This document shows, piece by piece, positions 1 through 64,000 of a stretch of 64,000 nt of DNA; the first letter of the stretch is position 1; every line of letters begins with the position of its first letter. A model generated the notes under the pieces. It was not told where the DNA came from, did not search any database, and was given only the letters and a program-made list of their open reading frames with translations. Where the stretch lies: positions 49,413 to 113,412 of the forward strand of contig JBAPQW010000053.1 in the NCBI GenBank assembly GCA_049280815.1, in the 5' to 3' direction. Both the position numbers and the translations under genes were made by a program. Source of the stretch: Verrucomicrobiia bacterium. GTDB lineage: Bacteria > Verrucomicrobiota > Verrucomicrobiia > Limisphaerales > UBA11358.

Positions 1-621
1 TCCCGCCTGTTTCAGGCCTTGATCATCACCGCTGTGCTTGCTCTGGCAGCGCGCAACGTTACGGCACAGGATGCCACCACCAGTGCCGCCTCAACCGCAC
101 CCGTGCAATTGTCCTACGGCGTCTCGCAGATCATCCAGCTTTCCAAGGCGAACGTCAGCGAGGCCACCATTGTCAACTATGTCCAGAATTCCGGCAGCAG
201 CTACGGACTGGACGCAAACCAGATCGTTTATCTGAAGCAGCAGGGCGTTTCCGATGCCGTCATCAACACCATGCTCAACCAGCCCCGGCCGGTGGCGCAG
301 CCAGTGTCGCCGAATTACTCGATCGCCAGCAGTGTTCCGACAGCGACCGTTGTCACGCAACCGGCGGTGACGTATGTCCCGGCGCCATCCTCGACGGTGT
401 ATGTTATCCCGGACACGCAGACGTATAACTACAACGCCTATGCGTATCGTCCGTATTATGGCGGCTATTATTATCCGTGCTACCGCCCGGTTTATTACAA
501 CCGCTGCAACCCCAGCGTGTCATTTGCCATCGGTTTCGGTGGCGGCTATCGCGGCGGCTGGGGCGGTGGTTGGGGCGGTGGTTGGGGCGGCTACCACGGT
601 GGCGGCGGCTGGCATCGCTGA
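1..621 (+). CDS. secreted Gly/Tyr/Trp-rich protein, 5' end outside window
   Basis: Frame is open from base 1 (SRLFQALIITAVLALAARNVTAQD looks like the end of a signal peptide). Stop TGA at 619-621. C-terminus is low complexity (YYGGYYYP..., GGWGGGWGGGWGGYHGGGGWH). No family recognised. Confidence 0.6.
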   Translation, partial: SRLFQALIITAVLALAARNVTAQDATTSAASTAPVQLSYGVSQIIQLSKANVSEATIVNYVQNSGSSYGLDANQIVYLKQQGVSDAVINTMLNQPRPVAQPVSPNYSIASSVPTATVVTQPAVTYVPAPSSTVYVIPDTQTYNYNAYAYRPYYGGYYYPCYRPVYYNRCNPSVSFAIGFGGGYRGGWGGGWGGGWGGYHGGGGWHR

Positions 622-834
622 CGTTGAGTTTGGAACATTGCCCAACCAACCTCCAAAATCCAACTCCGATAAATCGCGAGCAGGCATCGAACGCCGAATG
701 CCGGATCGTTCTGGTTACAGAACAATTCGACGTTGAAAGATGAGCGTTTGATGTTTCCTCCCGGGTTTGTTCCGCCGTCCTTTCTTTACGGCACGACCAG
801 CCGTGATTAAATTCGCCTGCAACCACGGACCAAA

Positions 835-1614
835 ATGAACAGACTATTTCTCCTCTGCGTGGCCTTGAGCTTGGCCTGCCTCAGCCCATTCACGTCACGC
901 GCCGCCGACCTGACCAATCCTCCGGCTGCGGGTGGTAAAAAGTTTACCTACGTCCTCGTGCATGGGGCCTGGGGTGGCGGCTGGGATTGGAAACCCGTGG
1001 ACCAGATGCTCACTACTGACGGCCACAAGGTCTATCGTGCGACGCTGACGGGGCAGGGTGAGCGTTCCCACCTCGCCAGCACCAACATTGACCTGGACAC
1101 GCATATTCAGGATGTCGTCAATGTCATCCTGTGGGAAGACCTGCACGATGTGGTGCTCGTCGGACACAGTTATGGCGGGATGGTCATCACCGGCGTGGCC
1201 GACCGCGTGCCCGATCGCATCAAACACGTGATTTATATCGATGCCTTTCTGCCCAACGACGGGGAATGCGCTAATGCCATTCGCCCCCGCACCGCCGCCA
1301 AACTGAGCTTGAATGACGGCTTCTTGATTCCCACCTGGGTTACGAACCACACCCCGCCGCCGCACGATGTGCCGCATCCGGCGAAGACGTACAGTGAGCC
1401 CATTTCCCTGACCAATCAGGCGGTGGCCGCCAAATTGCCGACGACCTACATTCTCACCGTGGACAAAGGCAAAGCGCCGGAGCAGGACGAATTTTATTCG
1501 TTTTATCAGCGCGCCCAGGCCCGGGGTTGGACGGTGATGATCATGGAAGGCGACCACAACGTGCAACGGTCGCATAAGCAGGAGTTGGTCGGCCTGCTGG
1601 AATCAGTGCCCTGA
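835..1614 (+). CDS. secreted alpha/beta-fold hydrolase (esterase-like)
   Basis: ATG at 835. Signal peptide MNRLFLLCVALSLACLSPFTSRAAD. HGAWGGGWDW oxyanion-region motif and nucleophile elbow GHSYGG. 259 aa. Confidence 0.85.
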   Translation: MNRLFLLCVALSLACLSPFTSRAADLTNPPAAGGKKFTYVLVHGAWGGGWDWKPVDQMLTTDGHKVYRATLTGQGERSHLASTNIDLDTHIQDVVNVILWEDLHDVVLVGHSYGGMVITGVADRVPDRIKHVIYIDAFLPNDGECANAIRPRTAAKLSLNDGFLIPTWVTNHTPPPHDVPHPAKTYSEPISLTNQAVAAKLPTTYILTVDKGKAPEQDEFYSFYQRAQARGWTVMIMEGDHNVQRSHKQELVGLLESVP

Positions 1615-1652
1615 CACATGGTCGCACCGGCCCCCGGCGCCGGCAGCCCCGT

Positions 1653-3074
1653 TCAACACACCCGGACGGTTTCCAGATTCAGCAGCGCGCCGAGTTTTTC
1701 GATTTTGTCCGCGATGTGTCCGGTGCCAATGGCGCAATGGTGTGCCGGGCCGGCCTTGGCCCACGCATTGATGAACGCCTTCGCGCCTGGGGAAAAACGG
1801 TAACGGCTGTTGGTGTTGCCAATTTGCAGAACGGGACCGGGGACGGATTCGCCCTCCGCCACGAGCAATGACAGTTTGCCACCGGTGCCTTGCACGACGG
1901 AAAGCAGCGTCACCGGCCCGTGTTTCACGGTCATCTGAATCGAAAGCCCCTTGCCCGGCTTGCCGTGATAGACCGGCAAAGGGACCAGACCCACCCGGCC
2001 CTCCGCGACGGCAAAATGCGCCGGGCCATCGTGACCCAAAAACACCACGTCGTCCTTGAAATCCGTCAGGTAAAACTCCGAGAACGATCCGCCTGCGCCG
2101 AACAGGTCCATGATTTTCATGGCCTGGACATTTTTGATTTCGCACTCGCCGGCCACCGGCACGTGCTGCCCGGTCAGCAACGTGTTGCCGGCGATGACCG
2201 ATGTGACGATGTCGCGATATGCATGGCCGGCCTCGCCCTCGTAATAGTAGGCGAGCGAGCCGAGGTTGTATTTTCTGACCAGGGCGTCGAGCGCGCAGGA
2301 GGTTTTTGTCGCGCGCCCGAGTTCGTGGCTTTCGCACTCGCGGGACACTTCAAACTCGCGGCGGAACTGCGCGAGCTTGGCCGCCAACTGGGGTTTGGTG
2401 ACGGCCTCACGCAATTGGTGCAGTTGACACATCTCCAGCAACTCAAAGTGGTTGCCAAAGATTGCGGATTGCTGCGTCATGTCGCTGTAAACATCGAGCA
2501 TCCCGCAATAATAGTGGCCGAGCACGCCGACCCGATTGTCGCGCATGGCCGCGGCCACCTTCGCCGCCGCCAACCAGTCGCGGATTTCCGTCCACGCCTT
2601 CTCGTCCTGCAGATGCCCGGTGACAAGGTGATACCGGATGCCGGCGCGGTTGAACACGCAGGCAATCTCCGGGGCGGAACACGACTGGCAATGCTCCAGC
2701 CAGAGGCCGGTCATCAAACCCCGGTCACCGAGCGCGTTGAACTTTTCGTAGTCCAGCTGCGGCACGGGCTGAAGATTCAGCACGACCACGGGCACCCCGG
2801 CTTGTTGCACGACCGGCAGCACGGTGGAGGAAAGCGCGTAGGTCGAGACATGGAGAAAAATCAAGTCCACCTCTTCGCGGCGGAATTTTGAGGCCGTGGC
2901 ACGAGCCTTGGTCGGATTATCCACCAATCCCGCATCCACCAATTCAATCGCGCTCTCCCGCAAGCGCCCGGCGATTTGCTTCTGATGACCCGCCAGCCGG
3001 CTCTTCAACCCTTTGAATTGCGGCCAATACGTGTCCAAACCGATGCCAAAAAGACCAATTCTCGTTTTGCTCAT
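1653..3074 (-). CDS. L-arabinose/L-fucose isomerase family sugar isomerase
   Basis: Start taken at ATG 3074 (MSKTRIGLFGIGLDTYW...); the longer ORF to 3116 has no support. About 473 aa. Overall AraA/FucI-like pattern (..VGVLGHYYCGMLDVYSD.., ..VFLGHDGPAH.., ..HHCAIGTGH..). Divergent from rhaA. Confidence 0.8.
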   Translation of the reverse strand: MSKTRIGLFGIGLDTYWPQFKGLKSRLAGHQKQIAGRLRESAIELVDAGLVDNPTKARATASKFRREEVDLIFLHVSTYALSSTVLPVVQQAGVPVVVLNLQPVPQLDYEKFNALGDRGLMTGLWLEHCQSCSAPEIACVFNRAGIRYHLVTGHLQDEKAWTEIRDWLAAAKVAAAMRDNRVGVLGHYYCGMLDVYSDMTQQSAIFGNHFELLEMCQLHQLREAVTKPQLAAKLAQFRREFEVSRECESHELGRATKTSCALDALVRKYNLGSLAYYYEGEAGHAYRDIVTSVIAGNTLLTGQHVPVAGECEIKNVQAMKIMDLFGAGGSFSEFYLTDFKDDVVFLGHDGPAHFAVAEGRVGLVPLPVYHGKPGKGLSIQMTVKHGPVTLLSVVQGTGGKLSLLVAEGESVPGPVLQIGNTNSRYRFSPGAKAFINAWAKAGPAHHCAIGTGHIADKIEKLGALLNLETVRVC

Positions 3075-3616
3075 TGTTCGTTCCTTCCATCCCGGCAACG
3101 GAGCGCCGAGCTCCAATTCAGCACGAACGGTTTACGATATCTGCACCCCAACGCGCGGGTTGGAAATGGGGGTTGCGACCCGCCGGGCGTAAGCATGACG
3201 AAAAGGCCATGCTGATGAAAGGTTTTCCCGATGACGCCTTTGGGTGGAATCAATGATATCCCTCGGGGAGCGGCGCGGCGTTGCCTAAATCGCACCTTTG
3301 TGGTCGCCGGAATTCACGCGGGGTCAAGCCGGTCAGTTTGTGAAGTGACCGTGAGATTCGTGCTTGGGCCGCGGGAACTTTCGTCAAGGGTCCCGCCGCT
3401 CAACGGACAATGGAAACGCACCCGACAACCAGTCTTTGGCTTTTTGTGTCCGCATTTTACCGGGGTTGCGTGGGAGACCGGCGCTGCGAATGGTCGTTGG
3501 CCGTGGACACGATCAATCTATCTGGCGATAGTGGGCAGGAGAAAAGGGGAACTTTTGGGGAGCATGGCTGGACAATTACCGCCGGGTTTGATTGGATGCC
3601 CGAAACGGCATAATTC

Positions 3617-4882
3617 ATGAAACGAGCAACCCGTAACCTCGAACATGCCTACGCGCTCGCCCGCGACCGCTATCTGGCGCTGGAGGTGGATCCCGAAGCT
3701 GCGCTTAAAACCCTCGCCCGCATCCCGGTCTCGCTCCACTGCTGGCAGGGCGACGACGTCGGCGGCTTTGAACATTTTGGCGGAACGCTGGGTGGCGGCC
3801 TTGTGGCCACCGGCAATTATCCGGGCAAGGCGCGGACGCCGGATGAGTTGCGCGACGACCTGAAAAAGGCCTTTTCGCTCATCCCGGGCAAACATCGCCT
3901 CAATCTCCACGCCTGCTATGGCGAGTTTGGCGGCAAAAAAGTGGACCGTGATGAGATCGAACCTGAACATTTCGCAAACTGGGTTGCTTGGGCGCACGAA
4001 CAAGGACTTGGACTGGATTTCAACCCGACGTGTTTTTCACATCCGAAAGCGGCAGATGGCTTTACCTTGAGTCATGCTGACAAGCGCATCCGAAAATTCT
4101 GGATCGAACATTGCATCGCCTGCCGATATATTGGCTCGGCAGTGGGCAACGCCCTCAATAATCCCTGTGTGACCAATGTCTGGATTCCGGATGGCATGAA
4201 GGACACGCCTGCTGACCGCAACGCTCCACGTGAGCGCCTGGCAGAGTCATTGGACGAAATATTCAAAAAGCCCCTTAAATTCAATCTCGACGCGGTCGAA
4301 CCGAAACTGTTCGGCATCGGCAGCGAAAGTTACGTGGTCGGTTCGCATGAGTTTCACCTCGGCTACGCGGTCAGCCGGCAGAAGCTGCTGACGCTCGATG
4401 CCGGTCATTACCATCCCACCGAGGGCATCGCGGACAAGATCTCCGCGGTGCTGCAATACCTGCCGCAAATCTTGCTGCACGTTAGCCGCGGCGTGCGCTG
4501 GGACAGCGACCATGTGGTCATCCTGAACGATGATTTGCAGGCCATTGCCCGGGAGATTGTCGCGAACGGTTTTGTCGATCGCGTCCATATCGGGCTCGAT
4601 TATTTTGACGCGAGCATCAATCGCGTCGCCGCCTGGACCCTCGGCACGCGCAACCTGCTGCGCGCCCTGCTGCTGGCCTTGCTGGAACCGACGCCAAAAC
4701 TGCGGGCCGCCGAAAATGCCGGCGACTACACGACGCGGCTGGTTCTGCAGGAGGAAATCAAGTCGCTCCCGTTCGGCGCCGTCTGGGATTTTTATTGTGA
4801 ATCAAAAGGTGTTCCCGTGGGTGAGGCGTGGCTCGCGGAAGTGAAGCGCCACGAGAAAAATGTTTTGAGCAAACGCAGCTAA
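3617..4882 (+). CDS. rhaA: L-rhamnose isomerase
   Basis: 421 aa, collinear with E. coli RhaA as I recall it: [90 protein letters not shown]. Confidence 0.95.
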
Positions 4883-4897
4883 AAACCGAACCCAACC

Positions 4898-6082
4898 ATG
4901 CAACCGAACCCTTTGCTTGGTGTCGTCTATCACTGGCTGGGCGGCCTGTCGTCCGGCACGTTTTATGTGCCTTACAAGGGCGTCCGCCGATGGTCGTGGG
5001 AAACGTTCTGGCTCGCGGGCGGGATGTTCAGCTGGCTCATCTGCCCGTGGATTGGCGCGCTGGCCTTGTCCAGGGATCTCCTGGCGGTGCTGCAGGAAAC
5101 CTCTGCCTATACCTTTTGGATGACCTACCTGATGGGTGCGCTGTGGGGACTCGGTGGTTTGACGTTTGGCCTGACGATGCGTTACCTCGGCATGTCGCTC
5201 GGCATGGCGGTCGCGCTGGGCTATTGTGCCGCGTTCGGCACGCTGGTCCCGCCAATTGTGAAAGGTGAATTTGCCGCCAAATTGCTGCAAACACACGGCG
5301 GCAACATTTGTTTTCTGGGTGTCTTGATTTGCCTGGCCGGCATCGCGCTTGGCGGTGTCGCCGGCGTGCGCAAGGAGCGGGACATGGGCAACGACGGCAA
5401 ATCTTCGGCCATCGCGGAATTCAGCCTGGGAAAGGGGCTGGCCATCGCAACTTTCTCCGGGGTCATGAGTTCATGCTTTTCCTACGGGTTCCAGTTTGGC
5501 GATCCCATCGCCAAAATCTCCGCCAGCCATGGCACCGGGCCGCTGTGGGTCGGCCTGCCGGTCATCCTGGTGATTTTGCTGGGTGGTTTGACCACCAATT
5601 TTGTCTGGTGCGTGCTGTTGAACATCAAGCACCGGACCGGTTATCAATATCTCGCGTCGCAGGTCCGCGCGGAACACGCGCATCACGGCGGACAGGGTGG
5701 CGGGGAACCCGCTCCGGCAGGCGCCACCACCGGCGCGCCCGCCGACCTGAAAATTCCCGTGCTCGGCAACTGGTTTTTCTGCGCGCTGGCCGGAACCTTC
5801 TGGTATTTCCAGTTCTTTTTCTACCAGATGGGCGAGAGCCAGATGGGCAACTACAAGTTTTCCAGTTGGACGCTGCACATGGCGAGCATCATCATCTTCA
5901 GCACGTTGTGGGGGATATTCTTCAAGGAGTGGCGCGGGGCAAAGACCCTGACCCAATGGCTCGTTGGGATCATGCTTCTGTTTCTGGTCGGATCCACCGT
6001 GATCATCGGCTGGGGCAACAAGATTTCCGAGGACGCGGCCCGGGCGCGCGCCGTGCCGATCGTCCAAACCCTCCGGCAATAA
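4898..6082 (+). CDS. rhaT: L-rhamnose/H+ symporter (RhaT family)
   Basis: 394 aa polytopic membrane protein. N-terminus GVVYHWLGGLSSGTFYVPYKGVRRWSWETFWL is RhaT-like. Starts 15 bp after the rhaA stop. Confidence 0.88.
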   Translation: MQPNPLLGVVYHWLGGLSSGTFYVPYKGVRRWSWETFWLAGGMFSWLICPWIGALALSRDLLAVLQETSAYTFWMTYLMGALWGLGGLTFGLTMRYLGMSLGMAVALGYCAAFGTLVPPIVKGEFAAKLLQTHGGNICFLGVLICLAGIALGGVAGVRKERDMGNDGKSSAIAEFSLGKGLAIATFSGVMSSCFSYGFQFGDPIAKISASHGTGPLWVGLPVILVILLGGLTTNFVWCVLLNIKHRTGYQYLASQVRAEHAHHGGQGGGEPAPAGATTGAPADLKIPVLGNWFFCALAGTFWYFQFFFYQMGESQMGNYKFSSWTLHMASIIIFSTLWGIFFKEWRGAKTLTQWLVGIMLLFLVGSTVIIGWGNKISEDAARARAVPIVQTLRQ

Positions 6083-6203
6083 AAAGCAGCGTCACGCTTT
6101 CCAGATGGAGTTGAAGGCCGGCGCAGTGGAGGAATGCGAAAAGCCTCGCGACGAATTCTGGCCGGATGGGGGTGTCGGGCTTCGAGCCCGGCCATAAATC
6201 CGA

Positions 6204-6914
6204 TCAAGGTGGGCTGGCTGACTTCCCGGATGCGGTCTCCGCAAATTGTTTCAGCTCGGCGATTTTCTGTTTGAAGACCGTTTCGCGGTCGTAGCCGGTC
6301 GCCCCATCCTTGCCATACGGAATGAAGCAGACCAGCTGCGAACAATCGGCGGTGGTCACCGCCATCTTGGGATCGAACGTGCCGGCCGCGGGGCCTAAAA
6401 TGCCCATTTTGGCCGCCGCCGGAAGATCATTCAGTTCGCGTTCATGACTCACAAACACCAGCACGAGCGCGTTGTGAAACGTCGTGTAAAACTGCGCCAG
6501 AGCGTCCTTGCTTCCCTTGCCCATGGGCCGGGCGGGCTTGTTGAAAAACTCGTCCCCAACCACCACAAATCCGATCATTTTGTTTTCGGCTCCGGCCTTT
6601 TGCCTGGCCGCGGCCAGGTTGTCCAGCGGGAAGGCCAGGCTCTTCTGCAAATCCACGGGCTTGTTCTGCCGCGCCAGGAAAAGCCCCTCTTTAAACGGGT
6701 CGTAATGATATTTTGTCTTGACGGTGTCGGGCAGATGATTGTAGGGAACCTTGATGCGCGAAACCCCGGTATCGTAACTGAACACGATCCCATCGGACAT
6801 CACCTGCACATCGCTGATGTCCTTGTAGGTCCGACCCTCCAGGGTCTGGATGTCTTCGGCCGGACATTGCGTGAGGGCCAGGCCCAGGACCGTGCAAAAC
6901 CATAACGTCTTCAT
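6204..6914 (-). CDS. secreted protein of unknown function
   Basis: ATG at 6914 gives signal peptide MKTLWFCTVLGLALTQCPA; the ORF-track start at 6929 is TTG. Good coding look, no family recognised with confidence. Confidence 0.6.
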   Translation of the reverse strand: MKTLWFCTVLGLALTQCPAEDIQTLEGRTYKDISDVQVMSDGIVFSYDTGVSRIKVPYNHLPDTVKTKYHYDPFKEGLFLARQNKPVDLQKSLAFPLDNLAAARQKAGAENKMIGFVVVGDEFFNKPARPMGKGSKDALAQFYTTFHNALVLVFVSHERELNDLPAAAKMGILGPAAGTFDPKMAVTTADCSQLVCFIPYGKDGATGYDRETVFKQKIAELKQFAETASGKSASPP

Positions 6915-7074
6915 AACTTTTTTCAGCAATTTGATCGCGGACTCGATTCCGTTTCAATCCCGCCAACCGTTCCTGTCCAGAATATAGGAGCCGAAGGAAT
7001 TTGACCACGGATGAACATGGATTTTACCGGTAGAAATATTTATCCGCGGAGACGGCTGGGTCACCGGTCACCGG

Positions 7075-8946
7075 TCAATTTCCTGGCTGCGCGCTCACAA
7101 ATTCGTGATGTAACCGGGCGTAAACCCCGCCCTGCCGCAGCAAACTGTCGTGCGTGCCGCGCTCCACAATCCGTCCCTGATCCAGCACCAGCACCAGGTC
7201 GGCCCGGCGAATGGTGCTCAGCCGGTGCGCCACGACGAATGACGTCCGCCCGCGCAGCAGAATCTCCAGCGCCCGTTGCAATCGCGCCTCGGTGACGGTG
7301 TCAATCGCGCTGGTCGCCTCGTCCAGCACCACGATGCGCGGGTCCGCCAGCATCGCGCGCGCGAAACATACCAGCTGGCGCTGACCGAAGGACAGGGCCG
7401 CCCCACGTTCCGCCACCTGCGTCCGTAATCCGTGCGGCAGGGCCTCGAGCAAGTCCGCGCAATCCAGCGCCTCCAGCGTCGCGCGCACCTCGGCTTCCGC
7501 CGCCTCCGGCCGGGCGAACCGGATGTTGTCCAGCACCGTGCCGGAAAACAGAAAGTTGTTCTGTTGCACGCTGCCCATCTGCGCCCGCAATGAGGCGCTG
7601 GTCACCGTGTTCAAGTCCAGGCCATCGACCAGCACCCGTCCGCCCGTGGGCAGATAAAATTTCTGGAGCAAGCCCACCAGGGTGGTTTTGCCGCTGCCGG
7701 TATGCCCCACCAGCGCCACCGATTGTCCCGGCTCCGCCGTGAATGAAATGCCGCTCAACACCGGACGGCCCGGTTTGTATTCGAAATGCACCGCCTGGAA
7801 TTCCACCCGGCCCCGGATGGCGGACAATGGTTTCGCGTTCGCCGCGTCCACCCATTCCGGTTTCTGGTCCAGCATCCGGAACAACCGCTCCGCCCCGGCC
7901 ATCGCCATCAACGCCTGGTTCAATTGATTGCCGATCACCTGTACCGGGTCGAAAAAGAGGTTCGCCAGGAAGAAGAACATCACCAGGTCGCCCACCTCCA
8001 TGTGCAGCCAGCCGTGCCAGCGCAACGCGCCGAACGCACCCAGCAACGCCATCGCTCCGAGGAAAAGCTGGCTTTTCAACTGCAACAACGGCACGAACAC
8101 CGCCGACGCCTGGGCCACGCCCACGTTGTTCTCGCCGTGGACGTCCACCAGCCTCTGGAAGAAACCCGAGTTCACCTCGTGCCGCACAAATGCCTGTGTC
8201 ACCCGGATGCCGCTCACCGATTCGGCGAGCGTGGACGACACGCGACTCCAGGATTCCTGCACCTTGCGCAGCCGCCGGCTCATCTCCTGCCGGTAGTTTT
8301 CGTTCAAGATCCAGATGACCGGCGCCATGACGACCATCAGCGAAAACAGTTTCCAATCGTACCACGCCATCAGCACCGCCGAGGTCGTCATCTGCAATCC
8401 CTGCACCACCAGCACGAACGCCACGTCCTGCACCCCGGCGCGCACGCTGTCGATGTCCGACGTCATCCGGCTGATGATGCGGCCGAACTTGGTCTGGTTG
8501 AAAAACGACATCGGCATCGTCATCAGCTTGCGGAACAAATCCGATCGCATGTCATGCACCACCGCCTCGCCCAGTTCGAGCGCGAACCGCTGGCGGAAAT
8601 GGAAATTCACCACCGTGAACAGGGCCAGGGCGAAGTACCCCGCCGCATACCCGTAAATCCCGGTCAAATCCTTGCCCGCAATCGGTCCGTTGATGGTGCG
8701 GCCGATCAGCCACGCCAGCGCGGGCAATTGCAGGCCGCGGGCAAACGTGAGGACAAACAGCCAGTTGCGCTTCGCGGCGTAGGGCTTGGTGTAGGTGAAA
8801 ATCCGGCGGATCAGCGTCATTTGCAGCGGCGCCTTGTCCGCTTCGCGCTCCTCCATCGGATTGTAGTACGTGATCGCCTCCCGCGCCGACAGGTCTCCCC
8901 TGGCGACATCGTCGCCCGGTGATTTGATGTTCGCTGGCGTGCTCAT
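7075..8946 (-). CDS. ABC exporter, fused permease/ATPase (MsbA/MdlB-like), subunit 2
   Basis: Six-TM region then an NBD with Walker A GHTGSGKTT, signature LSFGQRQ and Walker B IVVLDEATS. Start placed at ATG 8946 because the upstream extension to 9075 translates a REP hairpin. Confidence 0.9.
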   Translation of the reverse strand: MSTPANIKSPGDDVARGDLSAREAITYYNPMEEREADKAPLQMTLIRRIFTYTKPYAAKRNWLFVLTFARGLQLPALAWLIGRTINGPIAGKDLTGIYGYAAGYFALALFTVVNFHFRQRFALELGEAVVHDMRSDLFRKLMTMPMSFFNQTKFGRIISRMTSDIDSVRAGVQDVAFVLVVQGLQMTTSAVLMAWYDWKLFSLMVVMAPVIWILNENYRQEMSRRLRKVQESWSRVSSTLAESVSGIRVTQAFVRHEVNSGFFQRLVDVHGENNVGVAQASAVFVPLLQLKSQLFLGAMALLGAFGALRWHGWLHMEVGDLVMFFFLANLFFDPVQVIGNQLNQALMAMAGAERLFRMLDQKPEWVDAANAKPLSAIRGRVEFQAVHFEYKPGRPVLSGISFTAEPGQSVALVGHTGSGKTTLVGLLQKFYLPTGGRVLVDGLDLNTVTSASLRAQMGSVQQNNFLFSGTVLDNIRFARPEAAEAEVRATLEALDCADLLEALPHGLRTQVAERGAALSFGQRQLVCFARAMLADPRIVVLDEATSAIDTVTEARLQRALEILLRGRTSFVVAHRLSTIRRADLVLVLDQGRIVERGTHDSLLRQGGVYARLHHEFVSAQPGN

Positions 8947-8967
8947 GACTGGAAGAGCCCATTCTTT

Positions 8968-9018
8968 GGTAGGGCTGCGCTGCCGCGCCGCCACGCCGAG
9001 CGGCAGCTCGGCCCTACC
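8968..9018. repeat. GC-rich REP-like hairpin (family C: GGTAGGGC...GCCCTACC)
   Basis: ggtagggctgcgctgccgcgccgccacgccgagcggcagctcggccctacc. Terminal 8-bp arms are complementary. Related copies at 31757, 46709, 49214, 26966 and 38176. Confidence 0.8.
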
Positions 9019-9071
9019 ACGCCCCATTGGCCGTTGGATGTTCGATGCTGGAGGTTCGATGTTTCCATCTT

Positions 9072-10955
9072 TCAATTTCCTTTTCCACTTTCGACCTCCC
9101 CCAGGTCCATGATCTGCAGCAGCGCCGTTTCGTGATACGGCCCCGGTCGATGCACCAGTTCCGCGTGCGTGCCCGACTGCGTCAACTGTCCGTCCTCCAA
9201 CACCAGGATCAAGTCCGCCCGCCGCAGCAAACTCAGCCGGCCCGACACCACAAATGTGGTCCGCCCCGCCATCGCCTCGCGCAACGCCGACACAATCTCA
9301 TTCTCCGTCCGCGCATCCACCGACGCCGTCGGGTCGTCGAGGATGAGGACCGGCGGTTGCAGCAACAAGGCCCGGGCCAGCGCCAGCCGTTGACGCTGTC
9401 CGCCCGACAAATCCACGCCCGATTCCCCCAGCACCGTTTCGTAGCCGTGCGGCAGCGCCGTGATGAAGGCATGGGCGGACGCGATCCGCGCCGCGCGTTC
9501 GATTTGTTCCATCGTGGCGTGCGGATGTCCAAACGCGATGTTGGCCGAAACGGTGTTCGAAAATAAAAAGCTCTCCTGATATACAATCCCGATCTGCCGC
9601 CGGTATGCGTCTAGGTCCAATTCGCGCAAATCCTTTCCATCCGCCAGGATGCGTCCCGCGAGCGGGTCATAAAAGCGCGGGATCAAACCGAGCAGCGAAC
9701 TTTTGCCCGTGCCCGTCATGCCGAATATGCCGATGACCTGGCCGGGTTTGGCTTCGAACGACACGTCCGCCAGCACCGGTTTGTCCGCGTGATAGCCGAA
9801 CGTGACCTTTTCGAACACCATCCGGCCCGTGAGCCGTCCTGGCTTGACGGCATCCGGCCGGCTTTCCACCTCCACCGGCGTGTCCAGCACCTCGAACACC
9901 CGCCGTGCTGCCGCGAGGCTCTGCTGCACCGAGTTGGCGATTGTGGAGATGGTCGCCACCTGCCCGGTGAATTGCTGGAGCAAGCCTGCGAACACCACCA
10001 GCCCGCTGCCGAGCGGAATCCGCCCCTGCACATACAGCCACCCGCCGTACGCAAACAAAATCACCAGGCTCAACTGCGACAACATCTGCGTGCCCGGGGT
10101 GAAGATTGACAAATCCCGGAAAATTTTCCGCTGTTGCGACGATACCTGAAGATTCGCCTCCTCGAAGCGCCGGATCTGGTGCGGCTCCGCGGCGAACCCC
10201 TTCACGGTCTGCATCCCGCGCACGCTCTCGCTAAACAACAAGATCATATTGTCCGTCAACTCTCGATTTTGCAGGTAACCCGGGCGCAGCCGGGCCGAAT
10301 AATAATGCGCCAGCCACCACAACGGCACCGACACGCACAGGCACGCCACAGTTAGCGACGGCTGGATGCGCCACATGAAGACCGCATAGGCCACCAGCGT
10401 CAGGAGCATGGTTGCACCCTGCAACAACACGCCGTCCACGAACAATCGCGTGTTCTGCACATCGCCCGTCACCCGGTTGAATATCGAATTGGATCCGTGG
10501 ACGTCGAAGAAGCTGAAGCTCAGCCGCTGCAGCTTGGCGTAGAGCTGCGCGCGGAGCTCCGGCACGATTTCACCCTGCGTCAGCCGCGCGGTGATCATGT
10601 TGTAGGCGTAAGTGAACCCGGCGCGCAACACCGCCTGCACCACAATCGCCAGCGCCAGCGCCGTGACCACCTGCAAAGCCGACCAACCCGGCGGGGGGGT
10701 CCAGCCGAATGGATAAACCGGCGGGGGCAGCGTCGGGTCGAGCGCGTACCGGATGATGTCGATCACCACGCCCAACAATTTGAGTCCCGCGATGCCGAGC
10801 AGCAGCAGCACCACGCTCAAAATCAGCGACCACAAGCAATCTGCGCGGAACCGCCACGCCAGGGCCAGGAGCCGGCGGACCAGTTCGCCCGTGGGATACC
10901 GTTCGTCGTCGGCGGCGATATTGGCTGTTCCGGTTGTTTTCAGAACCCGTAACAT
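9072..10955 (-). CDS. ABC exporter, fused permease/ATPase, subunit 1
   Basis: ATG at 10955. TM domain then an NBD with Walker A GMTGTGKSS, signature LSGGQRQR and Walker B VLILDDPTAS. Tandem with the 7075-8946 gene, which fits a heterodimeric exporter. Confidence 0.9.
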   Translation of the reverse strand: MLRVLKTTGTANIAADDERYPTGELVRRLLALAWRFRADCLWSLILSVVLLLLGIAGLKLLGVVIDIIRYALDPTLPPPVYPFGWTPPPGWSALQVVTALALAIVVQAVLRAGFTYAYNMITARLTQGEIVPELRAQLYAKLQRLSFSFFDVHGSNSIFNRVTGDVQNTRLFVDGVLLQGATMLLTLVAYAVFMWRIQPSLTVACLCVSVPLWWLAHYYSARLRPGYLQNRELTDNMILLFSESVRGMQTVKGFAAEPHQIRRFEEANLQVSSQQRKIFRDLSIFTPGTQMLSQLSLVILFAYGGWLYVQGRIPLGSGLVVFAGLLQQFTGQVATISTIANSVQQSLAAARRVFEVLDTPVEVESRPDAVKPGRLTGRMVFEKVTFGYHADKPVLADVSFEAKPGQVIGIFGMTGTGKSSLLGLIPRFYDPLAGRILADGKDLRELDLDAYRRQIGIVYQESFLFSNTVSANIAFGHPHATMEQIERAARIASAHAFITALPHGYETVLGESGVDLSGGQRQRLALARALLLQPPVLILDDPTASVDARTENEIVSALREAMAGRTTFVVSGRLSLLRRADLILVLEDGQLTQSGTHAELVHRPGPYHETALLQIMDLGEVESGKGN

Positions 10956-11015
10956 GCCGCAGCTTTGGCTTGTAATCGAATCAAAAAAGAGACGCGAATT
11001 TTCTCGAAGACGAAT

Positions 11016-11110
11016 TTCAATAACAAAGCCGCCACGAGCGCAAAGAAGAATTCACGGAGCGAGGGAATGACAAAGAAGCCATGGCGTCTTTGCGCCTTTG
11101 TTGTTAAACC
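11016..11110. repeat. palindromic element, family B (..AACAACAAAG..GCGCAAAGAAG / CTTTGCGCCTTTGTTGTTAAA)
   Basis: Left arm ttcaataacaaagccgccacgagcgcaaagaag pairs with right arm cgtctttgcgcctttgttgttaaacc. Related units at 25003, 25063, 27009, 27993, 31047 and 34782. Confidence 0.7.
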
Positions 11111-11145
11111 CGTATTTTGTTTGTGTCACCTGTCACCTTTTGCCC

Positions 11146-12681
11146 TTACTGCCCTTTGATTCTGAAATAGCCCGCCACCTTCGTCATCGGTACGCTGGCG
11201 TTTTGCAACCCCGTCGTCAGGAGGTCGTTCCACGGGCCGGCCGGCACTGTGTCCGTTCTTTGCACCACAAACGGCGGGGTGCCACCCGTCCAACTCAGGT
11301 TCAGATTCGTGCCGGCTGGCGCGGCCGATAAATTCATGGGGTTTGACACGGTAACCAGCACCGCGTCGTAAGCCACCGCGTGGATGCCGTCATCGGCGCT
11401 CAACTCGAGGGTATAAACGCCCGGTGCGCTGAAGGTCGCTGGCGTGTTCGTCTGCACCGCGTTTCCAAACGTCACCGTGCCCGGCCCGGAATACAGCTTC
11501 CACTGGATCAGCGGCGGGGTGTTCGAGAAACTCACGAAGCCCGGCAGCGAGGCTTGTTGCCCAAAGATGACCGTCTGGTCCGGGCCGGCGTTGGCCACCG
11601 GTGCGCCCGGTGAACGGGGACCGCCATTCGTCCCGGTGGTCTGGATGACCTCGAAATTGGTGGCGCTGATGCTGGTCAGGTGATTGAAACAACCCGATGG
11701 CCAGCGGTTGTCCGGCGTCACCGAAATGGAAAAGAAACTGCCGTTATCGGCCACCATCGCGCCGTATTTCTTCAACCCCAATAGCACCGCCTTTTCCTCC
11801 TTCGTCCAGTTGGCCGGGATGACGAAGCCCGATTTCAATCGCAACCGCTGGCCCATCGCGGGCAGGTTCGTGCTGGTGTTGCCCGACGGCGCGGCGTAGT
11901 GCGTGGCCGGATAAATATACGTGTTGTAACGCGATTTCTTCACGACGATCCGGCACGCGTGCTCCACCATGCCTCGCTCCGCCTCGTCGTAACGCACCAG
12001 CGCGGAAAACATCGGGAAGCCCGCCGCGTCACCCGAGGTCAACCCGTTGGGGCGCAGGCCGTTTGTGTTTAAATTGAAGATTGCACCGTTCGCCGCCTGC
12101 CAGTTCGTGCTCACCAAAACTGCCATCCACGTTTCCCAGCTCACCCCATTGCCCGGTTGCACGATGATGGAATGCCGGTCACTGCCGTCGGCGTTCGTCT
12201 GCCATTGCGCCAGGGTCTGCGTGCCCGTACCCGCCGGCCACGTTTCAATCGGCATGTTTGTCGGAATCGGATAAAGGCCGTAAGGATAAGTTCCGCCGTT
12301 CAGATCCGAATCGTCAGGATATGTGACGAACTCGAATGGCACGAGCGGCTGATTGTCCGGCACGAGCACGAAGTTCATCTCGAACTCGGGCGTCAACACC
12401 GCCCGGCTCGCGCCCAGGTCCGAGATGATCTGCGCGATCATCGCGTCCGAATTCACGAGCACCGGCCGGTTGGAGATGCATTCGTTCCACGGATTGGTCA
12501 CCGGAAAGATCTGCAGGGCCGACACCATGGCGTCGGCGTTCGTGGTGTTAAACAGGATGGCATTGGTGACGGCGGGCAGGGGACCGAGAATGCGTCCTTC
12601 CTGGTTGATGCGTTCGTTCGCGGCGTGCAGAAGAGAGGTGTACAACATCCCAACCAGGACCGTTACAACTAGGCGTTTCAT
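11146..12681 (-). CDS. secreted protein with PKD-like domain and FYR-type C-terminal tail
   Basis: ATG at 12681 (MKRLVVTVLVGMLYTSLLHA signal peptide). PKD-like block ANAGPDQTV...GVYTLELSADDG. C-terminal ...NLSWTGG...GYFRIKGQ tail shared with four other proteins in the window. Confidence 0.75.
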   Translation of the reverse strand: MKRLVVTVLVGMLYTSLLHAANERINQEGRILGPLPAVTNAILFNTTNADAMVSALQIFPVTNPWNECISNRPVLVNSDAMIAQIISDLGASRAVLTPEFEMNFVLVPDNQPLVPFEFVTYPDDSDLNGGTYPYGLYPIPTNMPIETWPAGTGTQTLAQWQTNADGSDRHSIIVQPGNGVSWETWMAVLVSTNWQAANGAIFNLNTNGLRPNGLTSGDAAGFPMFSALVRYDEAERGMVEHACRIVVKKSRYNTYIYPATHYAAPSGNTSTNLPAMGQRLRLKSGFVIPANWTKEEKAVLLGLKKYGAMVADNGSFFSISVTPDNRWPSGCFNHLTSISATNFEVIQTTGTNGGPRSPGAPVANAGPDQTVIFGQQASLPGFVSFSNTPPLIQWKLYSGPGTVTFGNAVQTNTPATFSAPGVYTLELSADDGIHAVAYDAVLVTVSNPMNLSAAPAGTNLNLSWTGGTPPFVVQRTDTVPAGPWNDLLTTGLQNASVPMTKVAGYFRIKGQ

Positions 12682-12951
12682 TACAACAAAAAACAACTCA
12701 CCTCATCGTAAGCATTACACGTGCCCGGACGCATTGACGCGAATTTCAGGGATGAACACGAATTTCGTAAAACCGCGGTCTGAAAACCAGACGCCTCAAA
12801 CGATCGGAAGGCAGATAAGCCATGTCTTAAACTGCGGAACCTGATGTCCTGGGATCCTCCGTCTCTGGACGGCGGGATCCGCTGGGGCCATGTTTCCAGG
12901 AATGCAACGATGACGACGGGCTGCCGCTTCGTCGGCGGCTTTGGTCACCCT

Positions 12952-13176
12952 TTAAGCTTCGTCGGGAGCGTAAGATTCCAGCAGGCCGCATTTGGTGCAG
13001 CGAAAGATGCGAACCCGGAGCGCTTTTTTGCCGTCGGTCTTGACGGCGCCGAGAAAACCGAACTGTGGCGCTCCGGCGATCCAGGTGGTGACGCCTTTCG
13101 AACTCTGGGCCTCGGAAGCCACAAACCCTTCCTCTATTTCGCCGCCGCATTTGGCACACTTGGTTGGGGGTATCAT
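12952..13176 (-). CDS. small zinc-ribbon protein
   Basis: 74 aa with two CxxC pairs (CAKCGG ... CTKCG). ATG at 13176. Confidence 0.5.
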   Translation of the reverse strand: MIPPTKCAKCGGEIEEGFVASEAQSSKGVTTWIAGAPQFGFLGAVKTDGKKALRVRIFRCTKCGLLESYAPDEA

Positions 13177-13458
13177 TGTAAATTGGGCCGCCGGGCGACC
13201 TTGGGGACGCCCTTATGCCATTGTGTCCGGTTCACAGCTGTAAAAATTCTACAGGCATCGACGTTTGTCCAGCAACTTTTGGTCCACTTCAGGCCTTGTG
13301 GCGTGGGCTCAAACGACCGCAAAGCACCCAATATCCCCACGGACGCCTCAATCGCCGGGCACCGAATACACCTCATTCAAAACCAGAGGTATCGCAAACT
13401 CAGCAGTTGAAAAGCCGTGCTGGCCCGCGGTCAAAGCATTTCGGCAGTGGTCGATGGG

Positions 13459-13680
13459 CTATTTGTTCCCGAGCAGTTTCGCTTTCTGGGCTTCGTATTG
13501 TTCGGCCGAAATGGCTCCGGCGTTCCTGGCCTGCTGCAGATCGATCAACTGCTGGCCGAGGGTGGGGTTTTGATACTGGGCTTCGCTCTTGGAGCCGCCG
13601 CCCAGATGCAAATCCAGGCAGCCAGTCAGCAATAACATTGCGGCCAATGCCATCAAGGCGGTTTTGGATATCTTTTTCAT
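13459..13680 (-). CDS. small lipoprotein with SHOCT-like C-terminus
   Basis: ATG at 13680 (MKKISKTALMALAAMLLLTGC, lipobox). C-terminal GAISAEQYEAQKAKLL resembles a SHOCT motif. Confidence 0.6.
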   Translation of the reverse strand: MKKISKTALMALAAMLLLTGCLDLHLGGGSKSEAQYQNPTLGQQLIDLQQARNAGAISAEQYEAQKAKLLGNK

Positions 13681-13876
13681 AAGCACATTGTATTTGAATG
13701 TATTTTGGTTTGAGTAAATGCGATGAGTCCAACTTTGAATCCGCTGACTGGGGCTGTCAAGATCTCAGCCTGGGCTTGTCATCCGTCGGGGTTTACAGCG
13801 CGCAAAGTCGTGAGGTCGAACAACGACAACCACAGGTCCGCCGAGTTATTGAAGACAAAAACCGGAGTCCCAAGCA

Positions 13877-14830
13877 TTACTTCACCGGAATCCAGGTATC
13901 GTCCGGATCGTAAGTCGTCATGGCACCGGCGATTTTCGCAGTCTTGGGGCCGAGGTTCTTTTGATACATCAGGCCTTGTTGATTGACGATGAAGGTCATC
14001 ATGCCCGTGTCACCCCATTCGGCCGGCCAGGCGACCAGGGCAAATCCGGCAATCATGCGGCCGTTGATGATGTAATCATACTTGCCGCCTGGCGCATGTT
14101 TTCCCTGGCGCGTCAGGACCTTGAAATAATAGCCGTGGTAAGGTGCCAGCTCGTCGTTCAGCATTTTGGCCGTGCGCTGATAACCTTCCACGCGGGCCTG
14201 CGCCACGAGCGGCCCCAATGGACTCAAATCCTCGCCCGGTTTCGCCGGCCAGAACAGACCATCATGAGTGCCGGGTGTGCTGCGCAGGAACTGCGCGTAG
14301 GCGAGCACTCCGTCCCCCAAACGATCCTGGTCGGCATATTCGCGCTGCGCATCCACATATGCGTTACAGACATTGATCGCGCCTGTTTCGTCCATGCCGA
14401 TGCGGCGCGCGAGAATTTCCTGCCTGCCGGCGGCGGTGTCGAAGAACCATTGCCCGTCTTGTTTCACCAGTGGAATGGGAAACGGCCAGCCGTCCGCGCC
14501 AATCTCCAGCGTGATGTTGGCGTCCGAATTGGTGATCAACAGCGTTGTCTCCGCCAGGCGCTGGACAAAGATTCTGTATTCTGCGGTGGCCTGGACGGCA
14601 TCCGGCGAAATCAAATCATGCCCGGTCGGCCCAAAAATTGAATGCAGGGCATTGGTGTCATGATTCCCCGCCGCCAACACCAGCGCGTTGACGGCATCCT
14701 GCGGCGCGGCGAAAGTCTGTTCATCCGCGGCTGCCGCGCCCAACGGCAGCGCCAGCGCCAGCAGCGCCAGGCCTGAACCCGCTGCGAGCGGCCAAATGCA
14801 TCGCAACCATGAATGACGGTTGAGTTTCAT
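13877..14830 (-). CDS. DUF2950 family secreted protein
   Basis: ATG at 14830 (MKLNRHSWLRCIWPLAAGSGLALLALA). Motifs ..YAQFLRSTPGTHDGLFWP.. and ..YDYIINGRMIAGFALVAWPAEWGDTGMMTFIVNQQG.. are typical of DUF2950. The long ORF to 15247 is an artefactual extension. Confidence 0.85.
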   Translation of the reverse strand: MKLNRHSWLRCIWPLAAGSGLALLALALPLGAAAADEQTFAAPQDAVNALVLAAGNHDTNALHSIFGPTGHDLISPDAVQATAEYRIFVQRLAETTLLITNSDANITLEIGADGWPFPIPLVKQDGQWFFDTAAGRQEILARRIGMDETGAINVCNAYVDAQREYADQDRLGDGVLAYAQFLRSTPGTHDGLFWPAKPGEDLSPLGPLVAQARVEGYQRTAKMLNDELAPYHGYYFKVLTRQGKHAPGGKYDYIINGRMIAGFALVAWPAEWGDTGMMTFIVNQQGLMYQKNLGPKTAKIAGAMTTYDPDDTWIPVK

Positions 14831-14870
14831 GAGCGGTGATGTTGGGGTGGCAATCATTGGGTTGAAAGGT

Positions 14871-16022
14871 TCAATGCCGGTTTTGTGGACCTGAACTGTG
14901 CCCGCCCCCGCCGCCGCCGGAAGATGGGGCCGGTGCCGGCCGCGGAACCGGCGCAGAATGAGTCGTCGTTCCCATGCTTTGCTGACCGCGATTGCTATAG
15001 GTTCTGGTGTCGTGTGAACTCTGGATGCCAATAAACGCGCCGGTCGATTCCGTCCGGCTGACAGGTTGTGAATGTTCAACCGGAGCCGGTGTGGGTCGGG
15101 CGACCGGCGTCGAATATCGGTTTGCCGGTGCTTCCGGATGGCCGGCCGGGGGCGGTGTCCGTCGCGGAGCCACCCCATCGGACACGGACCGTCCCACCGT
15201 GGCCAACACGGGCTGGCGATGAGGAACGGCATAGCCCCGATCGCCATGATTCACCCCGGCCGCGCCCGGATAATTGCCCCGACGCCAGACGGTCGCGTGA
15301 CCCCGGTCCTGATCCCGATCATGCGGCGGCTCATGCCACCAATTGGTCGGGCGCGGATGGTCGTGACCCCAGACAATGATATTGTGGTGCCCCCAGTCAA
15401 AATCGCAGTTCAGCCACCCGCCAATCGCAAACCCGATGCCGAAGGAGATAAAGGGTGAGCCATAGGCCGATTGATAATAAACTTGGTCCGGCTGATAGAC
15501 CGGCACATAAATCACCTGTGGGTCAGCCGGAACAATTTCAATGTTGCCGCCGTCATTCACCACTTGTTGCTGCGGCGTGGATTGCAGGTTGCCAATATTG
15601 GAAGCCGACTGGCGCAGCCGTTGGATGGACTCCATCACTTCCTGCTGTTGATTAAGAAACGCCTGTCCCACGGCAGCCGTCCAATCCAGGTTGTCATCCA
15701 TCCATTTCAAGACACTTGGGTATCGGGCCAGCGCCTGGACGCTGGGGTCCCAAGGTTGTTGGTCGATCTGGCCGGGGTCGCCGCCGCCGCTGACATAACG
15801 GTCGGCCAGCACGATTTGCGTGGACAGGGTGGAGGCCGGCAGGATTTGGGCGATCAACGGGTCGGGATACAGCGCAATCGGCCCCAGCAGCTGGTCGAGC
15901 TGCGGATAGCCCAGCGGTTGGTAGGCGTTCTGCGGGGGCGGAACCGCCTCTTGCGCCCGTGCGAACCAAGCTGCCCCGGTGAGCACACACAACAAAACCG
16001 CGATATGGAACAATGACTTCAT
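14871..16022 (-). CDS. DUF3300 domain protein
   Basis: Signal peptide, then LLGPIALYPDPLIAQILPASTLSTQIVLADRYV and WDPSVQALARYPSVLKWM, the characteristic DUF3300 repeats. Pro-rich tail. Forms the usual pair with the downstream DUF2950 gene. Confidence 0.85.
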   Translation of the reverse strand: MKSLFHIAVLLCVLTGAAWFARAQEAVPPPQNAYQPLGYPQLDQLLGPIALYPDPLIAQILPASTLSTQIVLADRYVSGGGDPGQIDQQPWDPSVQALARYPSVLKWMDDNLDWTAAVGQAFLNQQQEVMESIQRLRQSASNIGNLQSTPQQQVVNDGGNIEIVPADPQVIYVPVYQPDQVYYQSAYGSPFISFGIGFAIGGWLNCDFDWGHHNIIVWGHDHPRPTNWWHEPPHDRDQDRGHATVWRRGNYPGAAGVNHGDRGYAVPHRQPVLATVGRSVSDGVAPRRTPPPAGHPEAPANRYSTPVARPTPAPVEHSQPVSRTESTGAFIGIQSSHDTRTYSNRGQQSMGTTTHSAPVPRPAPAPSSGGGGGGHSSGPQNRH

Positions 16023-16581
16023 CCGATTACAGGTAAAATTTCATCGTCATTACCCCAGACGCAATTGCCGCCCGACAGATTACAGCCCAAATCAAAATGA
16101 GTTTTGAGGTTATGATTGAACAATCGGGCGGCCATGGTTGTCGTGGTGTCGCGGTGGACACGCGCGCCGCCAGTAGCGCCCAATTTCGAAGCCGAAGAAT
16201 CCAAAACTTGCGCGTGCGCCGCCTCCAGCTTTTTAAAAGCTCGCGTCCAGCCGCAGATCGCGGCGTGGCCGCCACGCGGCTCCCTGCGGGATAGATTCGG
16301 GGTCAAGAACATTTGGTCAGCGCTGGCATGATTTTCTTACTTATATGCCGGCAACGGCGCGCCCGCCATACGGTGTTCACCCCATGCAGCTTTACCGGCA
16401 TTCGACCTGGAAGCCACAACCGCCCGGACGCGGACGAATTTGAACCACGAGGACACCATGAAAATTTCCTTTTTTCCCCGGCATCGCCCTTGTCCTGGCG
16501 GCTTGACGGGTCGAGTTGCTCCGCGCTCATGCCGATTTTGCTTTTGCAATCAAAATGGAATTGGCAAGGTTGCTGAATAGT

Positions 16582-18078
16582 ATGACAAAGGATAAATGCT
16601 CTGCCGTGTTTCGCGCTGTTCGAAGGATCCAAGCTGGTTTCCCGGTTCGTTGCCTGGCGTTGCTCGCTTGGGCCACGTTTTTGACCGGTTGTTTTACGAA
16701 TCAAGTCACGGATTTCACGCCCAAAAGCGGCATGGTTTGTGATGAAGTTCGCATCACCGGAAAATTTCATAAAGCTTTGGATTTTGGGGATTTGGACGGA
16801 GTCTGGTTCAACGGCGTCCACGCCAGGGCTTCCTTCCGGCATTATCCTGAGCCCAACGGTCCGCTGGAAATTCTTGCCATCGTGCCCGAACGCGCGAGCA
16901 ACGGTCCCATCCGGGTCAAAATCGCGTCTGAAGAAGGCTTGCTCTTTGGCGTGAAGGGCCTCAATTACACTTTCCGCGACGCCTTTTCCGTGACCGGCTC
17001 GCCGACGATGCCGGTCATCAGTTCGTTTTCCGCCGAGCCCGCGACCATCAAAGAAGGCCAGTCGAGCACGCTGACCTGGCAGGTCTCGCCGGGGGTGGAG
17101 CAACTGACCCTCGCCGGAGCCGACGTTTCCGGCACCAACTCTGAATCGGTGTCGCCAACCACCACCACCCTTTATGAGCTCGTTGCCAAAAACGGCTTGT
17201 GCTTCCAGCGAAACCAGGCCCTGCTGGTGACGGTCATACCTTTGCCGAAAATCACGGCGCCGGGAAACCCGGTGTATCATCCCGGTGACACGCTCACCGT
17301 CAACGGCGAAGGCTTGGCCCAAACCAACGCCTCGACCAAGGTCATTCTCTCCCAGGGCGCAACCTCGGTTGCCCTGACCGTCGCTTCGCCCACGGAAAAT
17401 CAACTCACCGTGCCCATCCCGGCCGCGTTTGTCGGCGGGCCGGTCAACATTCAAGCCGTGGTCGGCGCGGATGCCAGCAACACCAATGCGTTCACCCTGG
17501 AGGCGAAAAAGAATGGGCCGTTTGTTGATATCCAATCCAAAATTGGTTCTGCCAGCCAGACCTGTGGTTCCAAGCAACTGCAAATCTCCACCAATGTGCC
17601 GGGGTGGACCCTGCCGAACCTCGCGGTGTTCTCCCAAGCCGGCACCATCCTCGCGCAGCAGAACTTCCAGCCCGGGCTCATCGGCGGCGCGGCCTTTTCA
17701 CCCGGCGGCGACGAGGCGGTTTCCGTGACGGCCGATCCCAATGGCTTTTCCGCCTCCTACGTGAATGTCATCGAGCGGTTCGCCACCCATTATAAATTCC
17801 AATTTCCCGTCAACATCATGGATGGCTTCAAGACCGCGACCGGCCGCTGGCATGTGCTGTTCAGCCCGGACGACACCCTGGTGATGATCAGTTCGGTCCC
17901 GTCGGGCGGTCCGGCGAAAATCGCCGTACAAGTCCACGACCTGTTGCGGCAGAAGAACATCGGCACGCTGATTCAAGCTCCTTGTGCCACCTGCGATCTG
18001 TCCGCCGAGGTGATGAACGGAAACACCGTGGTGGTCAAACTGGATGGGGCCGTGGTCGCCACCTTGCCGGTTTACTAG
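16582..18078 (+). CDS. lipoprotein with IPT/TIG-like domains
   Basis: ATG at 16582 (..LAWATFLTGC, lipobox). Ig-like segments (CDEVRITGKF..., GDTLTVNGEGL...). 498 aa. Confidence 0.7.
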   Translation: MTKDKCSAVFRAVRRIQAGFPVRCLALLAWATFLTGCFTNQVTDFTPKSGMVCDEVRITGKFHKALDFGDLDGVWFNGVHARASFRHYPEPNGPLEILAIVPERASNGPIRVKIASEEGLLFGVKGLNYTFRDAFSVTGSPTMPVISSFSAEPATIKEGQSSTLTWQVSPGVEQLTLAGADVSGTNSESVSPTTTTLYELVAKNGLCFQRNQALLVTVIPLPKITAPGNPVYHPGDTLTVNGEGLAQTNASTKVILSQGATSVALTVASPTENQLTVPIPAAFVGGPVNIQAVVGADASNTNAFTLEAKKNGPFVDIQSKIGSASQTCGSKQLQISTNVPGWTLPNLAVFSQAGTILAQQNFQPGLIGGAAFSPGGDEAVSVTADPNGFSASYVNVIERFATHYKFQFPVNIMDGFKTATGRWHVLFSPDDTLVMISSVPSGGPAKIAVQVHDLLRQKNIGTLIQAPCATCDLSAEVMNGNTVVVKLDGAVVATLPVY

Positions 18079-18098
18079 CCGGAAAGCTTCGCCGCGCC

Positions 18099-18332
18099 TC
18101 ACCGTTTGGGCGGCTTGAGGGTTTCACCAAATACCCGGTCAACCATTTTTCTGAATTTGCTGTTCGCCCCCAGCATCTTTATTTCCTTTTGCGCCGCCGG
18201 GCCGGTGATCTCCTCCTCCAGCTCATACAACAGCTTCTTCAGCCGGTCGGAGCGGACCTGGAGTTTTTTGATCAAATCGTCCACCGCCCCGAGTTCGGTT
18301 CTCAAGGTTTCCGCAATGTTTCGTTTATTCAT
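18099..18332 (-). CDS. small coiled-coil protein, unknown function
   Basis: 77 aa, ATG start, charged helical sequence (LIKKLQVRSDRLKKLLYELEEEI). Convergent with the previous gene. Confidence 0.45.
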   Translation of the reverse strand: MNKRNIAETLRTELGAVDDLIKKLQVRSDRLKKLLYELEEEITGPAAQKEIKMLGANSKFRKMVDRVFGETLKPPKR

Positions 18333-18534
18333 GATGCAGGTGACGGCATTGAAAGCTGGTTTGTTTGCACGACAGGACCAAGCCTAAACCCGCCCCTTCG
18401 ATTGCACCAGCCTTGAACTGCTTAACAAATCCGGCGGGTCGAGACCTTTGACGCGAATTTCACGAATTCACATGAATTAATTCAGCCAGGAATAATGGGC
18501 GGCCATTGGCGCAATTTCCTTAAAAACGCTGGAT

Positions 18535-18687
18535 TTAATGCGGGAGAAAAGTTGGCCGGCTGAGCAGCCAGAAAAACCCCATCGCCAGCAGGGCGCTGAG
18601 CAGCACGGAAAGTCCGACGAAAAACCGGATTTGTTTCTGATGCGCCGACAAACCTTGTTTTCCCCTGTGAGTGCGGCGGTATGCCAT
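18535..18687 (-). CDS. possible 50-aa membrane peptide
   Basis: Not in the ORF track (<60 aa). ATG at 18687: MAYRRTHRGKQGLSAHQKQIRFFVGLSVLLSALLAMGFFWLLSRPTFLPH, a basic N-terminus plus one TM. No other support. Confidence 0.25.
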   Translation of the reverse strand: MAYRRTHRGKQGLSAHQKQIRFFVGLSVLLSALLAMGFFWLLSRPTFLPH

Positions 18688-19150
18688 AATTATTTGCTAA
18701 TAACCTGGGCAACGGCTCATCGGCCGCAAGGTGCTCAACCCAAAAACATAATGCTGCTTCAAGCCCGGCCGGGTCTGGCACTATTTTGGCTTAATCTGTT
18801 CCGGTATTGGCGCGAGTTTCCGGCCCCGTGGAGCCTCCCGGCCCGCGGCGGGTGAAGGCCTGCAAGGATGAATTCGAAAGCCGGCATCCATGGCACCCGG
18901 CCTCAAATCCCCAAAAAGCGCATCGAAAAGTTTCACCGGATTTGTTTTGTGCCTTTTATGCCAGATCGCGGATGAAAATCCGTGTCTTTCCGTGGTTTCA
19001 GACTCCGTGATTGTGACGACTAATTAATCAACCTGAATGGATAAGCTGTTGCTGTTCCGCAGGAAGGAAGGCTGGTCTGGCCAGCGGTTTGCTCTTCTGC
19101 CCGCATATGCAGGAGTTTTTCCCGCTGTTCAGTGTTGAAAAGGTCTAACC

Positions 19151-20962
19151 ATGAATACCAAATCGATGAAATATTCCCTTCTGTCCATGTCTCTGGCGGC
19201 ACTGTGGATTTGTGGCGGCGTCGGGTCCGCCGCCACGCTCACGGTCACACCCTCGGCTATCAGCAATACCTACAGCGGGGTCATCACCCTGGACATCACC
19301 GGTGTGACCAATGGCGAAAAGGTGGCTGTTGAAACCTACCTCGATCTGAACGCCAACGGTTCGATTGATCCCGGCGAGCCGATGATGGACGCCTTTAAAA
19401 TCGCCGACGGCGGAGCCATGGTCATCGGCGGCATCACCAATATCAATGTCCCGTTCGACGGCAATTCCGCCACCGGGGCCATCACCACCACGCTGAATTT
19501 TGCGCCGCCGCTCGTACTCGAGAATATTGTGGGCCAGAAAATCTACCGCCTGGTCAGTCCCGGTGGAAATTTCTCGCCCGTGACGGCCACGCTGCTGGTG
19601 ACCAACGCCGTCACCGGCCAGACCTTGAGCGGCACGGTTTACAGCAACGGCATCACGCCGCTCCCCAATGCCGTGGTCGTGGTCCTGCCGCCGAACGGCA
19701 ACGGCTACACCGGCGCGGTGGTGGCCGACAGCAATGGACATTACAACATCAATGTCAATCCGGGCAGCTATGGGGTCATGGCGGCATTCCCCAATTTCAT
19801 CATTGACCAATCGCTCGCACCGCAGGTGACCTTGACCAATGGCATGTCCGCCACAAACGATATCTCGCTGAACAACGGCACGATCACCCTTTCCGGCAAT
19901 TTTTATGACGCCGGCAACAGCAACGGCATCGGCGGCATGATGGTTCAACTCGAATCCGGCAATCTGTTTGGCATTGGTTTCACCGACTCGAACGGCAATT
20001 ACTCCGCCGCCGTCGCGCCGGCCTTCTGGAAAGTCAAACCGACCAAGGAACGGTCGCCCCGCCGTGCGTACGTCATTTCCCAACAATCTTTTCAGGTGGA
20101 CGCCACCGGCGGCAACGTGACCAATGCCAATGTGGCCCTCTACACAGGCAACGCGCTTTTCTACGGCCGCATCACCGACAATGCCAGCACGCCGTTTGCG
20201 AACATTGAATTTGCCGGCAACGACTCGAACAACCAGTACAGCGCCAAAGGCTACGGCGATGCAAACGGTTATTACACGGTTGCCGTGCTGGGTGACACCA
20301 ATCTCCTGGACACGACCAATTTCTGGAACAGCAATCCGGACACCACTGCCAACGTGGCACTCGCGAACTATGTCCTGAATGGTTTTGAATCCACAAACAT
20401 CCTCGCCGGCCAGGCCATCCGGCAAGATTATGTGGCCCTGCCCGTCACCGCCTCCATTTCCGGCCAGGTCCGGGACAATCTCGGCAATCCGGTCGTCGGC
20501 GTCGAACTTTACGCCAGCACGTTCATCAGTGGCAACGGCTACCAGTCATTGAACGGGCTGACCGATAATTCCGGAAACTACACCCTCGGTGTGACGTCCG
20601 GCTCATGGCAGGTCTATTTCAGCATCAATGGCGGGAGTGGGAATGATTTGAGCAGCTTGGGCCTGGTGGATTATTTTGCACCTTACAACGTCACCGTCCC
20701 GCCCACCAACGCCGTGCGGAACATCACGGTTTATCAAAATGGCACGCCGGTTATCAGTCAGCCCCAGCGCTTTTCACCGACGCAATTCGGTTTCAACATC
20801 AACGGCGGCATTAATGTCAATTACACCGTGCAGGTCTCCCCCAACCTGGCCGGCGCCAGCTGGTCTTCGCTCTTCTCGCTCCAGTTGACCAACAGCCCGT
20901 TCCTTGTGGTGGACCCGAATGCGACGAACAGCCCGCGCTTCTATCGCGTGCAGAAAAACTAG
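19151..20962 (+). CDS. secreted protein with carboxypeptidase-regulatory-like repeats and FYR-type tail
   Basis: Signal peptide MNTKSMKYSLLSMSLAALWICGGVGSA. Repeated ..G.V....G.P..NA.V......Y.....DSNG.Y.. blocks. Ends ..SPRFYRVQKN. Confidence 0.8.
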   Translation: MNTKSMKYSLLSMSLAALWICGGVGSAATLTVTPSAISNTYSGVITLDITGVTNGEKVAVETYLDLNANGSIDPGEPMMDAFKIADGGAMVIGGITNINVPFDGNSATGAITTTLNFAPPLVLENIVGQKIYRLVSPGGNFSPVTATLLVTNAVTGQTLSGTVYSNGITPLPNAVVVVLPPNGNGYTGAVVADSNGHYNINVNPGSYGVMAAFPNFIIDQSLAPQVTLTNGMSATNDISLNNGTITLSGNFYDAGNSNGIGGMMVQLESGNLFGIGFTDSNGNYSAAVAPAFWKVKPTKERSPRRAYVISQQSFQVDATGGNVTNANVALYTGNALFYGRITDNASTPFANIEFAGNDSNNQYSAKGYGDANGYYTVAVLGDTNLLDTTNFWNSNPDTTANVALANYVLNGFESTNILAGQAIRQDYVALPVTASISGQVRDNLGNPVVGVELYASTFISGNGYQSLNGLTDNSGNYTLGVTSGSWQVYFSINGGSGNDLSSLGLVDYFAPYNVTVPPTNAVRNITVYQNGTPVISQPQRFSPTQFGFNINGGINVNYTVQVSPNLAGASWSSLFSLQLTNSPFLVVDPNATNSPRFYRVQKN

Positions 20963-21270
20963 GGAATCGCCCGGACACTGGCGCGCCTGACACGAAAACA
21001 AAATTCGGTGGGGCGAACCGCTCATCTTCACTTATCAGCGCTAATGAGCGCGAATTCGCGGTTAAGTTAAATTTCTTGGTGTGCTCTGGGTTCTCTGCGG
21101 TTGGAAATTCATTTCCCTGAAAATCCGCGTCCGTCCGTGCTCATCCGTGGTTAAAAACGCCTGATCCGATCCGGCTTTCTGATCAGCCCGCTCGCGATGT
21201 ATCGGAGCCGGCTCGCGAAAGCTTTCGGAGTTCACTCGCGATTTATCGGAGTTGATTTGGGCGAGCCAGG

Positions 21271-23757
21271 CTAATTTGCCTGCAGGCGGAAGAACTCCGT
21301 CGCGCCGCCGATGGCGTTTGTATAAGGACTGGTGGCTCCGATCACATTGGTGTAAGTGCCCGTCACCAGCGGGGCCGATTGGAGGGAAAATACCGCTGCC
21401 GGATCAGTCCAGCTCAACACCACGGCATTGCCGACGCCTTTAATGCTGAGCGGGATGGGAACCACCGAAGACATCAACAACGAGAAAACCGTTCCATGCC
21501 CCGAAAGTCCGCCGTTCTCTGTGGTTCCGTAGAGCGTGCTGCCCGCCAACACCAACGTCGTGTTGGGACCCGCCCCGTCGCTGCCGCCGGTGAAATTCTT
21601 CAACACCGTGAAATTGTTGCCGGCCGTATCCAGCTTGAAAAGGGTTCCCTTGTCCGAACTCCCGCCATTGAACGTCGCTCCGTAAAGCGTCCCGCCGGAC
21701 AGCAACAGGTCGCCCGGACCCGCCCCGCCGCTGTTGGTGCCCGCAAACGTGTGGAGCACGGTGAAACCGCTGCGGTCGGTGTTGATCTTGAACACGGTTC
21801 CCTGGCTGTTCGTGCCGCCATGATACGCCGTCCCGTACAGGGTGTTGCCCGACAAAACCAGGACCGTGCCCGGATTCGCCCCGTCGCTGCCGCCCGTGAA
21901 GCTGTAGATATTGGTATAGTGGCTGCCGTCGGTATTCACCTGGAACAGGTTTCCCACACCTGAACCGCCACCCTGGGTCGCTCCGTAGAGCGTGCTGCCC
22001 GACAACACCAATCCCGCCGTCGGAATGGAGCCGTCCGTGCCGTTAAAACTGTAAATATTCGTATAGCCCGTGCCGTCGGTGTTGATTCTGAACACCGATC
22101 CGTAACCCGACCCGCCTTGCGGTGTCATCCCATAAAGCATGCTGCCCGACACCACCAGGGCCGCTATCGGCGTGGCGGGGTCGGTGTTGGCGAAACTGTA
22201 AATATTGGTGAAACCGGTGCCGTCCGAATTCATCTTGAACACCGCTCCAAATCCGCCCGTGCCACCATATCGGGTTGTGCCATAAAACATGCCGCCGGAC
22301 AACACCGGCACCGCCCGCGGATTCGCGCCATCGGGATTGTTGCCGCCTGAACCCTCGATTGTGAAATCATGGAATTCAGCGTAGCCGCTGCCATTGGTGC
22401 CAATCTCGAACAATGTGCCGTTGCCGTTCGTGCCGCCGTTCACCGTCGTGCCGAAGAGCGTGTTGCCGGACAACGCCAGGCCCGTCTGCGGATCCGCCGC
22501 GCCGCTGGTTTCGGTGAAAATACAAAGATCGGTCAGGCCGGAGCCGTTGGTGCTGACGCTGAACACCGTGCCATTGGCATAAGCGAAGACCTCCGGCAAT
22601 ATCCCGCCCGCCACCGTTGTTCCATAGAGCAGTCCGCCCGACAACACCAATCCGCCCTGCGGACCCCACCCGCCATTCCCGGTCAAACTGCAGACCGTGG
22701 CGAAGTTGGTTCCATTCGTGCTGATTTCAAACACGGTTCCAAAAAAACTGCCGACCCCGCCATTCCCGGTCGTTCCATAAAGCGTGCTGCCCGACAGCAA
22801 CAGCTCCGCAAAGGGCGTAAACCCTTCGCCGTCGATAAAACTGTAGAGATTGGTAAAGCTGCTCCCGCCGGCGACACTCACCCGGAACACCGTCCCATCG
22901 TCGGAAAAGCCATCGCTGTCTCCATACGGCGTCGTTCCATAAAGCTGGCCGCCGGCCAGCACCAATCCGGCAACGGGATTGGCTCCGTCCGTGCCCGAGC
23001 CGCTAAAACTGTGGAGCCGGTTGAAACTGGTGCCATCGCTGCTGATGCTGAATACCGTCCCATCGCCCGAATCACCTCCGTACTGTGCCGTTCCGTAAAG
23101 CGTGTTGCCCGACAATACCAGTCCCGCCACCGGAACGCCGCCATCGCTGCCATTGCTGAAACTGTACAGATTGGTGAAGCCGGTGCCGTTGGTGTTCACC
23201 CGAAAGATCGTGCCGAACCCCGTGGCGCCGCCATTCTGGGCCGTCCCGTATAAAACCCCGTTCGAGACCACCAAGGCCGCCACCGGATTGGCGCCGTCGC
23301 TGTTGGTGCCGGTGTTGATATCGAGGGCCGTGAAACTTTTCAGCACGGCAAAGCTCGTGCCATTTGTATTGAGGCTGAACACCGTACCGCTGCCCCCGCT
23401 GCCGCCTTTCATCGTCGTGCCAAACAGCGTGCTGCCGGACAACACCAGGCCCGCCTGCGGACTCGCCCCGTCGCTGTTCGTGCCCGTCATAATGTCCGTG
23501 AGCGGGAAATTCTTGATCACCGTGAAGCCCGTGCCATTGGTCTGAATCCGGAACACCAGCCCCGCCGCGCCCGCCCCGCCATCCGTGGCGATGCCGTACA
23601 ACGTGCCCTCCGGCCCCTGCGCCAGCGTTCCCCGGGCATGCAGCCCGGTCACGTTGATGTTGGGATTAAAAGTCTTGAGGACCGTGTAGGTTTGTGCCCC
23701 GGCCGCAGTCGCCAGCGATGCCAGCATCAGGCACAGCGATTTTGTGGTCAATTTCAT
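21271..23757 (-). CDS. choice-of-anchor tandem-repeat (GloVer) protein with FYR-type tail
   Basis: ATG at 23757 (MKLTTKSLCLMLASLATAAGAQ). About 14 tandem ~48-aa repeats of the form F..L.SF....DGA.P.AGLVLSG.TLYGTT..GG..G.GTVF... Ends ..EFFRLQAN. The ORF-track extension to 24033 reads through a repeat element. Confidence 0.9.
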   Translation of the reverse strand: MKLTTKSLCLMLASLATAAGAQTYTVLKTFNPNINVTGLHARGTLAQGPEGTLYGIATDGGAGAAGLVFRIQTNGTGFTVIKNFPLTDIMTGTNSDGASPQAGLVLSGSTLFGTTMKGGSGGSGTVFSLNTNGTSFAVLKSFTALDINTGTNSDGANPVAALVVSNGVLYGTAQNGGATGFGTIFRVNTNGTGFTNLYSFSNGSDGGVPVAGLVLSGNTLYGTAQYGGDSGDGTVFSISSDGTSFNRLHSFSGSGTDGANPVAGLVLAGGQLYGTTPYGDSDGFSDDGTVFRVSVAGGSSFTNLYSFIDGEGFTPFAELLLSGSTLYGTTGNGGVGSFFGTVFEISTNGTNFATVCSLTGNGGWGPQGGLVLSGGLLYGTTVAGGILPEVFAYANGTVFSVSTNGSGLTDLCIFTETSGAADPQTGLALSGNTLFGTTVNGGTNGNGTLFEIGTNGSGYAEFHDFTIEGSGGNNPDGANPRAVPVLSGGMFYGTTRYGGTGGFGAVFKMNSDGTGFTNIYSFANTDPATPIAALVVSGSMLYGMTPQGGSGYGSVFRINTDGTGYTNIYSFNGTDGSIPTAGLVLSGSTLYGATQGGGSGVGNLFQVNTDGSHYTNIYSFTGGSDGANPGTVLVLSGNTLYGTAYHGGTNSQGTVFKINTDRSGFTVLHTFAGTNSGGAGPGDLLLSGGTLYGATFNGGSSDKGTLFKLDTAGNNFTVLKNFTGGSDGAGPNTTLVLAGSTLYGTTENGGLSGHGTVFSLLMSSVVPIPLSIKGVGNAVVLSWTDPAAVFSLQSAPLVTGTYTNVIGATSPYTNAIGGATEFFRLQAN

Positions 23758-23850
23758 GAATCGGTTCCTTTCTGATTTATCCGCCCCCTGACTTACCGCA
23801 GGTATTAAAGCGTGAAATGTGACCCGCGTCGAGTTAAATGAGCATTTCCA

Positions 23851-23920
23851 GGCCACAGATGGCCACAGATGAAACGCAAATAAAGACGTCTGTAAAAATC
23901 TGTGTCCATCTGCGGCTGGA
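23851..23920. repeat. hairpin element, family A (GGCCACAGATG..CAGATGAAACGCA / ..TCTGTG..CATCTGTGGCT)
   Basis: ggccacagatggccacagatgaaacgcaaataaagacgtctgtaaaaatctgtgtccatctgcggctgga. The two halves are imperfect reverse complements. Confidence 0.8.
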
Positions 23921-24031
23921 ACCCCATCTCCCAACTGCCATCTGCCATCGCCTAAATTCCCTAGATCCGCTTTTGCCTCGGTGAATAAGTCCCGCTTGAC
24001 CAGATGCGCGCACGGGTTCAGAGTCCTTCTC

Positions 24032-24967
24032 ATGCTCAGAAGGCATTGGTTTTCGGATTTGGTCCGTTGGATTTTTCAATCCCGGAATTTTTTTAAAGTG
24101 ACCGGTATGGGAATGTTGTTGGCTGTCCCGGCCCACGGACAAATTTACGTGGTCAATGCCGGGAGCGGCACCATCGGTGAATATTCCCTCACCGGCCAGG
24201 CCATCAACACTTCATTCCTCACCGGTTTGAGCAGCCCCACCGGCATTGCCGTGTCCGGCGGCTATATGTATGTGGCGCAGCAGAATGGCACCATCCGCAA
24301 ATACACCACGGCCGGATCCCTCGTAAACGCCTCATTGATCAGCGGTTTGTACCTTCCCTGGGGCATTGCCATATCCGGCAACAATCTGTTTGTGGCCAAT
24401 GCCGGCGGCGAGTCGAGCACCATTGGGGAATATACCACCTCCGGAGCCACGCTGAACGCTTCGCTGGTGTCCGGCTTGGGCAACCCCACCGGATTGGCGA
24501 CGGACGGGAATAATTTATTCGTGACTTGTTGGCATACCGGCACCGTCGGCATCTATACGACTTCCGGGGCGGGGATCAACACGTTCGGTGCCCCGGGGGC
24601 ATATCCCGGAGGGGTGACCCTTGATGGGAACGGACACGTTTACGTGTCCACGCTGAACGGCGTGGGCGAATACACGACGGCCGGAGCGCCAATAAATACG
24701 ACCCTCATTTCCGGCGGCTACAACAGCGGTATCGGCATCGCGCTGGACGGCAGCGGACATCTGTTCTGGGCGGATAATTACGGTGGTGCGGGCGGAAACC
24801 TCATCGGCGAATACACCACCGGCGGACAATTGATCAACGCCTCATTCATCACCGGGCTGAGCAACCCCGTTGCCATGGCTGTGGTCGTGCCCGAACCGGC
24901 GGCATCCGCTCTGATGTTGATTGGCCTGGCTGGCCTGATTTTCAAACCAGCCTCCCGGCGCGATTGA
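24032..24967 (+). CDS. NHL/beta-propeller repeat protein with PEP-CTERM anchor
   Basis: ATG at 24032. Repeated ..P.GIA..G..L(F/Y)VAN.. blades. C-terminal VVPEPAASALMLIGLAGLIFKPASRRD is a PEP-CTERM sorting signal. Confidence 0.85.
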   Translation: MLRRHWFSDLVRWIFQSRNFFKVTGMGMLLAVPAHGQIYVVNAGSGTIGEYSLTGQAINTSFLTGLSSPTGIAVSGGYMYVAQQNGTIRKYTTAGSLVNASLISGLYLPWGIAISGNNLFVANAGGESSTIGEYTTSGATLNASLVSGLGNPTGLATDGNNLFVTCWHTGTVGIYTTSGAGINTFGAPGAYPGGVTLDGNGHVYVSTLNGVGEYTTAGAPINTTLISGGYNSGIGIALDGSGHLFWADNYGGAGGNLIGEYTTGGQLINASFITGLSNPVAMAVVVPEPAASALMLIGLAGLIFKPASRRD

Positions 24968-25210
24968 AGGTTGGGGGCTCCAGCTTTTGACGTCCGCCCG
25001 GTTTTGGGAAATGAAACCTTGGCGTTCCTGGCGGTTAAATCTGCTGTTCAGCGTTCGATTATTTGAACCACAAAGTAACGAAGGGCACCAAAAAGACTTC
25101 TCAGAAGTTGGTAGGGCTGGCAGCCTGCTCGCGATTTATCGGAGCCTGCTCGCGAAAGCTTTCGGAGTTACCTTCTGTTCAATCCGTTTTTGCTGTACTG
25201 GCCTTCAAGC

Positions 25211-25284
25211 GATAAAAAATCTGTGTTTATCTGTGTCCATCTGTGGCTGAAAATCTTTGCGCCTTGGTGTCTTCGTGGTGAACC
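25211..25284. repeat. family A half-element plus family B tail
   Basis: gataaaaaatctgtgtttatctgtgtccatctgtggctgaaaatctttgcgccttggtgtcttcgtggtgaacc. Confidence 0.7.
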
Positions 25285-25387
25285 CCGGTTTGAGCTTGAT
25301 CCGATCCGCCTTTCCGCAACTCATCCGGATTCGTGGTGTTTATCCTTTCATGCCGTTGAACTCAACCCATTGAAACCAATTATTGCC

Positions 25388-25897
25388 ATGAAAACATTAC
25401 CGCTGATTCTCGTTGCCCTGCTGGTTGCCGTTGCCTCTCATGCACAGCCACAACTTCCGCCGCCCCAACAGCCTCCCGGCGCGCCGCCCGCCATCGCTTC
25501 TGCCAGGAGCCCCGTCAACTACCTTGTTCGCGTGGAGTGGAAGGAGCCAAAAAGTGACCCGAAGTTCCTGGAAATACTGACCACCGAAGGCGCTTTCGAA
25601 CTCAACACCATCCAGAAGAATTCCGTGAAGATCAATAACAACGACATTCCCGTCACGTTGAAGTTGAGCGGCACCCTCAACGCCCTCAACGATGAAAAAG
25701 GCCGGCTCCAATTATTCCTGGGCCGCACCGTGCCTTACGTGACCGGTGGCTCCGGCTTCGGATCGCCCAACTCATCCTACTCCCAGATGAACGTTGGCTT
25801 GGAGTCCACCTTCCTGGTCCAGTTCGGAAAACCCGTGATCGTCCAGACCGATGAAAACGGGCAGATCTCCATCCTCGTCAAACGCCTCGAAATTTAA
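25388..25897 (+). CDS. secreted protein, unknown function
   Basis: ATG at 25388 gives MKTLPLILVALLVAVASHAQP. 169 aa. The upstream part of the ORF-track ORF translates repeat DNA. Confidence 0.65.
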   Translation: MKTLPLILVALLVAVASHAQPQLPPPQQPPGAPPAIASARSPVNYLVRVEWKEPKSDPKFLEILTTEGAFELNTIQKNSVKINNNDIPVTLKLSGTLNALNDEKGRLQLFLGRTVPYVTGGSGFGSPNSSYSQMNVGLESTFLVQFGKPVIVQTDENGQISILVKRLEI

Positions 25898-25925
25898 GCC
25901 ACAAAGGACGCCAGGGCGGGTTTCC

Positions 25926-26060
25926 GGCCACAGATGGGCGCGGATAAAACGCAGAAAAAACATCTGTGAAACTCTGTGGTCATCTGTGGCTGAAACCTTG
26001 GCGCGCCTGGCGCCTCGGCGATTTAAATTCTTCGTGCCTTTGTGCCTTCGTGGTTAAACC
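25926..26060. repeat. full family A hairpin plus family B tail
   Basis: ggccacagatgggcgcggataaaacgcag...catctgtgaaactctgtggtcatctgtggctgaaaccttggcgcgcctggcgcc...ttcgtgcctttgtgccttcgtggttaaacc. Confidence 0.8.
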
Positions 26061-26109
26061 CGTCGTTTTCCTCTGGACAGGAAACCCGCTGCGGGGCAAT
26101 GTCAAATTC

Positions 26110-26937
26110 ATGAAGACCAAATATCTCCTCGGCTTTGCGTTGCTCATAACCATCACGGCTCTTTTGTCCGGTTGCGGAAAAGCCACCACGAATCTGGAAT
26201 CGGAGAATGCCGGCCTCAAAGCGCGCGTGCAAAAGCTGGAATCGCAACTGCAAGCTGCCAACAGCCAGACCGCGTCGCAAGCCTCACAGTCCGCCCCCAC
26301 CGACGACTTGAAGAACCAGTTGGATGCAGCGCAAAAACAAGCCGAGGCGGCCGCCAATGAGTTGCTGTCGGTCAGCAACCAGGTCGAAACCCAAAAGCAG
26401 CAGATTGATGATTTGACGCGCCAACTCTCCGGGGCTCAACAAGCGAGGGAAAAAGCGGAGAAGGCTTTGCAGCTGTACCAGGACAAGGCGGTCTCGGCGA
26501 TCAAGGAATTCAAAACACTGAGAAGCACCCTGGACGACAAAACGGCCGGCCCCGATGGCTATCATCAAAATTATCTGGCCACGCAAATGGCCGTGACAAA
26601 ACTGGTTGCCGCACTTCCTGAGTCCAAGGTCCGGCGGGAGATTCTGGGTGTTCTGGCCACGTTCACGCACGCGGACGACACCTGGGAAACCGCCGCCCGG
26701 CAGATGCAGGACCGGACCAAGGCAGCCCAGGCTGATTATGACAAATTTATAAACTTTGGCGGACTGGGCCCCAACGACGTTGTGATCCAGATGGGGAAGG
26801 ACAAAATTTTGGCGCCCGCGGAGCAGGCGAATGCGGTGATGGCGTCAGCGCGCGATCAACACATGGTTTCCGCTGAACAGGACATCGACCTGGCCGTAAA
26901 AAATCTTCAGGATTTGGTGGGCGAACAAAAAACCTGA
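26110..26937 (+). CDS. coiled-coil lipoprotein
   Basis: ATG at 26110 (MKTKYLLGFALLITITALLSGC, lipobox), followed by a Q/A/E-rich coiled coil. 275 aa. Confidence 0.75.
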   Translation: MKTKYLLGFALLITITALLSGCGKATTNLESENAGLKARVQKLESQLQAANSQTASQASQSAPTDDLKNQLDAAQKQAEAAANELLSVSNQVETQKQQIDDLTRQLSGAQQAREKAEKALQLYQDKAVSAIKEFKTLRSTLDDKTAGPDGYHQNYLATQMAVTKLVAALPESKVRREILGVLATFTHADDTWETAARQMQDRTKAAQADYDKFINFGGLGPNDVVIQMGKDKILAPAEQANAVMASARDQHMVSAEQDIDLAVKNLQDLVGEQKT

Positions 26938-26965
26938 GCGTTCAGGGAAAATCATCCTCATCCCC

Positions 26966-27006
26966 GGTAGGGCGGAGCTGCGGCTCCGCCTCGTGCTCGC
27001 CCCTCA
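26966..27006. repeat. family C REP-like hairpin variant
   Basis: ggtagggcggagctgcggctccgcctcgtgctcgcccctca. Core ggcggagc/gctccgcc is an 8-bp stem. Lies directly after the stop of the 26110-26937 gene. Confidence 0.7.
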
Positions 27007-27202
27007 ACTGCCATCTATTTCTGCGCTTTCTGTGCCTTTTTGCGGCAAAAACCTTCGCGTCTTCGCGCCTTCTTTGTTCAATTCGATGTTTGATGTTTTC
27101 CTTCAGCCTTTGGCGTTCAGTCTTCAGCCTTTGCTTTAAATTACCTTGCTCCGATCCGCCTTTCGAATCAACCCGCCCCGGTCCAAATCAACGTGGCAAA
27201 TC

Positions 27203-27868
27203 TCAACCGGCTATCCGGAATCCAGTGGGTGGCGCTGGTCTGGGCAAATCAATGTACATCTTCCAGGCCTTGTCTAAATCCCCGCCTTGTAGTGCCAGCA
27301 GCGCGTCGGTCTTGACCTTTTCCCTTCCAGTTGGAGGATGATATCGGGTCCATCTTTCCAGCAGGTATTTGTAATCAATGACCATCGCGCGGAGTTTGGC
27401 GGCGACCTCGGTTGCATCCGCCGGCGCGTGGTTGGTACAGCCCCTCAGCAGGCAGTCAACCACACCGACCGGAACGTCAAACCGGTTGGCCAGGGTTTCC
27501 TTTTCTTCCCTGGCCAATTGGTCCAGCCGGCTGACATCAATCTTCTGCTTGCCGCCGACCTCCAGCGTGGTCGCGTTTACCACGACAATGGCTGGTGAGA
27601 TGAAATGGAAAGCGAACACCTGATAACTGGGTTGTCGCCGCCCTTCCGCCGCCGGCAACGCAGGGGATGATGGGTCTGATTTCGCGGACACGCTGCCACC
27701 GCCCGGGGGCGGGAGTGTTTGGCCATCGCTTCCGAGGTTCATACCCAAAATCACAAAAGTGGCCGTGAGGGTGCGAACCAGTGCCAGCCTTGAACCTCTC
27801 GGTTTCAATTGGCATGGCCGTGGGGCGCTGGTTGGACCTTCGATGGACGGATTTATTTTGGCTTTCAT
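27203..27868 (-). CDS. hypothetical protein
   Basis: ORF-track ORF 27203-27943; ATG at 27868 (MKAKINPS...) precedes a hydrophobic segment LALVRTLTATFVILGM. No family recognised. Confidence 0.4.
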   Translation of the reverse strand: MKAKINPSIEGPTSAPRPCQLKPRGSRLALVRTLTATFVILGMNLGSDGQTLPPPGGGSVSAKSDPSSPALPAAEGRRQPSYQVFAFHFISPAIVVVNATTLEVGGKQKIDVSRLDQLAREEKETLANRFDVPVGVVDCLLRGCTNHAPADATEVAAKLRAMVIDYKYLLERWTRYHPPTGREKVKTDALLALQGGDLDKAWKMYIDLPRPAPPTGFRIAG

Positions 27869-28084
27869 CGCACGATAAAAGTAGGTTGGAAACCTGGCCG
27901 ATGCCATGGGGTGTTCGCCTGATGGAGGTTTTCTTGAATTCAACCAGATGCATTGACCGCCAAGTCGGTGGGACGTGAGTGTTGAGTGTTGAGTGTTGAA
28001 TGTTTCCGCGTCTTTGCGTCTTCGTTGTTCAAATCTCTCGCCGCGCTTGTGCCTTCAGCCCTCAGCCTCTAGCCTTGGCTGGTT

Positions 28085-28981
28085 ATGGCTGACAAAATTG
28101 GATTCGTCGGAGTCGGGCGCATGGGCGCAAACATGGCCCGCCGCCTTGCGGACTGCGGCTTTCCCGTCACGGCTGTTTTCGATGCCAACGCCGCCGCGGC
28201 CCAGGCGCTCGCGCAGGAGCTCGGCTGCGTCGCCGCCGACCAGCTCAAGGTCGTCACCGCCCTGGCCGATGTCATCCTCACCGTGGTGACCGATGACCGG
28301 GCCATGAAAAAGATATTCAGCGGCGGCCTGCTGTCGCGGGCGAAGGGCAAACTGTTCATCAACTGCGCCACCATCACGCCCGGCATTCACGTCTGGGTGG
28401 AACAAAAATGCGCCGCCCGGGGCGCGCAATCGCTCGAAGCCTGCATGGCCTCCAGCATACCGCAGGCGCGGGAGGGCACGCTTTACCTCATGTGCGGCGG
28501 CCGACCGGAGACGTTCGAGCGCGCCCGGCCCGTCCTCGAAAAATTGAGCGCATCCCTGCGCTACATTGGCACCGCGGGCCAGGCCGCGCAGGTCAAGGCC
28601 CTCGTCAACCTGGTCATGAACGCCAACACCGCCGCGCTGGCCGAGGGTCTGGGACTTGGCGCCGCGCTGGGTCTCGATCTCGTCATGCTGCGCGAGGTCT
28701 TTTCCCAGACCGGCGCGCGTTCCGGCGTGCTCGAGACCGATGGCGAAGACATGCAGAACCGCGACCACGCCTGTTTTTTCTCCGCCGCCCACGCCGCCAA
28801 GGATTCCGGCATCGCCCTGAAACTGGCGCAAGGGCAGGGGCTGGCGCTCCCCATCGCCGCCGCCACCAAAAAGCAATACGACCGCATGATCAAGGCCGGC
28901 CTGGGCGAACTCGACAAATCCGGTATCGCCGAACTGACCTTCAAAGACCGCCAAGGCTTGGCCACAGATGGACTCAGATGA
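28085..28981 (+). CDS. NAD(P)-dependent beta-hydroxyacid dehydrogenase (3-hydroxyisobutyrate/6-phosphogluconate dehydrogenase-like)
   Basis: N-terminal Rossmann motif IGFVGVGRMGANMARRL. 298 aa. The last ~10 codons and the stop lie inside a family A repeat. Confidence 0.88.
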   Translation: MADKIGFVGVGRMGANMARRLADCGFPVTAVFDANAAAAQALAQELGCVAADQLKVVTALADVILTVVTDDRAMKKIFSGGLLSRAKGKLFINCATITPGIHVWVEQKCAARGAQSLEACMASSIPQAREGTLYLMCGGRPETFERARPVLEKLSASLRYIGTAGQAAQVKALVNLVMNANTAALAEGLGLGAALGLDLVMLREVFSQTGARSGVLETDGEDMQNRDHACFFSAAHAAKDSGIALKLAQGQGLALPIAAATKKQYDRMIKAGLGELDKSGIAELTFKDRQGLATDGLR

Positions 28982-29032
28982 AACGCAGATAAAATAATCT
29001 GTGAAAATCTGTGTTCATCTGTGGCTAAAGCC
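28951..29032. repeat. full family A hairpin
   Basis: ccaaggcttggccacagatggactcagatgaaacgcagataaaataatctgtgaaaatctgtgttcatctgtggctaaagc. Overlaps the 3' end of the dehydrogenase CDS. Confidence 0.85.
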
Positions 29033-29148
29033 CCCATCTCCTAAATTGGCTTGATCCGGGCACGTCGAAAATCTGCCGGATTCGCAAATTCCAATTGACA
29101 CCGGCAGCGGACTTAATAGAACCTGTTAAAGGAAGGATTAACCGAGTC

Positions 29149-30993
29149 ATGAAAAACATTTGCCATCTGTTGGGAGTCTTCGTCGCCAGTCTTGTCTGCA
29201 TCCTGCCGGCTGTTCATTCCCGCGCCGACACCATCTACGTGGCCTGCGCGATCGAAGGCACCATCCACCAATATGCCACCAACGGCACCGGCTCGATTTT
29301 CGCCCGGTCCTCCCTGGGCAACCCGGAAGGCGAGGCCTTTGATCAGGCGGGCAACCTTTATGTGGCCAATGAGGCCTACAACACTATTAGCCGGTTCGCC
29401 GCCAACGGCGTCCCGTCATTCTTCGCTATCGACCCTGGCGACAACTCCATCCTGAACCGCCCGACAGGCCTGGCGTTTGACCAGGCGGGCAACCTCTATG
29501 TGGCCAACGAAAGCAATAACAACATTGAGAAATTCACCACCAATGGCGTTGCCTCAGTCTTCGCCACCGACGATGGCAGCGGCAACATCTTGAATGGCCC
29601 GGAAGGGCTGGCCTTTGACACTTCCAGCAACCTCTACGTGGCGAACGACGGCGGCTTTATCTCCAAATTTTCTCCGAATGGCACTTTTCTGGGCCAGTTT
29701 GGCGACAGCTCCTATCTGAACAGCCCGGTTGGCATTGCCTTTGACAAGGCGGGCAATCTCTATGTGGTCAACAGCCTGCCCGCCAGCAACAACCCCGACG
29801 TTGTGAAATACGACACCAGCGGCCACGGCTCCGTGTTCGCCAACACCGGCCTGGATTACCCGGAATTTATCGCCTTCGACACTTCCAGCAACCTCTATGT
29901 GGCCAGCTCCGGCCCCACCAACACCATCATGAAGTTTGACACCAGCGGCCACGGCACCGTCTTCAACCAATACGGCGGCACGCAATACCCGTTCGGTCTG
30001 GCTTTTGACCAATCCGGCAATCTCTATGACGCCGACAACGGCCAGTTCATCCAGAAATTTGACAGCACCGGCAACAGCTCGCGGTTCGCCACCATCAGCA
30101 TCGCAGATCCGCGAGGGATGGGACTTGACAGCGCGGGCAACCTTTACGTGGCCAACTATACCGCAGGCACCATTGAGAAATTCGATACCAACGGCGTCCC
30201 GTCCGTCTTTGCTTTTGCTGGCGGTTTGCCTTACGGTCTCGTCGTTGATGGTTCAAATAACGTCTATATGGCGGCTTCCTACAACAATCAAATCCTGAAG
30301 TTTGCTCCCAATGGTTCCAGCTCGATCTTCGGCACGGACGATGGCAGCGGCCTAATCTTGAACAACCCGTGGGGACTTGCCATTGACAGCCTCGGCAACA
30401 TTTACTGCATCAATGGCAATGTCAACACCATGTCCAAATTCACTCCCAACGGCACCGGCTCCGTTTTTGCCGGCATTGCCGATTTCTATACTCATGGCCC
30501 GGGTCTGGCCGTTGACAATGCCAACAATGTTTATTGCTTCACAAATTTTTACGCCATCGCCAAATTCTCGCCGGCGGGCGGCATCCCCGCGCCGTTTGCC
30601 AGCGATCCGGGCGAAAGTGACCCGCAAGGCATGGCCTTCGACAGCGCCGGCAACCTTTACGTGGTCAACTACTACGACGGCACCGTCATGAAATACGATA
30701 CCGGCGGCAACGGCACCGTCTTTGCCAGCGGTCTCAACACTCCCACATTCATCACCATCAAGCGCAGCGTCACCACGACCGTCGTTCCCGTGCTGGGCAT
30801 CCTCCGGAGCGGCACCAACGTGGTGTTAAGCTGGTCAACGGCGGCGGCCGGTTTCAACCTGTATTCCGCCACCAACCTTGCCAGCCCAACCTGGCTTTCC
30901 GTGTCCGGCACCCGCGGCACCAACCTCATCAGTTTTCTGATGACCAATCCCGTCGCCGGTCCCGCCCGCTTCTTCCGCCTTTCAAATCCGTAG
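29149..30993 (+). CDS. NHL-repeat beta-propeller protein with FYR-type tail
   Basis: ATG at 29149 (MKNICHLLGVFVASLVCILPAVHSRA). About 11 blades with (A/S)GNLYVAN. Ends ..PARFFRLSNP. Confidence 0.88.
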   Translation: MKNICHLLGVFVASLVCILPAVHSRADTIYVACAIEGTIHQYATNGTGSIFARSSLGNPEGEAFDQAGNLYVANEAYNTISRFAANGVPSFFAIDPGDNSILNRPTGLAFDQAGNLYVANESNNNIEKFTTNGVASVFATDDGSGNILNGPEGLAFDTSSNLYVANDGGFISKFSPNGTFLGQFGDSSYLNSPVGIAFDKAGNLYVVNSLPASNNPDVVKYDTSGHGSVFANTGLDYPEFIAFDTSSNLYVASSGPTNTIMKFDTSGHGTVFNQYGGTQYPFGLAFDQSGNLYDADNGQFIQKFDSTGNSSRFATISIADPRGMGLDSAGNLYVANYTAGTIEKFDTNGVPSVFAFAGGLPYGLVVDGSNNVYMAASYNNQILKFAPNGSSSIFGTDDGSGLILNNPWGLAIDSLGNIYCINGNVNTMSKFTPNGTGSVFAGIADFYTHGPGLAVDNANNVYCFTNFYAIAKFSPAGGIPAPFASDPGESDPQGMAFDSAGNLYVVNYYDGTVMKYDTGGNGTVFASGLNTPTFITIKRSVTTTVVPVLGILRSGTNVVLSWSTAAAGFNLYSATNLASPTWLSVSGTRGTNLISFLMTNPVAGPARFFRLSNP

Positions 30994-30996
30994 AAC

Positions 30997-31118
30997 CGCC
31001 AAGGCTTGGCCACAGATGAACTCAGATGAAACGCAGATAAAGCCGTTTGAACAACAAAGTAACGAAGGGCGCAAAGAAGCAGAAAACTTGGTTCCTTGGT
31101 TGCTTCGTTGTTCAATCC
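30997..31118. repeat. family A left half followed by a family B palindrome
   Basis: ccgccaaggcttggccacagatgaactcagatgaaacgcagataaag, then ttgaacaacaaagtaacgaagggcgcaaagaag...cttggttgcttcgttgttcaa. Confidence 0.75.
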
Positions 31119-31421
31119 AGTTTTCCCTTGATCTGGATCTCGGATCTGATCAATTGATCTGGGCGTGCCGAAGAAGTCCAAACCAGCCAAACGCCAGCCT
31201 CTTTACCGGAAACCGCCGCCGAAGCCGCCCCGGAGCGCGGACAGCTTGTCCGCGAGAACCAAAGCCCCCAACTCGCGGGCTGGCAGCCCGCGCTCCAATG
31301 ATTTGCCTCACGCCCATCCCATCGCCCCATCACACTTCACCCTGCGCGAAGACGGTTCGGTTCAATCACAATCATCGATTCGCCAACGGACGGACGACAA
31401 TTCTCCCTCTCCCGGGGGAGA

Positions 31422-31509
31422 CTTGAGCCGATCGGGAATCGGCGAAAGGAATTCGACCGAAGGTGAAGGCCCGCGAGGGCCGAGTGAGCGGGAGCGAGCG
31501 AGTCATTCC
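31422..31509. repeat. ~90-bp element, family E, inserted in R1
   Basis: cttgagccgatcgggaatcggcgaaaggaattcgaccgaaggtgaaggcccgcgagggccgagtgagcgggagcgagcgagtcattccc. Second copy at 44057-44147. Confidence 0.75.
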
Positions 31510-31756
31510 CGCCCTCCGCCATCATCAAACGCAAGCCGCTCTCATCCACCGCACGCCGTGCCGGCTGGGTCGGATGCAACTTCGCCCTGAATCGCATCCC
31601 GGCAGATGCCCGGATAGCAGTCGTCACGGAAAGTCAGGTCATGCCCGCTGCCGAAGTCCGGAAACAATTCCGTCACATCAAACCGCTGAAAGAAATCGGC
31701 ATCAAAGAACGCGGCTGGACTCTGGACGTGTTGAACATCGTGCGACGCATCAGTGA

Positions 31757-31807
31757 GGTAGGGCGGCGCTGCTGCGCCGCCCGGCCGAGCGGCAGCTCGG
31801 CCCTACC
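31757..31807. repeat. family C REP hairpin inserted in frame in R1
   Basis: ggtagggcggcgctgctgcgccgcccggccgagcggcagctcggccctacc. 51 nt (17 codons), translated as VGRRCCAARPSGSSALP inside ORF 31641-31973. Confidence 0.85.
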
Positions 31808-32000
31808 AGATAACACCTTCACCACCGCCGAGGTTTATGCGTTCGAACGCGAACTGGAAAAACTCCATCCCGATAATCGGCACGTCCGCGACAAAATCCG
31901 TCAGCAGCTCCAAGTCTTGCGCGATGCCGGTTTGCTATTGCACATTGGCCGTGGTGAATGGCGCCTGCCGTGATTTATTTCTCAGGAGGGAACGCGGGCG

Positions 32001-32423
32001 CTAATTCCGGTTGAGGACGAAGTGTCTGGCGCCCGGCGCATCAAAACCGGCCGGCACTTTGGGATTACCAGGCTGATTGCCCGTGATAGTGAGCGTGTCT
32101 CCCTCCACCCGGTAGATCGCGCAGCTGGTTTTGCCAATGTATTGGGGCTCGTGACATTGAGTTATCGTGCCCACCATCTGACGCGGATTCGTGCCTTCCC
32201 GGACGGTGAAGGTTCCCCGGCACCAATCGTCATTATTGGCCCCCTGGAATTCCAGCGTGTTGCCGGAGATGATAAAGCAACGCGAACCTTCCGGATTGCC
32301 GCCAATTTCATGGCCTTTCCATGTGCCTTGGAGCGTGGCCAAATCTGACCGCTGGGGTGTGGCGCAGCCCGAACCCCAAAGCAGCACCACGATGCAGACG
32401 AAGTTGAGGATATTTTTTCTCAT
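32001..32423 (-). CDS. TIGR03067-family lipoprotein
   Basis: MRKNILNFVCIVVLLWGSGC lipobox. LQGTWKG...GNTLEF......F.V....P..M........Y.GK....IY.VEGDTLT pattern typical of TIGR03067 as I recall it. Confidence 0.8.
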   Translation of the reverse strand: MRKNILNFVCIVVLLWGSGCATPQRSDLATLQGTWKGHEIGGNPEGSRCFIISGNTLEFQGANNDDWCRGTFTVREGTNPRQMVGTITQCHEPQYIGKTSCAIYRVEGDTLTITGNQPGNPKVPAGFDAPGARHFVLNRN

Positions 32424-32619
32424 AGGTTTATCTTTCGTGTTAAATCGGACAAAAGCAACGAGCTATCCTCACGCACAAAAAGGGCACCCAACGCGCCTGG
32501 CCATTCATGGCCGCCCGATTCCGAATGGATATGAGCTGTTGTACCCAGTACTGGTGACATGCAGGATTTGAGGATTGGAGTATCCTTAACCCAGATTTAG
32601 TAGTTCTCACTGTGTAAGG

Positions 32620-32653
32620 AAAGGCCGGCGTAGTGTCCGGCCTTTTTCTTTTT
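32620..32653 (+). terminator. rho-independent terminator with no obvious upstream CDS
   Basis: Stem aaaggccgg / ccggccttt with 8-nt loop cgtagtgt, followed by ttttcttttt. The T-run is only on the + strand. Confidence 0.7.
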
Positions 32654-32705
32654 AACCGTCGATTTTCCGCCTTTCCCATCCTGTTCATCATGTCAATCCG
32701 GGCTG

Positions 32706-32795
32706 CATTGAAGCATCAACCGGCTGTTCAGGCACATTTGTTGGTACATTTTCGTCTGTTTAGATTTGGGCCGGCCCTTCATTTTCGCCAGCAAC
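32706..32795 (-). repeat. family F element, copy F1
   Basis: cattgaagcatcaaccggctgttcaggcacatttgttggtacattttcgtctg... Minus frame reads LLAKMKGRPKSKQTKMYQQMCLNSRLMLQC. Confidence 0.7.
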
Positions 32796-33142
32796 TCCAA
32801 GTCCTTCCGCCTTCACCATGTTTCGGCGCGACAAGGCGCGATGCCGGCCGCTGCTTCACCTCGAGCGCGGTGTATGGCGTTTGCCGTTAAGTTGCGCGGC
32901 ACCCCCAACAGTTCCCGGCCCGGTCATCCCCTTCTTTCTGTTTCACCGCAACGGGTCGTGCTGGAATGAAACCGGAAGGGTTGGGTGCTTAATCACCGAA
33001 ATGATGATTTAAAAGACTAATGGAAATAAATTGATTAAATTAGTATATGGCATCTCACATGCTTGAATTACAACCATGTTAGCCCTAGATTTTAAGCATT
33101 TGTTCGATGCCAGCTGAACAAACAAGGATAGATGCCACGCTT

Positions 33143-33766
33143 ATGAAAACATTTCTCGCTTTATTCTTTTCCTTCACACTCTTCACCGCAACTGCCCAGC
33201 CGTCCCCAATTTATGTGGATTTCACGTCTCTGGGCATCGATACGGTGGATATTACCCTGGAAAATGACCCCGCCGGTCTCGCGCTGAATGGCATTACTCT
33301 GGGATATGATAACTTTGGAAGCTCGCCCGATTTCGCCTCTGCCGACCAAATCGGGATCTACGGGACGACCTATGGCGCTCTGGTCTTCAATTTTACTTCG
33401 CCGGAAACGGCCCTGAATTATGATTTTTCAGTGTTGTCGACCACCGGGCCGGACGCCAACGCCCTGGTCGTACTTTTCTTCGACGCTGGAAATTTAAGTG
33501 ACGTGGTAACGATTCCTGGTGTTTACACCCCTTACGACTTTGACGATGCGCGGGGGCAGATAGATGGTTCGCTCACCTACACTGGCCCGACCTTCGATCA
33601 AGCCGTTTCGTATTTCAGTCCAGTCCAGTCAGAACCGGAAGAAGACCTGTATTATTTCACCGTTGGCAATCTCTCTTATACGCCGGCTCCCGAACCCGCC
33701 AGTTGGCTGCTTGTTACGTTGGGTTTGGGCGGATTACTGGTCAAGGGCAGAAAAAGCGTAACTTGA
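33143..33766 (+). CDS. PEP-CTERM sorting-domain protein
   Basis: ATG at 33143 (MKTFLALFFSFTLFTATAQP). C-terminal TPAPEPASWLLVTLGLGGLLVKGRK. Confidence 0.85.
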   Translation: MKTFLALFFSFTLFTATAQPSPIYVDFTSLGIDTVDITLENDPAGLALNGITLGYDNFGSSPDFASADQIGIYGTTYGALVFNFTSPETALNYDFSVLSTTGPDANALVVLFFDAGNLSDVVTIPGVYTPYDFDDARGQIDGSLTYTGPTFDQAVSYFSPVQSEPEEDLYYFTVGNLSYTPAPEPASWLLVTLGLGGLLVKGRKSVT

Positions 33767-33814
33767 TGGATTTATTTTGGGCCGTTTTTTGGCCGAAAAG
33801 GTTTGTTTTTTCTG

Positions 33815-33965
33815 GGCCCACTGGCACCTGCACCTTTACTTGCGAGTTGGAAACTCTGCGCCCTGACCAACGGCAAATCCGGGATAAAGTCGCCAACCAC
33901 TCCAAGACCTGCGTGACCTTGGTTTACTGCCACACGTCGGTCGGGGCATCTGGCGTCTGCCTTAA
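33815..33965 (+). pseudogene. DpnI-family C-terminal relic, copy R2 (frameshifted)
   Basis: ..TFTCELETLRPDQRQIRDKV, then a +2 frame shift to RQPLQDLRDLGLLPHVGRGIWRLP* (stop 33963-33965). Compare R1 ..YAFERELEKLHPDNRHVRDKIRQQLQVLRDAGLLLHIGRGEWRLP*. Confidence 0.7.
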
Positions 33966-34169
33966 CGGGAGTTTGACTCCTTTGCAGCCTACTTGAGAAC
34001 CCCTGGCGCGGCGGTTTTTGAGAGGGTGACGTCTCCGCCGTCGGGCACAACGTCGAACATAACGTATGAAGTCGAGTTGGCGGTGACGTGTTGCGCGCCG
34101 ACCGGCTGATGGTTCTGGGAAACGGTGAACCGTGTTCTCGCCGAAGCGCGCATTGCTATCGTCATCACT

Positions 34170-34251
34170 CGTAGCAGCGGACGTGAGTCCGCTCCAATAT
34201 CTTCGGGAGAAAGTCGGGAAAGTCAGAGCCGACTCACGTCGGCTGCTACGG
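34170..34251. repeat. long-armed hairpin, family D, copy D1 (inside R3)
   Basis: cgtagcagcggacgtgagtccgctc ...loop... gagccgactcacgtcggctgctacg. Arms of about 25 bp. Confidence 0.85.
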
Positions 34252-34373
34252 TTATCGTTCCACCGGAGGAAGTTCGGGAAAAATTCCGTCACATCAAACC
34301 GTTGAAGGATATTCCCATCCAGATGCGCGGTTGGACGTTGGACGTGCTGAACATCGTCCGGCGGTTGGTGGAT

Positions 34374-34445
34374 AGTAGGAGACGAGGTAACGAGTCTGGG
34401 TCTGCGACCGGGAAGGGGGCCAGCCTCCTCACGTCGGCTCCTACT
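34374..34445. repeat. hairpin insertion (family D-like) inside R3
   Basis: agtaggagacgagg...cctcacgtcggctcctact. Complementary termini. Confidence 0.7.
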
Positions 34446-34555
34446 GGGGAATTCACCACCGCTGACGCCTACGCTTTTGAGGGCGAACTGGAAAAGCTCC
34501 ATCCCGACAATCGTCACGTCCGCGACAAAATCCGCCAGCAACTGCAAGTAGGTTT

Positions 34556-34610
34556 CCTTTTTGCCCGGATTTGCGTTTGCCGTTTAATGCAAATGCCGGA
34601 TGCAAAAAGG
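34556..34610. repeat. hairpin insertion inside R3
   Basis: cctttttgcccggatttgc gtttgccgtttaat gcaaatgccggatgcaaaaagg. Splits QQLQV|LRDA. Confidence 0.75.
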
Positions 34611-34665
34611 CTGCGCGACGCCCGCCTGCTGCTCCACGTTGGCCGTGGTGAATGGCGGCTTCCCT

Positions 34666-34752
34666 AGCTCCGTAGGAGCGGAATCTTTGTAGTTCCGTGC
34701 GTCCCCCAAAATTCCCAAGCCCCGTAGGGGCGGAATATGCCGCTCCTGACGG
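34666..34752. repeat. hairpin element (family D-like) just after R3
   Basis: ctccgtaggagcgg ... ccgctcctgacggag, with an internal ccccgtaggggcgg. Confidence 0.7.
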
Positions 34753-34855
34753 AGCTTAAATTTTGTTTCGGGTCTGATTCTACAGATATGCCGCGCCTAC
34801 GGCGCTTGTCTCTTCGTGCCTTGGCGTCTTGGCGGTTAAAACCTCGTCTTTGGCT

Positions 34856-34950
34856 CATTTGAGCATCAACCGGTGGTTCAGGCGCATTTGCTGGTACATT
34901 TTCTTCTGTTCGTCTTTCGGCTGGCCGTTCATGGCTGCCAGCACATTTCG
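34856..34950 (-). repeat. family F element, copy F2
   Basis: Minus frame reads NVLAAMNGQPKDEQKKMYQQMRLNHRLMLK*. Confidence 0.75.
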
Positions 34951-35204
34951 AAGGCTGAAGGCTGAACGCTAAAGGCTGAAGTAAAAACAAAACTCAACCG
35001 GATTTGAACAGGAGGAAACTCCGATAAATCGCGAGCAGGCGGAGGGAACGGAGGCTTTGCCTTTTCTGGTCCCCAACGTCTCTGCTGTCTCTGCGTGCTC
35101 CTGTTAAAACGTTTTGCTTTGCTGCTCCACATCGACCGCAGCCGCTGGCGTCCGTTGTGAAGACTGGCGCTAATTACGCGAATGGACGCACATCTTGAGT
35201 GAAA

Positions 35205-36752
35205 CTATTGTACACCGACACGATAGAAATAAGGGCCGCCGTTCGTGGCGCTGGTGTCTGTGAAGCTCGTCGTTCCGGCCTGGCCGGGAATATTGCTTTG
35301 AATCGTTGAAAACGCCGACGGCATCGTCAAATTGGTGCTGCTTTGGAGGTAATAGATCCGGTTGCTCACACTTTGCCAGCTGACGACGACGCCCGCCGGA
35401 CTGTTGCTGGGCAGTGGGGGCAGCATGGCCAGAATCGACAGGGCATTGGTGGGATTCAAGCCGGCAATCCAATCCTGATAGACGCTGAAGCCGGTGCCGT
35501 CCAGGTCGGAGGCATCAATGTTCGCTGTAATGGGCAGGCCATATTGCTGGAGCCACGCGTAGGAAATCTTGCTGACGGGCGTTTGGTATTCGTAAGCGCC
35601 GATGTCCACCGTCCCGCCGGCAAGGCGCGGGTTGCCGTCCAGGTCCGTGGTGCCGGTCACATAGTCATTGTTGCCGGAATTGATGCACGGGGACGTGGAT
35701 TGCAAATGATAATCGCCGCCGTTCTGGTTTGCGAAGAGAGGCGGGTTAGTGAGGTTGTTCTGGCCGCCGGGCGGAAGCGGGGTGGTACAACAATTGTAGA
35801 ATGTCCCGCCCGCGTAATTGTCCTGATAGACCAGAGAATAATAAAGGAATTTGTTCGCGAAGATTATGCAATTATCCAATGCCCCACCATAAACGCCGCC
35901 GCCGCGGGGCGGAGTATTTTTGGGAAAGTAAACAGTATTGTTGACAATGGTGCAATTCGTCGCGTTGCAATAAAAAAGCCCGCCGCCAATCGCATCGCCC
36001 TCCGGGGCAAAGTAGTTAATCGCATAGTTGTTTGCGATCAGGCAATTGTTCAAGGTGGAAGCTGCCGCACCAGCCCCCCACGCAGCCCGGTTGCCGACCA
36101 GGACACACCGGGTTAACGTGCATTCCAGCGCGCCGCCTCCTTCGCCAGCACCGACCCCCTGGCTGAGTCTCTGGGGTACCGTGTTGTTGGAAAGCAGGCA
36201 GTTATTCAGCACGGAATAAGCGGCACCAACGCCGTCACCGTACAGGCTGATATTGCAGGTGATTGTGCAATTGCTCAACGTGCCGTAAAACACCGCTCCA
36301 TAGTCTCCATAAACCGAGTTGCTGATTATCAGGCAGTTGAATATAAACACGTTGGTGGAAGTGCAGAGCACTCCCGCGCCCGCAAACATGGAATAGCCGT
36401 TGGTTAATGTGAATCCAATTAAAGTGGAGCCATCTGTCAAATTGGCGCAGACGTTTGCCTGATTGCCGTCAATTACCGTTACACCCGATCCGTTGACGCT
36501 TTGGATGGTTATCGCGTTGGTTGTTACGATTCCGTTTCGATAGACGCCGTTGGTCACCAGAATCAAATCGCCATTACTTGAAGCATTTACGGCATCCTGA
36601 ATGTTCGTGGCGGCGGTGCTCCAATCGGCAAAGGGCGGCACCGGATCGGTGCAGATCGGGCTCACGTAAAGCGTCGCCGCCGGGGCACGAAATAGAATGA
36701 ACCACCCAAAGATGGCAATCCAAATGTATTGCTTGGATTTCACAAGGTCCAC
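35205..36752 (-). CDS. right-handed beta-helix / choice-of-anchor-Q-like secreted protein with FYR-type tail
   Basis: GTG start at 36752, hydrophobic N-terminus. Beta-helix repeats (..N.....N...). TDLDGNPRLAGGTVDIGAYEY motif. Ends ..GGPYFYRVGVQ. Confidence 0.82.
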   Translation of the reverse strand: MDLVKSKQYIWIAIFGWFILFRAPAATLYVSPICTDPVPPFADWSTAATNIQDAVNASSNGDLILVTNGVYRNGIVTTNAITIQSVNGSGVTVIDGNQANVCANLTDGSTLIGFTLTNGYSMFAGAGVLCTSTNVFIFNCLIISNSVYGDYGAVFYGTLSNCTITCNISLYGDGVGAAYSVLNNCLLSNNTVPQRLSQGVGAGEGGGALECTLTRCVLVGNRAAWGAGAAASTLNNCLIANNYAINYFAPEGDAIGGGLFYCNATNCTIVNNTVYFPKNTPPRGGGVYGGALDNCIIFANKFLYYSLVYQDNYAGGTFYNCCTTPLPPGGQNNLTNPPLFANQNGGDYHLQSTSPCINSGNNDYVTGTTDLDGNPRLAGGTVDIGAYEYQTPVSKISYAWLQQYGLPITANIDASDLDGTGFSVYQDWIAGLNPTNALSILAMLPPLPSNSPAGVVVSWQSVSNRIYYLQSSTNLTMPSAFSTIQSNIPGQAGTTSFTDTSATNGGPYFYRVGVQ

Positions 36753-37065
36753 TGGCTGAATTTATCTGATTTTATCCACTATATTTTCGGATTACAAGCA
36801 AAATTCCCCCTCCGGACTGCGATGGTTTCGCCATTCACCGGCCGAAACCGGAAAATCTGGGTCCTTGGGAAAGCGGATGGTTCTCAATTTATATCGGCTG
36901 GGAGTAAGTGGCGTTAGATGTGGCTTTTAGATGAATTTATAGAATGATGCAGAATTGAATTCAGTCCATTCGGTTCATTCTGTCTTTTTGCCTTTGTGTC
37001 TCTGTGGCTATCCGCGTCCATCTGCGTTCATCTGAGGTTGAATCACTTCGGCAACGGCGGGGCGG

Positions 37066-37138
37066 CCAGGTGCATTTGCTGGTACATTTTTCCTCGGTTC
37101 GGATTTGGGCTGGTCATTCATGGCCGCCAGCACATTTC
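37066..37138 (-). repeat. family F element, copy F3 (truncated, frameshifted)
   Basis: Minus frame reads NVLAAMNDQPKSEPRK, then a +1 base (aggaaaaatgtacc versus aagaaaatgtacc) and truncation. Confidence 0.65.
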
Positions 37139-37173
37139 GAAGGCTGAAGTAAAAACGAAAATAGATGCCAATA

Positions 37174-37240
37174 CGGGCAGGAATCCGCCAGCATTCCCGC
37201 GCTGCGGGATCCTGAGCGACGTTGGTTTGTTAATGCGTCA
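37174..37240 (+). pseudogene. short DpnI-family tail relic, copy R4
   Basis: cgggcaggaatccgccagca[ttcccgcgctgcggga]tcctgagcgacgttggtttgttaatgcg gives IRQQ..ILSDVGLLMRQ, compared with IRQQLQVLRDAGLLLHIG. The leading gggcaggaatccgccagca is shared with R5. Confidence 0.45.
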
Positions 37241-37520
37241 GGTTCAAGCTCAGGCCTTCCTGATACGCCTTGGACAGGTCGGCCCGGCAGGCGGCAGGGT
37301 CTGAATTTGTGTCGCAGTTGTCCCAATGCACCCGAACCAGTCAGACAAATGCTAAATTCTAAAGGCCAAAGTGGGCCGGATTTCAGCCTTCAGCCTTAAG
37401 CCTTTTATTAGCGGTTCCCGCCCACGGTGCTGGTCGCCACATTGCCGCTGGCTGAGAACACCGTTTTGGTCGTGCAGCATCCGGTCGGGAACAGGATGAC
37501 AACCGCCGACGCGAATATTT

Positions 37521-37624
37521 TGACAGGATGAACAGGATTTACAGGATGAAAGCGATTTGGAATTGTTTTTGAACAGTTTGTTTTCATTATTTTCAAAATC
37601 CTGTCCATCCTGTTAATCCTGTCA
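37521..37624. repeat. ~100-bp unit flanking the GxxExxY gene (left copy), internally palindromic
   Basis: tgacaggatgaacaggatttacaggatgaaagc...aaaatcctgtccatcctgttaatcctgtca. Same orientation as the right copy at 38055. Confidence 0.8.
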
Positions 37625-37635
37625 TGTATTTCGAT

Positions 37636-38036
37636 TCATAGTGTGAATTCCGTTGGAGGCTGTTTTGGCCGGTACGTCCTGCTTTTTCGTTTATACTCCA
37701 GTCGTTCGGCACCGAAGTTTAGCAACAAGCCAATCTCGATGCCGGTGGCCGTGAGGTAGTTTACCAATTGCACTTCATTGGCCGGCGCAAGGGCCTGGTT
37801 TGCTTTCAGTTCGACCATGACACTTTGCTCGACGAGCATGTCGGCCGAGAATTCGCCAACGACGATGCCATCATAACGGACCATGATCGATTTTTCGCAC
37901 TCGACCCGCGACCCGGCCTTTTCCAATTCATGAGCCAAAGCTTTTTGGTAAACCGATTCCAAGAACCCGGTCCCAGCGTGGAGTGAACCTTCATCGCACA
38001 ACCGATGATCTTGCCAGTCAGTTCATGGTCTTCCAT
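37636..38036 (-). pseudogene. GxxExxY (PD-(D/E)XK-like) protein gene with a 1-bp frameshift
   Basis: MEDHELTGKIIGCAMKVHSTLGPG (frame of ORF 37806-38036) continues as FLESVYQKALAHELEKAG...VELKA...QLVNYL...GLLLNF (ORF 37636-38001). One base is missing in a G run near 37960. This could be a sequencing error. Confidence 0.75.
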
Positions 38037-38054
38037 TTTGTTAACTTTCTATTC

Positions 38055-38140
38055 GGACAGGATGCACTGGATTTACTGGATGAAAGCAATTGGGAGTTGA
38101 TTTAGAACTGTTTGCGTTCATCGGTGCCAAATCCTGTCAA
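38055..38140. repeat. unit flanking the GxxExxY gene (right copy)
   Basis: ggacaggatgcactggatttactggatgaaagcaattgggagttgatttagaactgtttgcgttcatcggtgccaaatcctgtcaa. Confidence 0.75.
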
Positions 38141-38175
38141 GTCAATTTGGTTTTGGCGGTGACTGTGGCGTTGGG

Positions 38176-38197
38176 GTAGGGCGACAGCTTGCCCTAC
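38176..38197. repeat. minimal family C hairpin
   Basis: gtagggc gacagctt gccctac. Perfect 7-bp stem. Confidence 0.7.
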
Positions 38198-38236
38198 GAT
38201 TTCACATCGCTCGCGGTCTCTGGTTTCTTGGCGCTG

Positions 38237-38310
38237 TTTGACCTGACCATCAACCCTCATCTATCAACTCTCAGCTGTTTTGCGGCCTCTGGCGTTTGCC
38301 GTAAACTACC
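38237..38310 (+). repeat. family G element, copy G1
   Basis: tttgacctgaccatcaaccctcatctatcaactctcagctgttttgcggcctctggcgtttgccgtaaactacc. Second copy at 49506-49578. Confidence 0.7.
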
Positions 38311-38553
38311 TCGAGCAAATGCAAAAGCACCCTGTTGTAGGGGTGTGAATAACTATTTATTGACAGGCTTGGAGCCGGGGGTATAACAGCAGTTAATCAG
38401 AGGAATTATAAGGAAGTGTTCGCAAGTCCGCTGACATTGCCTTGGTGGTTTGAGGTCAGGAGACCGTTTGTCATTTAAGGAGAATAAACCACCCGTTACA
38501 CGCAGAGGCTGGAAAAGAGTTCCGGGCCATCTGAAATCAGAGAAGGAAATCCT

Positions 38554-39354
38554 ATGAAATATTTGAAAACCAGCCCTTTCGCGGTCTATCCAAGATTTCA
38601 GTGTCGATTGTTTTTGGCGCTGTCGGTCATAACTGCCGCCGTTGGAGTCTCCGATCGCAGTCTGGCCCAGTCTTCCATCGTTGCCCAGCTGCCTGACGCC
38701 ACGTTTAGCCTGACAGTAACCCCCTATCAAACCGCTTCCACTCCGGGCACGTTAACCGGAATAACCAGCGAGCCGGCCGGGTTGTCGCTGACCAGCACGG
38801 CCATGATCAACCAAGGTCTGGATCCATACGTCAGCGCGAGCGTCGTTAATGTCGGCGTTAATGCAGGTTTTGGCACCAATATAATTGCTTCCTCTGCCAT
38901 CGCACAATACGAGTATTACTTCGAAATCCTGGGTGGTGCCGGAAGCACGGCCAACGTCACTATTTCTGCCTCGGGATCGGCAACCGCAGCGAATTTCTTT
39001 AGCCAGGCGACCGCCCAGTTTACTGTGGGCACCGCCTCGGGTCTTCTTATTAGCGAATACGATAATGTGACCAGCGCAACCTCGGTGCCCTTCACCATAA
39101 ATAATTCCGTTGCCGTTCCCTTAAACACTCTCGTGGCGGTCAATCTTTACACCTTTGCGTCCGATGCCGGGCCAGGCACCACCAGCAGCTATGTGGATCC
39201 GCAGATAAGCCTTGATGCGGGCCAGTCTGGTTACACCTTGCTTTTCAGCCCGAATTTTTTGCCCGTGCCGGAACCATCCGCCGGAGCAATGCTGGTACTG
39301 GGTGGCGCGTCGCTCCTTGGCGTTAGTCGTTTTCGTGGTCGATTTGCGGCATGA
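38554..39354 (+). CDS. PEP-CTERM sorting-domain protein
   Basis: ATG at 38554 preceded by agaaggaaa. Signal-like N-terminus. C-terminal LPVPEPSAGAMLVLGGASLLGVSRFRGR. Confidence 0.85.
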   Translation: MKYLKTSPFAVYPRFQCRLFLALSVITAAVGVSDRSLAQSSIVAQLPDATFSLTVTPYQTASTPGTLTGITSEPAGLSLTSTAMINQGLDPYVSASVVNVGVNAGFGTNIIASSAIAQYEYYFEILGGAGSTANVTISASGSATAANFFSQATAQFTVGTASGLLISEYDNVTSATSVPFTINNSVAVPLNTLVAVNLYTFASDAGPGTTSSYVDPQISLDAGQSGYTLLFSPNFLPVPEPSAGAMLVLGGASLLGVSRFRGRFAA

Positions 39355-39406
39355 TTTTGTGTCCGCCACCCGGTCACGTTTTGACAACAAAACTGTGATA
39401 ACCTTG

Positions 39407-39616
39407 CGGATGGTCTCCGCAACCTTGGGAAATCAATCCGCGATATTGCAAAACCTCTCCGCCACCTTGCTAAGTGGCTCAGCAATATTGATTAATGATT
39501 TTGCAATATAGAAAGATGCTTCAGCAATATTGCACATTGGTTTTGCCATATTGCCAGACGCTTCAGCCACCTTGCCAAATGATTTCGCAATATGGAAAAA
39601 TGCTTCAGCCATCTGG
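39407..39616. repeat. degenerate 21-bp tandem repeat, 10 units
   Basis: Units end ..gcaaccttg / gcgatattg / gccaccttg / gcaatattg / gcaatatag / gcaatattg / gccatattg / gccaccttg / gcaatatgg / gccatctgg at an exact 21-nt period. Core resembles the palindrome GCAATATTGC. Minus frame is an open heptad repeat (ORF 39433-39657). Confidence 0.85.
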
Positions 39617-39660
39617 CATGGCTGAGTTCTGGACGTTGATATGGCAGAATATATCAAAGC

Positions 39661-40224
39661 ATGACCACCAAAGAGACTCCTACGATAAATGGCTCTGCCG
39701 CTTCTGCGAGTCGAGCCATCGGGGCTAGGATTTTCACCTTGAATGGCGGGGCCTGGTTGATAATCGGAATTCTCAAAGGTTACGGAGTGGCACTTGAGGC
39801 CCTCTTGCCCATAGCGGCAGGCACTATAATACTATTTTTCGCCTCGCTTCGAAAATTTTGCCTGAATCGAGGCGCACATGAGGCTGAAGCAGATTCGCCA
39901 GAAAGCAAAAGGGCTGGTCGTATTTTCAACGCCGTGAATGCGATCCAATGGACTTTGGTTTTCGTCGTTTCCGTCTTGCTGTTGATATTCAAACACCCGG
40001 AGTGGATCATTCCCTCGATCATATTTATCGTGGGCATACATTTTTTCCCGCTGGCGGTCGCGTTTAAGGTTCCACGTCATTATGCCACCGGCGCAGCGAT
40101 GACGCTCTTGGCGATTTTTTATCCTGTGATGTCGGCTGCCGGTCCGACAAGTCCGGTGGGGTGCTTGGGTGCGGGAATCATCCTGTGGGCGAGTGCGGTC
40201 GCCGCATTGGTAAGACCGGCGTGA
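39661..40224 (+). CDS. membrane protein, 4-5 TM, unknown function
   Basis: ATG at 39661, 187 aa, several hydrophobic helices (WLIIGILKGYGVAL.., WTLVFVVSVLLLIF.., IIPSIIFIVGIHFFPLAVAF..). Confidence 0.7.
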   Translation: MTTKETPTINGSAASASRAIGARIFTLNGGAWLIIGILKGYGVALEALLPIAAGTIILFFASLRKFCLNRGAHEAEADSPESKRAGRIFNAVNAIQWTLVFVVSVLLLIFKHPEWIIPSIIFIVGIHFFPLAVAFKVPRHYATGAAMTLLAIFYPVMSAAGPTSPVGCLGAGIILWASAVAALVRPA

Positions 40225-40342
40225 AAATGACTGCCCTGTTTGGTTTCACAATTGAAGTGCGACAAATGAGTTGGTAGCAGGCCTCATTTGGGGGCCGGAA
40301 GCGTGGCCGGAGTCTTGGGCGATTAAACCCCGCTGTTGGTCT

Positions 40343-40425
40343 TATTTAAACATCAACCGGTTGTTCAGGCGCAGTTGCTGGTCCATTTTCTTCTGTTCAG
40401 CCTTCGGCTGGCCACGGCCCACAGA
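40343..40425 (-). repeat. family F element, copy F4
   Basis: Minus frame reads ..GRGQPKAEQKKMDQQLRLNNRLMFK*. Confidence 0.7.
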
Positions 40426-40455
40426 CCTGCCGCGACGGGCGCGAGCACGGCGGGT

Positions 40456-40568
40456 GGGCGCAGATGAAAGCAGATAATAGCATCTGTGAAAATCCGCCCG
40501 TCCTCCGTAGCAATAATGCAGGGATGGATGTTCATCTGTGGCCGAAGCCTTGGCGTTTGTCTACGCCG
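40456..40568. repeat. family A hairpin with internal insertion, plus B tail
   Basis: gggcgcagatgaaagcagataatagcatctgtgaaaatccg...ggatgttcatctgtggccgaagccttggcgtttgtc. Confidence 0.7.
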
Positions 40569-40665
40569 TCCGCGCCCGCGCGCGGGCGCAATATTCCGGC
40601 GGTCTTACCACCGGGGATCCCGCAATGCGGAACAACGCGCTGTTCCTACCAAAACCATCCAAGCC

Positions 40666-43368
40666 TTATGGCCAATCGCCGTTCCGGAATTGGAACAAAT
40701 AGCGTCCGGGCACCTGACTGCCGGTGAAAGTTTCATAAATGAGACCTTCGGTCTGATTGGAGTCCAAAAATGATCCTGGAATCCCGGAGCCATCCAGTTC
40801 AAAAGTCGCGCCGCCATTATAACTGGCATAACCAACACGAGCCGGGTATCCACCCAAGCCGTCAGAGCCTCCGCTGGCGTCTCCGGTTTCCCATTGAACC
40901 TGGTTATAGTTGAATTCCATGTCGAAATCCCCGGCGCCAATATCCGAGCGATTGATGAGCACCAGTTGAAACGAATTCAGCTTGTCAGCATGGATGCTGT
41001 AATAGCCGACATTGACCCAGTTTACGACAAAAGCCGTATGGCCATCCACCGCACCGGTTCCATAGGTGGTGACGTATGAACCGCATGCCCGGGTATCCAC
41101 ATCGGCCCAAAAGGGAGCGATGATGTCTGTATTCAGGGAGTACAGATCGGATGGCGTGTAAATAGATAACGGGCCGGAGAAAGTTATGTTGCCATTATTG
41201 TTCACGTAAAGAGAGGAATAAGAAGTGCCGAAGAAATTGAGCGCCCAGTTTAGATAGATCAGCCCGGAGGAGCCGTCGTCGTTGGCGGGCAGGAACCCCT
41301 GATAAAAGCCGGGACGAACGGCAGACTCTTTATAGTGGAATCCAATATCCACCGTGCCGATGTCCACGCTTTGATCGGGGTCCATGGTATAACCGGAAAG
41401 GCCAGCCGCGGCGGCGGTCCGGCTGCCGGCGTCCACCAACGCGGTGGAAGACGAGGCGGAGGTGGCGAGGGCAACGTATCGGTTGCCGTATGGTCCCGGC
41501 GCGTAATTCAAGGCGGTCAGGGCCACGTCCCCGACGCCATTGAGTGGGGCGGCCACGGTACTGTTGTTATTGGCGTTATGGCCAAGGGCCACATAATTGT
41601 TGTAATTTCCATCCCCGCTGAACGAAACGGCCGATCCGTCATAAAGATTGTCTTTGATGAACCAATTGGGGTGAACCGTAGCCTGGCTATCCATATAGCT
41701 CAACGCGATGCTATTGCTCCAGAAGAGGTTATTGTAGAAGGATACACTGAGGGGGCTTTGAAGCACAACGTATTGGCCCGTGCCGTAATAATAATAATAA
41801 TAACCGTTGAAAAGACCAACCGTGCAGCGCTCGAGCAAATCGTTTTGTAGCGTCACCGAGGGGCCGGGGGAGCTGCTGTTGATATAGTTACCAACGCTTA
41901 AAGCGACCTCTCGCAGCGTGCATTTCTGCATGTTTAATATGGGAAAGTAATAGTCATATCCCTGATCAAACAAGGGTTGAACCTGACCTTGCATGTCCAA
42001 AGCAACAGAGTTTAGCGTGATGATTTTCGGCGAAGATGATGAAGCAATGCTGAAAACCGCACTGCCGGCAGTGCTGACATTGTTTAAACGAACCGGCTGC
42101 TCCTGCACGGAGGGATACCAGACCAGATGAGTCATTTGGGCTGGTTGTGCTGCGACGTTTATACCGCCGCCGCCTTGCATGACAAAGCCGGAAGTTCCGT
42201 ACATCGCGACGCAAACACCACCGGTGAGGTTGACCGGCGCCGCGTACATGGCGTATTGCGAAGCCAGATAATCCAAGGGGTCATAGTGGTAGCCCAGATC
42301 CGGCGTGCAGGTGTTGCGAGGCACAAGTTGATTCCAAGTGGTCCCGGAGTACTGGTAGGCTGGCGGATTCGCGGGCGGATAGGTGGTTTTTCCCAGGAGA
42401 TCATTGGCCAAAACGCCATTAATGTTATCCGAACCAACGCCGCGAAAGCCGGTGTCCGTCAGATAATAATTGCCGGCGCCTTTCGCCTGGAATGGGTTGC
42501 CCGTGGCGATGATCTGAGTGGTGCCAAACGGCGCCACCCCGTTGTTGTAAAAGCCATTGACGTCACCCTGGATGGTCTCGTCGTAGCCGATGGGGCCGAT
42601 GAGAAAGGCGGACATATTGGCAAAGATGCAATTTTCAAAATAAAAACCGAAGGGCGCATTATTGCCCGGCGAGGTTCCCAGAAAGGCCGGGACATGATTG
42701 GTCGTCCCGGTCGTTCCGGTGAACGTCGTGTTTTCAACCAGAAAATTCACGTAGGATGGGGTGTTGAATGCGGTTTGAACTGTCGCGAAGAGCAGGTTTC
42801 CCAGATAAACGCTGCCCTGGCCGGGCACATAGATGCCATTGGCGCAGTTGACCAGCTGTCCATGAAAAAGCTGGAGCGAGAAAGAGACGGAACTGGCCGT
42901 GATGGCTTGTTGAGCGTAAGCGATGCGGAAATACGACATCGTCCAGCTCGCCGGCGGACTGTTGTAAAAGCTCAGGGCGGTGCTGGCATAATAGCCCGAA
43001 GGATTGCCGGTAGAACCGGAAATGGTATTGCCCACAGAATTGTCATCCTTGGCCGTAAAGATCACCGGATGGTACGCGGTGGCTTGGCAATTAACATTTC
43101 CAAGGTTCAATGAAGCTCCGACCGCATATTTGATCACCGCTCCGCCTTCGAAGGTGGCTGTGCCACCCAGCGTTATTGCATTGGTGACATAATAGGTGCT
43201 ATCCCCCCGAAACGTGTAGTTGTTGTAATTGACCCCGCTGCTCAACGTTACTAGTGTTGCCGGTGCGGTCGTGCCGGACATCAGTAGAACCATAATGGAG
43301 ACAGCGAATGCAAAGGCGCTTCGAACGGTGGAATGACGGCAGACGGAACGTTTAGAGGATGTTTTCAT
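40666..43368 (-). CDS. 900-aa secreted protein with beta-helix-like body and C-terminal NIDO (nidogen-like) domain
   Basis: Signal or TM N-terminus. C-terminal ~200 aa (about 40669-41270): ..LNFFGTSYSSLYVNNNGNITF...DIIAPFWADVDTR...FVVNWVNVGYY......NSFQLVLI......FDMEFNY..VQWE...., matching the NIDO pattern (IAPFWADVD). Confidence 0.8.
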   Translation of the reverse strand: MKTSSKRSVCRHSTVRSAFAFAVSIMVLLMSGTTAPATLVTLSSGVNYNNYTFRGDSTYYVTNAITLGGTATFEGGAVIKYAVGASLNLGNVNCQATAYHPVIFTAKDDNSVGNTISGSTGNPSGYYASTALSFYNSPPASWTMSYFRIAYAQQAITASSVSFSLQLFHGQLVNCANGIYVPGQGSVYLGNLLFATVQTAFNTPSYVNFLVENTTFTGTTGTTNHVPAFLGTSPGNNAPFGFYFENCIFANMSAFLIGPIGYDETIQGDVNGFYNNGVAPFGTTQIIATGNPFQAKGAGNYYLTDTGFRGVGSDNINGVLANDLLGKTTYPPANPPAYQYSGTTWNQLVPRNTCTPDLGYHYDPLDYLASQYAMYAAPVNLTGGVCVAMYGTSGFVMQGGGGINVAAQPAQMTHLVWYPSVQEQPVRLNNVSTAGSAVFSIASSSSPKIITLNSVALDMQGQVQPLFDQGYDYYFPILNMQKCTLREVALSVGNYINSSSPGPSVTLQNDLLERCTVGLFNGYYYYYYGTGQYVVLQSPLSVSFYNNLFWSNSIALSYMDSQATVHPNWFIKDNLYDGSAVSFSGDGNYNNYVALGHNANNNSTVAAPLNGVGDVALTALNYAPGPYGNRYVALATSASSSTALVDAGSRTAAAAGLSGYTMDPDQSVDIGTVDIGFHYKESAVRPGFYQGFLPANDDGSSGLIYLNWALNFFGTSYSSLYVNNNGNITFSGPLSIYTPSDLYSLNTDIIAPFWADVDTRACGSYVTTYGTGAVDGHTAFVVNWVNVGYYSIHADKLNSFQLVLINRSDIGAGDFDMEFNYNQVQWETGDASGGSDGLGGYPARVGYASYNGGATFELDGSGIPGSFLDSNQTEGLIYETFTGSQVPGRYLFQFRNGDWP

Positions 43369-43439
43369 AGTTTGATGGAAGTTATGACGTGTCCAGTCGC
43401 TTGCCCCAAGGAAAATGTGTTATCTGGCGCGGCCATCTA

Positions 43440-43811
43440 TTATCCGGCGCGGCCATTGGTTTGCCGTGAACGGACAACTTCCGTCTGGCCGTCGCTCCAA
43501 ACAAGAAATTCCGTGGGGGCGATTCCATATTGTAACTTAAACTCCCGGGAGAAATGGGAAACCTGTTTGAAACCAAGCCGAAAGGCAACGGCTTTTACCG
43601 AACGAAGTCTTTTTAGCATCCTGCCTGCCCGAACCAACCGTTGCTCGTTCAGCCAATCCTGCGGACTATATCCAAAGTTGGTCTTTGTATAACGCCGCAA
43701 TTGTCGCGGGGAGATTTTCAGCTTCCTTGATAAGAGCGGGGCGCAGTAGGTTGATTTCTCAGCCAGTTTTAGCCATTGCTGAAAATTAGTGGGACAAGCC
43801 AGCCGCGCCAT
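43440..43811 (-). CDS. AraC-family HTH protein (DNA-binding domain only)
   Basis: 123 aa. ..LSRKLKISPRQLRRYTKTNFGYSPQDWLNEQRLVRAGRMLK...VKAVAFRLGFKQVSHFSREFKLQYGIAPTEF is a double HTH of AraC/XylS type with no sensor domain. Lies 71 bp upstream of the NIDO protein gene on the same strand. Confidence 0.85.
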   Translation of the reverse strand: MARLACPTNFQQWLKLAEKSTYCAPLLSRKLKISPRQLRRYTKTNFGYSPQDWLNEQRLVRAGRMLKRLRSVKAVAFRLGFKQVSHFSREFKLQYGIAPTEFLVWSDGQTEVVRSRQTNGRAG

Positions 43812-44022
43812 AAGTGAATTTATTGGTCAAGTGACTGATGCTTATACGCGTAAACACGGTTCATCTTTCAAAAAGTTGCAGTTTTTATGCCCGGCAAGAG
43901 GATATGTTTCCTGGCGTGTCTCCACAGTTTCATCAACGATAAAGGGGCTTGACCTTTTACATCAAATGAAACAAAAACGGGTCAATCTGGAGTATTGAAA
44001 CAACTGCGGCCCAGCCTAAATC

Positions 44023-44262
44023 TTCACGTGTGAGCTGTAAAAGCTCCATCCCGACGCTTGAGCCGTTTGGGAAGTGGCGAAAGGAATTTGACCGGAGGTG
44101 AAGGCCCGCGAGGGCCGAGCGAGTGGGCACGAGCGAGTCAACATCCCGGCATGTTTACGACCATTCCGTAAATGACACGGGGCAGGAATCCGCCAGCAAC
44201 TCCAGGTCCTGCGCGACGCCGGACTGCTGCAGCACCTCGACCGTGGCCTCTGGCACCTGCCG
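44023..44262 (+). pseudogene. DpnI-family tail relic, copy R5
   Basis: FTCEL*KLHPD (gaa->taa), then the family E insertion, then ..IRQQLQVLRDAGLLQHLDRGLWHLP. Confidence 0.65.
44057..44147. repeat. family E element, second copy (inside R5)
   Basis: cttgagccgtttgggaagtggcgaaaggaatttgaccggaggtgaaggcccgcgagggccgagcgagtgggcacgagcgagtcaacatccc. Confidence 0.75.
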
Positions 44263-44309
44263 TGTACTCCTTCTTACCGCCAAGTCGCCAAGTATTGGGA
44301 AAATATATC

Positions 44310-44370
44310 AAGAAATCTCTGCGTCTCTGTGGCCAAAAACCTTGGCGTCCTCTGCGCATTGGCCGTGAAT
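44310..44370. repeat. family A half-element plus B tail
   Basis: aagaaatctctgcgtctctgtggccaaaaaccttggcgtcctctgcgcattggccgtgaat. Confidence 0.65.
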
Positions 44371-44382
44371 ACGGCTTCCGTC

Positions 44383-45078
44383 TTACCACACAAACGGGAC
44401 CAGCCGGTAGCGGATGCGTTGGCAATATTCGGAATAGCCGGGCAGGTCGCGTCGCAGATTTATTTCCTCGTTGAGCAATCGGAGAACAAGGATTGGGACC
44501 ATGAGCGCAACCACGGGCAGCGCAACCAACGAGCCGAGCGCCAGCGGCAACCAGAGCCAGATGAGCAGCGAGACGGAATACATAGGATGTCGCACGAGGC
44601 GGTAAGGACCCTGGTCGGCGACGGTCTGGCCGGCCTCGACTTGAATGATGCTTGCGGCAAAGCGGTTGGCATTGCAAACCGGAATAAGCAATAGATAACT
44701 TCCGGCATAGAGGAGCAAAGCCAGCGTCGTCAACCACCACGGCACGGGCACCAAACTGGTTCGCGACCAGCCAAAGCGATTATCCAAGCCGCACAACAGA
44801 TAGAAAATAACGGAGACGTTTTTTAAAAGGAACATGATGAATTTTTGCGTGCCGATTTTTTCCTTGCGCAGCAGCCGGCGGGCGAGGAATTGGGGATCGC
44901 GTTTATAAAAATAAGCGCAAAAGAGAATCATGACGGCGAGATTTACGGCCATAAACGCCCAGCCTTGCCAGAATTTCAAAGTGCCGGGGACAAACAAAAG
45001 AACCGTCAGCACGATCTGGCCGACCAAACCCCAGCCGATCAGTCGCCACATGAGGCTTTTGGTTGGTGGATTTTCCAA
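44383..45078 (-). CDS. isoprenylcysteine carboxyl methyltransferase (ICMT/PEMT-like) family membrane methyltransferase
   Basis: Polytopic. GPYRLVRHPMYSVSLLIWLWLPLALGS and ..EEINLRRDLPGYSEYCQRIRYRLVPFVW are typical family motifs. The start at 45078 is TTG; alternative ATG at 45051. Confidence 0.85.
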   Translation of the reverse strand: MENPPTKSLMWRLIGWGLVGQIVLTVLLFVPGTLKFWQGWAFMAVNLAVMILFCAYFYKRDPQFLARRLLRKEKIGTQKFIMFLLKNVSVIFYLLCGLDNRFGWSRTSLVPVPWWLTTLALLLYAGSYLLLIPVCNANRFAASIIQVEAGQTVADQGPYRLVRHPMYSVSLLIWLWLPLALGSLVALPVVALMVPILVLRLLNEEINLRRDLPGYSEYCQRIRYRLVPFVW

Positions 45079-45149
45079 TCGCCGCAGGTTGCCATTTTTG
45101 GCGCTGCGTTGCCAGCAGCTTCAACTCGTGCTCGGTGCAGCAGCTTGGT

Positions 45150-45251
45150 CTATTTAAACATCAACCGGTTGTTCAGGCGCATTTGCCGGTACATTTTCTT
45201 CTGTTCGGATTGCGGCTGTCCATTCATTGCCGCTAACATGTCCAGCAACAT
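45150..45251 (-). repeat. family F element, copy F5, intact 33-codon mini-ORF
   Basis: ATG at 45251: MLLDMLAAMNGQPQSEQKKMYRQMRLNNRLMFK*, beginning 4 nt after the stop of the upstream gene. Confidence 0.7.
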
Positions 45252-45254
45252 TTT

Positions 45255-46577
45255 CTAGGGAACCTTGCGCACGACGACCACTTCCATTGACCTTTTCTCG
45301 GGCACAAGTTCAAGCCCCAGTGTTTTTACGGCGTCGATCATCCCGGCAATGTTCGGGTGCGAGTAGTCCTTTTGCGTCCATTTGATGTCGAAGTCGTAAT
45401 GGTTCGTCAGGCCCGTTTCATTCAGGACCAGTTTCGCGCCCGAGATTTCCAGTTCTTCGGCCAAGGCGCTGAGGGGTTGATTGGTTGCTGCCGCCTCATT
45501 CCAAAATGCCGAGTATTTTCCGTCAGGGTTGGTGCTTTTGGACAACGTCTCCAGACTGGCAGCATTGGTTTTCAACACCCACACGTCAATGTTCCGCATT
45601 TCCCGTTGGACGGTCAGGTCAAAGGAGGCGGCGACGGCCTGGGCGAAGACCGCTTCCAAGTTGGTCTGGTTTCGCGACGGCCGATTCCCCGGCGGCAAGG
45701 TAATGTAAAAGTCATATTTATTCGTCGGGAGTTCGGCATCGGCGACGACACGGTTTGGCTTGACCGCAAAAACGATTTCAATTGCCCGCTCCAATGTGTC
45801 GTTTTGGGCGGTCATGGCCCGGGCTGACCAGGTTTCAACCGGCCGGTCAGACATCCGGCGATTCAGCGCCGGCGGCTGGTTCGTCCGCGGGGATGCCGTG
45901 GTTGAATTGGTTGGCGTGGGCCGGATCATGACTTGAAACATCGGCTTTATCCCCGCCAGGTATTGAGCGGGAATCATGCCGGGCAATTGTCCGCCATCGG
46001 AGGTCCAGTACTCAGTCGTCACTATCCTCGAGGAAACCGGATTCGTGACAGAAGTTTGTCCACCCGCCGGTGAGCCCGGTGAGCCATCCAGGCATGCTTG
46101 AATCGTTGCCGCCTGAAGCACGAAGGGCTCGGTAATGGCGGCAATGCGGCCGTGAGCGTCAATAATCACCGTGTGTGGAATCGCCATAACCCGATACGGG
46201 GTGTTTTCGCCAAGCCCGCCGTCGGGGCCCAGGCCGAGCCACGCGTGGATGGGGGTCTTTTTGAGGAAGCGCATGATCCCGCTTTCCTTTTCGTCCGTAA
46301 CGGCAATGAACTGCACCGGCTTGTCTTTGAACTCGTCCGCCAGTTCATTCATATGCGGAATGTAAGCGACGCAGGGTCCGCAGCTGGTGGCCCAGAATTC
46401 CAGCACCACCACCTTGCCGGTCGGCCAGCCTTGTGAGGCTTCGGGCGGTGCCTGCAGCCATTTGGACAACTTCAATGCGGGAGCCACCTGACCAACTTGC
46501 GGACCGTCTGGAAGACTGGTAGCCCTGACCTCCGACAGGCAGGCGGCGAAGAGGAGCAAACAGACCCAACTTTTCAT
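45255..46577 (-). CDS. TlpA-like thioredoxin domain fused to TIGR03435-family domain
   Basis: ATG at 46577 (MKSWVCLLLFAACLSEVRA). Redoxin block VVVLEFWATSCGPCVAYIPHMNEL (CGPC). C-terminal half ..NKYDFYITLPPG..., NHYDFDIKWT..., LGLELVPEKRSMEVVVV is TIGR03435-like. Confidence 0.8.
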   Translation of the reverse strand: MKSWVCLLLFAACLSEVRATSLPDGPQVGQVAPALKLSKWLQAPPEASQGWPTGKVVVLEFWATSCGPCVAYIPHMNELADEFKDKPVQFIAVTDEKESGIMRFLKKTPIHAWLGLGPDGGLGENTPYRVMAIPHTVIIDAHGRIAAITEPFVLQAATIQACLDGSPGSPAGGQTSVTNPVSSRIVTTEYWTSDGGQLPGMIPAQYLAGIKPMFQVMIRPTPTNSTTASPRTNQPPALNRRMSDRPVETWSARAMTAQNDTLERAIEIVFAVKPNRVVADAELPTNKYDFYITLPPGNRPSRNQTNLEAVFAQAVAASFDLTVQREMRNIDVWVLKTNAASLETLSKSTNPDGKYSAFWNEAAATNQPLSALAEELEISGAKLVLNETGLTNHYDFDIKWTQKDYSHPNIAGMIDAVKTLGLELVPEKRSMEVVVVRKVP

Positions 46578-46708
46578 TTGGACCGGATTCCGGGAGTCTG
46601 GCTGGGGGTCGGGCATAGTCCAATTAATAAACTCCACCCGGCGGACAAAGTTTCGATACCTGCGTGGCTGGCCGCTGGACATGCAGAACATCGTTCGACA
46701 GTGGTGCA

Positions 46709-46764
46709 AGATAGGGCGGTGCTGCTGCGCCGCCATCCCCGGCAGAGCGGCGGCTCTGGGTGGC
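46709..46764. repeat. family C REP variant
   Basis: agatagggcggtgctgctgcgccgccatccccggcagagcggcggctctgggtggc. Confidence 0.65.
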
Positions 46765-46901
46765 CTGATTTCCCATCCCCCACAGCGCCCTCTCCAGGCG
46801 CACAGTAGGTTTTAACCCTCCGCAAACTGTAACATAGGGGCTTCCCTTTTGAAGCCATCGCCAGGATTTAATAAAGTTCACACTCGAATTATGCCGAGTT
46901 G

Positions 46902-46946
46902 AAAATAAAAAAAGGGTGATTCCTCCGACTTGCAAGGAATCATCCC
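46902..46946 (-). terminator. rho-independent terminator (minus strand)
   Basis: Minus strand reads gggatgattcct tgcaagtcgg aggaatcaccc, followed by tttttttatttt. Confidence 0.7.
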
Positions 46947-47021
46947 CTTTGATTCGGCATTATCAGTTACACGGCACAATGGATGGCGCGCCGCTGCGAG
47001 GTGTAAACCACCGATTGACTT

Positions 47022-47186
47022 TCAATCAGCCTGCACAGCGACAATGTCCATTAATTCGCGGTTATTGGAGAATGACCTCCATTTGCCGTATTTGTCCAAG
47101 ACCGCCAAACACATATAATTGTTGCCACGAACCCAGCGCGGCTGGCGTTTTTCCGGGAGCGGTTCTGCGGCCAGGCAATCACTCAT
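47022..47186 (-). CDS. possible 54-aa protein (unannotated small ORF)
   Basis: Not in the ORF track (<60 aa). MSDCLAAEPLPEKRQPRWVRGNNYMCLAVLDKYGKWRSFSNNRELMDIVAVQAD*. Followed about 75 nt later by the terminator at 46902-46946. No clear SD. Confidence 0.35.
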   Translation of the reverse strand: MSDCLAAEPLPEKRQPRWVRGNNYMCLAVLDKYGKWRSFSNNRELMDIVAVQAD

Positions 47187-47245
47187 GCAAAGGGTGGATG
47201 TTTTTATTCATTGTTTAACAGGGTAGTTCTTTTGAACGCAAATCA

Positions 47246-47265
47246 CATGGGGTGTTCACCCCAAC
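47246..47265. promoter_or_regulatory. left arm of a perfect 20-bp inverted repeat (candidate operator)
   Basis: catGGGGTGTTCACCCCaac. The arm itself contains the near-palindrome GGGGTGnnCACCCC. Confidence 0.5.
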
Positions 47266-47370
47266 GCCGCAATGAATAATCCAACCTGGTCCCGGCCGAA
47301 GTTTCGGGGATGCAAAACGTGCCGCAGCCTGTCTTCCTGGCGTGGCGGGCGCTGGACGCCATGATTACTG

Positions 47371-47390
47371 GTTGGGGTGAACACCCCATG
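47371..47390. promoter_or_regulatory. right arm of the perfect 20-bp inverted repeat
   Basis: gttGGGGTGAACACCCCatg is the exact reverse complement of 47246-47265. Lies 35 bp upstream of ATG 47425. Confidence 0.5.
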
Positions 47391-47424
47391 GCGGACGCGT
47401 GGTTACACAGCCCATCTTCATGGC

Positions 47425-47664
47425 ATGAAACATAAAAAGTTATCCCCGCACCAAAACCACAAACCGGCCATTGCAGGAGGGCCAACGGCGACTGCGGATT
47501 TAAACCCTGGTGGAATTGATTTTGCGCCGTCCGCGGACGAAGTAGCTAAAAGGGCATATTTCAATTATATGAACCAGGGTTCGCTGCCCGGGTACGAGGT
47601 GAAGCACTGGCTGGAGGCCGAGGAGCAATTGCTCGCGGAACGCAAGCTCGCCCAGTCAAATTAA
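47425..47664 (+). CDS. DUF2934 domain protein
   Basis: ATG at 47425. PSADEVAKRAYFNYMNQGSLPGYEVKHWLEAEEQL matches the DUF2934 pattern (..I...AY..Y...G...G...DW..AE..L). Confidence 0.75.
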   Translation: MKHKKLSPHQNHKPAIAGGPTATADLNPGGIDFAPSADEVAKRAYFNYMNQGSLPGYEVKHWLEAEEQLLAERKLAQSN

Positions 47665-47689
47665 AATAAAATCCCCGCGTCTTGCGCGG

Positions 47690-47875
47690 TTTAAGCCTCG
47701 CCTTGAATCGTGTCCCCGCCGAAGCCCGCATCCCACTCGTTATCACCCGTAGCAGTCCCGCAATGCGGGATGAGTCCGCTCAAATATCCTCGGGAGAACA
47801 TCGGGAAGGCCAGAGCCGACTCACGTCGGCTGCCACGGTCATCGTTCCGCCCGAGGGAGTTCGCGCGCAATTCCT
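47690..47875 (+). pseudogene. DpnI-family relic, copy R6 (middle segment only)
   Basis: LALNRVPAEARIPLVITRSS[family D hairpin]VIVPPEGVRAQF.. Same insertion site as in R3. Confidence 0.65.
47747..47838. repeat. family D hairpin, copy D2 (inside R6)
   Basis: ccgtagcagtcccgcaatgcgggatgagtccgctc...gagccgactcacgtcggctgccacgg. Confidence 0.8.
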
Positions 47876-47933
47876 CGCGTCAAGCCGCGGAAAGACATAT
47901 CAACCAGCAACCACTTTGCGGCAGAGATGCGGA

Positions 47934-48575
47934 TCAGTTCGGGGCAATGACATGGAACGAGTTCGATTTCACCTCCACGTCCAAACCGGCATAGATGCTC
48001 TCGGCGGAAATCACATGGACTGGACTCCACTGTAAATTGACTAATTGAGCCTTCAGCTCCGTAGGATTGTTAAATTTTCGTTCCACAACCACCCGTTCGG
48101 CCACATCTATGCGCAAACGATTTTCCAGGAGAGCATAGTTTTTATTTGCCTGATCCAGACTGGCCTGGGTCAAGGCGATTTGGCTCGTGAGGCCGGCCAT
48201 CTGGTTGGTCAAATCCAGGCCGCGCCGGTCCAAGGTTGTTTGTAAAGTTTGATTTTCCGATGCCAACTCCGCGACCTGCAGGTTCAGGTTGGTGATTTGC
48301 TCCGTGTCGAGAGCCATGGCGGATTGGGCTTCAATCAGATGGTTTAAAAGCGTCAATGACGCCGACTGGCATTCGTCGAGGCGGTTGGAAATGACGGCCA
48401 TCGTTCCATTGCAAATGGCGATTTGGGTCTGCGCCGAGTCCAGCCGGTTCGAAAAATCGGCAATCGCACCGGCATCATTTTCGTGCTCAGCGTTATTGCC
48501 GCGTTTCATCACGATGAGGAATATGACCAACACGGCGCATGCCAATGCGAGGACGATGGATAAATATTGTTTCAT
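47934..48575 (-). CDS. membrane-anchored coiled-coil protein
   Basis: MKQYLSIVLALACAVLVIFLIVM N-terminal TM, then a long heptad-rich region. 213 aa. Confidence 0.7.
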   Translation of the reverse strand: MKQYLSIVLALACAVLVIFLIVMKRGNNAEHENDAGAIADFSNRLDSAQTQIAICNGTMAVISNRLDECQSASLTLLNHLIEAQSAMALDTEQITNLNLQVAELASENQTLQTTLDRRGLDLTNQMAGLTSQIALTQASLDQANKNYALLENRLRIDVAERVVVERKFNNPTELKAQLVNLQWSPVHVISAESIYAGLDVEVKSNSFHVIAPN

Positions 48576-48982
48576 AAAACAGTCAGCGCAATCCCATCAG
48601 ATTCATGTTCGCTCATCACTGAAAATGTCGCAACGATTAAACCGATTGGACAAGAATGGATTTGTTACGATTCCGTTACACCCGGATACAAGGCGAATTG
48701 GGTGGATTCAGACGGATTGATATCGAACCGAATCGCTCGTCCCCAAATCTGTCCTGGCTGGAGCCGGGGCATCCAGCCAGGGTTTGTTCCTGCCCCAACT
48801 TCCGCCTTCATCTGATTCCGGCGCGGCGCGGCGGGTGTAGCGGCTTTCGGCAGAAAGCCGCATTTTTATCGGCGGCGCCCTGCCGAGACGCCGCTACGCC
48901 AGAAACCGCGCCTCGACCTTGGGGCAGGTGGCAGGTGACCTGGAAATCCATACCGGTGGGGCGAGGTTCCTGACAAATCGGT

Positions 48983-49025
48983 AAAAAAATCCGCGTGGAT
49001 GTCTCCCGACATGCTCACGCGGATT
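48983..49025 (-). terminator. rho-independent terminator (minus strand)
   Basis: Minus strand reads aatccgcgtg agcatgtcgggagacatc cacgcggatt, followed by ttttttt. Confidence 0.6.
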
Positions 49026-49164
49026 CCAGTTAACCCTATGAAACAATCAATCAATCAAATGTCCTAAACTAACATGGTAAACTAGCGTGACTCCGCCCAT
49101 GGCGTCAAATCCCAGCCTGTCGTCTAATTGTGTGACGTCCGGATAAATCAATTCGAGGACGAGA

Positions 49165-49470
49165 ACGAGGAGAATGAAACACGCTTCTTCCCGCCCGCTG
49201 GCATCATCGGAATGGCGGTGTTGCCGCGCCGCCCCCAATTTCAGGGCAGAGCGGCAGCTCTGCCCCACCATGCTGGACCCTGAACGTGCTGAACAGCGTG
49301 CGAGGGTTGTCCCTTACCCGGCCTGCCGGCCACCCTCTCCCATCCGATGGGCGAGGGACTTTCACCACCGCCGATGTTTACGCTTTCACCCGCGAACTGG
49401 AAAACTCCATCCCGACACTTGAATCGGGTCTGGCGTCCGGGATCCTGGTTTCTTGGGAACACGTCACGTG
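49165..49470 (+). pseudogene. DpnI-family relic, copy R7
   Basis: ..[REP]WTLNVLNSVRG...TFTTADVYAFTRELE, then a 1-bp deletion (gaaaactccatcccgac versus gaaaaactccatcccgat) and a divergent tail ending TGA at 49468-49470. Confidence 0.6.
49214..49269. repeat. family C REP variant inside R7
   Basis: ggcggtgttgccgcgccgcccccaatttcagggcagagcggcagctctgccccacc. Confidence 0.65.
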
Positions 49471-49505
49471 ATTTCGACGCCTGCAATTGGCCGTGGCGAA
49501 CGGCG

Positions 49506-49578
49506 TTTGACCTGACCCTCAACCCACATCGAGCAACTCGCAACATTTTGCGATCTCGGGCGCCTGTCGTAAATTACT
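49506..49578 (+). repeat. family G element, copy G2
   Basis: tttgacctgaccctcaacccacatcgagcaactcgcaacattttgcgatctcgggcgcctgtcgtaaattact. Confidence 0.7.
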
Positions 49579-49678
49579 GTTCCTATTCAGGTTATGAGTG
49601 GGCGGGGTGTTTCAGAAAACGAAGTCATTTGATTTTTCCAAGGGAAGGGAGACATTAGGTATACCTATACATTGGGTT

Positions 49679-50107
49679 ATGGGGTCTTTGTACCAGATAG
49701 TTTATACGAGCACTGCGAGTGAGTCGTTCAGCCGGGCCGATTTGAAAGAATTGCTCATGGAGAGCGTGCAGCGAAATACGCGGGCGGGCATCACCGGGTT
49801 GCTGCTCTACAATGACGGCACTTTCATGCAGACGTTGGAGGGAGAGGAGCCGGTGGTGATGGCGCTGTTCACAAAAATAAGCCGCGACCCGCGTCATCAT
49901 CATGTCATCGCCCTGATACATGGGCCGATTAACCGGCGGGACTTTTCCGACTCAGCGATGGCGTTCCGCGATTTAAATTCACCAGAACTCCGGGAACTGC
50001 CCGGCTACAGCGAGTTTTTGAACACGCCTCTGAACGGGGATTTGCTTGCACCCGACCTTCCCAAGTGCCAACAACTGTTGCTGCTTTTCAAGGAGAACAT
50101 CCACTGA
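49679..50107 (+). CDS. stand-alone BLUF-domain blue-light photoreceptor
   Basis: ATG at 49679. LYQIVYTSTA...DLKELLMESVQRNTRAGITGLLLYNDGTFMQTLEGEEPVVMALFTKISRDPRHH is a canonical BLUF core (conserved Tyr, Gln and Met context). 142 aa. Confidence 0.85.
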   Translation: MGSLYQIVYTSTASESFSRADLKELLMESVQRNTRAGITGLLLYNDGTFMQTLEGEEPVVMALFTKISRDPRHHHVIALIHGPINRRDFSDSAMAFRDLNSPELRELPGYSEFLNTPLNGDLLAPDLPKCQQLLLLFKENIH

Positions 50108-50122
50108 ATCCCAACGGCATTA

Positions 50123-50320
50123 TCAGTAGGCGTCGTAAAGCGGCGTCCCTTTGTGCTGTTCCATGAATTGATGCAACGTGGCCATAATGCGGCCAGCCTC
50201 CGCCGTCAACGTGTCCAGCGGGAGACCACGAGCGTCGGCAGCGCGGACGCGCTTTATCTCGCCGGCCAGCCTGTCGCGCAATTGCTGGAATGTTCGCGCT
50301 GAATCATTTTCGTTGCTCAT
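50123..50320 (-). CDS. small helical protein, unknown function
   Basis: ATG at 50320 (MSNENDSARTFQQLRDRLAGEIKRVRAADARGLPLDTLTAEAGRIMATLHQFMEQHKGTPLYDAY). Convergent with the BLUF gene, 15-bp gap. Confidence 0.45.
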   Translation of the reverse strand: MSNENDSARTFQQLRDRLAGEIKRVRAADARGLPLDTLTAEAGRIMATLHQFMEQHKGTPLYDAY

Positions 50321-50510
50321 TAGTATTGAATACGTCGCCTGGTTCAAAACCTTTCAAAAACAATGGAATCCCCGCGGCAAAATTGCGGTTTGCGAAAGAC
50401 TTCCGCCACCCCACAACAAAAAGAAGATCTCACCGCCAAGCGCGCCGGGGGTAATTCCCGGGTCACCGATGGGCACGGCGTAGAGCCGCACGGCGGCCAC
50501 GCCGCTATAC

Positions 50511-50602
50511 GCGGATGACACGCAGGGAAAAACCTCTGTGAAAATCTGTGCTCAGCTGTGGCTGAAATTTTGGCGTCCTTTGCGCCTAGGCGGTTAAAAT
50601 CC
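50511..50602. repeat. family A half-element plus B tail
   Basis: gcggatgacacgcagggaaaaacctctgtgaaaatctgtgctcagctgtggctgaaattttggcgtcctttgcgcctaggcggttaaaatcc. Confidence 0.7.
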
Positions 50603-50623
50603 TCGCCGCATCCAACGCCGGCG

Positions 50624-52123
50624 TCACGACTTGCGCCATTCCCAGGCTGCCGAATGGATTTTTTCCAGCGTCTCCCTTACCGTCAGCCCGCGCATCGCCA
50701 GGTCTTTGTTTTTCTTCCGCTCCGCGTTCCAGATCCGCAGTTCGTCGGCGGAGGGCTGGTAGCGCCGGCGATATTCAACTTTTTGCCCGATCAGCAGGGC
50801 CAGGTATCCGTTCGTGCCAAACTGGCTGGCCTTTTCAATCGTGGTGTGCATCCGCAGCCAGATGGAGGGGCCGTTCTCGCGGTACACCTCAACCAATTCC
50901 GCCGCTCCGGCCAGGTCGGTTGCCTCCCAGCAATGCCGCCAGAACGGCGTGTCCAGCCGTTTGTTGAACCGGTAATGCAAGGCTAGGAAGTCCCGGATAT
51001 CGTCCCAGACGAGGGCATGGTGACGGTTGAATTGCTTTCGCAGCGACGGGGTTGGTTCGCCCTCAAGTTCCTTGAGGGTTTCGGTCAGGAGGCTGCTCTC
51101 GCCGGCAATGACCCCCAGGGCGGTCGCCTCCAGCGGTTCAACAAAGCCGCCCGCATTCCCCACCGCCACCACATTCTTGACCCATTGATTGCGATACCGC
51201 CCGGAGACGAAACGGACAATGCGCGTGGGCCCCACCTTGGGGTTCCTGGCACGAAATTCCTTTTCCGCGTCCGCATCCGAGATGAAGCCGGAACTGTAAA
51301 CGTAGCCGCGATTGATCCGGTTTTCGTGTTCAATCTGCCAGCACCAGCCGCAGTTCATCGTCTCGCAAATGGTGTAAGGTTTGATGACCAGGTCTTCCGG
51401 GTCTTTGCGGTCCCAGCCGCCCACCACCGCGCGGTCGCAAAACAGCGTCTGGTCATAACTCACAAACGGCTCGCCCAGCGTCCGGCCCAAAAGCACGGAC
51501 GCAAATCCGGATGCGTCCACGTAAAGGTCGGCCGTTTCCCGCCGTCCCGATTCCAGTCGCAGGGCCGCCACGCCGCCTTCGTTCTGCTCCACTTCCGTCA
51601 CCTTGTCGTCCAGGATGGTGACGCCCAGCGCGACCGCATATTCCTCGAGGAAGCGGACAAATTTCTCATTCTCGACATGATAAGCATTGCCGTGGTGCAC
51701 CAGCGGTTCGCCTTTGGCGCCCTTCGCAAAAACGCGGTCCTGCGACATGAGCGCCGACATGGGGTCTTCATACTCCATTTCGTCCCAGCAATAATATGCC
51801 TTGATCCTCGGCAACTGACTCAACTGGCCCGACATCTGGTCGATGGAGAAGGTGTAATTGAAATAGGGCCGCGGACCCCACAAAAAGCGGAGGCCCACCT
51901 TCCAGGTTGGCTGCGCGACGGCAAAAAACTTTTTGAGGTTCATGCCGAGATACTGGTGGAGAAACCGCGTCAACCCGGGAGTCGAGCCTTCACCGACGCC
52001 GATGATGCCGATGTCCTTGGACCGGATCACCACGACCTGGAGATCGCGCAATTTACTCTTCAGGGCCAGCGCGGCGATAAAGCCGGCGCTGCCACCGCCG
52101 AGAATGATGACGCGTTTGATCAT
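50624..52123 (-). CDS. tryptophan-halogenase-family FAD-dependent protein
   Basis: MIKRVIILGGGSAGFIAAL (GxGxxG), IGVGEGSTP, ..GWCWQIEHENRINRGYVYSS.. (variant of WxWxIP). 499 aa. Confidence 0.85.
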   Translation of the reverse strand: MIKRVIILGGGSAGFIAALALKSKLRDLQVVVIRSKDIGIIGVGEGSTPGLTRFLHQYLGMNLKKFFAVAQPTWKVGLRFLWGPRPYFNYTFSIDQMSGQLSQLPRIKAYYCWDEMEYEDPMSALMSQDRVFAKGAKGEPLVHHGNAYHVENEKFVRFLEEYAVALGVTILDDKVTEVEQNEGGVAALRLESGRRETADLYVDASGFASVLLGRTLGEPFVSYDQTLFCDRAVVGGWDRKDPEDLVIKPYTICETMNCGWCWQIEHENRINRGYVYSSGFISDADAEKEFRARNPKVGPTRIVRFVSGRYRNQWVKNVVAVGNAGGFVEPLEATALGVIAGESSLLTETLKELEGEPTPSLRKQFNRHHALVWDDIRDFLALHYRFNKRLDTPFWRHCWEATDLAGAAELVEVYRENGPSIWLRMHTTIEKASQFGTNGYLALLIGQKVEYRRRYQPSADELRIWNAERKKNKDLAMRGLTVRETLEKIHSAAWEWRKS

Positions 52124-52440
52124 GGAGGAACTATCTTATAGTCAACGTCGCATACCGCTGATTTGCGGTATAACTCCCTGCAAAATGATACAATGCAATT
52201 CTGTCGCGAGAAATTGTTTTGGGATGGGTGGCAGGTTTTTGGGGACGAGCGGGACTGGACACGATGAGCCTGCCGCTTGTGGATTCAAAGACCCCGCTCA
52301 GCCGTGACCGGTTTGGATTGAGAAAATATTTAAACCAGTTTAACTCACGGCTTGATTTGGCAGCAACGGTGGCTTAACCTGTGTTCGTCAAGGCGGCATA
52401 AACAAGGGTAAAACCCATCGGCAAAGAGTTGTCCTCCAGC

Positions 52441-53349
52441 ATGGTGGCAGATTCAAAAATAATTGTTCCGGGAACTGAACGTCATTTTCGATATTGGTCC
52501 TGGTGGCTCTTGTTGTTTGTCGTGGTCTGGACGACCGTCTATTTTAGTCTGGCCCGGGATCCCATTTCCCTTTTCAAGGAAAACTGTCCCTTCATTCTCG
52601 TTGGATTTAGCGGGGCGATACTTGGAAACATCTCGGCGGTGGGCGGCGGCATTGTTTTTATCCCGGTCATCATTTTTGTTTTTCATCTGCCGCCCGTGAC
52701 GGCCTTGAAGGTTGCGCTGGCCAGCCAGTCTTTTGGCATGACCAGCGGCGCCATCGGATGGATTCAGAAAAAGGTGGTGCCGTTGCGCGCCTTGAAACTC
52801 ACCGTGCCGGGGCTGCTGATCGGAAGCGCGATCAGTTCGCTGGTGATTCATCCCAGTGCGCTGCTGGTCAAATTGCTTTTCGGACCGGTCTCGATTTTGC
52901 TGGGCGTGCTGACCATTGTCCTCTCCCGCCGGGCCTTGAAAACCGCCACCGTCATGGAGATTCCCGTGAATGCAACGGTCCCGCTCTTCATCGTTGCCTT
53001 CATCGGCGGACTCGTCACCGGCTGGATTGCCATCGGTGAAGGCGAACTCGTCGCCGCGCTCCTGATGCTCGTTTATCGGGTGAATGTTGCCTCCTGCATT
53101 GGCCTGGGGGTCGTATTGCTCTCCATCAATTCCATTTTTTTGACCGTCATCCATTATTTCTGGCTGGGAGGAATACCCTGGAACATCGCCGCCTTCACGG
53201 GCCTGGGTTGCGTGTTTGGCGCGCGACTGGCCCCTTTCCTGAGCCGGCGCTCGAATCCGATGGTGTTGAAGACCATTTTTGCGGTCATCGCAATTTGTGA
53301 CGGGATCCTGTTCATCGTTCAGTACGTGATCATTCACCACGCGCATTAA
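52441..53349 (+). CDS. TauE/SafE family anion exporter
   Basis: ATG at 52441 (the ORF-track start at 52429 is TTG). About 8 TM. ..GNISAVGGGIVFIPVIIFVF.. and a second half repeat ..GGLVTGWIAIGEGELV.. Confidence 0.8.
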   Translation: MVADSKIIVPGTERHFRYWSWWLLLFVVVWTTVYFSLARDPISLFKENCPFILVGFSGAILGNISAVGGGIVFIPVIIFVFHLPPVTALKVALASQSFGMTSGAIGWIQKKVVPLRALKLTVPGLLIGSAISSLVIHPSALLVKLLFGPVSILLGVLTIVLSRRALKTATVMEIPVNATVPLFIVAFIGGLVTGWIAIGEGELVAALLMLVYRVNVASCIGLGVVLLSINSIFLTVIHYFWLGGIPWNIAAFTGLGCVFGARLAPFLSRRSNPMVLKTIFAVIAICDGILFIVQYVIIHHAH

Positions 53350-53405
53350 GGACGATTTCCCCGGCCTGTTCATCCGGTCCCAAGGCCCGTGTGGGGCGGC
53401 ACAAT

Positions 53406-53768
53406 TTAATGGGCAAAAGGATTTGTCAGGATGGGCTTTCCGCAATAAATGCAGAACAAACGTTTGGCCAGATTGATCTTGCCGCAACTGGGACACGTCT
53501 GGGGCGGGGCTTTGACGGCCATGCCATCCACGATGACTTTCCGTTTTTCAATCTCCTCAATCAGGTTGGTCAAAACCTCATCGGCATAGCCATGCTCCTT
53601 CTTCATGAGCATCCACATGGCTTCCGTGATCAGCAGCAGCCGGTCAATGTCATGAGTGAGCAGGTCAACGTTCGTCTGCGCTTCCCGGGCGGCGCTTTCT
53701 GCTGCCGTCGCCGTGGCTGAGGCAAAATTGTCGGAAAAACCGCCGCCGGCCATCGTGGGATAAAACAT
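53406..53768 (-). CDS. zinc-ribbon domain protein
   Basis: 120 aa. C-terminal CPSCGK...(10)...CIYCGK zinc ribbon after a helical N-terminal region. Confidence 0.6.
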   Translation of the reverse strand: MFYPTMAGGGFSDNFASATATAAESAAREAQTNVDLLTHDIDRLLLITEAMWMLMKKEHGYADEVLTNLIEEIEKRKVIVDGMAVKAPPQTCPSCGKINLAKRLFCIYCGKPILTNPFAH

Positions 53769-53950
53769 AGTGTTGGATTTCGTTGTCGTTATGTCAGATG
53801 TTCATCTGAAGCCGACGCCTTTCATCGGCTTTTTGTTTGCTTTCAAATTCTAACCGGCCGGGTGGGATTACTCAATTCCAAGATCAACGGGCAGTTGTAA
53901 TGTGACCGCTGTATTACCGCCGAGTCGCCAGGCACGCCAGGAGGAATACC

Positions 53951-54026
53951 GGAGTTACGGATGAAACGCAGACAAGAACATCCGTGGCTGGAACCTTGGC
54001 GCCCGGTGCGTCTCGGCGGTCAAGCC
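53951..54026. repeat. family A half-element plus B tail
   Basis: ggagttacggatgaaacgcagacaagaacatccgtggctggaaccttggcgcccggtgcgtctcggcggtcaagcc. Confidence 0.65.
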
Positions 54027-54041
54027 CCGGATTGAGTCGGA

Positions 54042-54437
54042 CTACCGGCTTGAGTCGGGTGCCAGGGCGACAGCGTTTTTACGGGTGACGTCGGCGATGA
54101 CAATGTGCATCCATCCCTGATCGCGTTCCTGGATGTAATCAAGATTCCAGTTGTGCCAGCCCCGGCGTCTGGCTTCGGTGGCAGCCACCGTGGAGGCCAC
54201 CTGTTTCACATAAATGACGCGCTGGGTTCCCGGCAAAGGAGAACCTTGACGGACGGTGACTTGAAAATGTGAGTCATCAATATTCTCAATGATGTAGTTG
54301 GGTGAGGCGGGAAGGTTTTGATTGAAATCCTGGTTGAAGGATCGCTCGTGGTGCGTGGCGCAACCGGCGGTCAAGACCAGAAAAGCCACATTTAATGACA
54401 GCAGCCGGAGCGTCCACCGGATTTGATTTGTTTTCAT
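54042..54437 (-). CDS. lipoprotein, unknown function
   Basis: MKTNQIRWTLRLLSLNVAFLVLTAGC lipobox. 131 aa. Confidence 0.7.
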   Translation of the reverse strand: MKTNQIRWTLRLLSLNVAFLVLTAGCATHHERSFNQDFNQNLPASPNYIIENIDDSHFQVTVRQGSPLPGTQRVIYVKQVASTVAATEARRRGWHNWNLDYIQERDQGWMHIVIADVTRKNAVALAPDSSR

Positions 54438-54577
54438 GCGGCAACCTTAACCGATTCTGGCTGGCTGGCTATCAGGTAAACACCGGATGGCACGAGCGGG
54501 GCGTGAAATGCTTTTTACTTTCGGCCGTGGGGTGAAGACCCCATAGGCAGAGCGCGGCGCGGTGCTATGCTGCTCGC

Positions 54578-54736
54578 ATGAACCTATTATTACTCCTGGT
54601 TGTTCTCCTGCTCCTGTTCGGCGGCGGCGGGTTTTACATCGGCGGTCCAGTCATCGGTGGCAGCGGGCTTGGCCTGATATTGATCATCTGTCTGATCATC
54701 TACGGCATGGGCGGATTCCGCACGAAGAGCCCATAG
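54578..54736 (+). CDS. possible 52-aa Gly-rich membrane peptide (DUF3309-like)
   Basis: Not in the ORF track. MNLLLLLVVLLLLFGGGGFYIGGPVIGGSGLGLILIICLIIYGMGGFRTKSP*. Two hydrophobic helices. Confidence 0.45.
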   Translation: MNLLLLLVVLLLLFGGGGFYIGGPVIGGSGLGLILIICLIIYGMGGFRTKSP

Positions 54737-55319
54737 GCGGCGCACCGGCTGGATCCCATATCTGGATAACTCCTGCAACATTGGTGTGGCGCGCATCGCC
54801 CCACGGCTTCGCGACTCCCGCTGGCCGTTTGTCCGTGCCGGACAAGATAATTGTTGATGCACTTCAGGAGCACCGCTTTGTCCACCTTCAGGCATTTCCG
54901 ACCATCTATGGTAACCGGCATCATAAATAAAAATCCCGGGCTGATGACCGGCGGCACCATGGCAAGATGGATTGCGCCAGTGACCCGCCCCATGAAAGAA
55001 GTTTTAACCAAAACCTGCCGAAACCAAAGGAATCAGGGACACATCGCGGGTTTGCGGGGGTTGCTTCCGTGGAGGGGTGGAATTCCATGGTTTTCCAAAA
55101 TGTCACCTGCTTGTTTCCGATCCGCCTTTGACGAAAGGCCGGATCAGTGGTCTGATGCCATCGTCAATAACAAGAGACTGCGTTCAAAGCCCACAGGCGC
55201 TGGTACCGCTTCACCAGCGCCTTCTCTTATTTGCCTTCCAGCGCCGGGAGGCGTGCCGGGTTTTGATGTGCGGCCTCCGAAGCCCTGGCGTCCGCGGCCC
55301 CAGCCAATCAAGCCCCGAC

Positions 55320-56093
55320 TTATTCTCCCAGCAATTGTTTCAGCCTGGGCTCGGTGGCGTTCGCCCAGATCCGGTAGCCGGCTTCGTTGGGATGCAGATA
55401 ATCGGGCATGATGGATTTGGATATGGAACCGTCGTTCTCGATGAACAGCGGACCGAGGTCGAGGTAGAAAATGTGGTTGCCATCGTCGAGCCGGGCGAGC
55501 GCCTGGTTGACCTGGAGAATCTTGCCGCGCTGCGGGCTGAAGGTTTTGCCCCGCGGGAAAATGCCCAGCAGCAGAATCTTCGTGTCCGGCTGCCGCGTGC
55601 GGATTTGTTGCACGATGGCGGTGACGCCTTCGAGAATTTCAGCCTCGGAGTTGTCCTGGTTGTTGGAATTGTTGGTGCCGATCATGACAACGGCGACTTT
55701 TGCCTTGATGCCGTCAAGCTGGCCGTGTTCGAAGCGCCAGAGGACGTGCTGGGTACGGTCGCCGCTGACGCCAAAGTTGATGACCTTGCGTTTGCCGTAA
55801 AATTCCTGCCACACCTTCAAGCCCCGGCCTTCCCAACCCTGGGTGATGGAATCACCGATGAATTCAATGGCGTAGTCGCCGGGCGCATCCTTGGCGCGTT
55901 GCAGGACGAGAGTTTGGCGGTTGGTGATGCCGCCGGTCCGCGGCACGGGAAGGGTGGCGGTGTTTGGGTGGATTTCCGGCGCGGCATTGGTTGTGATGAC
56001 GGCGGGAGCATTGGTTTGCGCGACCAGCGTCAGCGGCCAGGCCAGCACCACCGCTGTGAGGCCGAGCGCGAGGTTCAGTCTTAGGGATTTCAT
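55320..56093 (-). CDS. secreted SGNH/GDSL-family esterase
   Basis: ATG at 56093 (MKSLRLNLALGLTAVVLAWPLTLVAQ). Block I FIGDSITQGW, block III GTNN, block V DYLHPN. Confidence 0.88.
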   Translation of the reverse strand: MKSLRLNLALGLTAVVLAWPLTLVAQTNAPAVITTNAAPEIHPNTATLPVPRTGGITNRQTLVLQRAKDAPGDYAIEFIGDSITQGWEGRGLKVWQEFYGKRKVINFGVSGDRTQHVLWRFEHGQLDGIKAKVAVVMIGTNNSNNQDNSEAEILEGVTAIVQQIRTRQPDTKILLLGIFPRGKTFSPQRGKILQVNQALARLDDGNHIFYLDLGPLFIENDGSISKSIMPDYLHPNEAGYRIWANATEPRLKQLLGE

Positions 56094-56372
56094 TCGCAGA
56101 AAAATGGCGATTGCGGCTTGCGGCGTCAACCCTTGCGTCGGAGCCGTCACCTCATGTTGCGCCGTCCCGCGTCAATGAGGCGGGTCGCGTCATGGGATTA
56201 AACCCTCGAATTGAATTGGTTTGCGGCTGCCACCGGGCTTGGCCCCGGCGCGGAGGCTCGTGTTCTCTACGTAGAACACCCCATAGCGTCCGCGCGGCTT
56301 AACCGTCTACCATTGAGCGTGGTTTGCAACCAGCAATCTGCGAAGAACGTTCGGTCTGGCGATTCATCGGGG

Positions 56373-56495
56373 ATGATCGCCAGGCTGTGGGCGATTATCA
56401 AAGTCTGGATGCCCCAGGGTTATCAGGATGAAACTGGTTTTCATTACGGACAAAATCGACGTCATCATTTTCCGAGCCACCGAAGGAGAACATAA
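56373..56495 (+). CDS. possible 40-aa peptide with PxGYxDExGFHxG motif
   Basis: MIARLWAIIKVWMPQGYQDETGFHYGQNRRHHFPSHRRRT*. From memory, the motif recurs in small PVC-group ORFs. Sits in an otherwise empty 690-bp gap. Confidence 0.3.
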   Translation: MIARLWAIIKVWMPQGYQDETGFHYGQNRRHHFPSHRRRT

Positions 56496-56838
56496 CCGGT
56501 TCGTTAGCATCTTGAGTGCAGACGTCTGCTAGCCAGCCATGACGGCTTCCGGGCGGTTCCATTTTGACCCGGCGCTGGATACGGCGGTGTTCTTATCCTG
56601 TTCCGCGTTCATGGAAGATAAGTTTCGCGCTCACCGACTCCTGCCTTTAAACCCAGTTCTTGACGTCTGGCGCGACCCGGCCAATGCGATGCCGGCCGCA
56701 TTTTGGCGGAATCCTTGAATCCTTGGGCGGGGTTGCCGTCCATGGACGTTACTCAATACCTCGACTGTAAGTTTTTGGCGGGTGGCGCGACCCATAGTAT
56801 GTTGGACAGGAACATTGCGGGCGCGGAGAAATGAGTTT

Positions 56839-57471
56839 ATGAAAAGCATGAAATCGGCCGGACTTGTCGGTGTTGCCGCCGCCGGACTGCTCATGGCGGG
56901 GACGTTGCTGTGGCGCGTTGCCGGCAGCGAGGCGACGAACGAGATTTTGCATTATCAGCCAACGAACATGACAAATTTCAAAAAACCGGAGGCGGCAGAG
57001 TTGAAAAAGACGCTGACCCGCGAACAGTTCGCGGTCACGCAGCAGGCGGCCACGGAGCCGGCTTTCGCCAACGAGTATTGGGACAACCATAAACCGGGCA
57101 TTTACGTGGACGTGGTGTCGGGCGAACCGCTGTTCAGCTCGCTGGACAAATTTGACTCGGGCTGCGGCTGGCCGAGCTTCTCGAAGCCGGTGGCCGAGGC
57201 GAAAATCGTGGAACACAAGGACACTTCCTTCTTCATGGAGCGGACGGAAGTGCGTTCCAAAACGGCTGATTCGCATCTGGGTCATGTTTTTGACGATGGC
57301 CCCGGGCCGACGCATTTGCGTTATTGCATTAACTCGGCGTCATTGAGATTTATCCCGGTGGAAAAAATGGCCGCGGCGGGTTACGGTGCGGAGCTGGCCC
57401 CGTTCATCAAGGCCGGCCTTTACCAACCCATGGACGCCGCCTCGCCAACGAACACCCCGCCCAAGCCTTAA
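56839..57471 (+). CDS. msrB: peptide-methionine (R)-S-oxide reductase, exported form
   Basis: ATG at 56839 with signal-like [80 protein letters not shown]. Confidence 0.92.
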
Positions 57472-57645
57472 ATCTGCCCGTCCCCGGTTGCCGGCGCCCG
57501 CCGCCTGACTCAAATTCTTCTCGACACGAAAGCGAGGCCCGAACATGTTTTTCACCGCAATAAAATTCATGCCGCCCTTTTACAGCTCAATCAACGGCTG
57601 CTCCGCCGCGGCTGCGGGCAGGTTTGTGCTTCGCCGCGCGATTTG

Positions 57646-58383
57646 ATGTCCACGCCCCTTAACCGCAAGACGGCCGGGATTGCGGTTTTCACCGAGAGGT
57701 ACGTGTTGTCGCTGGTCTATTTGTATCTGGCCTGGGATGAATTTCAGAAACCGTGGCTTGGCTGGAACGGGCCACCCGCCACCGAAGGCGCCGTGGTGGT
57801 CCAAACCAGCCGACACCTCACCCAGGTGCTGCTGTTCTTTTTCACGGCGTTGCTGCTGCTGCTGGCGCGCCGTGCCGCCGTGCCGCCGCGAACACTCAAA
57901 GGCATTCTCATCCCTTTGGCCACGACTTTCTTCACCCTCACATACAGCACGATTCACCGGCTGCCGCCCGCGCTGCAAAAAAATCTTTGCCCGGCCGAAT
58001 TGCAAATGCCCTCGATCATTGCCGCCATTGTGCTCATTGTTATTGGGCCGGCGATTGCGTTGTGGGGAATCCTGTACCTGGGACGTTCCTTTGGCATTTT
58101 TGTCGAGGTGCGCAAGGTGGTTCTGGGCGGGCCTTATCGATGGGTGCGGCACCCGATGTATCTGGGTTGGATTTGCCTGTGTGCCGGCAACGCCCTCGGA
58201 TTCTTTTCGGCGGCTTACTTCATTTTGGTCACCCTTCACATACTCCTGTTGCGATACCGGGCGCGACTGGAGGAAGCGGAACTTTCCGGTTACAGCGCGG
58301 AATATCGGGAATACCGGAAGCGCACCGGTTTCATTTTCCCAAGGTTGTGCCGCCTGGCCGGCGATTCGGCAGAAGCGGGGTAA
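57646..58383 (+). CDS. ICMT/PEMT-like membrane methyltransferase (second copy in window)
   Basis: ATG at 57646. GPYRWVRHPMYLGWICLCAGNALG and RARLEEAELSGYSAEYREYRKRTGFIFP. Confidence 0.85.
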   Translation: MSTPLNRKTAGIAVFTERYVLSLVYLYLAWDEFQKPWLGWNGPPATEGAVVVQTSRHLTQVLLFFFTALLLLLARRAAVPPRTLKGILIPLATTFFTLTYSTIHRLPPALQKNLCPAELQMPSIIAAIVLIVIGPAIALWGILYLGRSFGIFVEVRKVVLGGPYRWVRHPMYLGWICLCAGNALGFFSAAYFILVTLHILLLRYRARLEEAELSGYSAEYREYRKRTGFIFPRLCRLAGDSAEAG

Positions 58384-58819
58384 AGGGAATTGTCGGCTGG
58401 AGCCGGGTCGCGCCGTCGCCGGGTTGGACAGTGCAGCGCCTCCGAACGCGAGCCGGGTTAAACATCGCCCGCGATTTGCGGACAAACGCCGGCTCCATCC
58501 AGCGGGCGCCACGCCCGGGACCCGGGTTGCATACTCGCGACGGAACAAATCCACCCATCGCCCTTCCCGTCGCGGGAGGCCATGCACTTTTAGCCGTCGC
58601 CTTGGATTTGTACCGGTACCCCCATGACCGGCAAGGGTCCATGGCAGGTTTTGGCCAACCCCGGAGCATTGTCGTTGATCAGGTCAACCTCGAGCGGAAT
58701 CGGCTGGAGCCCCCAATATATCTCGGCATATATTTTCCAAAGGATGTGTGGACTTGGGTGGAAATAGATGCTTTTATGGACGGAGCATCAATTAATAGCC
58801 AGTTCCGGCGGGGAACATC

Positions 58820-59069
58820 CATGAACAGTTCGAAGCAAAAATATTCCATCTACCGCGACAATGATTTGATCGCCTCGGATTTGCTGTCCTTGCCCTCGAT
58901 CATGAAATTCGTGAGGAACGATGCGCTCAAGGAACACTCCCAGGGTCGCCCGGCCTGCTACTTGATTACCGGTTCGCTGGGCTTCAAACGCACGGGCAGT
59001 CATTTGAAAGGCCGGGTGGTTTGGGACGGTGAATATTCAAATCCGAGCATGATTCAACCCCGGTCCTAA
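58820..59069 (+). CDS. hypothetical small protein
   Basis: ATG at 58820: MNSSKQKYSIYRDNDLIASDLLSLPSIMKFVRNDALKEHSQGRPACYLITGSLGFKRTGSHLKGRVVWDGEYSNPSMIQPRS. Local GC is lower than the surroundings. The upstream part of ORF 57753-59069 is an alternate frame of the ICMT gene. Confidence 0.35.
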
Positions 59070-59254
59070 CGGCATTGAGGAGCCAACGCCCTAACCGCGC
59101 GCCGGGCGCGGTGCCCCCGCCGGTGGAAATAAAGCTTGCGTTAATCCGAGTCTTGAGGAAAGTTAATAACACAAGCAAGACCGATTAAAGTTCAGGCATA
59201 GTTGGGCGTTTCGCGGAAGTTCTCCTTCAGTCTTTGGACGCGGAGTTTTTATTT

Positions 59255-59869
59255 ATGATCATGTTCCTTTTTTGGTGTGCGATCGGGGTGGTGGCCGGAG
59301 TCCTGTTTGGTTCATTCTTTGAATGGACCCTGCACCGTTATGTCATGCACAAACCCGTCGGTTGGTTTCGCTTTCCGTTTGAAAGGCATGCGCTGGTGCA
59401 CCACCGGATTTTCAAGGCGGACCACACCTATCACCTCGTGGATGAGCGGGACAAGAAGACCATTCCCATGGCGTGGTGGAGCGGGCCGGCCATCGTGGCC
59501 GCCTGCCAGCTGCCGTTTTTGGTCTGGGCGCTGTTCTCGCACAAGTGGGGGATCTTGTGCGGCGCCGCGGTGGCCTGCACCCTGTATTTCACGGCGTATG
59601 AATACATGCATTGGTGCATGCATCTGCCGAAGCGAAGGCACGTGGAACGTTCGGGCATCTTCTTCCGTTTGAACGGACACCACCTGTTGCATCATCGTTA
59701 CATGGGCAAAAACTTCAACGTGGTTTTGCCGCTCGCCGATTTGTGCTGCTTTACCCTGCTGTTGCGTTCGCGCGTCGCCTTCGCCCAGGCGCAAGGGCCT
59801 TCCGTGCCGAATGTGCAGCCCGCCAGGCTCAAGGCGCTCAAGGTTCCGGCCCTGTCAGCCGCAAAATAA
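59255..59869 (+). CDS. fatty-acid-hydroxylase/sterol-desaturase-superfamily membrane protein, paralog 1
   Basis: His boxes HRYVMH, HALVHH, HWCMH, HHLLHH. About 204 aa, 3-4 TM. Confidence 0.8.
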   Translation: MIMFLFWCAIGVVAGVLFGSFFEWTLHRYVMHKPVGWFRFPFERHALVHHRIFKADHTYHLVDERDKKTIPMAWWSGPAIVAACQLPFLVWALFSHKWGILCGAAVACTLYFTAYEYMHWCMHLPKRRHVERSGIFFRLNGHHLLHHRYMGKNFNVVLPLADLCCFTLLLRSRVAFAQAQGPSVPNVQPARLKALKVPALSAAK

Positions 59870-59961
59870 GCTTGAGCCGGCCGGAGGCGTTTCGTTTTCA
59901 ACCCGCCGGGGCACGGGCCACCGGCCTTTGGTCCGGGCAACATCCCCGGCGACCCGGTTGA

Positions 59962-60558
59962 TCAAGCCTGCTTGGAGTCCTGACTTTGAATCAACAGGGC
60001 GGAGATGACCCGCCGCACCTGCATGGAGGATAATATGCCTTTGAGCGTGGACGTAAATCCCTCCTCGTTTAAACACTGCCTTTGCACCTGGGTGGTGCGG
60101 TCGGTCAAGGTCAGCGGATAAATGGTGATGGAGTACTGCACCGTGAGAATCGCAAATTTATGATTGTTGATGGCGGGAGCGGTGATGGCGAAACTGTAGG
60201 ACAGGGTGTTGTTGACCGTTGGCTCCGGCTCGATCGAGCCGATGAGGACGCCCTTGGTGAGCTGGTTTAAAACCAAAGCCTGCTCGCGCAAAATCGAGGT
60301 TGGCGTTCTTTGATTGACGGGGTCATTGATTTCGCCCCACATGTTTTCGGCGCTCATAAAATGTTCCGGCCTCATCATACCCTTGCGACCCATGACAGCA
60401 AACAAATTGGCAGGCAGTTTTTTGACATTCTGCAAAAATGTGATTGAAAACCGGTTTCGCAGGACAGCTTCATGCTCCGGGATAAATCTGCCCGGCGGCC
60501 TGGAAGGAGTGGAGGGGTCGTCGGTCTTTAGGAGATTTCCTGCTGCCACCTTGGGCAA
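59962..60558 (-). CDS. hypothetical protein
   Basis: 198-aa ORF with TTG start; alternative ATG at 60393 gives 143 aa. GC somewhat below neighbours. No family recognised. Confidence 0.5.
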   Translation of the reverse strand: MPKVAAGNLLKTDDPSTPSRPPGRFIPEHEAVLRNRFSITFLQNVKKLPANLFAVMGRKGMMRPEHFMSAENMWGEINDPVNQRTPTSILREQALVLNQLTKGVLIGSIEPEPTVNNTLSYSFAITAPAINNHKFAILTVQYSITIYPLTLTDRTTQVQRQCLNEEGFTSTLKGILSSMQVRRVISALLIQSQDSKQA

Positions 60559-60629
60559 TATCCGTACGGATCGATGACCGCTCGGGGTTTTTTGTCGAAA
60601 TCCGGCCGGTGAACGGTTAGTTTTGATTC

Positions 60630-60995
60630 ATGTTTCTGGTCGCATTGAACAAGCCAAGACAGCTGCTTCACCTGAGCTATATCCAGCACGTGACGCCGGA
60701 GGAGCTTCGGCGCGGTTATGAGGATGCCAGCGCCATGACGGCGGATCTGGCGCCTGGCTTTCGCCTGCTGGCGGATTTCGGTCGATTGGAGTCCATGGAC
60801 CTTGCCTGTCGGACGGAACTGGGACGACTGATGGAATTGGCCGACCAGAGCGGCGTGGGCCTGCTCGTGCGCGTGATACCCGATCCGAGCAAGGACATCG
60901 GGCTGGATATTCTCGCCCTCTTCCATTACCGGAACCGCCCCCGCGCGGTCACCTGCAAGGACATGGTTGAGGCGGCCAAAAAACTTTCGCTCTGA
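60630..60995 (+). CDS. STAS/SpoIIAA-like small protein (tentative)
   Basis: 121 aa. Pattern ..LLHLSYIQHVTPEEL......A....L.PGFRLLADFGRLESMD......L..LM.L....G...LVRVI.. resembles STAS-like domains. Assignment by eye only. Confidence 0.55.
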   Translation: MFLVALNKPRQLLHLSYIQHVTPEELRRGYEDASAMTADLAPGFRLLADFGRLESMDLACRTELGRLMELADQSGVGLLVRVIPDPSKDIGLDILALFHYRNRPRAVTCKDMVEAAKKLSL

Positions 60996-61039
60996 ACCGG
61001 GCTGGACCCGGTTTACCACACCGCAATCGACCTGCCGGC

Positions 61040-61708
61040 TCAGGCGGCCGGCACGGTTTGCGGGCGCGGGGTCCGGGGCTGGACGTTGGGGACGGACGGG
61101 CCGACGGCCTGGGGAAAATGGATTTTGGAGCGCAACAGGAGCGTGCCCAGGCACAAATCGGCCAGCGGGAGGACGACGTTATAGTTTCTGCTCATGTAAC
61201 GATGGTGGAGCAGGTGATGGCCATTGAGCCGGAAAAAAATCCCCGAACGTTCGACATTTCGTTTGCGCGGCAGGTGCATGCACCAATGCATATATTCATA
61301 GGCCCCATAGTAAGCCGCACTGGCGAGCGCGGCGCCGCAGAGGATCCCCCATTTGCCGGAAAGCAGGGCCACCAGCAGGAAAGGCAGCAAACCGACGGCT
61401 ATCAACACCGGCCCGTTCCACCACGCCATGGGAATGGTGAACTTGTCTTTTTCATCGATGAGATGGTAGGTATGGTCGGATTTAAAAATGCGGTGATGGA
61501 CCAGCGCGTGGCTCTCATACGGATAGGTGAATTTTCCGAGCGGCCGGTGCATGACGTAGCGATGCAATGTCCACTCAAAAAACGAGTCGTAAACGACACC
61601 GATGACAAAACCCATGGCTGTCCAAAATAAAAATAAAGACATCAGGTTGTAATGAGGTTGTTCGTACGCCGCAAAATCTGCCGGTGGCGGGGGTTTTTGG
61701 CAAGTCAT
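61040..61708 (-). CDS. fatty-acid-hydroxylase-superfamily membrane protein, paralog 2
   Basis: Same His boxes (HRYVMH, HALVHH, HWCMH, HHLLHH). Roughly 70% aa identity to 59255-59869 by eye. ATG at 61708, or 61642 by analogy with paralog 1. Confidence 0.8.
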   Translation of the reverse strand: MTCQKPPPPADFAAYEQPHYNLMSLFLFWTAMGFVIGVVYDSFFEWTLHRYVMHRPLGKFTYPYESHALVHHRIFKSDHTYHLIDEKDKFTIPMAWWNGPVLIAVGLLPFLLVALLSGKWGILCGAALASAAYYGAYEYMHWCMHLPRKRNVERSGIFFRLNGHHLLHHRYMSRNYNVVLPLADLCLGTLLLRSKIHFPQAVGPSVPNVQPRTPRPQTVPAA

Positions 61709-61845
61709 TCCGCGTGATTCCTGCCTGCCCGCAGCCGGTCGCGGCACCAGGTCAATTGCGGGGTTTTGTTTTTTAAAACCGCGGCTCTATTTCGTTCCAT
61801 TCTCTGCCTCGACAAACCACGGGTCGGGCGTAGGCTGTTCCCAGG

Positions 61846-62928
61846 ATGAAAGGCGAGGTGGTTTATCTTTACGCGTTCGATGTGGCAAATGAAATTATCA
61901 CGCCGCGCGTGCAGGAAATCCTGTCGGAAAAGCCGTTCCCATTCGAAATCCGGATGGATCGCACCCTGCCGAAGGACATGCCGCTCTACAAACCGCTCGC
62001 CATCGAACCGCACCCGCTGCCCGCCCAACTGCACGGCGCACCCGTCCGATTGCTGATTCGCATTTATGATGTGGGCGTGGTCACGGTGATGCTGCGCGTG
62101 GCGTTTGCGGCGGGCGCGCTCGCCGACCTGATGCCGTTTCACAATCCAAAGCTGGAGAACGGGCAGATGCTGGACGCGGTGGCCTTGAAACTGTGCGCCG
62201 AGGTTTGCGACAGTCTCAAGGATTTGATGGTGGGACGCACGGAGTTTCCGCCGCCGCCGGAGGCCTACACGGTGTTTTGCCTCACTGACCTGGCCGGAGT
62301 GAATGACGCAAACCGCTGGCTGGGCGACCAGCGGCGCGAGGTGGCGGGCCTGCTTACGGAGACGGCGGCGAGCCAGTTGAGCGAGGCCCAGGTGGGCGAG
62401 GTGTTGCGCATTCAGCGCTCGTTTGAAAACACGGACCTGGCGGTGATTGACTGGGACGCGGCGCTGGTAGTGGACCTGACGGGCTACGTGGACGACGTGT
62501 TATATGCGCTGGAACTGGCGAACCTGCAACTCGAGGAGTTTCGGGTGATGGACCGCCGCCTCGACACGTATCTCGACCGCGCCTATGACGACCTGGAACG
62601 GCGGCGGCTGCCGCTGTTTGGCGGAGCAACCAAGACCCTGCGCCATTTGCGCCGTTTCCGGGTGGACGTGGCGAAGCTCACCGACGAGGTCACGCATATC
62701 ACCAAATTTTTTGGTGACTGGCATCTCGCCCGTGTTTATCTCGGCGCGCGCGACCGTTTCTATCTTGATCAATGGCGTGCCAGCGTGGAACAACGCCTTG
62801 CCCAACTCGACAAGCTTTACAGTGTGTTTCACGCCGAGGTGAACGAGCAAAGGATGTTGTGGCTGGAGGCCATCATCGTGATCTTCTTCGCCATCGATCT
62901 GCTGATTCTGTTGTTCATCAGGCGATGA
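61846..62928 (+). CDS. DUF155/RMD1-like protein with C-terminal TM helix
   Basis: 360 aa. VVYLYAFDVANEI..., central ..VIDWDAALVVD.., coiled C-terminal region, and terminal LWLEAIIVIFFAIDLLILLFI TM, as in the RMD1/YagE family. Confidence 0.65.
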   Translation: MKGEVVYLYAFDVANEIITPRVQEILSEKPFPFEIRMDRTLPKDMPLYKPLAIEPHPLPAQLHGAPVRLLIRIYDVGVVTVMLRVAFAAGALADLMPFHNPKLENGQMLDAVALKLCAEVCDSLKDLMVGRTEFPPPPEAYTVFCLTDLAGVNDANRWLGDQRREVAGLLTETAASQLSEAQVGEVLRIQRSFENTDLAVIDWDAALVVDLTGYVDDVLYALELANLQLEEFRVMDRRLDTYLDRAYDDLERRRLPLFGGATKTLRHLRRFRVDVAKLTDEVTHITKFFGDWHLARVYLGARDRFYLDQWRASVEQRLAQLDKLYSVFHAEVNEQRMLWLEAIIVIFFAIDLLILLFIRR

Positions 62929-62996
62929 CGCGGCGGCCGGCGCGTGGCTTTGGCATGGCCTGCCGGGTCCGTCCGTGGTTAAACTTCCCGGGTTGT

Positions 62997-64000
62997 GATG
63001 CGTCCGCTGATCCAGGAAATTGCCACGGCCCACACGCCGGAATCGCTCGTCGATGGCCTGCGTGACGAGCGGGGCATCGTTCTGCTGCGCACCTCGTCGT
63101 TCGATTCGCCACAATCGCGGTATTCGTTTGTTGCCGTGCGACCGTTTCTCACCTTTCGCTCCCGCGGTTCGCGTTGTGAAGTCACGCCTTGGGCTTCGGG
63201 CCTTGCGCCTTATGTTCAGTTCGGCAATCCTTGGCAGATTTTGAATGCGCTGCTGGCGCGCTGCGAGGTCCTGGACGAAATCGATCTGCCGTTTCCGCTG
63301 GGAGGTTGTTTCGGATGCTGGAGCTATGAACTGAAGAACTTCACCGAGCCGAAACTTTCGCGCCGCGCCATCAACGATCTGGAACTGCCCGATTGCGACG
63401 TCGGTTTTTACGACAGCCTGGTGGTTTTCGATCATCACCTCGGCCAGGTCAGGGTTGTCTCCACCGGTCTCGCGGCCGACGGCTCGCGTACGGAGAGGCG
63501 GGCCGGGGAACAAATGGAGTTTTGGCGGAACATTTTAAGTTCAGAGGGCGGAGCGCTGCAACGTCCCAAGCCATCCGAAAGGGTCGCGGACTTGCAAAGC
63601 CCGCCGGTCCAAAAGGAAGTGGGGTTCAATTTCACCCGCGCCGATTTTCTTTCCGCCGTCGAACGCGTCCAGCGTTACATCCGCGCCGGGGACATTTACC
63701 AGGTCAACCTTTCGCAACGGCTGACCGTGCCATGCGATATTTCGGGCTGGGAATTGTTTCAGCGACTGGGCTCAGTTTCACCCGCGCCGTTTTCCGCGTT
63801 CTTCGATGGGGGCGATTATCAGGTGGCGTCGTCGTCGCCGGAACTTTTTTTGCGTTTGAGTGGTTCGCACATCCAGACGCGGCCCATCAAGGGCACGCGC
63901 CCGCGCGGCGCCGACCCGACGCGCGATGCGCAGCTGGCCTATGAACTGCAGACCAGCGCCAAGGAGCTGGCCGAACTGGTGATGATCACCGACCTGCTGC
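62997..64000 (+). CDS. pabB: aminodeoxychorismate synthase component I (chorismate-binding enzyme), 3' end outside window
   Basis: Not in the ORF track (no stop before the window end). ATG at 62997. Hand translation gives ..GDIYQVNLSQRL..., SPAPFSAFF, SSSPELFLRL, IQTRPIKGTRPRG, KELAELVMITDLL, the TrpE/PabB family signature blocks. The N-terminal region is short, as in PabB. Confidence 0.85.

Follow-up and report, generated by a model that had tools for sequence, protein, structure and literature searches.

A region of the analyzed window (the whole 64-kb stretch of DNA) is best explained as what is left of a conserved restriction-modification operon of two genes, in which the gene of a CcrM-like beta-class adenine methyltransferase was followed by that of a DpnI-family endonuclease. 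At least ten pieces of the nuclease gene (Pfam PF06044/PF17726) lie between 31.5 and 49.5 kb, all on the + strand; a scan of the whole window found none on the - strand and none outside this interval. One of them, R1, belongs to the resident gene, and the others, which lie in a stack behind it at the same locus, are most likely older leftovers of that gene. We propose with moderate confidence that the same-strand stack was formed by serial recombinational insertion or replacement at a single restriction-modification locus. The features of the region are as follows.

29095-30993, +, NHL/beta-propeller repeat protein gene (Pfam NHL/SBBP), left-hand syntenic marker
31126-31164, +, conserved methyltransferase promoter/leader, from alignment with L003, L006 and L017
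31165-31360, +, methyltransferase 5' stump of ~65 codons (MPKK...HPIAPSHFTLREDG), homologous to L003 8429-9862
31420-31505, +, D18 element of 85 bp at the putative deletion joint, 88% identical to 44057-44140
31503-31973, +, R1, resident nuclease gene by homology, codon ~101 to the stop (~255)
32681-32793, 34823-34960, 37038-37149, 40309-40414 and 45126-45255, -, five lipoprotein-gene 3' repeats in one orientation
32802-32886, +, Rx, an extra piece: N-terminal segment joined to the last 12 codons (LLHLERGVWRLP)
33835-33965, +, R2, codons ~213-255, frameshifted, 3' end at the stop codon
34126-34667, +, R3, codons ~140-255, still open (PF17726, E 5e-15)
37174-37240, +, R4, marginal remnant of ~65 nt (IRQ...LSDVGLL)
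44023-44265, +, R5, codons ~212-224 and 231-255 with a D18 element (44057-44140) between them
46663-46761, +, R8, an extra piece: RGWPLDMQNIVRQ followed by a hairpin of the R1 type
47688-47875, +, R6, codons ~141-172 with the hairpin of R3
47934-48575, -, 213-aa coiled-coil gene, right-hand syntenic marker of the interval that varies among relatives
48722-48915, +, an extra N-terminal piece: codons ~23-60 and the GTAGCGGC..GCCGCTAC hairpin
49271-49417, +, R7, codons ~188-222 with a hairpin insert

Together, the pieces cover codons ~23-60 and ~101-255. Reading frames remain open in R1 (110 aa) and R3 (180 aa), both of which match PF17726, and are frameshifted or stopped in R2, R5, R7, and the 32.8-kb piece. 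R1 matches PF17726 with E 6e-23 and aligns to residues 122-255 of R.DpnI (4esj) with E 1e-33. R1 to R3 are reproduced exactly in an independent assembly (a Logan SRR27973166 contig). The first-pass annotation had listed seven + strand copies; R1-R3 and R5-R7 hold with adjusted limits, three further pieces had been missed, and R4 is marginal, sharing with R5 a 19-nt exact match (local score 38 versus a maximum of 29 in 300 shuffles). The segment 31150-31502, formerly assigned to R1, is in fact the methyltransferase promoter, the first ~65 codons of that gene, and the 85-bp element. The earlier assignment to the DpnI / Dam-replacing family and to its linker and C-terminal winged-helix domain is correct, and part of the catalytic domain can be added.

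GATC occurs five times within 31 nt of the methyltransferase promoter, the densest such cluster of the whole 64 kb, and the promoter also contains the palindrome GATCAATTGATC. The stump behind it, interrupted by a hairpin (I6) at 31232-31296, is of the CcrM-like beta-class N6/N4 DNA methyltransferase type, and the L003 protein matches Pfam PF01555. In related Verrucomicrobiota, the nuclease gene stands at the same syntenic place directly behind the CcrM-like methyltransferase gene, and at least 45 loci, which span several phyla, have the methyltransferase gene directly upstream of the nuclease gene. Comparison with L006 7075-10250 suggests that a deletion of ~3 kb took most of the methyltransferase gene and nuclease codons 1 to ~100; this single event would have left only the stump and R1 of the operon. 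The D18 element also adjoins DpnI pieces in L050 and L004. Among the ~40 ORFs scanned in the window, there is no intact nuclease copy, intact methyltransferase, transposase, or recombinase. The earlier statement to this effect thus stands for intact genes, but the methyltransferase 5' stump is present.

The syntenic position of the array is conserved. The NHL gene is 83.5% identical to L003 6565-8349, upstream of the intact operon of L003, and the 213-aa gene is 75-80% identical to genes downstream of the DpnI-family gene in L002, L003, L004, and L006. All four keep both of these markers and the operon, and the variable interval is ~16 kb in the window versus ~3.6 kb in these relatives. Same-strand fragment arrays are found at this place in seven other genomes too; the confinement of the pieces to one syntenic interval and one strand in all these cases points to local recombination, not transposition. 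Over the window and 17 loci, 103 of 103 profile matches lie on one strand. In a sample of loci picked for containing a near-full copy, 10 of 52 copies are full length, never two per locus; 23 are 3'-complete but 5'-truncated, 19 are internal, and the reverse shape does not occur (0/52). In L001, L004, L006, L017, and L025, the leftmost copy is the most complete, and every fragment lies downstream of it. Fragment starts are scattered from codon 21 to codon 238; 3' ends coincide exactly with the stop codon, and the flanks beyond them are unrelated.

Modules of a nuclease-gene copy and its downstream gene (the 140-aa gene, the 213-aa gene, the lipoprotein gene, or BLUF) are common to different genomes. 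The Rx orthologue in L050 adjoins the same 140-aa gene, and R6 abuts the 213-aa gene, as does a nearly complete (5'-truncated) copy in L050. A toxin-antitoxin pair, 95% identical between L006 and L017, lies between overlapping pieces of the nuclease gene, one spanning codons ~71-127 and the other running from codon 66 onward. The layout of R5 matches that of a displaced fragment in L004, and the 3' boundary of R7 is the point where the D18-type element begins in R5.

Differences between the array copies are mostly synonymous. The dN/dS ratio is 0.03-0.44 for copy pairs (dS 0.2 to ~1.2), including 0.03-0.18 for R1 and R3 (dS ~1.0-1.2) and 0.10-0.33 for fragment against fragment in L050, L023, and L017, no different from the 0.08-0.12 of intact orthologues; these ratios come from short stretches of 18-160 codons, and because protein similarity guided their choice, dN is biased downward. 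Such low values mean that selection acted on the encoded proteins during most of the time in which the copies diverged, and hence that they were not copied as dead DNA; judging from the substitutions, the array copies evidently diverged as working genes. The intact genes, in turn, are mosaics: in L001, L002, L004, and L006 the 5' part is common (dS 0.13-0.7), and the 3' parts are unrelated (dS 1-2.6). The displaced terminal 79 nt in L004 are 91% identical to the 3' end of L002, versus only 76.6% for L004's own 3' end.

A plausible scenario is that DNA of related bacteria would recombine into the locus again and again, each incoming stretch bringing a diverged functional allele, or its 3' part, with the donor DNA behind it. 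One crossover would fall within the operon's conserved 5' part and the second joint farther 3'. Each event would leave one full gene at the left, add cargo genes, and shift the previous 3' part to the right, and the outcome would be a polar same-strand series of 5'-truncated, 3'-complete pieces with accessory genes between them. Because no single event has been caught between near-identical strains, we infer the types of crossover and joint. Joining may have proceeded by homology-facilitated illegitimate recombination, by Campbell-type integration of excised circles, or by unequal exchange after failed replacement of the operon, and the route of DNA transfer into the locus is likewise a supposition. 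The 19 internal and several N-terminal pieces would need later deletions or nested events, which counts against serial recombination.

The gene also contains hairpins, which are palindromes of 50-130 nt with GTAG...CTAC tips, ~9x denser in this gene family than in its surroundings. These elements colonise the gene without breaking its reading frame, at five or six fixed codon sites, and different types occupy the same sites. The R1 hairpin, GGTAGGGC..GCCCTACC, lies in frame at 31757-31807, and its type recurs in R8; R3 has hairpins at 34170-34250 and 34374-34445, besides a 60-nt insertion at 34551-34610. The first-pass annotation noticed a hairpin at the same codon position in R3 and R6, absent from R1, and alignment agrees (34170-34250; 78-80% identity over 196 nt). 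From this it concluded that copies were made after inactivation. However, two 5'-truncated ORFs from other metagenomes, P0083 and P0084, carry this allele with no interruption up to the stop, and the same codon site holds in-frame hairpins of other types in full-length ORFs of L006, L016, and L017. Thus, the shared hairpin is no proof of post-inactivation copying, and the low dN/dS also speaks against it. The FTCEL variant of R2 and R5 is indeed present in both, but amounts to one CGC-to-TGC/TGT change and carries little weight.

The array is unlikely to have arisen by tandem or segmental duplication within the locus, involving the nuclease gene and its neighbours and followed by uneven decay and insertion of other genes. 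Such duplication could operate by unequal crossing-over or by replication template switching at hairpins, and it agrees with the presence of the pieces on one strand at one locus and with the coincidence of several fragment ends with hairpins. Moreover, the second same-orientation repeat family derives from the flanking lipoprotein gene: each of its five copies corresponds to ~30 codons at the 3' end of a small lipoprotein gene, found in full downstream of the intact nuclease gene in L006. Thus, the inclusion of flanking genes, by which the first-pass annotation set segmental duplication apart from its own view, is found in part. Within-genome copies that are 85-97% identical (L006, L017, and L083) indicate that some in-place duplication or gene conversion also occurs. 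But dead duplicates should diverge neutrally, in conflict with the low ratios of the fragment pairs and of R1 versus R3 (dS ~1, dN/dS 0.13); no locus has two full-length copies; the 23:0 excess of 3'-complete pieces is unexpected under random decay; and foreign alleles are indicated both by the mosaic ancestry of the 5' and 3' parts and by the displaced fragment of L004 that resembles L002. Tandem accretion of integrative islands, in which a site-specific integrase targets the 3' part of the nuclease gene and supplies a replacement 3' end, as at tRNA genes, would account for a polar array with the full gene at the left and 3'-complete fragments at the right, and for accessory cargo of lower G+C (0.50-0.56 inside the array versus 0.56-0.62 in the flanks). 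We consider it very unlikely, since no tyrosine or serine recombinase, integrase, or resolvase was found in the window or the seven other arrays (for five arrays, among the 25 of 30 Pfam families listed, where a weak recombinase match could be missed), the only mobility genes being one IS110 and one IS1595 transposase. In addition, the scattered fragment starts have no common core, N-terminal and internal pieces are present, and the window has no tRNA gene.

The view that an already inactivated fragment with its hairpin became a mobile or self-propagating repeat, held by the first-pass annotation, now appears extremely improbable. Its arguments are the R3/R6 hairpin, the FTCEL variant and similar 5' end of R2 and R5, N-terminal pieces from several genomes whose GTAGCGGC..GCCGCTAC hairpin is 91-99% identical, and the position of R4 within a ~100-bp insertion in a lipoprotein pseudogene. 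A dispersing unit should not be restricted to one strand of one syntenic interval, nor diverge under purifying selection; no terminal repeats or target-site duplications were found at the pieces, whose 3' ends lie right at the stop codon amid unrelated flanks; the R3/R6 allele is open elsewhere; and an active family of palindromic elements can explain the close hairpin similarity. Retention of 5'-truncated copies as stand-alone winged-helix proteins, for example methyl-DNA readers or operon regulators, would make the 3' bias and the low dN/dS a matter of selection rather than mechanism. The open frames of R1 and R3, PF17726-only ORFs in relatives, and the GATC-rich, operator-like palindrome in the operon promoter are in line with this possibility, which we nonetheless regard as improbable. 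Selection on a truncated protein does not explain the 3' bias, because 10 of the 23 3'-complete pieces, with starts beyond codon 185, are too short to form the domain; four window pieces are frameshifted or stopped, and the winged-helix domain of R3 carries a 20-residue insertion.

Serial recombination at this locus resembles several known processes. Chromosomal restriction-modification complexes reportedly resist replacement, a finding ascribed to Handa et al. in 2001, and the minimal mobile elements of Neisseria exchange cassettes by way of conserved genes that act as homology arms. Here, too, incoming homologous DNA would be added beside resident genes rather than replace them, with conserved genes as homology arms; those cases were shown experimentally or are clean replacements, unlike the stacking that we read from sequence. 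Integrase-mediated tandem genomic islands at tRNA genes or gene 3' ends, such as prophage e14 at icd, likewise leave an intact target gene followed by same-strand displaced 3' fragments and cargo, but the present arrays have no detected integrase and no fixed crossover core, and they include internal and N-terminal pieces. REP hairpins are GTAG-tipped, and Rickettsia palindromic elements are inserted in frame in genes; the hairpins described here similarly lie in frame in ORFs that stay open, but differ in their density in one gene family and in the use of the same codon sites by different types. Stacking of gene remnants one after another is not known to have been described. Insertion with long target duplication at restriction-modification loci was described by Furuta et al. 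2010 (PMC2853133), also by comparison with an "empty" relative and with inserts between long direct target repeats and no mobility genes. There, the restriction-modification genes are the insert, whereas in the present locus it is the restriction gene that serves as the target and is duplicated repeatedly. The present events also differ in being serial and polar, and in having diverged alleles as repeats instead of near-identical duplicates.

Unlike DpnI, a solitary methyl-dependent enzyme, the nuclease considered here has its gene coupled to a methyltransferase gene, and the window has no intact copy of that nuclease gene. The alignment of full-length relatives with R.DpnI spans the whole length (E 3e-59; PDB 4esj, 4kyw), and they have both domains, two CXXC pairs, and equivalents of E25, D53, and K66; PADLOC classes an intact relative as a methyl-directed type II enzyme. 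The exception is catalytic E64, whose alanine mutant of R.DpnI is inactive (PMC3424567): this position is Q in 75 of 77 homologues.

The pieces of the DpnI-family nuclease gene in the window were mapped by translated search with a close homologue and with a profile of intact relatives. In both searches, all pieces fell on the plus strand and within 31.5-49.5 kb of the 64-kb window. In the list below, R1-R7 are the pieces of the first-pass annotation, numbered from left to right.

31503-31970, plus strand: R1, with an open part at 31641-31973; match to the C-terminal winged-helix domain PF17726 above the curated cut-off (E 6e-23)
32802-32886, plus strand: extra piece, translated search and profile
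33835-33962, plus strand: R2, translated search and profile
34126-34664, plus strand: R3, with an open piece at 34125-34667; PF17726 match above the curated cut-off (E 5e-15), and profile
37174-37240: R4, marginal remnant within an insertion of about 100 nt in a lipoprotein pseudogene
44023-44262, plus strand: R5, translated search and profile
46663-46701, plus strand: extra piece, translated search and profile
47688-47741 and onward, plus strand: R6, translated search and profile
48722-48915 (mapped core 48722-48835), plus strand: N-terminal piece, translated search and profile
49271-49417, plus strand: R7, translated search and profile

The assignment to the DpnI family stands, given the PF17726 matches of R1 and R3 and the alignment of the conceptual product of 31503-31970 (R1) with residues 122-255 of the R.DpnI structure 4esj (E 1e-33). 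Of the seven copies listed in the first-pass annotation, R1-R3 and R5-R7 were mapped, but R4 is just marginal, and the left end previously ascribed to R1 belongs to a methyltransferase gene. R1-R3 are base for base identical in an independent public assembly. Codons 1-100 are intact in no window copy, and thus the catalytic domain PF06044 is not recovered in the window; in the N-terminal piece at 48722-48915, an insert interrupts the motif. The G+C content of the array (32000-50000) is 0.50-0.56, compared with 0.56-0.62 in most of the flanking sequence.

The methyltransferase sequence at the left end identifies the unit from which the pieces derive. Window positions 31126-31360 align with the promoter and the first ~65 codons of the gene directly 5' of the nuclease gene in L003, L006, and L017, three of the fetched loci of relatives with a DpnI-family gene. 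Its L003 version (8429-9862) codes for a beta-class N6/N4 methyltransferase of 477 residues that is related to CcrM. The same arrangement, with such a gene immediately 5' of the nuclease gene, recurs in at least 45 of the fetched loci, which come from Verrucomicrobiota, Acidobacteriota, and other groups. Together with the stump in the window, this linkage indicates that the resident unit is a methyltransferase-nuclease operon. From the alignment, a deletion of about 3 kb in the window appears to have fused codon ~65 of the methyltransferase to codon ~101 of the nuclease. An 85-nt element (31420-31505) is located at the deletion joint, and R5 is split by a second copy (44057-44140). The element (CTTGAGCCG..GAAGGCCCGCGAGGGCCGAG..), found solely beside or within nuclease-gene pieces and in either orientation, occurs at the following positions.

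window 31420-31505 and 44057-44140: ~85-nt element
L050 2042-2133 and 9919-10010: ~85-nt element
L004 12207-12302: ~85-nt element

The end of R7 also coincides with the apparent first bases of this element. In L001, the methyltransferase gene shows the pattern seen in the nuclease gene, with a 3' fragment behind a full copy. Directly 5' of the methyltransferase start codon, five GATC sites fall within 31 nt (window 31126-31164), including the palindrome GATCAATTGATC; no other GATC cluster in the 64 kb is as dense, and L003, L006, and L017 retain its core. The cluster hints that GATC is relevant to the system and may be a candidate operator read via GATC or its methylation state.

Members of the DpnI family are known as solitary methyl-dependent enzymes, DpnI itself cutting only Gm6ATC, and linkage to a CcrM-like methyltransferase is unexpected for such a family. 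The intact relatives have the PF06044 domain, match R.DpnI along their own full length, and are recognized by the PADLOC methyl-directed model. The DpnI catalytic domain is of the PD-(D/E)XK type, with D53, E64, and K66 and two CXXC motifs (PMC3424567). Among 77 homologues, the main copies of the fetched loci L001-L080, the position of E64 is occupied by Q in 75, giving a D...QxK (E-D-Q-K) pattern; E is present only in L079 and L080. The methyltransferase linkage and the E64Q change make a DpnI-like methyl dependence uncertain. Thus, a DpnI-like subfamily widespread in Verrucomicrobiota and Acidobacteriota is paired with a methyltransferase and has Q for the catalytic glutamate, and its methylation dependence may differ from that of DpnI.

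The operon occupies a conserved locus. In L002, L003, L004, and L006 it is flanked by the same two genes as in the window, an NHL-repeat gene on the left (29.1-31.0 kb) and a 213-aa gene on the right (47.9-48.6 kb). In L003, which has a single nuclease gene and no fragments, 3.6 kb separate this gene from the 213-aa gene; in the window the gap is 16 kb. Homology between genomes continues upstream as far as the operon, and on the downstream side it ends precisely with the stop codon of the nuclease. Multiple pieces close to the main copy were observed in L001, L004, L006, L017, L023, L025, L050, and L083. Merging the profile hits from the window and 17 loci gave 52 copies. Ten of these are full length, never two per locus. 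Of the others, 23 are truncated at the 5' end and run to the stop codon, 19 are internal, and none has the opposite truncation, with the 5' end kept and the 3' end lost. In L001, L004, L006, L017, and L025, where fragments accompany a full or nearly full copy, this copy is the leftmost and the fragments are downstream of it. Selection on truncated products cannot account for this pattern, because 10 of the 3'-complete pieces are too short for the winged-helix domain.

The divergence of the copies is informative about their history. For R1 and R3, dS is ~1.0-1.2 and dN/dS is 0.03-0.18; dN/dS is 0.13 for R1 and R5, and 0.16 for R5 and R2. In other arrays, with fragment-to-fragment pairs included, it is 0.08-0.44, and for intact orthologues 0.08-0.12. 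Near-saturated synonymous sites combined with a conserved protein imply that, for almost the whole time since they separated, the copies evolved as functional genes. In L006, L017, and L083, copies in the same genome are up to 85-97% identical to each other, indicating that in-place duplication also plays some part. The intact nuclease genes themselves are mosaics: those of L001, L002, L004, and L006 have a 5' part in common (codons 46-100, dS 0.13-0.7), and their middle and 3' parts show dS of 1-2.6. An example is provided by L004 and L002, whose flanks are 88-94% identical versus 76.6% for the current 3' parts. A fragment displaced 1.5 kb downstream in L004 has its last 79 nt 91% identical to the 3' end of L002. 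This would be the expected outcome if a foreign allele replaced the 3' part and the native one was displaced.

Accessory genes (PEP-CTERM, BLUF, ICMT, redoxin, AraC, and others) lie between the pieces in the window. Some nuclease-gene copies recur as a unit with their downstream gene, as for the 140-aa gene in the window, L050, and L006, the 213-aa gene in the window (R6) and L050, the lipoprotein gene in the window (R3) and L006, and BLUF in the window and L050. Within the window array, the last ~30 codons (..LAAMNGQPK.EQKKMYQQMRLNNRLMFK*) of a small lipoprotein gene occur five times in the same orientation, and a longer pseudogene version spans 37038-37608.

32681-32793, minus strand: lipoprotein 3'-end copy
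34823-34960, minus strand: lipoprotein 3'-end copy
37038-37149, minus strand: lipoprotein 3'-end copy
40309-40414, minus strand: lipoprotein 3'-end copy
45126-45255, minus strand: lipoprotein 3'-end copy

A candidate two-gene toxin-antitoxin module, a PIN-like gene and a small partner as judged by eye, is embedded among nuclease-gene pieces each time, and in every case its borders are sharp.

L006 14282-14937: candidate toxin-antitoxin module
L017 11886-12541: candidate toxin-antitoxin module
L050 7082-7316: candidate toxin-antitoxin module

The module shows 94-95% identity between genomes that share 67-80% identity in their other genes. In L006, the pair (95% identical in L017) is located between nuclease-gene pieces that overlap by ~60 codons. 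Its borders in L006 and L017 are sharp and without repeats, and the flanking gene pieces lie outside the 95% tract; these borders neither prove nor exclude homologous integration of the pair. The L006 module, the comparison of L004 with L002, and the fragment-free L003 resemble insertion with long target duplication (PMC2853133), in which an insert without mobility genes lies between long direct target repeats and a relative has the empty site. There, restriction-modification genes are the insert, whereas here the restriction gene is the duplicated target and accessory genes are the inserts.

These data fit a series of insertions or replacements by recombination, all at one fixed restriction-modification locus. 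With every event, one full gene would be regenerated and the older 3' part moved downstream with cargo; in this genome, a deletion would finally have killed the operon. We infer the joining mechanism and the route of transfer. The first-pass annotation had instead proposed that an inactivated DpnI fragment behaves as a propagating dispersed repeat, and the arrays speak against this. A dispersed or MITE-like repeat is expected at unlinked sites and in both orientations, whereas all 103 profile hits from the 18 sources (window and 17 loci) are on the main-copy strand, in one syntenic interval. Such a repeat should also have defined ends; the 5' ends of the fragments range from codon 21 to 238, loosely clustered at hairpin sites, the 3' ends are at the stop codon, and the flanks are unrelated. 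Terminal repeats, target-site duplications, and shared flanks were sought around the pieces and not found, the homology ending at the stop codon. Copies of a dead template should diverge neutrally, and the observed dN/dS of 0.03-0.44 at dS up to ~1.2 is of the purifying type. The common breakpoint of R2 and R5 was rejected as proof of copying after truncation: the L004 counterpart of R5 shares the internal element but reaches further in the 5' direction, and thus the common end may be a coincidence.

An island array built by an integrase is also disfavored, because no site-specific recombinase was found in or beside the arrays of the window and seven other loci, and because the fragments have no common start core, their starts being spread over the gene. 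Among the Pfam families listed for ~40 window ORFs and the ORFs of the seven other arrays, there was no tyrosine or serine recombinase; the only transposases in this survey were one IS110 and one IS1595. The IS110-family gene (L004 13887-14969) lies inside the variable interval of L004, and the IS1595-family gene is in a different locus. No tRNA or tmRNA genes or Rfam families were found in the window. Silent cassettes diversifying the reading domain were dropped as an explanation since the pieces are conserved and dN is low. A literature search on DpnI pseudogenes in Verrucomicrobia returned nothing relevant.

The hairpin reported at the same site in R3 and R6 is real, as are a hairpin in R1 and further GTAG..CTAC palindromes. 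Palindromes with these tips occur at five or six fixed codon sites of the nuclease gene. Full-length ORFs in L002, L006, L012, L016, and L017 contain one or two each, in frame, and in the 5'-truncated ORFs P0083 and P0084 from other metagenomes the reading frame stays open to the stop through the R3/R6-type hairpin. By a strict count over 336 kb, hairpin density in or beside gene pieces is ~9 times that elsewhere; one of ~8 hairpins in the window is outside gene pieces. The nuclease gene may thus take in-frame palindromic insertions unusually often. REP and palindromic in-frame elements are short, multicopy palindromes that have conserved tips and are tolerated in frame; the GTAG..CTAC hairpins may be elements of this kind. 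Fragment ends coincide with hairpins at the 5' end of R1, the 46.7-kb piece, the 48.8-kb piece, and the 3' end of R7. The ..RP.GHPLPSDGRG.. hairpin of R7 (window 49310-49357) also occurs in L003 (8583-8630), where a copy with 91.7% identity over 48 nt is read in frame as part of the methyltransferase, in the N-terminal extension of this intact protein.

An unlikely scenario is that the palindromes are targeted to the nuclease gene, which serves as a capture site. Hairpin-delimited segments would act as recombination sites for RecA or an unlinked enzyme, and accessory modules would be taken up in one orientation, on the downstream side of the resident gene, and passed between members of the Verrucomicrobiota. 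If true, this would be a cassette-accumulating system without its own recombinase.

If serial replacement holds, successive allele turnovers at a bacterial defence gene have left a layered record in this locus, and restriction genes can be replaced again and again through recombination with relatives. Each replacement would then bring accessory genes, making the restriction-modification operon a growth point of the accessory genome without dedicated mobile-element machinery.

Two other repeats were observed in the window. Partly palindromic 21-nt tandem units (TCAGCAATATTG..) at 39458-39604 lie directly upstream of a membrane protein gene (39661-40224). Another dispersed intergenic repeat family (GGCCACAGATG..CAGATGAAACGCAGATAAA..TCTGTG..CATCTGTGGCTGAAA) is also present in L002, L004, and L050; its window copies are as follows.

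23851-23925: intergenic repeat
25211-25252: intergenic repeat
25954-26031: intergenic repeat
28960-29034: intergenic repeat
31008-31082: intergenic repeat
50497-50603: intergenic repeat
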